Below, piece after piece: positions 1-64,000 of a stretch of 64,000 bases of DNA. Numbering within the stretch: position 1 is the stretch's first letter; each line of letters opens with the position of its first letter. Origin of the DNA: Lingula anatina. Lineage: Eukaryota > Animalia > Brachiopoda. The stretch spans positions 10,168,001-10,232,000 of the forward strand of contig CM120645.1 in assembly GCA_051362555.1 (NCBI GenBank), read 5' to 3'. The notes below the pieces were generated by a model. That model worked only from the letters and a program-made list of their open reading frames with translations. It did no database searches and had not been told where the DNA came from. Made by a program: the position numbers and the translations under genes.

Positions 1-317
1 CTCTAACTTGAAAAAATACTATAAAGAACAAATGCAGTATCAAATTATGTTTAAAACTGGTTGCTGTAGTCCATGTTTATTGTAATGCCCCTCTGTCAAA
101 AGAAATGTACTTCCACCAGCAGTGTAGCAGTTATCAATGAAAAACACTGAGTAGTGCGAAATTATTACAAGCAACATGCAATTATTGCAAAGGGGTTGGT
201 CAAAAGCAAAGTTAAAACTTAGATATCCAAACAGTTCTCAATACTAACAGCATGGTACGAATCTCATAATGCTGACAGTTTTATGGTCTTACCATAAAGT
301 TCACCAAAAAAAAAAAA

Positions 318-351
<34 letters not shown>

Positions 352-544
352 TGATAATAAAATAAAATAAATAATAAAATAAAATAAATAAAAAAATATA
401 TATGGAACAGTAAAACAAATGCTTCAGTTAAGTAAAATTTGACAATAGTGGTACATGTAGATTCTTTTTTTTTCTTTCTGTATGCAACATTGAAATATCA
501 TTGCTGCCAATTTCTTATACAGGCCAACCCAACTACCAGACTAC

Positions 545-713
545 TAATTTGTTTTCGCCCCCGACGAGGCCTCAGGGCCGAAACGGCCGTAGGGCTTTTT
601 TTTAAATAAAATGGAGAGAGGAAGCTAAGTTATTCACATCCTTGATTATACCAGCTCCCCACGGGCCGCCGCCATGGGTGGAGCACTTTTTCACGGTGAA
701 CTGACTTAATTCT

Positions 714-717
<4 letters not shown>
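545..717 (+). mobile_element. Probable Penelope-like element terminal repeat (pLTR) remnant
   Basis: GC-rich island in AT-rich DNA containing the hammerhead motif, followed by AATAAA and abutting a (TA)n tract. Confidence 0.5.
557..595 (+). ncRNA. Minimal type I hammerhead ribozyme motif (Penelope-like element type) with a U4C core change
   Basis: GCCC(557-560) CCGACGA GGCC-tcag-GGCC GAAA CGGCCG TA GGGC(592-595): stem I, core, stem II, GAAA, palindromic stem III, GUA cleavage triplet. The core reads CCGACGA rather than CUGANGA. Confidence 0.7.

Positions 718-774
<57 letters not shown>
718..774. repeat. (TA)n microsatellite
   Basis: Uninterrupted TA dinucleotide run. Confidence 0.95.
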
Positions 775-777
<3 letters not shown>

Positions 778-2451
778 ATTACAAAACAATACATAGTTTC
801 CCTTAAAAATGTTTAAAAGATCTAAAACAGTATTATAGTCATTTGATATATGCTAATTATAAAAAACACAGTTATAGTGCTGCTAGACCTTCATTATGCA
901 CTGAAACTGATTCTAAAAACTGAGAAGTCTGCAAAATGAATTAACTTAGAAATGGAAAATGTTGATACATGCAAACAGACCAATGCAAAAAATTGAAAAA
1001 TTGAAATTTTTAAGTTTTTCAAAAAACATTGAATTAATCTTGTTCTCAGAAGTTTGTGAGATGGGTTAATTTAATTATAATCCTTGCTAGCTTCTAGAGT
1101 GATTTATGTATGTTAAATGCATGTATAAATAAATATATATTTTAATTTACATGACTCATACAGGTTTAAATATGTATGAACAATGTTATGTAAGTACTAT
1201 ATGCAAGATACATAAAATTCAATGTCTTTGTTTACTATAGTTTCAATCAAATTTATAAAAGAAAAACTCATTGAGAAAGAACAACAAAATTGGCCCTAAA
1301 ATATAAAATATCCAACTAACATATGGCAATTAAATAAAAGCTGCTGATCTATGCATCTATATATATATACTGACTCTACCATGGGGAAAATTGTTAATTT
1401 AACTGATAGTGCTTCATCAAGCCATACATTCTTAAAATTGCCACTTTCCTGCTACATTCATGTGTATATATACGTACCATTTAAGTGCATGATAGCCATA
1501 TGCTATATAGCTGTATATATATTTGATTCTGATTCCATATACATATTTTGTTTGTTATAGTGATTTCCATTCTAATGACTCATTTCTTAGAACTTCTAGT
1601 CCATTTGTCAGTAAAGAACAACAAAAATCTCAGAACAGAACAGTCCAATTCTTCATATTCTTCATCTTGTAGCTGTTCATGAAAGCTTATAGATATATAT
1701 ATATACCTAAATTCTCAAATGTACTTTGTCAAGTTTCTCGTTGTCTTACCACTTCTAGATTCAAAGACATTTCATCACCAGTTTGTTGTTAACATACACA
1801 AATAAATTAAATGTTGAAGTACTTTGGATGATACCTTATTTTCCTGACTTTGTGGATTGTTCTTTGCAAATAAAACTAGCAGACGACCATTTTTGATGAA
1901 ATGGAACTACTTTTCACAGGAAGTAGTGTATTCATACGCAACAGTACATGTGACCTTGGGTATGGAATACAAAAAAATAGTACATGCATTCATACTGTCA
2001 CAGCATGCAAATTATAATGAAATATACAAAACTAAACACATTTTTATGTAACACAAAAAGTTAAATGCATTTTTATTTATTTATATTATTATTATTATTA
2101 TTATTATACTGGATAAAAACGTTGATGAAATGGTTTGGACCACCTTTTTGGAACTTTTAAACTGCATGCTGATGGACCCACATATACACACTAAATATAG
2201 ATGAGAAAGAATATATCACCATGAACAATTATAATGCCTAATATGTATGAACTACAGGTTCAATTCCAAATGTTATTCTTAAAAACCATATAAATAAAAA
2301 CAATTTCTTAGAATGCTTGAAAGTGAAAATTTCTGAGTATGATTTATTTCAAACAGAACAACTTTATGGCTGTTGACACTGCTGGATAGTAGATTATATA
2401 GCCAAAATAAACCATAAAGCATCCTGCGATAGGAATAAATAACAAATCATA

Positions 2452-4781
2452 AACTAGAGGATCAGAGAGGCGATACCGCCTCCGAATATTGTACCACCAG
2501 CTGGAGCAAGCGCATTCGTATAGACCCCCACATACACAAAATAAGGGTCACAGCCACCAGTCTTCTGCTTGACAAGCTGTAAAAATGCAATCAACAAGAA
2601 TTTTCAAAATATGCAAAAAATATATATGCCTAAAAATGGTACAATCAAAGTTAAGTTCATCGTAAGGTAGGTCAAAAGTCAATTTCAAGGTCACAGTAAA
2701 TTGCCAGTATATGACTTCCTATTCAACTTCAACAGTAACTATGGACCTATCTCTGCCAGTTTTGGAGATAAAAGGGAAGCAAAATTTGCAAAGTTCAGTT
2801 CATGGTGAAAAGTAGGTCAAAGGTCAATTTCAAGGTCACAGTAAGATTGTCAGTATATGACTTCCTATTCAACTTCAATAGTAACTATGGACCTATCTCT
2901 GCCAGTTTTGGAGATATAAAGGACTTAATGTTATAATTTTGGAGTTACCATAATGTGCCATAAATTTCCTACAGAAGAAATTAATTAAAATAAAGAAAAG
3001 GTCATTTTGGTCAAAATTCTTGAAATGGGAGGTGCTCCGAAGTTCCAGATGTTCAAATTTGATGAAATAATGTCATTTTTGACCACAAGTTGTCTGCTTT
3101 GCCAAGCCTTATGTTTTATTTTTCCGGAGTTCAAAATTTATTATCCATTACCGTACTACACATTTTGCTTTCACCACCAATACGTACTTTTTGATACAAC
3201 GTAACTTTGGAGATAAAAGTCAAGCAAAATTTGCAAAGTTCAGTTCATGGTGAAAAGTAGGTCAAAGGTCAATTTTAAGGTCACATTTAGATTGCCAGTA
3301 TATGACTTCCTATTCAACTTCAATAGTAACTATGGACCTATCTCTGCCAGTTTTGGAGATAAAAGGGAAGCAAAATTTGCAAAGTTCAGTTCATGGTGAA
3401 AAGTAGGTCAAAGGTCAATTTTAAGGTCACATTTAGATTGCCAGTATATGACTTCCTATTCAACTTCAATAGTAACTATGGACCTATCTCTGCCAGTTTT
3501 GGAGATAAAAGGGAAGCAAAATTTGCAAAGTTCAGTTCATGGTGAAAAGTAGGTCAAAGGTCAATTTTAAGGTCACATTTAGATTGCCAGTATATGACTT
3601 CCTATTCAACTTCAATAGTAACTATGGACCTATCTCTGCCAGTTTTGGAGATAAAAGGGAAGCAAAATTTGCAAAGTTCAGTTCATGGTGAAAAGTAGGT
3701 CAAAGGTCAATTTCAAGGTCACAGTAAGATTGTCAGTATATGACTTCCTATTCAACTTCAATAGTAACTATGGACCTATCTCTGCCAGTTTTGGAGATAT
3801 AAAGGACTTAATGTTATAATTTTGGAGTTACCATAATGTGCCATAAATTTCCAACAGAAAAAATTAATTAAAATAAACAAAAGGTCATTTTGGTCAAAAT
3901 TCTTGAAATGGGAGGTGCTCTGAAGTTCCAGATGTTCAAATTTGATGAAATAATGTCATTTTTGACCACAAGTTGTCTGCTTTGCCAAGCCTTATGTTTT
4001 ATTTTTCCGGAGTTCAAAATTTATTATCCGTTACCGTACTGCACATTTTGCTTTCACCACCAATATGTACTTTTTGATACAGTGTAACTCAAAAACCGTA
4101 TGGAATACAAAAAAAACGAGACCACTTCCAGTGTTGGGCTTTACATGCTCTACAAATTGCAAAAAAGAATGGGTCTCTAGCATTAACGGTTCCCCAATTA
4201 GAGACAGTTTTCAGTTTCGGTATCTTATGGCCGCTACTCCCGTGAAAATGCACCGATTGACCCCAAATTCACGGAGATGAAAGATGACCTGAAAGGTAAC
4301 ACTTTCCAATAATATTATTGGTTAAGTCTGTGTGGTGTCTGAATAACAGGGCAAATAATTTTTTTTTCGTAAAAAAATTCATTTTTTTGAAAATTTTGGC
4401 CCGTTTGACCTTGAAATAAAGGTCAAAGGTCAAATCCAAGGGCATATTTGAAATCTACACATATGACTTTTGGAAAGCCGTCTGTAGAAATTTTTCCCAT
4501 AATTCCTTCCGTAGGGTAGATAATTAGCATTTAATTTTGCCATTTTTAGACAAGGGTGCATTGCAATGAGTGCCACACCTAGACCCCAAAACCGACAAAG
4601 CCCAAATTTTATGTGGAACGAGTTGAGATTATAGGTGACCTAAATCCAAGAGATGGGTACGGGGGCCCTTACCGTCTAGGAGGAGAAGCGGTAACGGTAG
4701 CCGTCCGGCGGAGCCGGCGGAACGATCCGGACGGGACTAAAACCATGTGTACCGCCAGCGCTAACGCTGGTGGTACAATAA
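2452..4781 (-). mobile_element. Non-autonomous Helentron-associated element (HINE/DINE-1-like) with internal tandem repeats
   Basis: Subterminal inverted repeats ATTGTACCACCAGC (2488-2501) and GCTGGTGGTACAAT (4766-4779). Short hairpin GAGGCG-atac-CGCCTC (2467-2482). Longer hairpin TGTACCGCCAGCG-ctaa-CGCTGGTGGTACA (4748-4777). A-rich flanks, no TSD. Confidence 0.75.
2645..4090. repeat. 146-bp tandem repeat array with an 883-bp higher-order duplication, inside the HINE
   Basis: CAGTTCATGGTGAAAAG recurs at 3241, 3387, 3533 and 3679 (period 146). The spacer block is duplicated at 3007 and 3890 (offset 883). Confidence 0.9.
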
Positions 4782-4852
4782 ACATCAATGCTGTCATATC
4801 ATACATAATACAAGAAAAGTGTACGTCTACATGCAAATGAACAGTGTGTATA

Positions 4853-5298
4853 TTTTGCCAGAGTGTAGCCGCTAGCAGCTAGCTTCCGGCAACCCTGTGG
4901 CTTACCTCCGGCAACATGCTCTGTATATAGCCGCAGATAACCCGCTAGCTGCTTCCCTGTGGCAACATCCAGGGCATGTTGCCAGAATGTAGCCGCTAGC
5001 GGCTAGCTTCCGGCAACCCTGTGGCTTACCTCCGGCAACATGCTCTATATGTAGCCGCAGATAAACTGCTAGAGGCTACCTTGTGGCAACATCCAGGGCA
5101 TGTTGCCAGAATGTAGCCTCTAACGGCTAGGTTCCGGCAACCCTGCGGCTTACCTCCGGCAACATGCACTGTATATAGCCGCAGACAAGCCGCTAGCGGC
5201 TAACCTGTGGGGATACTTTCCGGCAACATTTTTATATTGCCGGAGTACTCCTGCTATACTCCGGGAGTACTCCGGCAACATTTTACGTTCTGTAAGGG
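4853..5298. repeat. 124-bp GC-rich tandem repeat, probably the subterminal region and right end (GGG|TA) of a truncated CACTA/EnSpm-like element
   Basis: GA(G/A)TGTAGCC recurs at 4861, 4985 and 5109. The array ends in ...GTAAGGG-TA, like the element at 11299-14723. No left end found. Confidence 0.55.
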
Positions 5299-6133
5299 TA
5301 CATGTACTAGTAGGCCTATTTCCGATCGTTGTTGTGTTGCAAAAAAGTATGTCAACTTGCCACCGATAGTACACTACTAGTACAATGCTGCTATAGGCAC
5401 AATACGGGTTTTTAAATTCAATTTAAATATTTTATTGTGTTTTAAGATCCAAATGTAATTGGTTTGACATAAAAAACAGTTTAGTCCGCAAACTGGTGAC
5501 AGAGATTACTCTAAATGGTTAAAATATGTTACACTTCGTGTATAAAATCACAGGTGAAATGTCTAGTATTGTGTTTTTATGTTTAATAGTCAAAACATAA
5601 TTTTTCCAGATTGGAATATAATTTGTTATTGCCATAGTAATTATCTATTGAAATTCCTTGTCTTCATTTATCTACTTTTTTTGTGTTTGACAATCTTATT
5701 CCCTCCTATATAAATTGTTTTCCATTTATGTCCATATAATTTTTGAAAATTTTTTTACATACTAGTCAACACAAAGTTTATCCATATCAATTTTAATTTA
5801 TTGTTTATCTTGGTGATTTTTTGTTCATATATCTACCTTTAGGTTTAATCATGTTTATAATCCTTTGTTTTAACGGTTTTTGTTAGAAAAAAAAATCAAA
5901 ATGCACACTTTTGTCCATATCATTTTGAAGTTGTATGACTATTAGTGTGTTTGTTGTTATATGTTGAATACACTTATACAAAAGCTGTTTTTTTTTTTTT
6001 GTTTTTTTTTTTGTATTCTTCAGTTCCTGTAGATAGAATTCTATACTTTTAGTCTGGGATATAACAATTACAAATAAACAACCTCAATTCATATACAATC
6101 TATTTACATAATATATGGTTGTACGCATCATTA

Positions 6134-7627
6134 CTACGGTAATTCTCCAATCTATACGAACGCCGCAATAATTACGAACGAAACGTTTTTTCTCTGAATC
6201 TGAATTTTTTGTCTCCGTTCTGTACGAACGATCGCTAAACTCACCTTGGGCACAATTTAAATTTTCCGAACGCAAGAAAGTGTGCCCGATTGAAACTCGC
6301 CCCATGATTCGTCAAAGCGAGTTTTCAGACCACCGTTCCAAACAAAGGAACTGCCACTTGACAGGAGAGATTGTTATCATGTATTTGTGCTGTTTTTGAA
6401 TGAGACGATAGGAGGACTCAACCTGCCCGCCGGCAGCTACAGGCCAGTAGTTTTAAAACCCTATTGTTATTGAGAAATTATTGACAGCATCATTACGCAT
6501 AAATTACTTACTGTTTATTATCATTTCTTAACTTCTGCCGGCCGACTGGATCATCAACATCCACCATCAGTGTTTCACCGATAACTGGTTTCTAGTAAAA
6601 TCTATAAACTTGAAACCCACGCACAACAGAAGAGTATGAGAAATCCATTGTCAATGATCGAGTTTTTCATTTGTTTTTGGTAGTTATCAGGAAATTAATT
6701 TTTTTAAGAGGAGTTCTGTCTTGTATTGTATTTATTTTTCTAATTGGAGTTGTGATAAAGTTAATGTACTTTTTTGTTTGTTTGTTTGTTTGTTTGTTTT
6801 TCCTTGTGAAAGACCTTGTCTCATGAACAACTATTAGGTAAACCTTACTGATATTAGTGATTGTGAAAAATAAAGGTGCCGTATGACCCTATACAAATTT
6901 GCCTGCAGTTTTCTGTATTTTTTCTAATTAAGTTTACATTGATTGCGTGCAAATTAATATGCTGTGTAAGACTTTCATAAATAGACTTGAATTGAGCTGA
7001 TGTTATTTTTTATATCAAGTATAATCTCTATTAACGTCAGTGATATCTACTGTGAGGAGTTTCAAGTATTTTGTTTTGGCGGGAGAAATTTATGTAGGCT
7101 TAATGGGGGGGGGTGTGACATTATTAATATTGCAAATTTTTTATATGTGAAATCATATTAAAAGTAAACACGCAATAAATAAAATATGCAACTGGATACG
7201 AAAATATTCATGTCTGTTTTTGACAGAAGTTGGGAAAAACGATGTTGTCCTGTCTTGGTAAAACATAACAGGGAAAAACGATGTTGTCTTGTCTTGGGAG
7301 AAATGTACCTCTTTAGTATGAAGAAATTGTTTTTTAACTTGAATTCCCGACTTTTGTTTAGTTTGTTTTAATTCATTGCAATATCGCAAGACTAATTTGT
7401 TTGTGCTTTTAGCTGATCACAGTGATTTAATCTGAAAGTAATGCTTACACTTAGCAATGAAGGTAAGTGGAAATAACTTCAGGTACAGCCGTATTCCATC
7501 CGTATTTCAATGGATACGAACGCGTGGCAATTTTTAGCAGACTGAATTTCAAGCCTTACGAACAAAATGATTATCTTCCAAAAATAATTAATTTAAATCG
7601 TTCGTATAGATTGGAGAATTACCGTAG
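6134..7627. mobile_element. Non-autonomous DNA transposon with perfect ~29-bp TIRs
   Basis: CTACGGTAATTCTCCAATCTATACGAACG at 6134-6162 and its exact reverse complement ending at 7627, flanked by TTA on both sides (6131-6133, 7628-7630). An alternative reading is a TA TSD with CGGT termini. No transposase ORF. Confidence 0.85.
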
Positions 7628-8516
7628 TTAAAATTACCCATTCCAAAAAGGCGGGAAAATTTTGACTCCTGAAAATAAAAAATGACTCGTAATCTGCAGT
7701 GTCAGCGAGTCATCTGACTCTCTAGTTCCAAATTGTAAATAAAACACTGATTGAGGTCCAATATTCTGGTGAATTCAGGATCACTAGGTGCCGAGGTTGG
7801 TAGTTGGATAGGCCTGTGGTTTAGTAAAGCTGCAGCTACAGCTTAATTGTTTAGAAAACCAGCATAAGTACCTTAGTTAAAAATTTAAAAAATGACTGAT
7901 GGTTCTATATAGCACCAGAAAATATTTGTTCAAATACCATTTTTGGGAAATACGAAATGATACCCTTTGCTATTTCTTTAAGTAAAGCTATCAAAAACTA
8001 TATGAGGGGGGCAAAGTTTTGTGAAAAAAAATTGAAATGCATCTTTAAAGGTTTTTATCATCTACTTACCAGCATTATTCAAGTTGCATTTGCAACATAA
8101 TGTACCACTTGGTTTGTTGAAAGTGTCATTCTTGTCCCCAAAGATTTTCTGGGCAAAAAATAAATTGTCATTCATGAAAATGAAAAATAATTTTAAACAT
8201 GATAACTTGGTTATAATTATATATGTCATCAACAATTTTGCTCATAATAGCTGCATGTGAAATTAGTGTACAAGGGCTTGAGTGTCATGATAATTTTAAA
8301 CATCAAATAATAGTAAATAATTCATCAAAATTTGGGATATACTAGTAATTGTGTTTTATGTTGATCTGGATATGCATACAGTGAGAACAAAATGTGTCAT
8401 TTAAATACATCTTATCAACTTAAAAGATACAACATTTCAAATTACAAAATCATTTTTGTGCCTTCATTTTAAATGATACCAATCTCAGTATTTTAAATGA
8501 TGCCAATTATGTGACA

Positions 8517-11500
8517 TTATTGAGCAAAGGTCACCATTTTAATGAGACCCTGAAGGTCATCCAGGTTTATTCTGTCATCTATTGGTTTCACACATTCCAA
8601 GGCCAACTTAGCAAACTCAGTTGTACAATTGGATTCTCTTTCAGGACAGCCAGGCCAGACAGCAGGTAAGGCTTCCTGTGCCTTAATAAAAACCTACAAA
8701 GGCAAATAAAGTCCTATGAGTTCACTGTATAGAGGGCAAAGTTTAAAAAAAATATATATAATTTTATGACTAATGTCAACTTTGTCTTTTTACACAATCA
8801 AGAAAAAATACAACAAAAAATTCCTAACTTTTCCATTAATTGATCTTTATACACACACAAACACACCTTTTTGGTAACCTCGTCCACATGAACTTGAAAT
8901 TTTCCATCTTCAGTCCTGCACTCCTTCAAAAACTCTTCTTCTGCTCCCATCAACCTCCACATCACTAAAAAACCAATTAGAGAAAACTGCAACATGCAAG
9001 TCGTCTACACCCTTCCTTCCCTTTTCTAAAACAGATAACTTAGAGACCATTCAGAATTGAGGATCTTCTGATTCACGGATCAAATATAGCAGACCCTACA
9101 TGCAAAATATTTGCAAATGCTAGCACTGTAACTGATTTGTCAGCTTGAGCCTGAACTATGCTGTAACATTTAATTTCTTACCCACTCCAACACTGAAAAC
9201 ATCATATTCCTTGCGGTATTTTCCCTGAGAGGAAAGGAAATCTGGATCTTGGTAAATCTGATCGTGGTGATCAACAGAAGTAACCTCTGCAGTGGGGCCA
9301 TGAAATCTAAGGCGAGCATTCCAATCCTGATCCAACAAAATGTTGCTGGGCTTGATATTCATGTGGAGGATAGAATTCCTAAAAGGATATAAAATACTAA
9401 TCAGATGAATAACTTATTCATCTACTAAAAAAATAATGTCTTCAATTGTTAAGAATGCTGTAAATACATTGTTTGGGATTTTACCACACCAGAAAACAAC
9501 ATTTAAACTATATATTTTGTAAGATTTCACATTTTTTCATTTCTTTATTTAATCTTGTGGTTTAGTCTGGTACATAACACATTCACCTGAAAACCATGAA
9601 AATATATTCAGTGTAAAAATAAAATAATTCAATTCATTTTTTTTATTTTTTTCATTTTAATAAAATTAATAAATTTCATTTTTGGCAACTTCGCTACTAG
9701 AAAAAAATTTTAAGAAAATAATGGAAATGAAAAATACAACCAAAATATATCTGAAGGATTTATATTTTGTTTTGTTACCTAATTGTGACATTCTCCCTTT
9801 CAATTGGTGAATGAAGATATTGCAGGCCTCCACACACTTGGTACATAATGCGGCACCTGTGATGCCGTTCAAGTTTAGAGCTTTCATTTTTTAATACATG
9901 ATCCAAGTCTCTCCTTTCCATATTATATGGATACATCAAATAGATTTTTCTGAAAGTATTTTTTTAAACATCAGTAAAATCTCATATGAGCAGTTGTTAC
10001 CCCTTTAAGTAAGCAAACCAACCATACAAAGCCATAAAAATTAACTTTAAATTTTTTTTTTATTGTAAAACCTCCCTTGTTACAACTGATAATTATACTT
10101 TAATTCATACTCACTCCGGTGTGGCAGCAACTGCAAATAACGGCAACAGAAAGGGGTGTCTTATGTAACCAATAGTCCTTTCCTATTAAACATAAAAATG
10201 TTAAAACTCCAAAATAAAAATAAAATGATCTTAATTACAATTAAAGCTTATGTTTCTACACCAGACACCATTACAGACACAAGTTTGGAGTACTATACAT
10301 GTCTCAGAAAAAATACCACTACATTTCATATAATGATTTTCTTCTTCTGTTTTTATTTTATTCTAACTAACTTAAAGGTACATACATGCATATTCGTCTA
10401 AACAAAAGTTTAGCAAATGCAACAAAAGAAATCAGCTTTTATTCATTGCTTACTGTGCCATTGTATATACTGTATCTGACCCTATTCTCCTCCAAAAACC
10501 ACAAAATGTAATTTGATTTTACACTACGTCAGCAGCTTTTTCACTGGCCAACCATCCCAAGTATTTACAACCTGTGATAATCAAATAATACATGCACATG
10601 TGTTACTAAAGATTGATACCTTGATAAACTGAAGCTCATGTTCCTCTCCGGCTTTTTGGCAAACTTCAACTGCAATTTCTTTTTTTCTGTATTTTTTTAA
10701 ACCTGCAGTAAATTTTTTAAAAAATCTTAATTAAACTAAAATTAAATAAAACAAAAATTACTTCAGGACAAGTATCTGGATAATCTCTAAAAAAATTAGT
10801 CATTTTAAAAGACATCTTTCAGATATTAAAAAAAAAAAAAAGAATCTTCCAATTTCAATTGTGTACTAGCTAGTAATCACCTTCAAAAAAATCTCCATAT
10901 CTGCTCTTCCCCAAAGAATTGTTGCTACAGTATCGTTCCATCTCTGAGACACTCATGTACTCCAGCACTGGACCATCTGGTGGTTCAAGAGAACAAAGTT
11001 ACACAAATCAATAAAGTAAAAAAATAAATGCTCATCATTTCTCAGGCATGTCATGTTTTGTGTTAGTTGGTGGAAGTTAATATCATTACAAATCTCAGAG
11101 TCTAGCAATATTTCACTAGGTGTAAAAATCATGTGAAAACTATAAGCTTACAATAAATGATGGCATGCTTGTAGGATGACGTATTTTTCTGTTACCTGAT
11201 TCTCCAGCATCTGGCTCACTGAACCCTTGAGAAGATACTGCTGGTCTAATCAACACTGATGCCTCCAGACCTGGCAATATATGAAATTATACTAATTACC
11301 CAGCAGGCACACAACGTTGATTCAACGTTGAATCAACGTTGAGTCTCAACGTTGAATCAACGTTGAATTTATGTTTGAAAACGGAAGTTTGTGTCAACGT
11401 TGAAAAATCAACGTTGAATCAACGTTGAAAAGTCAACGTTGAATCAACGTTGGCAATTCAACGTTGAATCATGATTGATAGTTCAACGTTGTTTCAACAT

Positions 11501-14500
11501 TAGAAATCTCAATTACCGTTTATTATATGTTGATTTAGCATTGATTATATCTTGATTTAACATTAAATAAAAGTTGAGACAAATAGCATTTTCAATGTCT
11601 TTATTTTGTCACTACATAAAAGGAAAAATGCTGCTAATTTCAGTAGTTAAAATATACATAGTTTACAACATAGCAATAATAAATAAAAAACTAAGAACAA
11701 CACTTTTTTTTTTTACAAAACAAAGCTGCACATCGAATCTGAACTAACACAAAAATTGTAATGATGCATGTACATGGGGGGGGGGAGAGATTTTTGCACA
11801 CCTTAACCTAAATTATACTATACATTGTCATTTTTAAAGTAAATTATAATTCAAACATATCATTAATAATCATAATCACTAGTTCTGTAATAAATAAATC
11901 TTGAATAATGAATGAAAAAACATTGTTTTTTAGAAGACAGAGAGTTCATTATAACAAAATTATAAATAACCATGCAGTAACTGTTTCAATTAAACTTGCA
12001 TGCTGTCAGTGTCTACATACATGCAAACTCTGAAAAAAGAATCATGTATACCCCATAGATATAGATGTACAATAAAAAGACAATTACATGTGCACAAACA
12101 CAAACCCCAGTATATTGTTGATGCTTTTGAATGAAATTGCATCATGAATAATATCACTCAATGAGTTGAACCAGTTTGGAACACTTGTGCTTTTTTCATA
12201 TCCATATCACTAAGAAATGATACATCAGACTCCTTGACAAGCTAATAATAATTAAAGGAATTAACAATGCAACAAGTACATCTACCAAATTAACAACAGC
12301 TCATTTAAATGTCAGGTAAAAACACAACATCCCTTCCTTTGTTAAAGAGAATTAAACTGTCCTTTCAAATATATGCTAATTGACAGTTCAGTCTTTAAAT
12401 TGTCTTTTCAAACATTTGCAGAATAACATATGAACTCCAACTATAATTATTCTAACCACATTGAAAATTCTCAAATCTAATCAACTCATATCAAACCCCA
12501 TGTCCCTTTCACTACTACAAATTCCACATGGTCTCTTTCTTTGCCTGCCTTTAAGTCACATTCAAATGCTCCCTTCACTTTAAAGGTTTCTCAGACGTGT
12601 CTGAATAATACTGTTTGTTTTGTGGTCCTCCACAAGAGCCTGAGACACATTTTTTTTTCTTGGATTGCAGAATTCCCCATGTATTTTCATCAGTGATATT
12701 ACAATATGCGCCTGAATCTGGTAATACAGCTAGTACACTGAGATTAATGCCGCCTATCTCTATTTCCATCAAGTCTCAGTGTATATTGCATTGGTTACCC
12801 CACACCAAATGTATATGCACTCCTGGATTATCATGTTCATAACTGTCATATACATGAATCTTAGTTTCAGTTTTGCAGACTTGTTGCACGTTCCATGTTT
12901 TCTCAGTCGGGGTGGCTTCTACTTCGTTTTTTCATGTCTGAACTCGTGGTGTTTAGACTGAGTTGGTTTGTCAAATGACTTCGGTTTTTAACATACTCAC
13001 AGTTTCTGGAGTTGCACTTTCATTTAAAGCGTTAACAGTCTATGTGTATCCATGTTTCACACCTGCAGTATGTTTGGGTGAGTCATGAAAATATCTTGTA
13101 CACATGTCCCCCTGAATGCTACATCAGCGCGCGTCTCTTCTGACATGTATTTTTTAATTTTCTGTCTTTGTTCATTATTTCTTTTCGTCCGTTGGTTCTG
13201 AAACGATCAAACCTTTTCCGTCAGCAAATGATTTATCTCTCTCTTTCTCATCCTGCAAACTGTCTAGCCAGCGTGGCCCGTATTTCTCCGGACTTCTGTA
13301 CGCTTCGAATTTCGTAATTTCACGTTTTTCCTCCATTTTCTCAAAGAAAGTTGGCTCGCAGTTTTGCACTAAAGTTAATCCTCGTCTCCAGTGTTGATGC
13401 CTTCGAATTATATCGCATCACAAATCGAATCAATCAACGAATTGTATCAGTTTGATACGCCTGTGCTTCTTCGTATCCACAAGCGTATCAGTTTGATACG
13501 CCTGTGCTTCTTCGTATCCACAACTCTAAAAACGCTACATCCGGGTACTTGACCGGCTTGTCATAAAAAGCGGAATTTAAAAATAGCGGAACGAGTACTT
13601 AGCTCTAAAAAGTTAACAGTTCATTCAAATGTCAAGTCCAATTTATATCAAATTGTGCAAATATGATGAGGGGACTTTGAAGAAAAGAGAGAAAGAGAGG
13701 GATAAATCAAAATTGATCAAATGACGTTAGTTTGAAATGCATTCAGCTCACTTGTCAATAAAAAAAATAGACAAAAATTAAATAATTAAAATAATAAAAT
13801 AAATAAATAATAAAATAAATGACATCACCAAATATTGGCTTGATGGCAATATATATATATTGATTTTTCTGTGTAGGCTTCAAATAACTGTCACCTGCAG
13901 TCTGTCGTCGCGGTCGGCATGCATACTGTCTCAAGTTGAAATGCAAAAACTGAATCCATGTTGAATTAACATCTTTAACTAATTATATAAGTCACCTCCT
14001 GAATAGTCATTATGTTAACTTGAAATGCCAAAGTTGAATCAATGTTAAAACCTGACCAGAAAATCAATGTTGGGAGGAATAATTGAATCAATGTGAAAAA
14101 TTTACTCAAACATCAACATTCAAAAATGCAAGTTGAATAAGGTTGAAATAATGTAGGTTTATCAATTAACTCAATCTTTCTTCAAAGTTGAATCAATGTT
14201 GACCTGCCAACGTTGAATTTGTTGTCGTTGAATCAAAGTTGAATCAATGTTGAAATGCAAACGTTGAATTTGTAGTCGTTGAATCAACGTTGAATCAATG
14301 TTGAAAAGTCAACGTTGAATTTGTTGTCGTTGAATCAAAGTTGAATCAACGTTGAAATGCCAACGTTGAATTTGATGTCGTTGAATCAAAGTTGAATCAA
14401 CGTTGAAATGCCAACGTTGAATTTGTTGTCGTTGAATCAATGTTGAATCAACGTTGAAATGCCAACGTTGAATTTGTTGTCGTTGAATCAACGTTGAATC

Positions 14501-15367
14501 AACGTTGAAATGCCAACGTTGAATTTGTTGTCGTTGAATCAACGTTGAATCAACGTTGAAATGCCAACGTTGAATTTGTTGTCGTTGAATCAACGTTGAA
14601 TCAACGTTGAAATGTCAACGTTGAATTATGGTCGTTGAATCAACGTTGATTCAACGTTTATCAACGTCTCAACATAAATTCAACGTTGATTCAACGTTGA
14701 ATCAACGTTGTGTGCCTGCTGGGTAAGTATTCAACATGTACATGCAAGTCATACTATAAAAAATATGACTTTAAACGTGATTTAGTAAATACTAACACTT
14801 GTGAAAAAAAAAAATCGACATATTGCACACTTATACAGTACCTTCAGGAAAGAGATTCCAGATTTTCTTCCAATTGTCTTCATCTTCCCAAGCATCTTTG
14901 TTGCTCAGCCGTATGGATTTGTAAGCACGAAGGGAAAATTCTTTCATTTTTGTTTGCAGGTATATGGGGACTATAATTATACCATCAGTGTTTTCTTCAG
15001 TTTTGTAGTCTACTATGTTATAATGGATGTCCAGCAACATGGACTTTGGATCTTTTTCGCTTTCATCCAGATGTTTTTTCCTCTTTTTACTATCACGTAC
15101 TTTTCCTAAATACCCATCAGTCATAACCATTATGACATGGTTAGATTTTTCTACCGCAGAATAAATTTCACTAGCTTCGTTTTCTCCAGCTTTTATCATC
15201 AAGTGTGGAAGAAAGCAATGAATGCCACATCTTTCAGCTTTTTCTTGAAGAAGTTCCACAAACTCGTAGGATAATTTGACAGAGTCGGTGTTTTCTTCCC
15301 CTGAGAAACAGCCATCATACACCACAGTAAAATGATAGCTGTCTCTTACAGGCAAACTGGTAGCCAT
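8517..15367 (-). CDS. Gene A: TIR domain + IRAK/Pelle-like pseudokinase, 496 aa, 9 coding exons (14842-15367, 11196-11270, 10881-10976, 10620-10702, 10115-10182, 9779-9949, 9182-9378, 8867-8964, 8517-8693)
   Basis: All introns are GT-AG and the phases join into one 1491-nt ORF. Kozak-like GCCGGCCATGG. TIR: YHFTVVYD..FVELLQEKAERCGIHCFLPHLMIKAG..EIYSAVEKSNHVIMVMTDGYL..IIIVPIYL. Kinase fold: LGKSRYGDFFEG, IAVEV, FIKERTIGYIRHPFLLPL, LMYPY, RCRIMYQVCGGLQYLH, ILHMNIKPSNILLD, RFHG, YQDPDF, YDVFSVGVVMWRL, LALECV..RINL. Confidence 0.85.
12400..13523 (-). mobile_element. Degenerate Gypsy LTR-retrotransposon 5' fragment (LTR end, PBS, gag, aspartic protease) inside the CACTA-like element
   Basis: Minus strand reads ...CATCAACA-C-TGGAGACGAGGAT (13378-13392), i.e. 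an LTR end followed by a TGGCGACGAG-like PBS. Gag-like remnant RWLDSL..FADGKGL; protease-like IEIGGINL..LPDSGAYCNITDENTW. Frameshifted. Confidence 0.7.
14180..14710. repeat. 54-bp tandem subterminal repeats built from TCAACGTTGA palindromes
   Basis: Visible periodicity; the overlapping ORF 14309-14593 repeats an 18-aa unit (54 nt). Confidence 0.9.
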
Positions 15368-15563
15368 GGCCGGCTTGCAATACCTGCTGGTGAAAAAAAT
15401 AATAGTAAAGCAATTCTTAAATTAAGTATGAATAAAAACAGTCAGGAGCTCAGTGGTTTGTTAAGTTGTTATATGCAAACAATTACCAGCCATGTAATTA
15501 TCCTTGACTCAGCAAAGGGTCGCAGTAGAGTGATTAGACATCTACAAGTAATTAGTGAAAAAT

Positions 15564-15733
15564 CGGGGGCTTCTCGATAGTCCGAAGGTTCATTGGTCTG
15601 AAAAATGGTAATATTTTCTTAGTTTTTTTCTATTTAATCAAGGGGTTCATTGGTCCGAAGGTTGTATAGTGAACATTCGGACCAATGAACCGTCGGACTA
15701 TTGAACCTTAATTCGGACCATGGCGTGGCCCTG
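15564..15733. mobile_element. Short deletion derivative (MITE) of the 20127-27127 element family
   Basis: Begins CGGGGGCTTCTCGATAGTCCGAAGGTTCATTGG, like 20127, and carries inverted TTCGGACCAATGAAC units. No clear TSD. Confidence 0.7.
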
Positions 15734-15958
15734 GTAGAGGGTAAATTAAAGCTAGCATACACGTACCTAAAATGCAGCGGACATCAAAAATCGTCAGTAG
15801 GAACTAGCACATTGACATGTTAAGGTTGAATCTGCCACTCTGCTTAAAGAATGGGGCCCTAGATTAAAATTGTCGAATTTTAATTGTCGTTTGCAGAGTA
15901 AAAAAAAAGCACACTGTGTGCACGTGTCCTTGTGTGAGTGCCAAAAAAATTAGTCCGC

Positions 15959-15969
15959 AAAGTGAAAGT
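15959..15969. promoter_or_regulatory. Candidate IRF/PRDM1-type site AAAGTGAAAGT upstream of gene A
   Basis: Matches the IRF-E-like consensus ~600 bp upstream of the gene A ATG. Motif match only. Confidence 0.3.
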
Positions 15970-16548
15970 AGATTAGAGCCAGCATTAACTACACACTTTA
16001 CCTTTTGAATTACTTGAAGTTCCCCAAAGTTCACCACTTAACCTCTGTTAACGATCGTAACATGAAAATAAAATATTCTCTCAGCAAGGAGTTCCTTAGT
16101 GTAGTACATTCCAAAATTCCTCCCCACGAGCCCGCTCCCTATTATAATTTTAATAAACATCAATATAGGTGCTGGTTCCAGCACAGAAGCATGTCACATT
16201 CAGGCCATGTGTTACATTTCATCTCAGGCTACGTAGTTTATGTACAATAAAACACCAGCTCCAAGTACTTCTCTTGATATAGACACCTTTGCAAGTATTT
16301 CTGAGACTTGTCACATTCCTTGAAGATTGTGAAATTTTTACCAGTCGACCCCTGCTAAGGAGTCTCACATTTTTCATGCAGCTGAAAAATTGGATTTTTC
16401 TAAGAGAATTTGATGCAATTGATGCATGAATGTACAGGATACAGATATATTTACAAACAAGGATTACTAAAACCTACTAATACTAATTTCATACTGTGCC
16501 TGCCAGCATTAAGGGAAATTTAATTTAAATTGCCAAAGAGGAAATCCA

Positions 16549-16637
16549 ACACACACACACGCATGCACACGTGCGCGCGTACACACGTGCGCGCACGCAC
16601 ACACACACACACGCACACACACACACACACACAAACA
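16549..16637. repeat. (CA)n/(CG)n compound microsatellite
   Basis: Alternating purine-pyrimidine tract. Confidence 0.9.
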
Positions 16638-16737
16638 CAAAACAAAAGCTGTCCCATCTTTAAAACTGTTTTAATGCTTTGGAAGGTAAGGCCTCGAGAT
16701 TTTTATCTATAAAACGTGTTAGCAGGACGGGGTCTTA

Positions 16738-17531
16738 GGGACCATTCCCAGACCCTATCGCGTACTAGCTGTGGATCAATCTATCTCTCAAAGCAGGGAT
16801 ATAATTTTCTGCTCAGAGGGGATTCTAGCTAAATGCTATCAAGTTAAACGTCATGCCAATTTTGCTTCAACTTACTAGAAAGTGATATGAAAAATGCACC
16901 GGTGAAAGTTCTTCTTCACAGTGGACAGTTAGACTCAAAACTTTGTGACCTGAGATGACATCTACATGTAGCCCCTGAGGGGACACGTGGGTGTCGCCAT
17001 GTTGCCTGTCACCCGTCCGGCAGCCATATATATCAAGCGAGGGGGATTTTTTTTATTGCGGTCGCAATTTAAGTGAGCAGAGGGAATGTTTGTAAGTGAT
17101 TCCAGGTCTTGATGATCGGAACAGTAGTTAAACTGTGAACAGTAAGTAAACCAGGTTATTCAAGGAGGCCTACTTTAAAGTACTAGTAGTTGAATCGAAT
17201 GCTACATTTACTTTCATTTTGTAGTATGAATAGGTCTTTAAAATTTTTATATCTCATTCAGGTTAAAAGTTATTAATTTCTTAGACTGGGTTCCCATCCC
17301 TAGATCGATCCATGTGGATCGTCTAACTCCCTATAGGGAGTCTCACTAAATTGGCATCAACTCATCCAGCTTAAATGTCTGTCACGCCTACCGAATCAGC
17401 TAGGGTAAAGATATAATTACCCCCTAACAGCTTTACTAGGCGTGACAGACAATTGACCCGGTTAGGTTGATAATAGACAGTGAGACTCCCCAGGGAGATA
17501 GATCGATCCAAATATCTGTGGGAATGGTCCC
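16738..17531. mobile_element. PIF/Harbinger-type MITE
   Basis: TIR GGGACCATTCCCA (16738-16750) / TGGGAATGGTCCC (17519-17531); TTA TSD (16735-16737, 17532-17534). Related remnants lie at ~29165-29392 and ~31207-31415. Confidence 0.8.
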
Positions 17532-17582
17532 TTATTGACACCATGTCTGTCAATTTTCAAAAATGAGTCAGAAGCTGCATCA

Positions 17583-20115
17583 CTTTTTATGCCATCACCT
17601 GCGTCTGTCGTTGCTGTCGTCGCCGTCGTCGGCACTTTCAGCGTAAACACAATAAGTGGAAGACAGTTTTACTTCTTGGCTTTATATTTACAGAGCTGAT
17701 GAATATTCATAAAACGCAGGTCAAGTTTGAAAATTAGCATGATCGGGCCATTATTGTAGAAGTTATGCTGTTTTTTCACTTTTCAGCATATATGCAACAC
17801 TGTAAACACATTTCAAGGAAAACCAGTAGGCCTGTTGTCATGAAACTCAGAGGAGTAATCAATCTTACTAAAACGCAGGTCAAGTTCGAAAATCAGCATG
17901 ATCGGTCTACTATTTAAGGAGTTATGCTGTTTTTTCACTTTTCAGCATATATGCAACACTGTAAACACAATAGAAGAAAAACAGATAAGCCAATTGACAT
18001 TAAACTCACAGGAGTGGTCAATCTTACTAAAATGCAGGTTGAGTTCGAAAATCAGCATAATCGGGCCATTATTTTAGAAGTTATGCTGTTTTTTCACATT
18101 TCCTCAGATTCAATTCTTAGGCATGTTAACAGTCTCATTATTTAACTAATAAGATACGTTTAAGTGTTTGTTTGACATTTCCTGCATCTTTACAACATTG
18201 TTAGTTGATTAAGTAAAAGTGATGGTAAACTTGTTATCGTGTATTGTGCAGTTAAGTTTCAAAATTGGAAATAAACTCATATCATTGCAGTTTGTCAGAT
18301 TCAATCATTCACTATGTTCAGAATCTCAGAAAGGAGGAAGTTGGACATTTAGCACTGTTCTATTGATATTTTTCCCATCTCATCAATTTTCTTAGTTGAT
18401 CATATAAAAATGGCAGTAAACTGTTAATTTTGTTTTATGTTAAAAAATTGTTTAAGATGGGAAAAAAACCATTTAAGAACAGTGCTGTCTTGTTTACATT
18501 TTGGCATTTTCAAGGTGTGACTTTGAAGTTCCATGGGCCTGAAGACCTTTGCTAGTCCCATTTTCTGAATATCCATGATACTAATATTTTATTATTAAAA
18601 ATTGATGGTCATTATGCTGTTAAACGTTATGTAATGTTGCGTTATGTAAAATTTAAAGAATCCCCTATTTTGGGCACTGCTCCCATGATGACCATTTAAG
18701 GAAAACTGTGTCACTTACTGTTCTCAAACTTACAGGAAAGAAACATGGGACTAAAATACAGCTTCAGTAGGCAATGCAGTCTGTTTGGTAAATTTTTTCT
18801 GGCAGTTGAACAGTTTTTTGTGAAAATTTTATTTTTCACATATTGGCATTTTCAGGGGGTGACTTAGAACCTCCACTGGCTTGAAGACCCATGCTAGTCA
18901 CATTTTCTGAAAATCCATTACACATATATTTTATTATTAAAAGTTGATGGTCATTATGCTGTTAAGCATTATGTAATGTTGCATCAAAATAGACTAGAAG
19001 AAAACACAATTTTGGGTGCTGCTGCTATGGTGACCATTATGGGAAAACCATGTTACTTATGATTGTCAAACTTTCAAAAAAGAAACACAGGACTAAAATG
19101 CAGCCTGAGTTGGAAAAGCAGTCTAATTGGCTTCTTTTTCTGGAAGTTATACATTTTAGTGAAATATTCATTTTTATTGTGTTGGCATATTCATTGTGGG
19201 ACTCAGAGCTCCCATGGACATGAAGCCAAATGGATGCAAATTTGCTACATGTCCATGCTATTTATAGTCAATAATCAAAATTGGTGATAATTATTCTGTT
19301 ATTTATTATGTCATGTTACATCAAAATTGACAAAAATCTTTTTGCACTGCTACTACAAACATTATGAAAAGAAAACTGTGTTACTTATTATTATTTTTAA
19401 CTGACAAGTTTGATTTTTAGGATTGGAATGCAGTTCAAATTAGAAAGCCAGCTCAGCTGGGTTATCATTTATTATTGAATTTATGCAATTTTGTGTGAAA
19501 TTTTCATTTTTCTCATTCTGGTATTTTCAAAGTGTGAACTTGAACTCCCATGGGCCTGAAGCCTTATGCTTGTTACACATTTTACTTACATTGGTATTAC
19601 CTGCTGAGCATAATTAAAATTTGATTTTGAATTTGCAGTTAAGCATAATGTACTTTTGCATCAGAATTGACAATAGCTTATTTTGTGCATTGTTATTTTC
19701 TGCTTTTTGTCTGTACATTTGACAGCTTTGCTGCCTTGTTTCACTCCTTATAATTCTGTGGGAACTTGAAATTTGTCCCAGAAAAAGTAAAGGAGCAAGG
19801 CATGAACAAACAGTTTAGAAATTTGATTCTAGAATTTTCCCAAGCAGGGTAATGACCATGAGAAAAACAGAAAGAAAATTATAGGGCCACAAGTGTGTGA
19901 AATGTGGGAAATACTGTACAAAATGATATAATGTCGTATCTTATAAAACAGGCAGTAGAAATTGGTGTCATGGTATATATTATATAATACATTTTTCTGC
20001 CCTTTACTGACTTTAGAAGAATTCAATTTAAAAATTTGCCTTTAATTTTTTTTACTTTCAACCTTTCCTAGATTGTCAAAACAGTGCCCAGCTGCAGGCA
20101 TGCAGTAGTACTAGC
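17583..20115 (+). mobile_element. Old non-autonomous element (HINE-like) with 159-bp and ~340-bp internal tandem repeats
   Basis: Starts with a T-run and a (GTC)n-like microsatellite. AAAACGCAGGTCAAGTT-like unit at 17711, 17870, 18029; TGGCATTTTCA..CCATGGGCCTGAAG-like unit at ~18502, 18844, 19183, 19519. Boundaries approximate. Confidence 0.5.
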
Positions 20116-22419
20116 TGTTGTTGTTGCGGGGGCGTCTCGATAGTCCGAAGGTTCATTGGTCCGAAGGTTCATTGGTCCGAAAATTCGTAAATTTTTCATC
20201 AGATTTTCAACAAAAAGGTTCATTGGTCCGAAGGTTCATTAGTCCGAAAATTAAAGGTCCATTGGTCCGAAGGTTCATTAGTCCGAAGGTTCGATAGTCC
20301 GAAGGTTCATTAGTCCGAAGGTTCGATAGTCCGAAACATTTTAAGATGTTCTTCGATTTTAAGAATTATAATTACAAACGGAATCTAAGGGTGCGTTCCC
20401 AACGAAACTATCAGTCTACGTAGATTGATCCAACTCCACCAGGATTCTCACTGTATGCAATCAGATTAGCAATCCTGGAGCAGCTAGGGGGTGATTAACG
20501 TTCGTGTGAACTCAGCTGCAGCTTCTAAAAATCTTTATCATTTCGTTTTGAGTGCGACCGAAACGCACGTGAAAATTATCCATATAGGTCGTATTGTTTC
20601 CGTGAACTACTCTTTACAATGTGGGGAAGTTTGGGGATATGCAATGGCTACCCTCTCCAACTCATGAACACCATACATGTTTCACATGAAATATTGAATA
20701 AAGATTGGAACGCATAAAATGAGAGGACGCTTATAATGACATTTAATCGAATGGCCTGTGCTATTATTTTTGAATTGTATAAGAACACATTACTTAAAAG
20801 GACACAAAAGAGGATTTTCGCGCCAAAATTGATTTATCCTGATTTATCCCGAGGTTAACACTACTTTTCCGCGATTTACCAACCTTTAATCTATCATTCC
20901 CGGCACTCGCCATCGCTCTGTAACATTTTTGGAAAATACAATAAAAAGAAAACCTCCGCTTAAGCGGAGGTTTACCAACAACCACCTCCATTTTCATAAT
21001 TGAGCTCTCTAGACTTCCGGATCTCGCGAGATTCTCGTATTGCGACCTAGTTAAAACCAGTTCAAGCTGCCGGGAAAGGACAACGTGAAACAGGAGGCTC
21101 AGTTATGCTGGGAGTCCTTCGAAGAAGCGAAGACAGATAACAAAAAGAAAAAAGAAACAGCCTTTACAAAAAACATGCGTAAAACAGTGTATCAGCAAAT
21201 GTACGACAGGCAAACAATAAACACCGGCGAGGAAGAAGGCAGATGAAAACCTGCTTGGGTGGCCATGGATACGAAGAATGGCCTGGCCGCGAAGTATTTA
21301 CTGGATTTGTGAGTACCATATACAATAATCTTTGAGATAAGACACCAGTGAAAATATTTATTAAGCACAGAGATTTATGTTTATTTACGTGTGTTCGTTG
21401 TATATCTTAACGATTGTCAGGCTCGTCTGTCAAAATATGCCATGAAATTGTAACTAATATGAGTGGTATCGATGACAGAAATTGCAAGTGTTGCTCATAT
21501 GTCGACTCTGACAGGGTTTGGGTTAGTTTATAGAGCAAAGAAAGTTTAAATAAAAACGGACATGGTGGGAGATACTAGTCTCATTACATATACATTACAA
21601 TGACCAGGGCGAATTTTTGACTTACCGAGGGCACATTTCTTGTGCCTCTAACATCTAGGCATACCACAGTAATTAAGACATATGACAAAGATGCTATTTC
21701 TTTAGGCATCTAAATCCCAAAATGAATGCGCAGAAGCTGTTATTGTATCTAAGTTTAACCCAATGTTAAATGGCATGTCAACTATAAGTGAAAATAAATA
21801 GTAGTATTTTGATTTAATATTTTAAAGACAATTTGTCTCCTTTTTACATTAAAAATAAATAAATCAGAAAGGGGATATTGCATGTTTATGTTTGGTACAT
21901 CTCTCTAATGTATTAAATAGTCCAGAGTTATAATTTAGATCATACAATTTTAACTTCCAACCAGTATTTCGGAGATTAAACCAATATGAAGTGATCAAGA
22001 AACTTCAAAATTAAGTTGTAGTTAATACTAGTGCAGTTGAAGATGACAGTCTAGATAATTTAAGGTGATCATATTGAGAAAAATGGCATTTATACTTATT
22101 TCAGTTGAGTTTTATACTTATTTCAGTTATGTTTTTACATAATTTTTCTCAAACTCGATTATCTTATTTTATGTACTGTTGCTTTTTTTTTTTTTTTTTG
22201 GTTGCAGTATCAAGGTAACTTTTACCTATGGTATGCCTGAACTGGAAGAAGTGCAGATGGAAGAGGTGAAGATGCTGAAGAAGAGGGAATTAAAGGATCC
22301 TGATGATCCAACATGGGACTAAAACATGTCTTTAGAGTAAGCAGAATTTTAATAAGCTGATATTCACTCCTCATATATTAGGCATATAGGTGCATGATTT
22401 CTCTTTTATCAATTTTTTT

Positions 22420-23021
22420 TCCAAATTGGCGACACATAATGTAAACATAATGCAAGACTCTATTTCCTCCGTCAACTGAAACGAGCTAAGCTTTACCAAA
22501 GTATTGTGCACTCAATTTTAGAATATGCCTGCCCTGTGTGGCATCCAGGACTAACTATAGAGCAATGCAAACTCTAAGAGACTGACCAAACTCGTGCTTT
22601 GAAGATTATTTTCCCTGACCTATACTATGATGAAATCCTGAACCTGGCATATGTGTACTTTAGATAAACGAAGAGATCTGTGCAAAACTTTCTTTTACAA
22701 AATAACTGAATCCTCTGACAAACTGAATCACATCTTTATTGATCAATCCAATCGTCTTTTAAGATCAAACAATAGTAACAAAGTGCCACAATTTAAGACC
22801 GACAGATTCTGATGCTCTTTATTCCGTATGCACTTTTAAATTTCCAATAGTATTATGTTGTCTTTTATCCTAAGTACAATAATTTTAAAGTTCAATTAGC
22901 AGTCTTTTAACTCAGTTTTATTCAAGCAAATATTCACTTTATTTTCATTATAATTTTCTTAACACTATGTACAACTTCAACCCACTGGGTTGCAATCTTA
23001 ATAAATTATTATTATTATTAT
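22420..23021 (+). mobile_element. 5'-truncated CR1/L2-clade LINE 3' end
   Basis: Degenerate RT C-terminus RLYFLRQLKRA..YQSIVHSILEYACPVWHPGLT; 3' hairpin CAACCCA-C-TGGGTTG, then AATAAA and an (ATT)n tail. Confidence 0.8.
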
Positions 23022-24519
23022 TTTGATTTGCTTTTTTAGACCTAAAGGTTATGAGCAACTGCCAGTATGATGTCCTGAAGAAGAGTTTTTTACATGGAAG
23101 AGGAACTCCATGGCTCTCCACCAAAAAAAGATGAACTTTTCTTGAGGGTCCAAAGCGGGGACGAGTTGGATAGTGAGAGACTTTTCCTGACTTTCGAGTG
23201 CTGCTTACAGGATATATTCAGTGAACTCATCTAGCCAAAGTGACAAAGCATAATCTGCTGACTTCAAACCATCTAGCACTAACATGTATGCTATAATGCA
23301 GACAGATTGGAAATCAAGGTGGTCTTTCCTCCCAAACCTAAGTCATATGCATGATATTGAGAATAAACCATTTTGGTCCAGCATTTACTTCTTAAAACTT
23401 AATGACATCAAATGTATTATGGAATATGGTACTGGTGGCATATTGTGATTTCAACTTGATTTTAAACCAGTGTGTTGTTAGATTTTGTAAGATCACCAGT
23501 TGCAGTTTTGTGACTTTGTTACAGCATAAAATTCTGTATTTGGCAAATGACTGCATGTCATTTCTTTTAAGACCTACAAAAATGGTTTGAGTGAACACTT
23601 GTGCCTGTATTCAATTCTCCACTCAGCCATTATTTAGAATTCATGCAGGGAAGCTATGCCTGTATTTTTTAAAGAAATATTTATACCTTTCTATTTATTC
23701 CCTGCACATCTTGGAAAAGTATGTGTGAATATCTTACTGATGAAACAATTTATGTTTGTGTAAGTTGGGTTGGTCCTTTCTTATGACACATCCCTTTGCA
23801 TGGAGACAGCTCACATGAGTCAATACACTGACAGAGAGGGGGATAATTTGTTGATCTGCAATCCTCATGGGTCTGCATGTACATCAGACTCTTAACATGA
23901 TAGCCTGGCTATTAATAAGTCTCTCTCAAAAATGTTATCATACTATAATGTGTACTGCACAATGTGAAAGTTTGTGAATGCTTGAATAGAAGGCTTATTT
24001 ATGAAGATGGCATTAATGAGTATGAAAATAATTATGCATTCTAGCTTACAGAATCTGTGTATGTCTTATTCATTACATGTGACAGGTAATAATAAAGATG
24101 ATTTGGCCAAATTCCAAACTTATGTAGCAAACTTTGTTTATTCTTGTATTTTTGCCAAATATAAATAAAAGATGTTTCAATATTTAAACTTTTATTTCAT
24201 TCATAATCTCTACCCAGTTAATGCTTCATTGATACTGCAGCTTATGCTTTGTACATAACAATATGTTAATTAATAATAACAGTTGGATAGTACATGTTAA
24301 TTTACTAAAGGGCTAGTTCTTAGAAAAACATGTTCGACATTAAAATATATTCTAAAAAAGTTTTCAAGTATTGCATTAGAATTGAATCTTTGGATGTATT
24401 TGACAAAATTATAAAATTATTGAAGAGTTGACAATGCACAGAAAATAAAGGCCTTGAGGCTCTCGCTGATCTCAGTCTTGTCACTTTAAATACATGTACA
24501 TGGGCATTATAATATAAAA

Positions 24520-24685
24520 CTGTTCACTCGGTTTTGGTAAAAGGTGGTGGATCATGTGGTCATCGCTGCAAATTTTTTGTAGCAGTCTTTTACACAACTT
24601 GTCACACCGACATTGAAGTGATGCAGTATTGTAAGATTGGAGTGCTTCCTGGTATGAGTTTTCCAGACATAACTTGAGGCACTGT
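24520..24685 (-). mobile_element. Second LINE RT C-terminal fragment
   Basis: Minus strand translates CLKLCLENSYQEALQSYNTASLQCRCDKLCKRLLQKICSDDHMIHHLLPKP, typical of the CR1/L2-type RT tail. Confidence 0.6.
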
Positions 24686-26382
24686 AATAGTAAAATTACA
24701 TAAAATGGTTATAAAGAAAAAAATGTATTGATATTATCATAACAGCACTATTCTTTAACAAAAATCAACAAATTAGAGGGCATGATCACTACATGATAAC
24801 CAGCTTATTATAAAGAAGCAAGTCTGATTATGGCAAAAAAAAAATTAAATTTAAATATCTGCAGCTGCATTAAATCATAAAGGCCACAAGAAGAAATAAC
24901 ATAATCACACATGGTTTCAAAGAACTGATGTAAAAAAATCACACTAATATTCCCCACTTGGAATTAGAATTTTGACTAGCTAATTTACTACAGTAAAGTG
25001 CTAAACCGTACCAAATGGCACTGTTCACCCTCTAAAATACCAAAGTTTTAAGCAGGCCCAGGACCCCACGCCAACTAGGGGGGGTCGGCTTTGCATCCGC
25101 GGACCCCCCCCCCCCCCCTTTCAAATAATCCTGGATCCGCCCATGTTATACTGCTAAAATTATTAACATACCTGATCTCTTCACTCGTGCTTGAAGGGGT
25201 GTATCACCCAATTCCTCCTCTGAAAGGCTAAAAAATCATTCCTTATAATCATATTCATTGACAATATTATTAAATTTACAAATAAGCTAACGTAGTTACG
25301 TGCCGTACAAAGAACACCCTCTAACCCCACTAGTACTCGAGTTACATTGTATATCTCATGGGATTCCCCTGCGAGAATATGGTGTGAGGTTAGTCTGTAA
25401 GTACTGGTAGATGACCACATTGAGCAGAAAAGGGTATTCCTCCTGCTTTACAGAACTATACACCTCAGGGGTAAAGTGCACTATCTCGCTTCTTATAACT
25501 AGTAGTACGTACCCAGTGCGAGTGATTTGGCTGCGAGTGCGTTACCCGAGGAAACGTTAATTATTAGCAGTTATCTACGCTTTTTAACTTCCTCTGCCAG
25601 ACATTTTGATTTCCACTGCCATCTTCCCATTTTAAAGTACTTTTGGTAAATATAACTCGCTTACCTGCAAAGATTCGATGAGCAATTCCTCTTCTCCTTC
25701 ACGTCCACGCTCACCTTCGAAACGACATGCTGTCTGCATTGTTTACATCTCGTATCTGAGTCGAGAAGCCGCGTTATTTCAAACTGTGTCAAGATGGCTG
25801 ACGCCCGGGGTTCGAAAGTGGACGGTGAATATGATTCTTTTTTTCGATATTGATTAAGGCCATTTACCTGTCATTTTATGCTTTACCCATAGCAATTGTT
25901 GTCAGATAAGTTAAAAAAGAAGCAATCCATGCACTAAAAAGGCGTTTTTAATCCTATTTTTTGTCCCTTTAAATTATGTAAAAGTTATAGAATAATTGCA
26001 TTTCCAAACAAACTATGTTGTTGTTCGCACAGCCCACTCCCCTCCCCTCCCCCCCCCCCCCCCCCCAAAAAAAAAAAAGAAAAAAATAAAAAACAGCCGT
26101 TCCGCCAGCAGTATTGTATTACTCATAGGGATGAGGATGAATTAACTGGAGTGTAAACTTGGCATATAAACAAAAATTACGAGCATTTACGAAAACAAAC
26201 TTTTCCCTTACTAGGGCTTTAAACATAAAAATTGTATCAGAATACAGTAATATGCTCAAATATCCACAAATAGTAATACATATTTAATTCCACCCCCTCT
26301 TCCCCAGCAATACTGAAGGTGCTGAAACGTTTATAATCTGAAATAGAAATGTGGCAACGCCATATCAACCCGGTGGTCCTAT

Positions 26383-26413
<31 letters not shown>

Positions 26414-27231
26414 TTGAACGTAAAATACAAGTGAGAAGGCAGTTTGAACATGTTGAAATATTCTAAAACAGTTAAACTTCTAATCTGATGAACAACATCA
26501 AAAATGCTGTCTTTGTAACAAATTCATTTAAACGAAGAAAAACGTACTATGCAAAAGTAGATACACTCGTGACTCGTGAGAAAATTTCCATTTGATTTTA
26601 CAAAATAAACCTTTGCAGTTAAATATCGTCAACTTCCAATCCCATGAAAAACATCAAGATCGTTTTTTTTTTTTTTTTTTTTTTTGTAACTAATGTTATA
26701 TGCTAGTATTGACGTTATTTTTGCCCGTGCAGACCTAACTTTTAAACCCTCTACCAGGGAGACTGATAGATTTTTTACAGATATTCACAGATGTGTCTCT
26801 AGATAAATAGGTGGTCATTTTGAGACACTAACAATTTTCGGGGCCCTTTAGCGGGCCCCAGATCCTACGCCAAGGGGGGTGGGGGCTTTGCATCCTTGGA
26901 TCCGCCCCTGTACATGTAATTCACTATACACTTATACAGCGGGCCTACATTCGGACTATCGAACCTTCGGACTATCGAACCTTCGGACTAATGAACCTTC
27001 GGACTAATGAACCTTCGGACTATCGAACCTTCGGACCAATGAACCTTCAATGCACATTCGGACCATTGAACCTTCGGACCAATGAACCTTCGGACTATTG
27101 AACCTTCGGACTATCGCTACGGCCCCGTTGTTGCAGCAAGTTGGAACTCCTTGTTACATTTAAGACATTCCTTCTAAACTCTAAATACTTACTAGTAGCT
27201 TTAGTTTGATGCCCCATACACACCCTTTATA

Positions 27232-27395
27232 CAGGGGAGGTTTGAGGCCGTCTTCTGGGTCTTCTGGAAGACGGTCAGATATTAAGTTTACATTGACAGG
27301 TACCTATTTTTTCTGTTGGAAGACGGTCAAAAATGGAGGCTGATATAAAAGATAATTTGGAAGACTGTCAGAAAATATCTCTGGATCCACCCCTG
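27232..27395. mobile_element. hAT-like MITE (CAGGGG termini, 5-bp TSD)
   Basis: CAGGGG...CCCCTG flanked by TTATA on both sides; related copy at 34631-34797. Confidence 0.7.
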
Positions 27396-27713
27396 TTATA
27401 CTATTGCTAAAAGGCTATGGAAATAGATTCACTGCTCAAATGACACTTGTTTTTTACCATTGATTCTTTCTTGGAATTGATTATGGAATTCGGTAAAGTT
27501 ACAAGAGCATATGACATCAAATATTTTACCTTGTAGAAACTTTTTTTTATAAATTTAGAAGGGGCCAGTCGAGGTCCAACTATTATCTTCAATCTCCCCT
27601 ACAAAGTACCAAGTAAGTTGCAACAATTTTCTGTCGGTCATTTGGAATGAATATTTATTTCTTTATCATACCTTTATCATACATATTTCAAACTTTTCAT
27701 CTTCAGGTAAGCC

Positions 27714-28681
27714 ATGGCTACCAGCAGGTCTAGATCTGTACCAGACAGCTATAACTTTACAGTGGTATATGATGGATGTTTATCTTGGGACGACAAGACT
27801 GACTCCACCAAATTATCCTATGAGTTTGTGAAATTACTTCAAGAAAAAGCCAGAAAACAAGGCATTATTTGCTTTCTTCCACACTTGATGTTAAATGCAG
27901 GGGAAATGGAAAAGAGAGAAATTTATTCTGCTGTGGAAAATTCTGATCATGTCATACTTGTTATGACTGAGGGTTATTTAAGAAAAATGGGTGGTAAAAA
28001 AAGTCTAGATAGCCAGAATGATCCAGATTTGATGTTGCAGCAAATCCATTATAACATAATAGACTACAAAATTTCTGAAAATGCTGATGGAATTATCGTA
28101 GTGCCTATTTACCTGCAAACACGTAAGAAGGAAATTTCCCTTGGTGCGTACAGATCCATACAGTTTAGAAAGAAAGAAGATTGGGATGATGAAGAAAATT
28201 GGGAGAAAATCTGGAATCTCATTACAAAAGGTACAGAGTACTGTAAGAGTATTTGCCATGGAAATTTTTATGTCACATCATTTAACTAGAGGTACATGTA
28301 TATATGGTATTGACTCTATCTTCTCAATGAACATAGCAGTCTTCTAGTTAAATGATTTTGCAATCATTTATATCAACTAAATTTCTGTACAGCATTTATA
28401 GTGTTTTGACTGTATAGAATACAACTGTAGGGTACCCTGCTTTCTATTTTGTGCCACAACTCGATAAGAATATTCTTACTATAATTTAAGAAATTATGTC
28501 TTAAAATTTTTTCCTATTGTAAAGATCTAGTCATTGCTATAAAAAGTTCAAAACAAAATCTCTTTTAAGGTTTTAATGTGTGCAAATGAATGTATAAATT
28601 ATTGGAAAAGAAGAGTTCATACCATCATCCTACATGCATGCTGTCTTTTATTGTTAGGCTTCCACATGATTTTTACACCTA

Positions 28682-28719
<38 letters not shown>

Positions 28720-29616
28720 CTTGTGTTATACTTTGAGAAATGTCTCAGAAAAGATAAAGAGACAGTTGGGTAGTATGACTTTCATATATATGTTGAATAC
28801 TTTAGTATTATAATAATTTCATAAATTGCCAGGTCTGGAGGCATCAGTGTTGACTGGGTCTGCAGTATCTTCTCAAGGGTCCAGTGGGCCAGAGGCTGGG
28901 GAATCAGGTAACAGAAAAAATAGGTTATTTTAAGGACTATAAGTATACAGGACTTCAAGCTTCAAATGATGTCCATTGTGCTACCTTTTTAATCAATTGT
29001 GAAACATTCAAGGTTGTACTGCTGAGCTGAAATAGTTCGCAGCAAATACCATTTTTATTTATTTGTATATATGCAAAAACAATCATATATATATATATAA
29101 ATTTTTAATAAAACTGTCTAATAAAATTATGATTTACTGAAATATCTGAGGGCTCAAAAGGAATGACTTGGTTCCCACGTGTTGGTTCCCCTTAACCTAT
29201 TGTACTAGCAGGATCTGAGGAGATTCTTACCAAAATGCATTCATTTGAAGCAGCTTAAATGTCTGTCACACCCAATGAAGCTGTTAGGGGGCAATTAACA
29301 TTTGTGCATCCTAAAACTGAATGCAATTTAGTGAGAAACCCCTCGGAGATAGATTGATCCTGCTTGTAGAATAGGGTTATGGAAATGGTCCCATAGACAG
29401 AGCTTCATCTGATGGCAAATATATTTTCTAGCTCAAAATGATTCCAACCAGGGAGTGAGAAGCCAAGAACCTGCTGCTGCTGCTGTAAGTGCGACTGCCA
29501 CTGAAACCGCTGAAAATCCCCAGGATTCAATGCAGTTTGAATCGCTGACATCAGGTTTGTATAACAATATGTATTGTGTGTTGTAATGAACGATTAGAGA
29601 ATACATTTTGTCATGT

Positions 29617-29698
<82 letters not shown>

Positions 29699-31639
29699 GT
29701 TATTATTATTATTATTATTAATATAAGCTGTAGCATATAGTCTGGAAAGGGATACTTCTCTGAAATTCTGTTACACGTGTGTCCCTTTATATGCTGAAAG
29801 TAACCATGTATGCAGTGTAAAGTGTGAATATTTTTTAATTCCACAGACGCCAGAGTAAGTTCCGAAGAGACAGCAGGGTCTTCAACTGCTGATAGTAAGA
29901 CAGATGCCCAACAGAGGTCTGATTCAACTGAAGATGATAGCACAGCTTCTCGAGATCACCATCCAGGATCTCCGCCATGTGTAAACATGGATTCCAGTTC
30001 CAGTGGTGCAAGGAGTAAGGTTTTTTTCATCATGATTGGTGCAGTGTTCTGTACTGCAACAGTTTGAGTCACTGGCATCTTAATGGCCTGGTTATTGTGT
30101 TAGAGTTACCTAAAAGCACTGTAGTGGATTTGGGGGTGGAGGTGGGGGTGTCAGGGGGGTTTTGTCTACCCCCCCCCCCCCCCCCCCCCCATTTTCCGTT
30201 TCTGTGTACTGTAAGAGTATTTGCTGTGGGAATTTATATCACATCATTTAACTAGAGGAACATGTATATATGGTGTTGACTCTTATCTTCTCAATGAAGA
30301 TATCAGTCTTCTAGTAAGATGATTTTGGAATCATATCAATTAAATTTCTGTACAGCATTTATGGTGTTTTGACTGTACTGTATAGAATACAACTGTAGGG
30401 TACCCTGCTTTCTATTTTGTGCCACCACTCTATAAGAATATTGTTACTATAATTTAAGAAATTATGTCTTAAATTTTTTTCTAATTGCAAATTAAGATCT
30501 AGTCATTGCCATAAAAGCTGGTGTTCAAAACAAAATCTCCTTTAAGGTTTTAATGTGTGCAATTGAATGTAGAAATTATTGGAAAAGAAGAGTTCATATC
30601 ATTAACACTGCCACCCCCTCCCCCAAATTTCGGTGTCCTTCTGTGGGTAAAATCCTGGATATGTTAAACCTAGGACCTAAAATATTTATCTTCTATCCTA
30701 AATTAGACTTACTGTAATTATAATAATTATATTTGTTTGAGAAGTGTCTCAGATAAATTTAGAGACAGCTGACTAGTGTGATGTGCTTATCGTGTAGAAT
30801 ACTGCATTATTTTTAAATCTTAAATGGATGAAAAATAAAATATTCAGTTTGATGAATTATTTTATTATCAGATCTACAGCCATTGGTGTTGACTGGGTCT
30901 GCAGTATCTTCTGGAGGGTCCAGTGTACCAGATGCTGGGAAATCAGGTAACAGAAAAAATGTGTCATTTTTAGGACTATAAGTATACAGGACTTCAAGCT
31001 TCTAATGATGGACAATGTGCTCTCTTTTTAATCAGTTGTGAAACATTCAAAATTGTACTGCAGAGATGGAATATTTCACAACAAATGCTGTCTTTATCTA
31101 CTTGTACATGTATATATGCAAATACATTCCTCGTATATATGAATTTTTAATAAAGTTGTCTAATAAAGTTATGATTTACTGAAATATCTAAGGGCTCAAA
31201 AGGAATGACTGGGTTCCCATTAACCTATTGATAATTGTACTAGCAGGATCTGTAGAGATTCTTGCCACATTGCATTCATTTTAAGCAGCTTAAATGTCTG
31301 GCACACCCAATGAAGCTGATAGGGGGGTGCACGCTAAAACTGAATGTAATTAAGTGAGAAACCCCTCAGAGATAGATCAATCCTGCTTGTAGGATAGGGT
31401 TATGGAAATGGTCCCATAGACAGAGCTTCATCTGATGGCAAATATATTTTCTAGCTCAAAATGATTCCAACCAGGGAGTGAGAAGCCAAGAACCTGCTGC
31501 TGCAGCTGTAAGTGAGACTGCCACTGAAACCGCTGAAAATCCCCAGGAGTCAATACAGTTTGAATCGCTGACATCAGGTTTGTATAACAATATGTATTGT
31601 GTGCTGTAATGAATGATTAGAGAATACATTTTTTCATGT

Positions 31640-31721
<82 letters not shown>

Positions 31722-33316
31722 ATAAGCTGTAGCATTTAGTCTGGAAAGGGATACTTCTCTGAAAATCTGTTACATCTGTTTCCCTTAATATGCTGAAAGT
31801 AACCATGTATGCAGTGTAAAGTGTGGATATTTTTAAATTCCACAGACCCCAGACTATGTGACGAAGAGACGGCCGGGTCTTTAACACCAACTACTGATAG
31901 TAAGACTGATGCCCATCAGAGGTCTGAGTCAACTGAAGATGATAGCACAGCTTCTCGAGTTCACAATGCAGGATTACCACCATGTGTAAACATGGATTCC
32001 AGTCCCAAGGGTGCAAGGAGTAAGTTTTTTTTTAAATCAGGATTCGGTACTGCAACAGTTTGAGACATTGGCATCTTAATAACCTGGTTATTATGCAAGA
32101 GTTATTTAAAAATAGTGGTGGATTTAGCAGGTGGGGGTAAAGTGGGTCCTGACACCCTCTCGGTTTCTGGAAAAAAAAAAAAAACTTCCTGAAGGTGGCT
32201 TGATAATGATGAAATTCTGCCAGTACAAACAATTTAAATAGTCTGGTAAGACTAGCTCATTAAAAAGTTGCATTTGAATTTTATTTATTCATTTATAAAA
32301 TCATATGTTTAGGTTATTGTTAATTGCATAAAATGTGTTTATTAAGTTATTGCCAATTGCATAAAATGCAAAAAAATAAGTTTTTGTGTTCATTTGATTA
32401 TTTCAATATTCAATTAGAAGTTTAAAAAATCATTGTATATTGTCATAATGCTGTAACTCTTTTTAAAGGAGAGTTTTCAAAGGATAAGATAACTTCTTCA
32501 AAAATTATGATCTGGCTATAATATAAAACTATACTCAAAATTACTATTTAAATGATGAATATTTTTGTATAATAGGAAAATGTTGACTTTCAGGAACAAA
32601 GTCAAGTGATGAAAAGATGGAAAGTGAAGGAGGAGCATCTGGGATCCGTAGATCAAAGTCAGCACCTGTTCATGGAAAACAGCAGCAAGAAAACAAATCG
32701 CTACTACAAAAATTCAAGTAAGAAAACTGTTTGAAAGCTATTTAAGTTAGCATGCAGTTGTGCTGTTTCATTAAGTTTTTTCTTTGATTAAAAGGCAGAG
32801 GAGACATTTTTTACAGTATCAAAACTATAAGTAAGTTTTTTGATTCGTTTCCATCTGTTTTATGACTTTCATGTGTTTATGACAGGAAGACTGACCCAGT
32901 TGTAAAATAGACACTGAAATTCTAAAATGTCATATATGGAGGCTTGTAGTATGAAAGATAGCACTTTTTTTGCTTGTGTTAGCCAAAAAAGTACACAATA
33001 CATCATACAACTATTGCTTTTATTACTTTTACCATTTATCTGCTTATTTGTTAGCAACATTATAGATCAAAGTTATGATTGAAATTTTTAGAAACAGTTG
33101 GAATGGGATAGGTAAGAAATTATTAGACTTACTAGGTAGTATCTATCTATTGAATATAGTTGATATATAATAAAAACAATAATTGAGCTGCCTCAACTGA
33201 GGTCTGCACTTCTACACGCTTCCCTTGTTTTAAAGATAAATTGATTTCATTTTAGAGATTTGTTCAAAAGAGATAAAGGAAATGGCAAAGATGAATCAGA
33301 TCTCAGTGGTACATGA
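27714..33316 (+). CDS. Gene B: TIR domain + duplicated Ser/acidic disordered tail, 479 aa, 9 coding exons (27714-28230, 28833-28907, 29432-29554, 29847-30014, 30872-30946, 31455-31577, 31846-32019, 32594-32717, 33256-33316)
   Basis: TIR exon is paralogous to gene A (roughly 60-65% aa identity by eye) with the same phase-1 donor. The 75-nt exon 2 is homologous to gene A exon 2. All introns are GT-AG and join into a 1440-nt ORF ending ..GIRRSKSAPVHGKQQQENKSLLQKFKDLFKRDKGNGKDESDLSGT*. Downstream exons are low-complexity, so they are less certain than the TIR exon. Confidence 0.75.
28238..32160 (+). repeat. ~2-kb tandem duplication of intron 1 + exons 2-4 of gene B
   Basis: GTACTGTAAGAGTATTTG..CACATCATTTAACTAGAGG at 28238 and 30206; paired exons of 75/75, 123/123 and 168/174 nt; duplicated (AAT)n(ATT)n tract. 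Confidence 0.9.
29617..29722. repeat. (AAT)n followed directly by (ATT)n, a self-complementary microsatellite (second copy 31639-31725)
   Basis: Trinucleotide run that switches to its reverse complement. Confidence 0.9.
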
Positions 33317-34385
33317 AGCAGAAAACTCATTCAATCCAGTCCCTATCCTTCCTCTCTCTTCTCCATTGATATGCATGTGGTCAAAGCAGACTTGTTGAAA
33401 ATTGGAAAGAACAACTCTGAAAACGGTACATATAAGACAGCACTTGACACTAGGAGCAATGTGATGGGAGCGAAGAAGTCTTAAGAATGTGGATCCAGTA
33501 CATCAAACACATTTTTTCTTGTTAAAACAAGATTTAAAAGAAAAAAAAAACAGAAAAAAAAGCTATTAAAAAGTGATGAAAACAGAAAAAACGATGCTCA
33601 GTAGATAGTGAGAAACATACTGGTACATGGAATGAACATGTAGTGTACATGTACATGTAAAAGAATTGAAGCCTCTCAGTTGTAATCAGCACAATAATAG
33701 ACACACATACCAGTAGCATGTTGTTTTACCATGGATACATATAGTTTATATGTAGTATGAAATGTGAGTAATAAACAGTATATTTGGCCTTTGTCAAATA
33801 CTTGTAAGTATATTGGAAGATAAAAGGGGCTGTACTATAGGAAGGAAAGCACAAGGAGTAGTAACAGCTTACATGTATCCCAGTAGATGGTAGATGGTTT
33901 ATTATTACTCCAAGCAAAACTTATTTTATTTTTAGAGCTTTAAAAAAATCCAACTGTTGCTTGGTGAATCAAAAAAAAAAAAAAAAAAAAAAAAAAGAAC
34001 GTGTAATTTTTATGCTATTTACTATTAGTTTAGTATGATCATCCTGTCAAGAATATTGTGTGAGAATGAGAGAATGTGAAAGAAAGTTGTGCCATGTATT
34101 GACTTTGTCTGTTGATTAATTTGTAAAAAATAAAACCATAATAAAATTAATTTGTGATAAAGACCCACATTTTAAGTGTTTTGTTTGAGATGTGGGACTC
34201 ACTTGCATAATAGAATAATAGCAGTGTACATGCTTGTGTGTGTGTGATATTTACACAATAAATTTATATTTAGAATAAAATGTTTAGAAAAAAAAATTTC
34301 ATTAGTGAGTCAGTAGCACATTGAGGATAGATGTACTGTGTCAATTATTTACAATTTTTTAAACAAAAATACATTCCTTCTCTGC

Positions 34386-34402
<17 letters not shown>

Positions 34403-34452
<50 letters not shown>
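34403..34452. repeat. (TA)n microsatellite after a poly-A run
   Basis: Direct observation. Confidence 0.95.
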
Positions 34453-34458
<6 letters not shown>

Positions 34459-34630
34459 CAAAAAAAATTTAAAATGTCATATAAAGATATATTCTGAATG
34501 CAGATATGATATTTTTGTAAGTTTCAGTGTTCATGTCATTATAACAGTATTTAGTTGTTTTTTTTAAATAATTAACTGTGTATATTCATATTGATGACTC
34601 ATTTTGAAGGAGATTGTTCAAAGGATAAGA

Positions 34631-34797
34631 CAGAGGCAGACAAAGACCATCTTCTGGGTCTTCCAGGAAACGGTCAGAATTTTTCAGTTTACACTGAGGG
34701 GTATTAAATTTTTTCTGTCAGAAGATTTAAAAATGGGGGATGGATCAACAATGGTAATTTGGAAGACTGTCAATAAATATCTCTGGATCTGCCCCTG
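34631..34797. mobile_element. Diverged copy of the 27232-27395 MITE
   Basis: Shares TCTTCTGGGTCTT..ACGGTCAG..GGAAGACTGTCA..CTCTGGATC.GCCCCTG. Confidence 0.65.
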
Positions 34798-34967
34798 TCA
34801 GATATTTTGTGATATCTTTATAAGTTTATAAGAATTCTTGTTAGCTCAGATGGGATGGATCTTTTGTAAATTGTGCCATAAGTTAGGGGGGGTTGAGATC
34901 TACTTACGTTAAATGAATACAGCATTTGTTTGCAATGATAAAAACATTGTCACTAATTCCTTATTTT

Positions 34968-35002
<35 letters not shown>

Positions 35003-36856
35003 TAAGAGCTAGCAAGTTAGAGCATATGGAATTATTTTTTGATTTTTATTTGTACATAATGTTCCTACAAAATGCAGAAATGGGTTTTATCCAGTGATTT
35101 CTTACCATTATAATTAGCTTTGATACAGCTACAGACATTTTTTAAAAATATATGTATGCACATGTAAACTTAAAAGTGGTTTAGTACAGAGTACATCTAA
35201 GAGGGTCCCATTTGGAGGGGGGGGGGTGTAGTGATATCAGTTTACCTGAAATTAAATCATCAATTTACAAATTACAGGAAATAAAACTGTATTCATACAT
35301 GTTCCTCATTACAAGTACATGAAATGTGAGTTGAAAATCATGAATATACAATTCTCAATGACTTTGTTTCTTAAAGGACGAAGAATGAAAACTTGCATTT
35401 ATCTACCAGTCACAGGAATGAGGTTATTCATGGATCACACTAAATTATAGGTTTTATATGCATCTTGGGAAATAGGAAATGACTTTCACCAGTATTGAAA
35501 ATATCCAAATGCAATGGGACTCTCTTCAATTGAAATTATATTTTTCATACATAAAATGTTTTTATATCCTATTTGTTGATTTGAACAGTGGCTACATAAA
35601 GTTAACAGGGTAGAACCTGTTTTAAGGGAATATCACTTTCTAGAATCTGAAAATGAGTTAAAACTATAAGATAATTTCTATTCACTTGCAGTACGTTTCT
35701 GTGCATTTTGATCACTTCAGGGTTTAACAAGAGAAGCAGGGGTGTTGATGTGTGTACATGTGGACACCCACCCTTACTGATATATATATATATATATTAG
35801 ATCAGAGTAAACCCTGCTCTGCTGTGGAAAGACATTCACTTTGACAGTCCCAACTTTTCTTGTCGTTTGTCAACCTCTGAAGTGATCAGAAATCAAAGTG
35901 CACAGAAAAAAAACTGCAAATGACAAGAATTTATCATTTTATTCGTTGTTCGGCCCTAAAAGCAGTGGCATCCCCAGTTAGCAGGATATGTTAATGAATA
36001 GCAGTTGGAAAGATCACAAAATTAACATTTTATTTGAAATATCTTGTAAGTTTTTATAATAAAACAAAATAAATAAAAATTGTTATTGGGTGTTTTAATT
36101 TTTGAGAAAAAGAAGGACCATTTAATTCCCCTTCTGTGATTTACACCTATGGCCAGGTTAATGGTTTTACTGAAAAAATTACAAAAATTGAACACATGGT
36201 TAAAATAAATACATGAGCTTTATTTGACTATAATGCAAAGGCTGAGTTACAAATTAAAAACAGATAATTGCAAGATGTTGATGGAAAAATGTACAATATA
36301 CAGGGCTGTGAGAGCTAATGTTTAAATTTTTTCTGGCAATTGTGTCATTACGTAAAATCACATGATTGAAATGATGAAAAAATATAAAATAATGAAATAA
36401 TTTATAGAGTGCCGTTAATCTAAAATAGTTTCATTAACTTAGTGCACATTATTTAAGAAAAACAACTTTTTAAAAATCTGACTTGTTTCTAAAAAAGTGA
36501 ATAATTTTACATTGAATGATAAAGACATAAAGTTAACAGTTTTTCTCTTAATAATGCACACATGAAAAATTCTCGGATTCAACCCTTTTTGGTAAAACAA
36601 TTTATATTTTCAGCTTGAGAAATTGTTCATTTCAGTAACTACGGTATATATAAAATGTGCAATGTAATAACGTACCATATTACAGTATTGTGGGTTTTTT
36701 TGGCTAAGAAAAAAGTTCAGTTTGTAGTACTTGCTTTCTATTGACAGTGTGAAAAATTGAAAAATGAAATTTGTCAAAAAATCCAGTGCTGAGGATTGAA
36801 AATTTCAGTAAAAGTCAACTACATCCTCAGACATTCAGCAAAGTGAGTATCACAAG

Positions 36857-39800
36857 TTATCTATTATTTGCTGCTGGGAACACAGCTCTGTAGATGACAA
36901 CAGAGGCCACTTTCAGGGGTTCAAAGATGAACACCTCCTCCAGCAGAGCAAACACGACAAGACAGGCCCAGCGGTATGAGCTCTCTGTGGTCAGCTCAAT
37001 CATGTAGATCTCAGTGAAGAACAGAGAGATGAAGACAGAGCACAGGAGAAGGGCAATAATGATGTAAAGCACATAGTGTGGGAGTTTCTTCTTCATCTCT
37101 CCTGTTGCCTCCATCTCTAGCTGAAGTAGCTGGGCATCAGTTAGCTGCTGTGTTGATGTTAGAGATGGCTTTTTGAGTTCATCACCAGGACTGTCATTAT
37201 CTGGAGTATTTTATATAAATATTCAGTTTTTCAATGTGCATAAATTAAAGTTGTTTGAAATTTACTTGAGTCTTACCATAAAAAAACACCCAGAAAAAAA
37301 GAAACAAATTTCATTATAATAATACAGAAAATAATATTAGTAATACTTTTGTTTTAATATTAAGGCACATTTTATAAAGATAAATTGTTGAAGTTTTTTA
37401 AAAATATTTTTAAAGACTGAAAACATAAGAATGAAAGGAAAATCAACAAACACCAAATATTGCTAAAAAATGTAGACACTGACAATGAACTATTTAAATT
37501 ACGAATTCAGCACTTACCATCTTCCAGTTGAAGCACAGCATGCTGGCTGCTCCTCTGTGGAGCTGCATCCAAGAAATCAAAGGCTGACTCAAACACACTT
37601 GCCATGCTGTCCTGGTTGATGGCGCCATCTATCATGCTGCCTTGTTGTACAGCGCTGTCATGGGCAGAAATAACACTGGCATCATCTCTGTAATAGGAAA
37701 AAAGATTTCACAAAAATATATAAATATACAGCATGGAAAAAATCAAAATAAAAAATAATAATAATAAAATATTAATAAATTAAAAAAGTTAATACCAAAA
37801 AAAAAAAAAAAAATAGAATAAAAATATGAGTCGCCTTTCCTGTCACCTATATTACCTTGCTGCCATGTTGGTGTTGCCAGTCTCAGGACCACCGCAGGTG
37901 CCATTGTTATTGTTAATGTTGTCATTGGTCTGCAAGATGCTGGTATCAGACTGTGACCTGGGATGATACCAGGCATCTCATACAGAATTATAAATTACAG
38001 ACAAATTTTGGAGATGGTATAACAAAACTGAGATCCAACCTTAATTAATTAAATGTCAGCAAAATTTTATACATAATTTTCATTTCTTTTTCAAATTGCT
38101 ACCTTTGAAAATTCTTATTTGAATATAATGTTTATATACAAACTGCATCTATAGGTGTAACCTGTAACAATTGTAAACAAGATGTGTATAACTTATGTTA
38201 AAATCATCACTCAATACAGCATCAGATATCACTAGATATAGGTAATACATACCTCTGCAGTCTGATATCTTGGCAAACTCTTGCAGTGGAGGTCTCTACA
38301 TCCATGTGGCTGAGGCGTTTCTTGGCAAGGTTCTGCCTCATGAGTTCAGTCTTGGAGGCCAGTGACACCTGCCTGCTGAATGGCATCTCCTCCCTGTTGA
38401 ACACCATGGTGTGGCGTCTCTGTCTCTTCCCTGGCCAAGCAGATGGGGGAATGGGGCTGGAAGGAGTGAAAAAATAATGAAATATGGCAAAGAATTACGT
38501 ACTCTATTTTTATATACTATAACTAGAATTACAATACAATTCAATTAGTATGATGTTGATTAAATGAAGTGTGGAGAGTTTGAGAGTAATTATCGTACCT
38601 GATGATGGCATGGGAGGAGAGGGCCTTGGTTGGCATTTCATCCATCTCCTCAAAGGGCATATCACTGGGCTGCCAGGCTGACAGCAAGGGCTGGGGCTTG
38701 TCTCCAAGGGGGGTGTTACTCAGGTTGAGCTGAGAGTCCTTGGCACTCACAGAGCCCCTGGCCACTTTGGGAATGGCTGAAATACAGGATGTTGATTTAT
38801 TTTTTGAAAGATGATGCTGGTGTTTCTTTCAATATCAGTTAGTTCTTATACCAGAAATGATTCGGAAAATCATGACAGACATTGAGACCTATTCTAAAAC
38901 TTGGAAATATGGTCATTTCATGACAATTATGCTGACAACTTATAAAAATTTAACCAATAAAAAAATTATTGATCAGTAACAGTTCAATTGATGTAAATAC
39001 CTGAGGGTTTAAAATCCTCCAGCTTCTGTTCCCCACCACAAGCTGTGTAAGTCAGTTCCACAGGGATATCTGCAGTGTCCAGTACCTCACTGAGAGAAGC
39101 TCCATCATGGACCTCAGCCTCCACCAGATACTGGTCCTGGCCTATGGAGACCATGGTGTCATCCTCCACACCATCACTGGCTGGGATGCCTGCATCTCCA
39201 GAGAGAATAAAGGCCTCCTCATCATCTGGGGGAGCATCCCTGCAGGCTTGGCGGGCCATGCTGATTCTTCCTCCTCCACCAGTGTCAGGCTTGTCAGTCC
39301 ATCCCAGGGGGTCCATGTTGAGGATATCATACATCCAGCAGAGGCGTTTGGTCACCGTGTTACATAGGGTGAACTCCACCAGGCAGTTGAGCAGCTTGAT
39401 GACAAAGTGGATGCCAAATGCAATGATGAAGAGGTCCCCAGACACCAGCTGTTTCTCACCACTGGAAGGCTGTGGGGAGGCCACAGTGAGCAGGATGTTC
39501 CCCAGCAGGTAGTTGACATACAGGGAGAACAAGGTCAGGACTGTGAGAGGACGGGACAGGGTGCAGAGGTGCTCACGTGGGCCTCCAAATACAGCGTTTA
39601 CCCACAAGTGGAACTGGAGCAGGTTGGAAGTGATGGTGTTGAACAACCAGCTGAAATGTGAACAAAATGTGAGTGACATTTTTAAATTACACTCATAGCA
39701 AACTATGGCCATATTGTGATATGGGTCTTCATGCCAAATAGCTATAGTCTTAATAAATTTTTTATTTTATTCATATTTATTTACAATTTACTTTAAGCAA

Positions 39801-42549
39801 TGCCTAGACCCTCTAGCATTTGCTTAGCACAAATTGACAATAAATCCATGGAAATAATATGGTCTAACACAAACATTGCTACTGCTATACATTAGACTCT
39901 AGCAACAATTGCAGTAGTTGTTCTAATCTCTCACAAACAATCACAGCTTTCTTGCTGTACCCATAATAATTAATTTATATAGACACACTGTTTTTAAAAC
40001 GAACTGTTTTGCAGGACTTTTCCTGTAAGCCCCCTTAAAAATCATCCATCTCAAAGTCTCAAAGGAATATCATCAATTACTGTTACAAAGTTTTAGCAAG
40101 GAAAGTGAATATACAAGAAATGCAGGTAACTTTCTATTAAGAGTCCCATGCTGTGACTGACCTGCTGCGCGTCTGCTCACTCTGGAAGCATACACAGTGG
40201 GTCTCCTCCCCTCCATTGTGTGCTGGTTTAAGCCAGATATTGCATGGGAAGGTCCACTCCTGCTCCTCAAGGGGGTCATACAGCTTAATGTTGTCCAGGT
40301 GCCTGAAGGGAGATCAGTAACACACTTCACGTACACTTAAAATGGTAAAAGTCATTCATTACTTTTATCTTTACTAATATTGTGTAAGTGAGTAATAGAT
40401 ATTTCAGGAGAAAAGATAAATAAATAAAAAAATAAAGGGAAAAAAACTCACCATTTGGCTTTCTTCCCCTTTCCCTTCTGAGTGATGACCACATGGGACA
40501 TTTTCCCAAGGGGAGCTGTAAGAACAATAGACATTTCAGTTTCACAGCATATTGTCATTAGTAGTAATCCTTTGGCATACATTTACATCAGTTACATGTA
40601 GATATCACAGCTGCAACAAAGCCTAAGCTACTGAAGTTGTCAAAATGAAAAGATTGAAAAAATTGTCGTAAAAGGTTTCTATTGTAGAAAAATTTCCAAA
40701 TGGCAACTGAAAATGAAGATTCCATCTTCTATAATAAAAATAGTCCTATTTCCAAACATACCTTGTGTGTAGACCAGAAACATGTCCTTCTTCCCACGTT
40801 TCAGTATTGGCTGTTCAGTGTCATAGGCTGAGAGTCGGTACCTTGCTGAGGAGCTGGTCTCACTGTACAACTGTACATCTATCTTGGCATTAGTGCCTGC
40901 ATCTGAAAAAAAAAAAAAAAAAAAAAAAGATATTAAATTATTTGAATCAATATCATATATGGGTATGAATTTCCTAAACCTTTTGTACAATCGTTCAATA
41001 TCTATTTTTAAAGATGATTTCAATCTTGATAACAATATAAAAATAAGGCATCAGCTCAAGACAACTCATTTACAAAAGCTATATTTACTTTTTCAGTCCT
41101 TTTTTTCAGCTGGCAAATTAAAAGTTGTTTTAATAAAAAATTAACTTCATTTTATCATCTTTAAGAAAATAAAACCCTAGTTAATACAAACATCTCCTTG
41201 TTGTAGATGTAGCTTACCTTTCCTTAGACCAGTTGTTACAGTCATAATGTAGGCATATTCTGCTCCAGACTCAGCAGGGATGGTAATTATTTTGGACTGA
41301 AGATAAATTTAATGAAAACAAGATAAGGTAAAATAAAATTGTGGATGATATGCATAAAAAATAATAGTAATATGTAAAAATCTTTCTTTAAATATTTGAT
41401 TCCAACTTAAAATTATGGCAACAATTATGAGAAAAAGCTGTTGAATTTATTTATCTTGTTGTAATTTGCAAAACCAAGTTTATTCCCCCCTCCCCCATAA
41501 AAAAGTGAAAAATAATGCTATGAATTGTTAAGGTTAGTACCTTTCTTCGCCTTTTAATCATCACTACAGGCAGTAGGATGAGAAAGGGGATAAGGAATAC
41601 GCTCAAAAGCAATGTGTTGTGCACAACTGAGCCACTAGCAGTAAATGTAGGTAGTGGAATGTACATATCAGAATGGATTAAGCTGCCACTCATTACTCCA
41701 TGTAAAGGAACAGATGAAACTAAAGAGCAAAAAATAAAAAATAAAAAAATAAAAAAAAAGAAAGAAAGAAAGAAAAAAAAGAAAATACAAATCAAAGAAA
41801 ATAAAATAAGAGGTGAATAATATTTGTAAATAAAATATACTTTAGAATATTTAGATAGAAACAGAAATAATAAAGACTAAAACTATTAAAAGAGGAAGAG
41901 AAATAGAAAAGAAAACATGCAAGACGAGAAATCAAGAAAAAAACCTAAAATATATAACAATCATCAACAAAAGAGAGATATGACTAGTGATTGTTTATTC
42001 CTCAGAGCCTCACCTGTTGCTTGAGCATGTGGCAATCTATCATTCTCCACAAAAATGTCATAAATTGGGCCTGAGCTGGGATTCTTTCTAGCTTGGCCCA
42101 TACCGCTGGCTTCAAAATTGACACGAGGCAATGGAAGGCCAAAGCCTGAAATTAAAAATCCACATAAATCAGTGAATCTACTATCTAATAATGATTTATT
42201 TCCTGTAATTTTTAGGGGTATGGATTTATGTTTAAATATTTTCTGAGGCACGCTAAATCTATGCGGTCACGTCCTTGACAACGGTAAACAAACGATGATT
42301 GACATCTTAAACCTTAATTTTTTTAATTCCTGCAATAGGAAACAGCAAAAGTAAACTTCAGTGGCAGATAATTGTTATCTGAATGCACTTTAACTTATAA
42401 AAATGCTGCTGATAAATGGAATTTCCAAAACCTTCGAAATAAAACGAAAACTCACCGCCTCGAGCAATGGCCAAAACAAATAGGAACAACAGTAACTGGC
42501 GTGAAATATTTCCACCAGAATGACCAGCTGATCGTATTAGCTTGATCAT
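36857..42549 (-). CDS. Mini-polycystin-1-like protein copy 1 (signal peptide, short ectodomain, TM1, PLAT/LH2, TM2-3, long loop, TM4-5), 825 aa, 13 coding exons (42456-42549, 42014-42145, 41541-41719, 41218-41296, 40762-40902, 40452-40515, 40162-40302, 39001-39650, 38599-38776, 38253-38456, 37856-37957, 37518-37687, 36857-37200)
   Basis: GT-AG introns phase into a 2478-nt ORF. PLAT: YAYIMTVTTGLRKDAGTNAKIDVQLYS..LKRGKKDMFLV..PLGKMSHVVI..WHLDNIKLYD..WTFPCNIWL. PKD1-family post-PLAT motif FHLWVNAV. TM4-5 motif KKLPHYVLY..SYRW..FIFEPLKV. The start codon could lie in a small upstream exon (~42625-42675). Confidence 0.8.
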
Positions 42550-42676
42550 CCTGTTCCTTATGCAATCAACTCGCTAACAAAATAAACTAATTATTCACAG
42601 ATACTCTATTCTTAAAGAAATACTTGCAAAATTGCAACATGAATAAAAGACGGTAGATTCCGTTCGTCCATCCATG

Positions 42677-42710
42677 TTTGCGCGCAAATTCGTCTGCTTA
42701 TGACGTCATA
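42677..42710. promoter_or_regulatory. Promoter palindromes: TTTGCGCGCAAA (E2F-like) and TATGACGTCATA (full CRE)
   Basis: At 42677-42688 and 42699-42710, just upstream of copy 1; conserved at 50780-50813 and 57708-57741. Confidence 0.6.
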
Positions 42711-43982
42711 TTAGGGCCGAACATAAAATGTAGAACGCAAAAAAAAAAGTTACTTCATAAATAAAAGTAGTTTTTTGTTTAACGGAATTTGAAAATTTTA
42801 CAGAATTGTATGAAAAATAAATCAACTCCTCACATTTTGTACAATAACTGAGATTGATGCAGCATAATACCAATAGTTCACAGGAATAGCGTTCTAGATT
42901 ATTCTTCTTTTTATATCTCAAAACTCTTTTGCTTTTGGAGGCAACTTTTCATCCGTCACACAGTTACCCAAAACGAATAAATTATATTAAATTCCTTTCT
43001 TCTAGGACTCAATTTTTTTTTAAGAGAAGGCACACAAGCCGAAAGCTTGGTCTCTTTTTTCTGTCATAGTTGATTTTTACAGATGCGATTTTAATGCAAT
43101 TATTTGTTGCTTACACCTATGAATTTTATAACTTGGTGGCACAACATCAACACAGCGTATTAAACAGGGTCATCAGTTCAGGAAGTTTCAAGACAAAAGG
43201 TAAAACAGTTTTCCACTTATCGTGTTACTGGCGAAAATGCACGGCGATGTTGACGGCTATATGTACAGACACAGCTGTATCTGTCATAAAAAGGAAATAA
43301 AGAGCAAATACGACAAATAAAAATGATAATCTTTATTGTTTCTGGCACAAAGTAATTGATTGGAGACTGATCTGGGTCAACATGACCTCACTCACTAAAC
43401 AGTATACTTAAACTTTAAAGTGCAGATATACAGTACTGTGCAGGTTTTGTAAATATGCTTCTTTTTTTCCAGAAAAAAATGCATACAATAATAAACCACA
43501 TGATTGAAATAGTCAAATATATTGAAATGGACGGAATAATTTAAAATGCAGTAGCTTTTTAAAATAGTATCACCAAATTTTTGCATATAAGTTATTTTTT
43601 ATTTTTTATTTTTGGATGATTCTGCATTTTGTGATACTAATATGAAATAAAAATGCACAAAGATATATCACATAAGCGCTGTTTAAACAATCATTCTGAT
43701 AAATACTCAATATAGGTCGTCCATCTTCTAATGAGAAGTAAAAACTGACAGTTTATTTATTTGATCCTATTGTAATAAAACTGGTACCTTTGTTTATTTT
43801 CGTGGTTAAGATAAGATTTCAGTTTGTACTACTTGCTTTCATTCTGTTTTCTTTTGAAGAGAAACTTTTGACAGTGTGACAAATTGAAAAACAAAAGTTG
43901 TCAAAAACCCAGTGCCGAGGATTGAAAATTTCAGTGAAAGTCAACTACATCCTCAGACATTCAGCAAAGTGAGTATCACAAG

Positions 43983-46900
43983 TTATCTATTATTTGCTGC
44001 TGGGAACACAGCTCTGTAGATGACAACAGAGGCCACTTTCAGGGGTTCAAAGATGAACACCTCCTCCAGCAGAGCAAACACGACAAGACAGGCCCAGCGG
44101 TATGAGCTCTCTGTGGTCAGCTCAATCATGTAGATCTCAGTGAAGAACAGAGAGATGAAGACAGAGCACAGGAGAAGGACAATAATGATGTAAAGTACAT
44201 AGTGTGGGAGTTTCTTCTTCATCTCTCCTGTTGTCTCCATCTCTAGCTGAAGTAGCTGGGCATCAGTTAACTGCTGTGTTGATGTTAGAGATGGTTTTTT
44301 GAGGTCATCACCAGGGCTACCATCATCTGGAGTATTTAATATAAATATTCAACAAAAAATGACAATATACAAATATCTTTTTAGGTTCATTTAAAGGGCC
44401 AAAGAAAAATAGAAACTAAAGCATGTTCAATTATGATAATCAAGGAAATGATATTAAATTAAGTAACAATTTTTACAATTGATGTTTTCACAGAGAGCTA
44501 TGTTTTGTAAAAGAAATTTACTGAAGGTTAATTTTTTAAAATATTAAAAAAATTTGATTTATTTATATTTATTTGAAAAGAAAAGAAAGGTTAATCAAAT
44601 AACACTAAATGTAACTAGAGAATATATAAAAGTTGGACAAATATCAATAAAAATGCAGTGACCAAAGATCAATGCTGATATTGTACTATATCAAAAGAAG
44701 ATTTTCTAACATACATGTACATCAAAAAAGAAGTACACAACATACCATCTTCCAGGTGAAGCACAGCATAGGCAGACTCAAACACAGTTGCCATGCTGTC
44801 CTGGTTGATGGCGCCATCTACCATGCTACCTTGTTGTACAACGTTGCCATGGGCAGAAATAGCACTGGCGTCATCTCTGTAATTGGAAGAAAGATTTCAC
44901 AAAAATAAATAAATGAACAGTATGTGAAAAACCAAATAAAACAAAGTAATAATAAAATATGAATTAATTACAAAAGATGACTGAATAAAATAAGAAATAG
45001 AATAATAAAATAAAAATATAAGTCGCCTTTCCCGTCCCCTGTATTAATTACCTTGCTGTCATGTTGGTGTTGCCAGTCTCAGGATCACCACTGGTGCCAT
45101 TGCTATTGTTCATGTTGTCATTGGTCTGCAAGATGCTGGTATCAGACTGTGACCTGGGATGATAACAGATAACATACAAAATTATAAATTATAGACATAT
45201 TTTGGACACGCTCGGCTGTCACCTTGATTGGATAGTAAACGATTGTCGTAAAATCGCTAAATGATATTAAAACCGGGTGCATAAACTTGAAAACCACCTA
45301 CAACAACCTTGGACTGCCACATTAATCCAATACAATGCAAACATAAACTATAACAAGTGGTTAAAGCCTTCAAACCGAATGTCGTAAAGTCCCCATATAC
45401 CTCCATAGAGACAATAAAATAGAATGAGCTTCTGAAACAAACCTGATCCAGTTCCAACAGAATAATCGAAATAAAATACTGCCGGGCATCGGAGCGGCCT
45501 AAAACTTGGCACGCTTACCGCTAATACTGCAGGCTACATCATCCCGTCGCTCGTTTGTAAATTCCGTGCATGGCATACGCACAATCAAACCGTAAAAAAC
45601 AAATTCTCGGGGTGTCGTTGGCTAGGTCCACTCAACAATCCAATTCAGGAAATGACGTAACCGCAGAGGTCGCATTGTCCAATGGCATGGCTTCTTTTTC
45701 GTAATGGTAGGTTAGAGTGGACCTGGCCAACGACACCCCGAGAATTTGTTTTTTACGGTTTGATTGTGCGTATGCCATGCACGGAATTTACAAACGAGCG
45801 ACGGGATGATGTAGCCTGCAGTATTAGCGGTAAGCGTGCCAAGTTTTAGGCCGCTCTGATGCCCGGCAGTATTTTATTTCGATTATTCTGTTGGAACTGG
45901 ATCAGGTTTGTTTCAGAAGCTCATTCTATTTTATTGTCTCTATGGAGGTATATGGGGACTTTACGACATTCGGTTTGAATGCTTTAACCACTTGTTATAG
46001 TTTATGTTTGCATTGTATTGGATTAAAGTGGCAGTCCAAGGTTGTTGTAGGTGGTTTTCAAGTTTATGCACCTGGTTTTAATATCATTTAGCGATTTTAC
46101 GACAATCGTTTACTATCCAATCAAGGTGACAGCCGAGCGTGATTTTGGAGATGACATACATGTAACTAAACTGAGATCCAACCTTAATTAATTAAATTTG
46201 AAATTGTATGCAAGTGCCATCAGCAAAATCTTTTACATAATTTTCATGCCTTATTGAAAATTCCTATTTGAATATTATGTTTATATACAAACTGCTATAT
46301 GTGTAACAATTGTAAACACCATGTGAAATTAACTTATCTTGAAATCATCACTCAATACAGCATCAAATATCACTAGATATAGGTAATACATACCTCTGCA
46401 GTCTGATATCTTGGCAAACTCTTGCAGTGGAGGTCTCTACATCCATGTGGCTGAGGCATTTCTTGGCAAGGTTCTGCCTCATGAGTTCAGTCTTGGAGGC
46501 CAGTGACACCTGCCTGTTGAATGGCATCTCCTCCCTGTTGAACACCATGGTGTGGCGTCTCTGTCTCTTCCCTGGCCCAGCAGATGGGGGAATGGGGCTG
46601 GAAGATGTGAAAAATAATAAATTATGGCAAAGAATTACTCTATTTTTATATACTATAACTATAATTACAATACAATTCAATTAGTATGATGTTGATTAAA
46701 TGAAGTGTGGAGAGTTTGAGAGTAATTACCGTACCTGATGATGGCATGGGAAGACAGTGCCTTGGTTGGCATTTCATCCATCTCCTCAAAGGGCATATCA
46801 CTGGGCTGCCAGGCTGACAGCAAGGGCTGGGGCTTGTCTCCAAGGGGGGTGTTACTCAGGTTGAGCTGAGAGTCCTTGGCACTCACAGAGCCCCTGGCCA

Positions 46901-49822
46901 CTTTGGGAATGGCTGAAATACAGGATGTTGATTTATTTTTTGAAAGATGATGCTGGTGTTTCTTTCAATATCAGTTAGTTCTTATACCAGAAATGATTCG
47001 GAAAATCATGACAGACATTGAGACCTATTCTAAAACTTGGAAATATGGTCATTTCATGACAATTATGCTGACAACTTATAAAAATTCAACCAATAAGAAA
47101 ATTATTGATCAGTAACAGTTCAATTGATGTAAATACCTGAGGGTTTAAAATCCTCCAGCTTCTGTTCCCCACCACAAGCTGTGTAAGTCAGTTCCACAGG
47201 GATATCTGCAGTGTCCAGTACCTCACTGAGAGAAGCTCCATCATGGACCTCAGCCTCCACCAGATACTGGTCCTGGCCTATGGAGACCATGGTGTCATCC
47301 TCCACACCATCACTGGCTGGGATGCCTGCATCTCCAGAGAGAATAAAGGCCTCCTCATCATCTGGGGGAGCATCCCTGCAGGCTTGGCGGGCCATGCTGA
47401 TTCTTCCTCCTCCACCAGTGTCAGGCTTGTCAGTCCATCCCAGGGGGTCCATGTTGAGGATATCATACATCCAGCAGAGGCGTTTGGTCACCGTGTTACA
47501 CAGAGTGAACTCCACCAGGCAGTTGAGCAGCTTGATGACAAAGTGGACACCAAATGCAATGATGAAGAGGTCCCCAGACACCAGCTGTTTCTCACCACTG
47601 ACAGGCTGTGGGGAGGCCACAGTGAGCAGGATGTTCCCCAGCAGGTAGTTGACATACAGGGAGAACAAGGTCAGGACTGTGAGAGGACGGGACAGGGTGC
47701 AGAGGTGCTCACGTGGGCCTCCAAATACAGCGTTTACCCACAAGTGGAACTGGAGCAGGTTGGAAGTGATGGTGTTGAACAACCAGCTGAAATGTGAACA
47801 AAGGGAGGCATTATTAAATTTCACTCAAAGCACACTGTGATATGTTTTTTCATGTCAAATAGCTATAGTCTTAATAAATTCTTAATTTACTTATTTATAT
47901 TTATTTACTTTTAATTCTAAGCAATGCTTAGACCTTCTTGCATTTGTCTAGCACAAATGGACAATAAATCTATGTAAATAATATAGTTAAACACACAGAA
48001 TGGTACTGCTATACAAAGACTCTAGCATCAGTTGCAGTAGTTGTTCTAATCTCTCACAAACACAATCACAGCTTTCTTGCTGTACCCATAATTTATATGG
48101 ACACACTGCTTTCAAAAGGAACTGACTCTGTTTTCCAGGACGTTGCCTTTAAGCCAACTTAAAAATCATCCATCTTAAATGTCTCAAATGACATACAATA
48201 CTGTTACAAAGTTCTAGCATGGAAAGTGAATTTACAAGCATTACAGGTAACATTTCAACTGACTAAGAGCTCCATGCTGTGACTGACCTGCTTCGTGTCT
48301 GCTCACTCTGGAAGCATACACAGTGGGTCTCCACCCCTCCATTGTGTGCTGGTTTAAGCCAGATATTACATGGGAAGGTCCACTCCTGCTCCTCCAGGGG
48401 ATCATACAGCTTAATGTTGTCCAGGTGCCTGAAGGGAGATCAGTAACACACTTCACATACACTTAAAATGGTAAAAGCCATTCATTACTTTTATCTTTAC
48501 TAATATTGTCTAAGTGAGTAATAGATATTTCAGGAGAAAAGATAAATAAATAAAAATAAAGGGAAAAAAACTTACCATTTGGCTTTCTTCCCCTTTCCTT
48601 TCTGAGTGATGACCACATGGGACATTTTCCCAAGGGGAGCTGTAAGAACAATAGACATTTCAGTTTCATAGCATATTGTCATTACTAGTAGTCCTTTGGC
48701 ATACATTTTATCAGTGACATGTAGATATCACAGCTGCAACAAAGCCTAAGCTATTGAAGTTGTCAAAATGAAAAGATTGAAAAAATTGTCAGAAAATGTT
48801 TCTATTGTGGAAAAATTTCCAAATGGCAACTGAAAATGAAGTTTCCATCTTCTATAATAAATATAATCCTATTTCCAAACATACCTTGTGTGTAGACCAG
48901 AAACATGTCCTTATTCCCACGTTTCAGTATTGGCTGTTCAGTGTCATAGGCTGAGAGTCGGTACCTTGCTGAGGAGCTGGTCTCACTGTACAACTGTACA
49001 TCTATCTTGGCATTAGTGCCTGCATCTGGAAAAAAAAAAGATATTAAATTATTTGAATCATATATGGGTATATATGTCCTAAATGTTTTGTACAAATCGT
49101 TCAATATCTATTTTTAAAGATGATTTCAATCTTGATAACAATATAAAAATAAGGCATCAACTCAAGACTACTCATTTACAAAAGCTATATTTACTTTTTC
49201 ATTTCTTTTCTTCAGCTGGCAAATTAATAGTTGTTTTGATAAAAAATTAACTACATTTTATCATCTTTAAGGAAATAAAACCCTAGTTAATACAAATATC
49301 TCCTTGTTGTAGATGTGGCTTACCTTTCCTTAGACCAGTTGTTACAGTCATAATGTAAACATAGTCTGCTTCAGCCTCAGCAGGGATGGTAATTATTTTG
49401 GACTGAAGATAAATTTAATGAAAACAAGATAAGGTAAAAAAATTGTGGACGACATGCATAAAAAATAATAGTAATATGTAAAAATCTTTCTATAAATATT
49501 TGATTCCAACTTAAAATTATGGCAACAATTATGAGAAAAATCTTGTTGCAATTTGCAAAACAAAGTTTATTCCAAAGACCCCCCCCCCCCCCCATAAAAG
49601 AGTGAAAAATAATGCTATGAATTGTTAAGGTTAGTACCTTTCTTCGTCTTTTAATCATCACTACAGGCAGTAGGATGAGAAAGGGGATAAGGAATACGCT
49701 CAAAAGCAATGTGTTGTGCACAACTGAGCCACTAGCAGTAAAAGTAGGTAGTGGAATGTACATATCAGAATGGATTAAGCTGCCACTCATTACTCCATGC
49801 AAAGGAACAGATGAAACTAAAG

Positions 49823-49853
<31 letters not shown>

Positions 49854-50652
49854 GAAAGAAAGAAAGAAAAAAAAGAAAATACAAATCAAAGAAAATAAAA
49901 TAAGAGAAGGTGAATAATATTTGTAAATAAAATATACTTTAGAATATTTAGATAGAAACAGAAATAATAAAGACTAAAACTATTAAAAGAGGAAGAGAAA
50001 TAGAAAAGAAAACATGCAAGACGAGAAATCAAGAAATGAAAACCTTCTAAAATATACAACAATCATCAACAAAAGAGAGATATGACTAGTGATTGCTTAT
50101 TCCTCAGAGCCTCACCTGTTGCTTGAGCATGTGGCAATTTATCATTCTCCACAAAAATGTTATAAATTGGGCCAGAGCTGGGATTCTTTCTAGCTTGGCC
50201 CATACCGCTGGCTTCAGAATTGGCACGAGGCAATGGAAGGCCAAAGCCTGAAATAAATAATCCAAATAAATCAGTGAATCAACTATCTAATAATGATTTA
50301 TTTCATGTAATTTGTATGGGTATGGATTTATGTTTAAATATTTTCTGTGGCACGTCTATGCAGTCACGTCCTTGACAACGGTAAACAAACGATGATTGAC
50401 ATCTTAAACCATCTTAAGTTTTTTGAAAATTCCTGCGATAGGGCACACCAAAATCAAACTTCAATGGCAGATAATTGTTATTTTAAAGCACATTTACCAA
50501 TAAAAAAGCTGTTGATAAACTGAATTTCTAAAACATTCGAAATAAAACGAAAACTTACCTCCTCGAGCAATGGCCAAAACAAATAGAAACAATAGTAACT
50601 GGTGTGAAATATTTCCACCAAAATGACCAGCTGATCGTATTAGCTTGATCAT
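43983..50652 (-). CDS. Mini-polycystin-1-like protein copy 2, ~812 aa, apparently intact
   Basis: Same 13 exons as copy 1; large exon 47137-47786 is 650 nt; 39-nt in-frame deletion in the penultimate exon relative to copy 1. No stop or frameshift seen. Confidence 0.78.
45207..46141. mobile_element. 935-bp foldback element with ~430-bp near-perfect inverted arms and an 8-bp TSD
   Basis: CACGCTCGGCTGTC...GACAGCCGAGCGTG flanked by ATTTTGGA (45199-45206, 46142-46149). Mirror ORFs 45257-45457(-) and 45891-46091(+). Empty site in copy 4 at ~59941-59948. Confidence 0.92.
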
Positions 50653-51882
50653 CCTGTTCCTTGTGCGATCAAGTCGCTAGCAAAATAACCTAATTATTCA
50701 CAGATACTCTATTCTTTAAGAAATACATGCAAAATTGCAACATGAATAAAAGACGGTAGATTCCGTTCATCCATCCATGTTTGCGCGCAAATTCGTCTGC
50801 TTATGACGTCATAGTACGGCCGTATCTAAAATGTGGAACACAAAAAAATTACTTCATAAATAAAAGTAGTTTTTTTGTTAAATGATATTTGAAAAATTTA
50901 CAGAATTTTATGAAAAATAACCAATCTTATCGTTTTGTACAATATCTGAAATTTATGCAGCGTAATATCAAATAGTTCACAGGAAGAGCGTTCCAGATTA
51001 TTCTTCTTTTTATATCTCTGAACTCTTTTCTTTTGGGGGGCAAGTTTTCATCCGTCACAGATAATTACCAGCAATACGAATAATATATTCGATTCCTTTC
51101 TTCAGGGACTCAAAAAATTTTAAGTCCAGACACATCTGTGTTTGTGCATAAAAAGGAAATAAAGCAACTACGACAAATAAAAATAATAACACAATATATA
51201 AAAATGATAATCTTTATTGTTTCTGGCACAAAGTAACTGATTAGAGACTGACCTTGGTCAACATGACCTAACTCCCTCAACAGTATACTTTAAGTGCAGA
51301 TACAGTACTGTGCAGGTCTTGTACATATGCTTCTTTTTTTCCAGAAAAAATGCATACGCATACAATAATAAACCACATGATTGAAATAGTCAAATATTTT
51401 GAAATGGATGGATAATTTAAAATACAGTAGCTTTTTAGAATAGTATCACCTAATTGTTGCATATCAGTCATAGTTTTTTTTTTTTTTTTTTGAATGACAG
51501 TTGTATCTTAATAAATAATTCTGCATTTTGTGATACTAATATAAATAAAATTGCACAAGGATATATCACATAAGTGCTGTTTAACAAATCAGTCTGATAA
51601 ATACTCAATAGGTTAATTGTCCATCTTTGAATAAGAAGTAAAAACTTACAGTTTGTTCATTTGATCCTATTGTAATAAAACTGGTACCTTTGTTTATTTT
51701 TGTGGTTAAGATGAGATTTCAGTTTGTAGTACTTGCTTTCATTCTGATTTGTTTTTTGAAGCGAAACTTCTGACAGTGTGACAAATTGAAAAATGAGAGT
51801 CAAAAATCCAGTGCTGAGGATTTGAAAATTTCAGTAAAAGTCAGCATCATCCTCAGACATTCAGCCAAGTGAGTATCACAAG

Positions 51883-54800
51883 TTATCTATCATTTGCTGC
51901 TGGGAACACAGTTCTGTAGATGACAACAGAGGCCACTTTCAGGGGTTCAAAGATGAACACCTCCTCCAGCAGAGCAAACACGACAAGACAGGCCCAGCGG
52001 TATGAGCTCTCTGTGGTCAGCTCAATCATGTAGATCTCAGTGAAGAACAGAGAGATGAAGACAGAGCACAGGAGAAGAACAATAATGATGTAAAGCACAT
52101 AGTGTGGGAGTTTCTTCTTCATCTCTCCTGTTGCCTCCATCTCTAGCTGAAGTAGCTGGGCATCAGTTAGCTGCTGTGTTGATGTAAGAGATGGCTTTTT
52201 GAGTTCATCACCAGGACTGCCATCATCTGGAGTATTTAATATAAATATTCAACAAAAAATGACAATATACAAATATCTTTTTAGGTTCACCATTTAAAGG
52301 ACCAAAGAAAAATAGAAATTAAAGCATGTTCAATTATGATAATCAAGGAAATTATATTAAATTAAGTAACAATTTTTACGATTGATGTTTTCACAGACAG
52401 CTATGACATGTTTTGTTAAAGAAATTTACTGAAGGTTAATTTTTTTAAATATTAAAAGAAAAGAAAGGTTTATCAAATAACACTAAATGTAACTAGAGAA
52501 TATATCAAAGTCGGACAAATATCAATAAAAATGCAGTGACCAAAGATCAATTAATGCTGATATTGTACTATATCAAAAGAAGATTTTCTTACATACAGCA
52601 AAAAAGAAGTACACAACCTACCATCTTCCAGGTGAAGCACAGCATAGGCAGACTCAAACACAGTTGCCATGCTGTCCTGGTTGATGGTGCCATCTATCAT
52701 GCTGCCTTGTTGTACAACGTTGTGATGGGCAGAAATAGCACTGGCGTCATCTCTGTAATAGGAAGAAAGATTTCAAAAAAAAAAAAATAAATGAATTGTA
52801 TGTGAAAAATCAAAATAAAATAATAATAAAATATAATTTAATTAAAAAAGATGACTGAATAAAATAAGAAATAGAATAATAAAATAAAAATATAAGTCGC
52901 CTTTCCTGTCCCCTGCATTACCTTGCTGTCATGTTGGTGTTGCCAGTCTCAGGATCACCACTGGTGCCATTGCTATTGTTAATGTTGTCATTGGTCTGCA
53001 AGATGCTGGTATCAGACTGTGACCTGGGATGATTACAGACACAATTACAAATTAGAGATATATTTTGGACATGACATATCTTAACTAAGATCCAACCTTA
53101 ATTAAATTTGAAATTACATGCAAATGCAACAAAATTTTATACATCAATATTCTATTTCTTTGTCATATTGCTTCCTTTCAAAAATTTTATCTGAATGTTA
53201 TATTTATGTACAACCTACCTATTACCTATATGTGTAAGCGCTAACAATTGTTATAAACACTTATCCTAAAATCATCACTAAATACAGCATCAAATATCAC
53301 TAGATATGTGTAATATGTACCTCTGCAGCCTGATATCTTGGCAAGCTCTTGCAGCGGAGGTCTCTACGTCCATGTGGCTGAGGCGTTTCTTGGCAAGGTT
53401 CTGCCTCATGAGTTCAGTCTTAGAGGCCAGTGATGCCTGCCTGCTGAATGGCATCTCCTCCCTGTTGAACACCATGGTGTGGCGCCTCTGTCTCTTCCCT
53501 GGCCCAGCAGATGGGGGAATGGGGCTGGAAGATGTGAAAAATAATAAATTATGGCAAAGAATTACTTTATTTTTATATACTATAACTAGAATTACAATAC
53601 AATTCAATTAGTAGAATGTTGATTAAATGAAGTGTGGAGAGTTTAAGAATAATTACCGTACCTGATGATGGCATGGGAAGACAGTGCCTTGGTTGGCATT
53701 TCATCCATCTCCTCAAAGGGCATATCACTGGGCTGCCAGGCTGACAGCAAGGGCTGGGGCTTGTCTCCAAGGGGGGTGTTCCTCAGGTTGAGCTGAGAGT
53801 CCTTGGCACTCACAGAGCCCCTGGCCACTTTTGGAATAGCTGAAATACAGGATGTTGATTTATTTTTTGATAGATGATGCTGGTGTTTCTTTCAATATCA
53901 GTTAGTTCTTATACCAGAAATGATTCGGAAAAACCTGACAGACTTTGAAACCTATTCTAAAACTCGGAAATATGGTCATTTCATGACAATTATGCTGACA
54001 ACTTATAAAAATTCAACCAATAAGAAAATTATTGATAAGTAACAGTTCAATTGATGTAAATACCTGAGGGTTTAAATTCCTCCAGCTTCTGTTCCCCACC
54101 ACAAGCTGTGTAAGTCAGTTCCACAGGGATATCTGCAGTGTCCAGTACCTCACTAAGAGAAGCTCCATGATGGACCTCAGCCTCCACCAGATACTGATCC
54201 TGGCCTATGGAGACCATGGTGTCATCCTCCACACCATCACTGGCTGGGATGCCTGCATCTCCAGAGAGAATAAAGGCCTCCTCATCATCTGGGGAAGCAT
54301 CCCTGCAGGCCTGGCGGGCCATGCTGATTCTTCCTCCTCCACCAGTGTCAGGCTTGTCAGTCCATCCCAGGGGGTCCATGTTGAGGATATCATACATCCA
54401 GCAGAGGCGTTTGGTCACCGTGTTACATAGGGTGAACTCCACCAGGCAGTTGAGCAGCTTGATGACAAAGTGGATGCCAAATGCAATGATGAAGAGGTCC
54501 CCAGACACCAGCTGTTTCTCCCCACTGGCAGGCTGTGGGAAGGCCACAGTGAGCAGGATGTTCCCCAGCAGGTAGTTGACATACAGGGAGAACAGGGTCA
54601 GGACTGTGAGAGGACGGGACAGGGTGCAGGGGTGCTCACGTGGGCCTCCAAATACAGCATTGACCCAGAGGTGGAACTGGAGCAGGTTGGAAGTGATGGT
54701 GTTGAACAACCAGCTGAAATGTGAACAAAATGTGAGTGACATTTTTAAAAATCACTCATAGCAAACTTTGCTCACATTGTTATATGGTTCTTCATGCCAA

Positions 54801-57580
54801 ACAGCTATAGTCTTAATAAATTTTTTATTTTATTCATATTTATTTACTATTTACTTTAAGCAATGCCTAGACCCTCTAGCATTTGTCTAGCACAAATTGA
54901 CAATAAATCCACGGAAATAATATGGTCTAACACAAACATTGTGACTGCTATACATTAGAGTCTAGCAACAATTGCAGTAGTTGTTCTAATCTCTCACAAA
55001 CACAATCACAGCTTTCTTGCTGTACCCATAATAATTAATTTATATGGACACACTGTTTTTAAAATGAACTGTTTTGCAAGACTTCTCCTTTAAGCCCCCT
55101 TAAAAATCATCCATCTCAAAGTCTCAAAGGAATGTCATCAATTACTGTTACAAAGTTTTAGCAATGAAAGTGAATATACAAGAAATGCAGGTAACTTTCT
55201 ATTAAGAGTCCCATGCTGTGACTGACCTGCTGCGTGTCTGCTCACTCTGGAAGCATACACAGTGGGTCTCCTCCCCTCCATTGTGTGCTGGTTTAAGCCA
55301 GATATTACATGGGAAGGTCCACTCCTGCTCCTCAAGGGGATCATACAGCTTAATGTTGTCCAGGTGCCTGAAGGGAGATCAGTAACACACTATACGTACA
55401 CTTAAAATGGTAAAAGTCATTCATTACTTTTATCTTTACTAATACTGTCTAAGTGAGTAATAGATATTTCAGGAGGAAAGATGAATAAAAAAAATAAAGA
55501 AAATAAAAACTCACCATTTGGCTTTCTTTCCCTTTCCTCTCTGAGTGATGACCACATGGGACATTTTCCCAAGGGGAGCTGTAAGAACAATAGACATTTC
55601 AGTTTCATAGCATATTGTCATTACTAGTAGTCCTTTGGCATACATTTTATCAGTTATATGTAGATATCACAGCTGCAAAAAAGCCTAAGCTATTGAAGTT
55701 GTCAAAATGAAAAGATTGAAAAAATTGTCAAAAAATGTTTCTATTGTGGAAAAATTTCCAAATGGCAACTGAAAATGAAGATTCCATCTTCTATAATAAA
55801 AATAATCCTATTTCCAAACATACCTTGTGTGTAGACCAGAAACATGTCCTTATTCCCACGTTTCAGTATTGGCTGTTCAGTGTCATAGGCTGAGAGTCGG
55901 TACCTTGATGAGGAGTTGGTCTCACTGTACAACTGTACATCTATCTTGGCATTAGTGCCTGCATCTGGAAAAAAAAAAGATATTAAATTATTTGAATCAT
56001 ATATGGGTATATATGTCCTAAACGTTTTGTACAAATCGTTCAATATCTATTTTTAAAGATGATTTCAATCTTGATAACAATATAAAAATAAGGCATCAAC
56101 TCAAGACTACTCATTTACAAAAGCTATATTTACTTTTTCATTTCTTTTTTTCAGCTGGCAAATTAATAGTTGTTTTAATAAAAAATTAACTACATTTTAT
56201 CATCTTTAAGGAAATAAAACCCTAGTTAATACAAATATCTCCTTGTTGTAGATGTGGCTTACCTTTCCTTAGACCAGTTGTTACAGTCATAATGTAAACA
56301 TAGTCTGCTCCAGACTCAGCAGGGATGGTAATTATTTTGGACTGAAGATAAATTTAATGAAAACAAGATAAGGTTAAAAAAAAATTGTGGACGACATGCA
56401 TAAAAAATAATAGTAATATGTAAAAATCTTTCTATAAATATTTGATTCCAACTTAAAATTATGGCAACAATTATGAGAAAAATCTTGTTGCAATTTGCAA
56501 AACAAAGTTTATTCCAAAGACAACCCCCCCCCCCATAAAAGAGTGAAAAATAATGCTATGAATTGTTAAGGTTAGTACCTTTCTTCGCCTTTTAATCATC
56601 ACTACAGGCAGTAGGATGAGAAAGGGGATAAGGAATACGCTCAAAAGCAATGTGTTGTGCACAACTGAGCCACTAGCAGTAAATGTAGGTAGTGGAATGT
56701 ACATATCAGAATGGATTAAGCTGCCACTCATTACTCCATGCAATGGAACAGATGAAACTAAAGAGCAAAAAAAAAAAAAAAAAAGAAAGAAAGAAAGAAA
56801 AAAAAGAAAATACAAATCAAAGAAAATAAAATAAGAGAAGGTGAATAATATTTGTAAATAAAATATACTTTAGAATATTTAGATAGAAACAGAAATAATA
56901 AAGACTAAAACTATTAAAAGAGGAAGAGAAATAGAAAAGAAAACATGCAAGACGAGAAATCAAGAAATAAAAACCTTCTGAAATATACAACAATCATCAA
57001 CAAAAGAGAGATATGACTAGTGATTGTTTATTCCTCAGAGCCTCACCTGTTGCTTGAGCATGTGGCAATCTATCATTCTCCACAAAAATGTTATAAATTG
57101 GGCCAGAGCTGGGATTCTTTCTAGCTTGGCCCATACCGCTGGCTTCAGAATTGGCACGAGGCAATGGAAGGCCAAAGCCTGAAATAAATAATCCAAATAA
57201 ATCAGTGAATCAACTATCTAATAATGATTTATTTCATGTAATTTGTATGGGTATGGATTTATGTTTAAATATTTTCTGTGGCACGTCTATGCAGTCACGT
57301 CCTTGACAACGGTAAACAAACGATGATTGACATCTTAAACCTTAAGTTTTTTGAAAATTCCTGCGATAGGGCACACCAAAATCAAACTTCAATGGCAGAT
57401 AATTGTTATTTTAAAGCTTATTTACCAATAAAAAAGCTATTGGTAAACTGAATTTCTAAAACATTCGAAATAAAACGAAAACTTACCTCCTCGAGCAATG
57501 GCCAAAACAAATAGAAACAATAGTAACTGGTGTGAAATATTTCCACCAAAATGACCAGCTAATCGTATTAGCTTGATCAT
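51883..57580 (-). CDS. Mini-polycystin-1-like protein copy 3, ~812 aa, apparently intact
   Basis: Same exon set; large exon 54064-54713 is 650 nt; splice sites conserved. No disabling lesion seen. Confidence 0.78.
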
Positions 57581-58801
57581 CCTGTTCCTTGTGCGATCAA
57601 GTCGCTAGCAAAATAACCTAATTATTCACAGATACTCTATTCTTTAAGAAATACATGCAAAATTGCAACATGAATAAAAGACGGTAGATTCCGTTCGTCC
57701 ATCCATGTTTGCGCGCAAATTCGTCTGCTTATGACGTCATAGTACGGCCGTATCTAAAATGTGGAACGCAAAAAAATTACTTCATAAATAAAAGTAGTTT
57801 TTTGTTAAATGATATTTGAAAATTTTACAGAATTTTATGAAAAATAACCAATCTTATCGTTTTGTACAATATCTGAAATTTATGCAGCGTAATATCAAAG
57901 AGTTCACAGGAATAGCGTTCCAGATTACTCTTCTTTTTATATCTCTGAACTCTTTTCTTTTGGGGGGCATGTTTTCATCTGTCACAGATTTACCAGCAAT
58001 ACGAATAATATATTCGATTCCTTTCTTCAGGGTCTCAAAAAATTTTAAGTCCAGACACATCTGTGTTTGTGCATAAAAAGGAAATAAAGCAACTACGACA
58101 ATTTCACAAATAAAAATAATAACACAATATATAAAAATGATAATCTTTATTGTTTCTGGCACAAAGTAACTGATTAGGGACTGACCTGGGTCAACATGAC
58201 CTAACTCCCTCAACAGTATATTTTAAGTGCAGATACAGTACTGTGCAGGTCTTGTACATATGCTTCTTTTTTTCCAGAAAAAATGCATACAATAATAAAC
58301 CACATGATTGAAATAGTCAAATATTTTGAAATGGATGGATAATTTAAAATACAGTAGCTTTTTAGAATAGTATCACCTAATTGTTGCATATCAGTCATAG
58401 TTTTTTTTTTTAATGACAGTTGTATCTTAATAAATAATTCTACATTTTGTGATACTAATATAAATAAAATTGCACACGGATATATCACATAAGTGCTGTT
58501 TAACAAATCAGTCTGATAAATACTCAATAGGTTAATTGTCCATCTTTGAATAAGAAGTAAAAGCTTACAGTTTGTTCATTTGATCCTATTGTAATAAAAC
58601 TGGTACCTTTGTTTATTTTTGTGGTTAAGATAAGATTTCAGTTTGTAGTACTTGCTTTCATTCTGATTTGTTTTTTGAAGTGAAACTTTTGACAGTGTGA
58701 CAAATTGAAAAATGAGAGTCAAAAATCCAGTGCTGAGGATTTGAAAATTTCAGAAAAAGTCAGCATCATCCTCAGACATTCAGCAAAGTGAGTATCACAA
58801 G

Positions 58802-61800
58802 TTATCTATTATTTGCTGCTGGGAACACAGCTCTGTAGATGACAACAGAGGCCACTTTCAGGGGTTCAAAGATGAACACCTCCTCCAGCAGATCAAACAC
58901 GACAAGACAGGCCCAGCAGTATGAGCTCTCTGTGGTCAGCTCAATCATGTAGATCTCAGTGAAGAACAGAGAGATGAAGACAGAGCACAGGAGAAGAACA
59001 ATAATGATGTAAAGCACATAATGTGGGAGTTTCTTCTTCATCTCCCCTGTTGCCTCCATCTCTAGCTGAAGTAGCTGGGCATCAGTTAGCTGCTGTGTTG
59101 ATGTTAGAGATGGTTTTTTGAGGTCATCACCAGGGCTTCCATCATCTGGAGTATTTAAAAATTAACAAAAAAATGAAAATCAAGGAAGTGATAATCAAAG
59201 AAATGGCATTAAACTAAGTAAGAATTTTTACAATTGTTGTTTCCATAGAGAGATAATTTTAGAGGTTATTTTTTTAAATATTAAATTTTTTTATTTACAT
59301 GAAATTTGCAAATAAAAGAAAGGTTAATCAAATAACACTAAATGTAACTAGGGAATACATGTATTATGTATATCAAAGTCAGACAAATATCAATAAAAAT
59401 GCAGAGACCAACAATACTGATAATGATGTGGTACTATATCAAAAGTAGATTTTTTAACATACAGCAAAAAGGAAGTACACAACCTACCATCTTCCAGGTG
59501 AAGCACAGCATAGGCAGACTCAAACACAGTTGCCATGCTGTCCTGGTTGATGGGGCCATCTACCATGCTGCCTTGTTGTACAACGTTGTCATGGGCAGAA
59601 ATAGCACTGGCGTCATCTCTGTAATTGGCAGAAAGATTTCACAAAAATAAATAAATGAACAGTATGTGAAAAACCAAATAAAACAAAATAATAATAAAAT
59701 ATGAATTAATTACAAAAGATGACTGAATAAAATAAGAAATAGAATAATAAAATAAAAATATAAGTCGCCTTTCCCGTCCCCTGTATTAATTACCTTGCTG
59801 TCATGTTGGTGTTGCCAGTCTCAGGACCACCACTGGTGTCATTGTTATTGTTCATGTTGTCATTGGTCTGCAAGATGCTGGTATCAGACTGTGACCTGGG
59901 ATGATAGCAGATAACATACAAAATTATAAATTATAGACGTATTTTGGAGATGACATACATGTAACTAAACTGAGATCCAACCTTAATTAATTAAATTTGA
60001 AATTGTATGCAAGTGCCATCAGCAAAATCTTTTACATAATTTTCATGCCTTTTTGAAAATTTCTATTTGAATATTATGTTTATATTAATTATACAAACTG
60101 CTACATGTGTAACAATTGTAAACACCATTAGTAACTTATCTTAAAATCATCACTCAATACAGCATCAGATATCACTAGATATACCGGTATATATATGTAA
60201 TACATACCTCTGCAGCCTGATATCTTGGCAAACTCTTGCAGTGGAGGTCTCTACATCCATGTGGCTGAGGCGTTTCTTGGCAAGGTTCTGCCTCATGTGT
60301 TCTGTCTTGGAGGCCAGTGATGCCTGCCTGTTGAATGGCATCTCTTCCCTGTTGAACACCATGGTGTGGCGCCTCTGTCTCTTCCCTGGCCCAGCAGATG
60401 GGGGAATGGGGCTGGAAGATGTGAAAAAATAATGAAATATGGCAAAGAATTACTCTATATTTATATACTATAACTAGAATTACAATACAATACAATTAGT
60501 AGAATGTTGATGAAATGACGTGTGGAGAGTTTGAGAGTAATTACCGTACCTGATGATGGCATGGGAGGACAGTGCCTTTGCTGGCATTTCATCCATCTCC
60601 TCAAAGGGCATATCACTGGGCTGCCAGGCTGACAGCAAGGGCTGGGGCTTGTCTCCAAGGAGGGTGTTACTCAGGTTGAGCTGAGAGTCCTTGGCACTCA
60701 CAGAGCCCCTGGCCACTTTAGGAATGGCTGAAATACAGGGTGTTTGCATATTTACTTACTGATAGGTGATGCTGGTGTTTCTATCCATATCAGCTGATTC
60801 TTACACCAGAAATTATTAAAACAAACCAGGGAGATTCTGAAACCTATACTAAAACCCAGAAATATGGTTATTGCCCAATAATTGTGGTATTAAAAACTTA
60901 ACAAAAATTCCACCAATAAGAAGATTATTGACAAGCAGGGGCGTAACCAGAACATTTAAAATTGTACGCACAGATTTTGAAAATTCACAGGTACGATTAT
61001 ATTCCGTGAAAATACACTAAATTTATGGAGAATAATATCATGGTTGGCTCAAAAAATTGTACGCACAGTGCATCCGTGCGTATGCCTGGTTACGCCCCTG
61101 ACAAGTATTTTAATACTGTTTAAAAACAGTCCAATGTAAAGAAAATACCTGAGGGTTTGAATTCTGAGCTTCTGTTCCCCACCACAAGCTGTGTAAGTCA
61201 GTTCCACAGGGATATCTGCAGTGTCCAGTACCTCACTTTGAGAAGCTCCATGATGGACCTCAGCCTCCACCAGATATTGGTCCTGGCCTATGTAGACCAT
61301 GGTGTCATCCTCCACACCAACACTGGCTGGGATGCCTGCATCTCCAGAGAGAATAAAGGCCTCCTCGTCATCTGGGGGAGCATCCCTGCAGGCCTGGCGG
61401 GCCATGCTGATTCTACCTCCCCCACCAGTGTCAGGCTTGTCATTCCATCCCAGGGGGTCCATGTTGAGGATATCATACATCCAGCAGAGGCGTTTGGTCA
61501 CTGTGTTACACAGGGTGAACTCCACCAGGCAGTTGAGCAGCTTGATGACAAAGTGGATGCCAAATGCAATGATGAAGAGGTCCCCAGATACCAACTGTTT
61601 CTCCCCACTGGCAGGCTGTGGGAAGGCCACAGTGAGCAGGATGTTCCCCAGCAGGTAGTTGACATACAGAGAGAACAGGGTCAGGACTGTGAGAGGACGG
61701 GACAGGGTGCAGGGGTGCTCACGTGGACCTCCAAACACAGCATTGACCCACAGGTGGAACTGGAGCAGGTTGGAAGTGATGGTGTTGAACAACCAACTGA

Positions 61801-64000
61801 AATGTGAACAAAATGTGAGTGACATTTTTAAATTACACTCGTAGCAAACTATGGCCACATTGTGATATGGGTCTTCATGCCAAATAGCTATAGTCTTAAT
61901 AAATTTTTTATTTTATACATATTTATTTACCATTTACTTTAAGCAATGCCTAGACCCTCTAGCATTTGTCTAGCACAAATTGACAATAAATCCACGGAAA
62001 TAATATGGTCTAACACAAACATTGTGACTGCTATACATTAGAGTCTAGCAACAATTGCAGTAGTTGTTCTAATCTCTCACAAACACAATCACAGCTTTCT
62101 TGCTGTACCCATAATAATTAATTTATATGGACACACTGTTTTTAAAACGAACTGTTTTGCAGGACTTTTCCTTTAAGCCCCCTTAAAAATCATCCATTTC
62201 AAAGTCTCAAAGGGATATCATAAATTACTGTTACAAAATTTTAGCAAGGAAAGTGAATATACAAGAAATGCAGTTAACTTTCTATAAAGAGTCCCATGTT
62301 GTGACTGACCTGGTGCGTGTCTGCTCACTCTGGAAGCATACACAGTGGGTCTCCTCCCCTCCATTGTGTGCTGGTTTAAGCCAGATATTACATGGGAAGG
62401 TCCACTCCTGCTCCTCCAGGGGATCATACAGCTTGATGTTGTCCAGGTGCCTAAAGTGTGATCAGTAAAACACTATACGTACTGTACACTCATTATGGTC
62501 TTTACATTTAATTATTTTAGTTATTCAGAAATTTCAGATACCTCACTCACGAACTCTTAAAATAATTTTTTTTTCAAGATATTCAGATATAAGTTTTCAC
62601 AAAAGTACACAATCCCATTTCAAACCAAAATTCTTTAGTAAAAAAGTCTTAAGTGTCTTTCTTACTTATTACACATAAACATTTTCTAAGCAAAATATGT
62701 TAAATTAGTATTGAGGATTAAGTTGTTCATTTTACATGTACACCTATGATACTGAGCTGATAGAAAAATGAAGCAAAATCTCACCATTTGGCTTTCTTCC
62801 CCTGTCCATTCTGAATGATGACCACATGGGACATTTTCCTAAGGGGAGCTGCAAAAACAACAGACTTCCGAGTTCCATAATGTATTATTTAGTAGTAGTA
62901 GTAGAAGTTTAGAATATATTTTATTAGTTTGATATTGAAGGTGCAACAAAGCCTAGGCTATTGATGACTTCGCACAGTTGTCAAAATGAAAAAAATTGAA
63001 AATATTTTTCAGAAAGTGTTTATATTGTGAAAAATTTTCAAATGGCAACTGAAAATGAAGATTCCATCTTCTATAATAAAAATTATCATATTTGCCAGTG
63101 TACCTTGTGTGTAGACCAGAAACATGTCCTTATTCCCACGTTTCAGTATTGGCTATTCAGAGTCATAGGCTGAGAGTCTGTACTTTGCTGAGGAGCTGGT
63201 CTCACTGTACAACTGAACATCTATCTTGGCATTAGTGCCTGCATCTGAAAAGAAAAAGATATTACATTATTTGAATCATATATAAGTATGTATGTCCTTA
63301 ACCTTTTGTACAAATCGTTCAAGATCTATTCTTATAGATGATTTAAATCTTGATAAATATATATATATATAAAAGGCACTAACTCAAGACTACTCATTTA
63401 CAAAAGCTATATTTACTTTTTAAGTACTTTTCTTCAGCTGGCAAATTAAGAGTTTTTAAAATAAAAAATTAACTTCATTTTATCATCTTTAAGGAAATAA
63501 AACCCTAGTTAATAAAAATATCTCCTGGTTGTAGATGTGGCTTACCTTTCCTAAGTCCAGTTGTTACAGTCATGATGTAGGCATATTCTGCTCCAGACTC
63601 AGCAGGGATGGTAATTATTTTGGACTGAAGATTAAACGAATGAAAACAAGATAAAGTTAAAAGGTGTACTCATTTTCAAAATAAATAAATCAATAAATAA
63701 ATAAATAGGAGAGAGAGAGAGAGATAAAGAATACCATTTTTTCTACATTGAGATTTTATCAGTACAAATACCAGCAAAACAAAATCATTTGGTTTCATTG
63801 ACTATTTAATACTGGTAGTTCCTTTAAAAATAATAGTAATTTGTAAAAATCTTTTTTTTAAATAATTGATTCAAACTTAAAGATATTGCAATAATTATGA
63901 GAAAAAGCTATTGAATTTATTTATCTTGTTGCAATTTGCAAATTTGCGAAACGAAGTTTATTCCAAAGACCCCCCCCCATAAAAAAGTGAAAATTAATGC
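58802..64000 (-). pseudogene. Mini-polycystin-1-like copy 4, frameshifted; 5' exons lie beyond the window
   Basis: Large exon 61149-61796 is 648 nt instead of 650 (AAGCTCAGAATTCAAACCC vs AAGCTGGAGGAATTTAAACCC). Splicing to the next exon gives AGC CAT TCC TAA. Confidence 0.7.
60936..61100. mobile_element. hAT-like MITE with a 5-bp TSD in a copy 4 intron
   Basis: TIR CAGGGGCGTAACCAG / CTGGTTACGCCCCTG; ACAAG on both sides; absent from the same intron in copies 1-3. Confidence 0.85.

Follow-up and report, generated by a model that had tools for sequence, protein, structure and literature searches.

Gene structure at the locus

We analyzed a window of 64,000 nucleotides (64 kb) of Lingula anatina DNA, which holds on its minus strand a gene model of nine exons, with GT-AG ends at all introns and a spliced frame of 496 amino acids (aa) with no internal stops. 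The preliminary description had claimed an intact 496-aa spliced open reading frame carrying a TIR domain and a degenerate kinase, and the GT-AG exons, Pfam matches, and a motif check bear this out. Exon 1 (15367-14842), placed by the splice model and Pfam, supplies the ATG and the TIR domain, covers 175 aa, and ends in phase 1. A splice acceptor lies 16 nucleotides (nt) 5' of this ATG and thus indicates a further upstream exon, which is probably untranslated. We rejected a coding exon in that position (a MyD88-like death domain): although no stop interrupts the frame downstream of the acceptor, the corresponding stretch of a paralogue contains an in-frame stop, and TIR paralogues of L. anatina begin at the same Met.

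Exon 2 (11270-11196; splice model) encodes a 25-aa linker in phase 1-1 that is common to a TIR-only paralogue described below. The kinase exons follow, likewise on the minus strand. Exon 3 (10976-10881; splice model and paralogue alignment) carries a pre-kinase helix and a degenerate Gly loop, GKSRYG; exon 4 (10702-10620; splice model and alignment) carries the beta3 strand, with Lys replaced by Glu (IAVE), and the start of helix C; and exon 5 (10182-10115; splice model and paralogue protein) carries the helix C Glu and an RHP motif. Exon 6 (9949-9779; splice model, Pfam, and alignment) runs from the Tyr gatekeeper and hinge to helix E. The catalytic loop (HMN, Asp to Asn), an FHG replacing DFG/DHG, and a shortened activation segment lie in exon 7 (9378-9182), the kinase C-lobe in exon 8 (8964-8867; splice model and paralogue protein), and the kinase end in exon 9 (8693-8517). 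Independent support for the exon boundaries comes from P0001, an L. anatina protein identical at 264 of 296 aligned residues. Joining of exon 1 to exon 2 and of exon 2 to exon 3 is predicted by the splice model. Apart from intron 1, which bears a DNA element, all introns are 437 nt or shorter.

The 3' end can be read in two ways. Exon 9 either reads through to a TAA at 8517, giving the 496-aa form, or is cut at a donor at 8535, as in the family form. A tenth exon on the minus strand (8148-8062), absent from the preliminary description, holds the in-frame start of a Cys-rich segment (CCKC) and ends at a consensus donor (CTG/GTAAGT) at 8070 or reads through to a TAG at 8062; a 2-aa deletion in it, specific to the window, keeps the frame. 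Donor 8535 and exon 8148-8070 give a 519-aa form with the same ending as P0001, whose annotation shows this read-through end too. Because donor and in-frame exon yield this P0001-like end, the 496-aa end is probably a read-through into intron 9. Searches by tblastn and with a family hidden Markov model (HMM) found no later exons in the 8 kb downstream, which is partly filled by repeats. Within the window, nothing of the gene follows exon 10, which breaks off in mid-finger, and the window contains no DED or caspase-like exons.

The TIR domain and the likely fusion break

Exon 1 scores above the Pfam cutoffs for both TIR (24.8 bits; cutoff, 21.3) and TIR_2 (33.6 bits; curated cutoff, 28), the profile that had been proposed as a check. 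Its Atlas features score 0.90 to 0.92 to TIR clusters, and TIRs make up 8 of its 10 weak PDB matches. The structure model, built from a three-sequence alignment only (pLDDT, 59.8), is too poor for fold comparison; it gave no Foldseek match at an E value of ≤0.001, and its best VIA match (Z, 5.9) was to thioredoxin-like chains. The BB-loop Pro has a role in TLR/MyD88-type TIR signaling. Where Hydra TRR-2 has Pro-Gly, P0005 has Gly-Gly and the window TIR has Ala-Gly, so the TLR/MyD88-type Pro-Gly is absent from it. In weak alignments (E values of 0.2 to 0.35), no Glu aligned with the Glu of the RUN1/RPV1 WCLDEL motif, and none is conserved there in three family members; a weak alignment to Hydra TRR-2 likewise made no NADase Glu evident. 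An enzymatic output of this TIR is therefore doubtful.

A whole-library search with the TIR returned two matches. One is a true paralogue; the other, P0006, is repetitive, and we rejected it as spurious. None of 286 candidates was a longer protein carrying the window TIR, which is weak evidence, and protein database searches found no protein combining a TIR of this type with a kinase.

The TIR-only paralogue (27714..30019, plus strand; Pfam and alignment) comprises a TIR exon, a linker exon, and S/T/A/E-rich exons, with no kinase. It lies 12 kb from the chimeric gene, head-to-head and facing away, and its TIR is 86% identical to that of L. anatina P0061. Exons 1 and 2 are colinear with its TIR and linker exons: exon 1 shows 64% aa identity to the exon at 27714, and exon 2 matches the linker at 89% of nt over 113 nt, flanks included. 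Based on this comparison, the family of the TIR-only paralogue is the likely source of exons 1 and 2.

Intron 1 contains an inverted-repeat DNA element of about 3.4 kb (11298..14724, no strand assigned), recognized by repeat analysis and by comparison with the paralogue, whose intron 1 is the empty site. The 50-nt arms are 98% complementary, TA stands on both sides, and there are subterminal CAACGTTG arrays; the element may be CACTA/EnSpm-like. It also contains a possible splice acceptor (11611) and two AATAAA signals (11605 and 11524), which count against a joined transcript. The TIR and kinase modules were likely fused within intron 2 (10977..11195, minus strand), because only positions 11179-11117 resemble paralogue intron DNA and the remainder is unmatched in the paralogue region searched. 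At just 219 nt, this intron leaves little room for a 3' end and a new promoter, and it contains no AATAAA. The surrounding region is rich in tandem duplications.

A degenerate kinase from a Lingula family

The closest kinases found are four L. anatina proteins with 61 to 89% identity to the window kinase (P0001, 89%; P0003 and P0004, 61%), whose exon boundaries match theirs. Two of the four are DED-DED-kinase proteins with intact catalytic residues, and in one of these a Cys-rich segment and then a caspase-like domain follow the kinase; Pfam returned two DEDs, a kinase, and Peptidase_C14 on these proteins and no death-domain match. In automatic annotation, XP_013382060.1 and XP_013402827.1 have the DED-DED-kinase(-Cys-rich-caspase-like) architecture and XP_013412717.2 and XP_013408857.1 are pseudokinase copies; the pseudokinase changes of the window gene are also found in XP_013412717.2. 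Like the window kinase, P0002 has lost the DFG and 7 aa of the loop, yet it keeps a caspase-like domain, into which it runs from its exon 10 equivalent with SGHG and DCC motifs. The window gene has a TIR and linker where the intact copies carry a DED pair, and within the window it has no counterpart of the caspase-like part. Every length difference between window gene and paralogues is in frame. The possibility that P0001 is an allele of the window gene was rejected, as 11% aa difference compares with a reported heterozygosity of 1.6%, unless the window comes from a cryptic species.

Exons 6 and 7 match kinase families at E values of 2e-4 and 2e-6, each singly below the cutoff. The kinase motifs read GKSRYG at 223, IAVEV at 242, HMNIKPSN at 345, and RLRFHG at 362, and the changes are G225S, G226R, K245E, D347N, D365F, and L368P. 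Alignment with intact paralogues upheld the earlier claim of lost hallmarks (GKSRYG, IAVE, HMN, and RFHG) and a very short activation segment, which is 7 aa shorter than in those paralogues. A pseudokinase is defined by loss of the beta3 Lys, the catalytic Asp, or the DFG Asp (PMC4718504), and here all three are replaced (K245E, D347N, and D365F, respectively). The kinase is thus predicted to be catalytically dead, while nucleotide binding is not reliably readable from sequence (PMC4718504).

We place this kinase as RLK/Pelle/IRAK-like at the superfamily level only. Its IRAK/Pelle likeness, as first described, holds at that level in structure matches, Foldseek, and the gatekeeper, but does not establish orthology with IRAK, Pelle, or Tube. 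The top 15 PDB sequence matches of P0003 are plant RLKs, followed by RIPK3, GRK1, AMPK, and IRAK4 at similar E values. The P0001 model has a kinase fold (pLDDT, 76.5), and its top Foldseek matches are BAK1, FERONIA, and IRAK4, a result biased by the RLK/Pelle alignment with which the model was built. A Tyr gatekeeper is a mark of IRAK/Pelle/RLK kinases; here LMYPY aligns with LVYQL and LVYEY, and Y138 of P0001 is nearly invariant. Identity to Pelle is 24%. A quick tree was built from 56 of the 70 domains extracted, after removal of near-duplicate plant sequences, a number of bacterial ones, and P0002, which was too short. In it, the Lingula family groups with RLK and Pelle against bacterial kinases (99), with no resolved order inside. 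A 24-row subset of these rows puts the family, on a long branch, outside Pelle and plant RLK at 97/95; the approximately unbiased (AU) test did not reject a Lingula-Pelle grouping (P = 0.09). The trees lack IRAK1, IRAK4, Tube, and RIPK sequences, and the "plant" and "bacterial" labels of unnamed rows are our own assignments.

IRAK/Pelle/Tube kinases carry an N-terminal death domain (PMC7955167, in the text available); the window gene has a TIR there, and its intact paralogues have two DEDs. The idea that the TIR stands in place of an IRAK death domain therefore needs revision: since the nearest kin are DED-DED-kinases, what the TIR displaced was likely a DED pair.

Selection, expression, and alternative readings

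The frame of this gene has not been neutral over most of its history, which agrees with the claim that it is preserved across the kinase exons. In neutral simulations at 35% aa distance, 1 to 2 of 1,000 runs lacked a stop, and in none of 1,000 did an open frame free of stops survive together with all splice sites. The window kinase retains a larger share of the columns that are conserved in Pelle/RLK (41/55 versus 122/212, P = 0.03), and the TIR exon has a dN/dS of 0.53 (bootstrap, 0.34 to 0.84; 170 codons). Evolution in the pseudokinase lineage has been several times as fast as in the intact lineage (stem, 0.58 versus 0.07; unique changes, 32 versus 6).

We tentatively favor, short of calling it probable, an intact gene in which exon shuffling in Lingula joined a TIR and linker to a dead kinase, the product being a nonenzymatic adaptor or brake on a related death-effector kinase pathway. 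A rearrangement inside phase-1 intron 2 would have swapped the DED pair for the TIR and linker, in a recipient kinase lineage that may already have been losing catalysis; the caspase-like exons would have been lost or would lie outside the window. The TIR could then join TIR assemblies, of its own paralogues or of receptor or adaptor TIRs, while the folded dead kinase could bind the intact kinases of the family and, much as IRAK3 does, act on them allosterically or by competition. Since the protein as encoded in the window has neither catalysis nor a protease, the output of the intact kinases would be damped or rerouted rather than transmitted, and by analogy a brake role is likely for such a chimera. 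A wider proposal, which we consider unlikely, is a modular Lingula family of RLK/Pelle-type kinases with a DED pair or TIR as input and a caspase-like output. Its TIR-input pseudokinase would give TIR assemblies a direct link to a death pathway of the DED-kinase-caspase-like type, by pairing with intact paralogues or through caspase-like exons of its own beyond the window, and would make an animal kinase/pseudokinase switch independent of IRAK and RIPK.

There is a fair but lesser chance that the chimera is instead young or decaying, a TIR-gene front beside a truncated pseudokinase copy whose parts were selected in their parent genes and whose barely expressed fusion is becoming a pseudogene. 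The truncation in mid-finger, the recent element in intron 1, the accelerated evolution, and the tandem duplications would fit, and in 5 to 14% of neutral runs the gene would stay undamaged over its short terminal branch. Almost no RNA in four runs matches: all 25 aligned reads are under 99% alike, nearly all match the paralogue at the distinguishing exon 2 positions, and coverage of exon 3 is ≤1 in one of the four runs. Reads aligned to exons 2 and 3 gave no joint in these runs across the 11196/10976 junction, where RNA support had been sought; the sample covers 6 to 25% of each run, with tissue of origin not stated, so low counts say little. Against decay, nine introns all keep their GT-AG ends and phase, the exon 10 deletion is in frame, and the TIR exon has diverged to a dS of 0.41 without a break.

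There is a small chance that the gene runs past the window, with exon 10 spliced to distant Cys-rich and caspase-like exons in a TIR-triggered protease or death switch for which the dead kinase is scaffold or sensor. The in-frame exon with its consensus donor and the downstream repeats would allow this, as would P0002, a DFG-less kinase in which this exon leads on to a caspase-like domain; the absence of a later exon in 8 kb, when the other introns are so short, and the read-through end annotated for P0001 argue against it. We think it improbable that the pseudokinase lures pathogen effectors aimed at RLK/Pelle-type kinases, as a decoy whose signal goes out through the TIR: evolution that is fast yet frame preserving, the loss of all catalytic residues, and the domain order are compatible with one, but the TIR shows no evident NADase Glu. 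Plant ZED1/RKS1 decoys are likewise dead RLK/Pelle-superfamily kinases in an immune context, working with separate NLR partners and lacking a TIR; the window protein carries one, and there is no sign here of effector sensing. The C termini of IRAK1/2/3 bind TRAF6 through the pattern PxExx[FYWDE], which has no match in the 519-aa model. A true IRAK/Pelle orthologue docking on TLR or MyD88, the proposed myddosome shortcut, is highly improbable despite the superfamily likeness, the Tyr gatekeeper, and the AU result, given a predicted dead kinase with DED-bearing kin, 24% Pelle identity, and exclusion from Pelle and RLK in the best 24-row tree, Ala for the BB-loop Pro, and no TRAF6 motif.

Among known systems, the favored adaptor or brake most resembles IRAK2 and IRAK3, in which a dead kinase of the IRAK/Pelle/RLK superfamily also stands behind an immune interaction domain; D347N is the same catalytic Asp-to-Asn change as in IRAK2, and the comparison makes a negative regulator plausible (PMC7955167, in the text available). 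The window protein differs in its TIR, its lack of a TRAF6 motif, and its altered Lys, both Asp residues, and G-loop. The pairing of TIR and kinase is itself already known. In the available parts of the source, choanoflagellate "Kinase TIRs" combine both in one cytoplasmic protein, with a proposed MyD88/IRAK bypass, but in the order kinase then TIR rather than TIR then kinase, and they are not described there as pseudokinases (PMC6040629); we infer an independent origin. Lancelets, too, pair TIR with kinase by lineage-specific invertebrate shuffling: in amphioxus, Pkinase is among the domains recorded together with TIR (PMC2575513, in part), and the LRR-TIR-Kinase proteins are RIPK2 homologues, RIPK-type with LRRs, for which the accessible text reports no dead kinase (PMC11747288). 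The window gene is a new lineage-specific variant of this pairing and, if expressed, would be a TIR-pseudokinase: the literature searched contained no TIR fused directly to a pseudokinase, although a Lingula immune survey may already list the family.

The reach of the finding is capped by this known pairing, in invertebrates and choanoflagellates, and by a kinase family found in one genus only. If expressed, the gene offers a case of immune domain shuffling in which both parent families can be recognized, with one located 12 kb away, and in which the break likely falls in a single 219-nt intron. The analysis also brings to light the little-studied Lingula DED-DED-kinase-caspase-like family. 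Databases label the members of this family as plant receptor kinases.

A gene model joining a TIR exon to a degenerate kinase

We spliced the minus-strand gene by coordinates into nine exons, 15367 to 8517, every intron being GT-AG, with a product of 496 amino acids and no internal stops. Exon 1 encodes a TIR domain, as the preliminary description proposed, based on the Pfam TIR_2 profile (33.6 bits; cut-off 28) and Atlas features. PDB matches to this exon were weak, with TIRs making up 8 of 10, and its predicted structure was too low in quality to confirm a TIR fold. Exons 3 to 9 encode a kinase with substitutions G225S, G226R, K245E, D347N, D365F, and L368P, and an activation segment 7 amino acids shorter than in the intact paralogues. 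The earlier account of an open frame, TIR exon, degenerate motifs, and shortened segment was accurate. The gene model is real. Comparison with two Lingula anatina pseudokinase copies, P0001 and P0002, added an in-frame exon 10 at 8148-8070, where the Cys-rich segment begins; splicing to it from a donor at 8535 gives a model of 519 amino acids that ends as P0001 does.

An exon 7 search returned 4 proteins out of 19 candidates, all from L. anatina. P0001 is 89% identical to the window kinase and shares its three catalytic losses. P0003 (DED-DED-kinase) and P0004 (XP_013402827.1; DED-DED-kinase-Cys-rich-caspase-like) are each 61% identical to it and retain VAIK, HMD, and GDHG. P0002 has lost DFG and carries a loop deletion, yet retains the Cys-rich and caspase-like part. 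In P0004 and P0002, the caspase-like domain has SGHG and DCC motifs, the kinase is non-RD (HMD), and the Cys-rich segment is RING-like by eye, with no Pfam match. Residues 1-50 of P0001, its annotated N terminus, match nothing in the window and resemble a spurious exon that came from a retrotransposon.

Searching with the intact kinase gave 57 proteins among 3554 candidates, none with a TIR family listed. Non-Lingula matches (24-34% identity) were plant RLKs, one Drosophila Pelle, and bacterial kinases, and the family was not found outside Lingula in these protein searches, which makes Lingula the probable source of the window. Kinase-plus-caspase clusters in arthropods and bacteria, by Atlas features, are leads only.

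The description of the kinase as IRAK/Pelle-like holds at the superfamily level; orthology to IRAK/Pelle is not supported. PDB sequence matches of the intact paralogue were plant RLKs first, then RIPK3, GRK1, AMPK, and IRAK4 close together, and Foldseek with the P0001 model, biased by the alignment used to build it, gave BAK1, FERONIA, and IRAK4. The gatekeeper residue is Tyr, a mark of the IRAK/Pelle/RLK superfamily. A quick 56-row tree placed the family beside RLK and Pelle, with the branching order there unsettled, and a 24-row tree placed it outside RLK plus Pelle on a long branch (support 97/95), both trees including no IRAK1, IRAK4, Tube, or RIPK sequences. An AU test did not reject joining the family to Pelle (p 0.09).

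Proteins combining kinase and TIR are already described in choanoflagellates (PMC6040629) and, as LRR-TIR-Kinase, in lancelets (PMC11747288), and Pkinase is among the TIR partners listed for amphioxus (PMC2575513). Other sources report kinase-caspase and further unusual caspase fusions in lophotrochozoans (PMC11463336) and expanded IRAK-like proteins without a death domain in placozoans (PMC6321704). Across the portions of the literature searched, including PMC7075850, PMC8195603, PMC4595640, and PMC4718504, there was no TIR-pseudokinase, though supplements beyond those portions may contain one. Nor was the Lingula DED-kinase family described there; a Lingula immune survey outside that scope (PMID 29278680) may list it. 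The TIR-kinase pairing was known already, and the window gene is a lineage-specific new form of it.

Probable origin of the fusion

The plus strand carries a TIR-only paralogue from 27714 on, with exons in the order TIR, linker, and S/T/A/E-rich exons, and no kinase; L. anatina TIR proteins P0005 and P0061 match it. The two TIR exons are 64% identical in amino acids and 76% in nucleotides, and both genes have a phase-1 linker exon (89% nucleotide identity including flanks). Intron 1 of the modelled gene carries a 3.4-kb inverted-repeat element whose site is empty in the paralogue. Intron 2 resembles paralogue intron DNA as far as 11117, with no match past that point, so the TIR/kinase join likely falls between 11117 and 10977, judging by sequence similarity. 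The simplest reading is that exon shuffling at a phase-1 intron would have put TIR and linker in place of the family's DED pair.

The element (11298-14724) looks recent and has subterminal arrays of 51 nt; its two internal ORFs gave no transposase match. The TIR-only paralogue (27714-32717) contains an internal tandem duplication (28830-30143 and 30869-32138, 85%), and read-through at 30019 would give a short hydrophobic tail, a possible membrane anchor.

Constraint, transcripts, and predicted role

The TIR exon has a dN/dS of 0.53 (0.34-0.84) against its paralogue, a mean of both lineages. Neutral simulation to 35% amino acid distance left the frame stop-free in 1-2 of 1000 runs, all indels relative to kinase paralogues keep frame, and conserved kinase columns were retained more often than others (41/55 versus 122/212, p 0.03). 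Neutral evolution of the kinase exons, which the preliminary description named as a refuting outcome, does not fit the long-term record; on the terminal branch alone, neutrality leaves the gene fully intact in 5-14% of runs. The pseudokinase lineage also evolves several-fold faster than the intact one, which speaks against constraint. Long-term constraint on the frame is supported; current function is putative.

We searched 6-25% of each of four RNA runs bearing the same species label, for the exon 2-3 stretch only. It drew 25 reads (5, 5, 12, and 3 per run), none at ≥99% identity. Paralogue-type letters stood at 11222 in 22 of 22 covering reads and at 11203 in 18 of 19, and loose ends resembled paralogue exons; the reads derive from other family members. 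Exon 3 was covered at depth 1 across about 29 bases in one run; the tallies for that run (5 reads, exon 2 depth 5) point indirectly to a linker-type exon under this read as well. The exon 2-3 joint was absent from the tables for these portions of the runs. In runs X4 and X5 (10860-11290), reads join linker-type exons in tandem, implying that the family has more members in which linker exons recur. Intron 1 carries poly(A) signals and a candidate acceptor, which could yield a TIR-only product.

In weak alignments, the TIR has Ala where the BB-loop Pro is expected and no evident NADase Glu. Given these features and the three lost catalytic residues, we predict that the TIR and kinase halves each act as an interaction module. 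We tentatively favor a brake or adaptor, with IRAK3 as the model (PMC7955167): the TIR half would join TIR assemblies, the pseudokinase half would bind intact DED-kinases, and the outcome would be damping or an adaptor role. A decaying chimera is a weaker candidate, to which the fast pseudokinase lineage lends weight and the long-term preservation of the frame does not. A longer TIR-pseudokinase-caspase-like switch would match the Cys-rich start in exon 10 and the architecture of P0002; it is improbable, and tblastn and family HMMs found neither an exon beyond exon 10 nor a DED exon within the window. The decoy for effectors proposed earlier could also use a kinase lacking catalytic residues, and is less probable again. 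Least probable is the IRAK-type myddosome shortcut, superfamily likeness notwithstanding; the sequences examined contained no death domain (Pfam) and no TRAF6 motif.

Other features of the window

Stretches at 20500-21500 and 25500-26000 are promoter-like and rich in CpG (observed/expected 1.0-1.2), and both strands there contain exon-like segments; they are candidate promoters of the two TIR genes and of small unassigned transcripts. Arrays at 2646-5210 and 17710-18102, with units of 146, 124, and 159 nt, are probably pieces of other repeats or elements. On the minus strand, a gene fragment is repeated in tandem at 36700-63700, in four copies that measure about 7-8 kb and are 85-96% identical. 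It has hydrophobic exons, matches PLAT/LH2 weakly (E 0.02), and is possibly polycystin-1-like.

Follow-up and report, generated by a model that had tools for sequence, protein, structure and literature searches.

The locus examined here raises the question of whether the TM1-PLAT-TM2-5 half of a polycystin-1-like protein can stand alone, with neither a GAIN/REJ ectodomain nor a channel. Self-BLAST of the window (the whole 64,000-nucleotide stretch of Lingula anatina DNA that was analysed) revealed four tandem units on the minus strand, with 84-96% DNA identity to one another. For units U1, U2 and U3 we obtained intact 13-exon models of 825, 812 and 812 aa, respectively, in which every intron has AG/GT ends and the frames are open; U2 and U3 are shorter because their exon 12 has 39 nt less than that of U1. 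The 13-exon, 825-aa protein proposed in the first-pass annotation was thus confirmed in its exon number for U1-U3, whereas its length applies to U1 only. The predicted product consists, in this order, of a signal peptide, an ectodomain of ~80 aa, TM1, PLAT, TM2-3, a loop of ~360 aa and TM4-5. Hydropathy analysis of U1 (window 19, cut-off 1.3) showed an N-terminal stretch and, centred on residues 112, 315, 350, 755 and 789, five main peaks long enough to span the membrane; the signal peptide was called from hydropathy and inspection by eye. A terminal TAA is identically placed in all four units, 17 aa past FEPLK. Self-BLAST, gene models and hydropathy therefore agree with the earlier description of four tandem units sharing one module order and one stop. 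For the fourth unit the position of the stop was correct, but it had been overlooked that U4 is a pseudogene: a TAG near 63154 interrupts its exon 5, and exon 8 has lost 2 nt at its end, near 61160. A separate promoter had also been assigned to each complete unit. Upstream of each complete unit lies a block that has been duplicated and that carries TGACGTCA 159 nt 5′ of the ATG; a promoter of its own is for each unit at most putative.

Table 1. Features of the tandem array and of unit U1, in window coordinates.
Feature	Position	Strand	Description
U1	ATG 42549, stop 36857	-	13 exons, 825 aa
U1 exon 1	42456..42549	-	ATG, predicted signal peptide; in-frame TAG 27 nt 5′ of ATG
U1 exon 2	42014..42145	-	N-terminal ectodomain
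U1 exon 3	41541..41719	-	Juxtamembrane IP(L/P)P(S/T)F motif, TM1, basic stop-transfer stretch
U1 exons 4-7	40162..41296	-	PLAT domain; 41296-41218, 40902-40762, 40515-40452, 40302-40162
U1 exon 8	39001..39650	-	TM2, TM3, beginning of long loop
U1 exons 9-12	37518..38776	-	Loop predicted to be disordered and cytosolic; RRHT and QRSQSD motifs conserved; gene-model limits 38776-38599, 38456-38253, 37957-37856, 37687-37518
U1 exon 13	36857..37200	-	TM4, TM5, FEPLK motif, short tail, stop
U2-stop-to-U1-ATG spacer	42550..43982	-	1433 nt; AATAAA sites and TGACGTCA site
U2	43983..50652	-	Intact 13-exon model, 812 aa
Foldback (MITE-like) insertion	45207..46141	.	935 bp, U2 intron 10, 8-bp target-site duplication
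U3	51883..57580	-	Intact 13-exon model, 812 aa
U4	58802..63624	-	Pseudogene; exons 4-13 within window

In database comparison the DNA matches proteins of Lingula anatina. The junctions of U1 exons 9-12 match those of the database models P0001-P0004, save for one alternative acceptor, and the NCBI model P0001 stops where U1 stops. Exons 1-4 are absent from all database models of the array. Single-exon queries against Pfam and PDB gave weak matches or none. A profile built from Lingula family members only retrieved human polycystin-1 as its top PDB match (E 3.9e-13 over TM1-PLAT-TM2); lipoxygenase scored worse by six orders of magnitude. A TM4-5 profile built on three Lingula sequences matched PKD1-like proteins (E 1e-8 to 1e-18), in agreement with blastp. 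Together these matches support the proposed identity as the PKD1 TM1-PLAT-TM2-5 module. Two structure models of P0004, a database model near-identical to the array, had pTM values of 0.37 and 0.29; PLAT was resolved but the helix bundle was not, with low confidence outside PLAT and TM1 missing, and in the first the input alignment was misaligned at TM4-5. Two fold searches with the first model were filled by PLAT folds and generic helices, with no polycystin chain among the matches listed, and the ESM Atlas yielded just generic PLAT and PKD1L2 clusters.

We then asked what is absent from the array. Against Pfam, P0004 matched PLAT (E 1.6e-14) and, at E 0.01, nothing besides PLAT and hence no GPS or REJ, as the first-pass annotation had anticipated for GPS, REJ and PKD_channel. 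Custom profiles were run against 2891 frames from the window and against 10 Lingula proteins (3 from the window, 7 database models), and gave no significant channel, GAIN or REJ match; the GAIN profile recovers two proteins outside its seed at E ~1e-43, while the REJ profile is without an independent positive control. When 17 full-length PKD1-like proteins were used in tblastn, 119 of the 122 rows fell on PLAT, exon 8 or the TM4-5 exons. A channel-region row in the U2-U1 spacer (opposite strand, E 0.10, one of the 17 queries) and two further rows downstream (E 0.31 and 0.59) were rejected as chance matches. No channel or GAIN exon was found across the 36 kb downstream of the array, and no channel, GAIN or REJ coding in the U2-U1 spacer; the remaining spacers measure 1230 and 1221 nt. 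At 1.2-1.4 kb, the spacers cannot accommodate a GAIN, REJ or channel exon. The profile and tblastn negatives, combined with the common stop, thus sustain the view that the module stands alone.

The same architecture was encountered in Lingula paralogs of 36-40% identity, which are gene predictions and not cDNAs. P0013 and P0156 each begin with a signal peptide, lack GPS and end 22-23 aa past an FQP motif; P0019 has its C-terminus in common with them, and P0025 and P0155 are without a proper TM4-5 end. Across the family, the TM3-TM4 loop ranges from 330 to 1500 aa. Because paralogs this distant have own signal peptides and the same ends, the architecture is, judged by sequence, old, and the array is not a recent broken fragment. 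The latter point had been put forward before and is likewise favoured by the dN/dS values given below. In an unrooted tree the Lingula clade received support of 100/100; the stem leading to it is long, at 2.0 substitutions per site. It is separate from the vertebrate pkd1l3 clade, with a weak placement (79/65) on this long branch. Among the 150 of 719 phmmer matches listed, no ortholog from outside Lingula was seen as far as they were named or inspected, and a family profile search that scored 7987 candidates gave four matches, all from Lingula; word-based searching has little power, and relatives from brachiopods are likely few. Relatives of the same architecture came from Lingula alone in these searches.

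We lean towards the reading that the array holds one member of a Lingula family derived from a polycystin-1-like ancestor by loss of GAIN/REJ and channel, and that its predicted product serves as a channel-independent membrane scaffold rather than as a channel subunit. The signal peptide and TM1 would place the short ectodomain outside the cell, and PLAT and the ~360-aa TM3-TM4 loop would face the cytosol. The HDN loop of PLAT has a calcium role. Of the 29 other PKD1-like rows, 26 carry an HDN-type motif, versus none of the six Lingula rows, and the mean PLAT net charge is +6.7 in Lingula versus -2.0 in other PKD1-like proteins. Since the array PLAT lacks this motif and is basic, its binding would likely be charge-driven. 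Two amphibian channel-less proteins likewise have a basic PLAT, so this property is not unique to Lingula. The PLAT domain of PC1 binds acidic membrane lipids and trafficking adaptors (PMC9672506), and by analogy the array PLAT would do the same. The disordered loop, with its conserved motifs, would dock phospho-dependent partners; we take these motifs to be PKA-type and RSxS-type. A loop segment of U1 aligned with that of P0013 at a score of 115 (shuffles 43.5 +/- 5.7; 0/200 reached it). No significant likeness was detected between the loops of U1 and P0155, where 155/200 shuffles reached the score. The local alignment to paralog ectodomains begins in the 3′ part of U1 exon 2, and the ectodomain match between U1 and P0013 was borderline (53/1000 shuffles). 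Pore formation and self-cleavage would be impossible for the array protein, which would also be without the C-tail, the site of PC1's G-protein binding region. Its production is probably confined to certain cells or to a certain stage. Copies in the array would be gained and lost as it evolves through gene conversion or unequal crossing-over.

Conceivably, the protein could instead assist a channel as an auxiliary subunit, docking in trans onto either a PKD2/TRPP tetramer or a PKD1 remnant reduced to the channel, in the peripheral place of TM1-5 in PC1-PC2, maybe presenting a stalk-like motif to the TOP domain. We regard this as unlikely. TM1-5 does sit peripheral to the TM6-11 core in the PC1-PC2 structure (PMC7728438), and the high conservation of TM4-5 among copies and paralogs would fit such docking, but the coiled coil and the TM6-11 that link PC1 to PC2 are missing. 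PC1 stalk peptides switch on a stalkless PC1 fragment in trans (PMC11458180), and the family motif IP(L/P)P(S/T)F, likely a stalk remnant, can be aligned to the stalk at its VPP/LPN part. The U1 ectodomain, however, lacks the GPS cysteines and tryptophans (0 Cys, 0 Trp), so that no free stalk end would arise by autoproteolysis. The long stem branch also speaks against an auxiliary subunit.

Slightly less likely still is the view that the family is real but that this array is decaying, an expansion that is almost silent and now has little function. In four RNA samples of unspecified tissue, mapped over 35400-37350 with 6-30% of each run read, about two read pairs among 44.5 million records lay on the exon 13 region, i.e. 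roughly one in each of two runs and zero in the other two, and no splice-junction reads were found in this interval. The near-zero depth would suit a silent array, but the sampling is narrow. Most mapped RNA reads lay on a repeat at 35400-36060, had loose ends and were not attributed to U1. Decay is also suggested by the one pseudogene among four copies, by the database model P0006, which looks like a rearranged copy, and by informative sites that change pattern along the unit (36/19/23 for three groupings). On the other hand, in all three complete units the reading frames have stayed open and every splice site is kept, although synonymous divergence has reached 5-7%. The dN/dS among the intact copies (0.28-0.36; Fisher p 1.3e-4 or lower) shows purifying selection, with the reservation that in young copies part of a low ratio reflects the ancestor. 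Comparisons involving the dead U4 gave equally low values (0.23-0.28), so that the ratio may be inherited. Diversifying selection, which had been suggested previously, was rejected in view of a dN/dS of ~0.3, the mosaic history and the dead copy. The foldback of U2 intron 10 is not present in U1 and U4. That the models capture pieces of longer transcripts of the PKD1-like type, or result from errors of annotation or assembly, is very improbable: the NCBI models of the array are partial (380-457 aa), an AG and an open frame lie immediately 5′ of the ATG, U2 and U3 differ by ~1% in introns 1-4, and the array's beginning lies outside view as the window stops inside U4, but each unit has its own start and stop, with 1.2-1.4 kb from one unit to the next, the downstream 36 kb hold no channel or GAIN exon, paralogs elsewhere in Lingula end alike, and two consecutive NCBI loci of equal listed scaffold length (LOC106179263/4) suggest tandem copies in another assembly.

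The function of the multi-helix core of polycystin-1 is called poorly defined in the structure report (PMC7728438). A natural TM1-5 plus PLAT family under purifying selection, with paralogs at ~40% identity, offers a reagent for the role of that half in the absence of channel and sensor. The family is at present found in one non-model species, its expression is barely documented and its function is predicted only. As a tentative generalisation, the TM1-5/PLAT half might be an autonomous unit, which in Lingula either joins PKD2-type channels in trans or signals by itself via the phospho-loop, and of which the channel-less pkd1l3 of fish and amphibians would be a convergent second case.

How, then, does the Lingula family compare with known systems? 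The order TM1-PLAT-TM2-3-loop-TM4-5 is shared with the 11-TM polycystin-1 family (human PKD1, PKD1L1-3 and PKDREJ; invertebrate PKD1L2-like proteins), as are H-x-W before TM2, LP(H/W) at TM4 and (E/Q)P(L/V/I)K at TM5. Most members of the 11-TM family have a REJ domain. The Lingula family, in contrast, is without REJ, GAIN/GPS, TOP, channel and coiled-coil tail; its PLAT lacks the HDN-type motif, and the array ectodomain comprises merely ~80 aa. Lipoxygenases, lipases, Rab6IP1/DENND5 and multi-PLAT proteins have the PLAT fold in common with the array, but not the PKD1-type flanking helices. The first-pass annotation knew of no described family with this architecture. This holds insofar as the literature searched, mostly open-access papers, describes no PKD1-like protein that lacks GAIN and channel alike; channel-less PKD1-like genes are nevertheless known, all with GPS or REJ. 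The 'partial pkd1l3' genes of ray-finned fish, such as zebrafish pkd1l3, are channel-less and are regarded as remnants (PMC5318412). Like the Lingula family, these and the amphibian models P0127, P0116, P0086, P0159 and P0163 lack the channel, and the database models of this type end 20-33 aa past the TM5 match, which makes them five-helix PLAT proteins as well. Unlike the Lingula family, they retain GAIN/GPS and in some cases a C-type lectin, and they form a separate vertebrate clade that also includes a channel-bearing protein. The Lingula family thus suggests that fish pkd1l3 deserves re-examination. Fewer than 11 TM are also found in the PKD1-family sea-urchin proteins SpREJ1, 2, 7, 8 and 9, which have 1, 2, 6, 1 and 1 TM, respectively, in complete cDNAs (PMC1934368). 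These retain the REJ and GPS sensor half, whereas the Lingula family has lost the sensor and retains the membrane module.

Self-comparison of the window resolved four tandem minus-strand units (U1–U4) within 36.7-64 kb, with the exon anchors repeated in every unit. Three of these are intact as judged by splice ends and reading frames, and the hydropathy profile of U1 displays an N-terminal stretch plus five membrane-length peaks. This agrees with the first-pass annotation, which had proposed a tandem array of 13-exon units encoding five transmembrane (TM) segments, while the protein length of 825 aa proposed there applies to U1 and not to U2 or U3. The fourth unit, U4, which is cut by the window edge, is a pseudogene: its exon 5 is interrupted by a TAG, and its exon 8 has lost 2 nt at the end. 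Stop-to-next-ATG distances are 1433, 1230 and 1221 nt. The site of the foldback element in U2 is empty in the sister copies.

Features of the window (positions within the window)
Feature	Position	Strand	Description
U1	42549-36857	-	13 exons, AG/GT ends, open frame 825 aa
U2	50652-43983	-	13 exons, AG/GT ends, open frame 812 aa
U3	57580-51883	-	13 exons, AG/GT ends, open frame 812 aa
Foldback transposon-like insertion (in U2)	45207-46141		935 bp, 94% self-complementary, 8-bp target-site duplication
TIR-domain ORF	14834-15421	-	single frame; Pfam TIR_2, E 7e-8
TIR-domain ORF	27711-28286	+	single frame; Pfam TIR_2, E 6e-8
Protein kinase exons	8520-9963	-	Pfam Pkinase, E 4e-7 and 8e-4
Tandem duplication	28238-32138		roughly 2 kb; about 85-88% identity, ATA/ATT microsatellites
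Minisatellite	2646-4089		period 146 bp
Minisatellite	4855-5210		period 124 bp
Minisatellite	14182-14710		period 51 bp
Minisatellite	17710-18102		period 159 bp

Outside the array, the two oppositely oriented TIR frames are 76% alike in DNA. The catalytic loop of the kinase reads HMNIKPSN, with Asn replacing the usual Asp, and we presume that this gene near the TIR genes could be an IRAK/Pelle-like pseudokinase. Plus-strand frames in the tandem duplication are Ser/Thr/Asp-rich and had no Pfam match; one has a hydrophobic tail and perhaps encodes a small anchored protein.

Exon 13, encoding TM4-5 and the stop, gave a 96% match to a Lingula anatina protein. The five database models of the array (P0001-P0004 and P0006) share its exon 5-13 junctions, save for small variants and a single alternative acceptor; its stop is also where three of them end, and none includes exons 1-4. 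In P0004, Pfam detected PLAT (E 1.6e-14) and no other family at E 0.01. When a Lingula-only profile was compared with solved structures, human polycystin-1 ranked first over TM1-PLAT-TM2 (E 3.9e-13; lipoxygenase, E 5.9e-7), and a profile of TM4-5, built on three Lingula sequences, matched PKD1-like proteins with E down to 6.5e-18. From these sequence matches we conclude that the module is PKD1-derived. Custom channel, GAIN and REJ profiles had no significant match, either among 2891 six-frame stretches of the window or among 10 Lingula proteins; as a control, the GAIN profile recovered two proteins outside its seed at about 1e-43. Together with the Pfam result for P0004, this bore out the expectation of PLAT without GPS, REJ or channel. 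Tblastn with 17 full-length PKD1-like queries returned 122 rows in the window, 119 of them on PLAT, exon 8 or the TM4-5 exons and three marginal (E 0.10-0.59). The U1 ectodomain contains neither Cys nor Trp.

Searching 1.84 billion representatives with P0004 by phmmer yielded 719 matches at E 0.001, and most of the 150 listed aligned over many short PLAT stretches. Array models aside, four listed matches cover PLAT and TM2-3 at 36-40% identity, all from Lingula loci. The paralogs P0013 (1764 aa) and P0156 (2023 aa), which like the other Lingula paralogs are gene predictions and not cDNAs, comprise a signal peptide, an ectodomain without GPS, TM1, PLAT, TM2-3, a TM3-TM4 loop of 1000-1500 aa, TM4-5 and a stop codon 22-23 aa past an FQP motif. 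P0019 shares their C-terminus; P0025 and P0155 share their N-terminal half and have no proper TM4-5 end. The score of the U1 ectodomain against P0156 was reached by 0 of 1000 shuffles, that against P0025 by 1 and that against P0013, a borderline case, by 53; these alignments support exons 2-3 of the predicted U1 model. A tree was built from 35 sequences (377 columns) picked from matches with a PLAT-TM alignment; its six Lingula rows grouped as a single clade (100/100), whose long stem has no firm placement. The four proteins recovered by a profile search were likewise all Lingula. We conclude that the array belongs to a real, lineage-restricted variant of PKD1-like proteins, whose function is predicted. 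The ectodomains of P0025 and P0013 have basic clusters ahead of a conserved juxtamembrane segment, with a furin-type site in P0025 and none in U1. A CxxC...HWxC motif that looks zinc-binding occurs in the loops of P0013, P0031 and P0156 (two copies each in the latter two); it had no Pfam match and is missing from the window's copies.

In the AlphaFold2 model of P0004 (pTM 0.37, the input alignment being misaligned at TM4-5), PLAT was confident (block pLDDT 78-97), the helices moderately so, and the loop disordered; a better, shallower alignment gave pTM 0.29, and fold searches recovered PLAT alone. By the topology of PKD1, the PLAT, long loop and short tail would be cytosolic. An HDN-type motif is present in 26 of 29 other PKD1-like rows versus none of the six from Lingula, whose PLAT has a mean net charge of +6.7 versus -2.0; two amphibian channel-less proteins also have a basic PLAT. 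The array loop shares with P0013 a segment including RR(H/Y)T and QRS(Q/K)SD (0 of 200 shuffles), and each of the five paralog models checked has an RSxS motif; we take these motifs to be putative PKA and 14-3-3 sites. The PLAT of PKD1 protein (PC1) binds phosphatidylserine, PI4P and beta-arrestin and governs trafficking (PMC9672506). Such binding, the basic Lingula PLAT and the conserved loop motifs favour, with moderate confidence, a scaffold that is anchored to lipids, regulated by phosphorylation and devoid of channel activity. The main rival, an auxiliary subunit of a PKD2 channel, seems unlikely; it would accord with the peripheral position of TM1-5 in the PC1-PC2 structure (PMC7728438), with stalk peptides that work in trans (PMC11458180) and with a stalk-like motif ahead of TM1 in the array protein. 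A near-silent, decaying array is also quite unlikely.

Pairwise dN/dS among U1-U3 was 0.36, 0.34 and 0.28 (p 1.3e-4 or lower), and 0.23-0.28 in pairs with U4; the values among intact copies indicate purifying selection and contradict the diversifying selection initially suggested. Since informative sites change grouping along the unit (36, 19 and 23 sites), the array history points to recombination or conversion, and the sequences fit birth-and-death evolution under purifying selection. From four RNA runs, 44.5 million records (6-30% of each) were read and placed on 35400-37350. Depth over exon 13 was about one read pair in X12, one pair in X15 spanned the stop into the 3' flank, X18 and X20 had no reads on the exon 13/stop region, and no splice joints were seen in this interval. 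Mate 1 of both pairs lies on the plus strand, the orientation expected of sense reads if the libraries were stranded in the usual manner; the two pairs are a weak sign that the array is transcribed. Positions 35400-36060 hold a dispersed repeat transcribed elsewhere, which RNA reads fit partly, with loose ends. That the units are fragments or an artefact is very improbable, the old family of Lingula paralogs backing the earlier view that the module is not simply a broken piece.

Zebrafish pkd1l3, with 1083 aa, lectin, GPS and PLAT, is called a remnant in PMC5318412. Fish and amphibian models from six genera or species (P0127, P0116, P0086, P0159, P0163 and P0120) all end 20-33 aa past their TM5 match, which suggests that this 'remnant' is a conserved channel-less gene. 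From the same clade, P0130 has a channel; P0080 resembles a fusion of two tandem genes. REJ and GPS are retained by those sea-urchin SpREJ proteins that have 1, 2 or 6 helices (PMC1934368), and planarian PKD1-like proteins were all identified via the channel domain (PMC11448475). Our literature search found no account of a PKD1-like form in which GAIN and channel are both absent. Channel-less relatives are published, and the array is less unprecedented than first claimed; as an old family it is better supported than could be seen from the sequence at first. Compared with the canonical polycystin-1 family, it lacks the GAIN, REJ and channel that mark membership and resembles the N-terminal membrane half.
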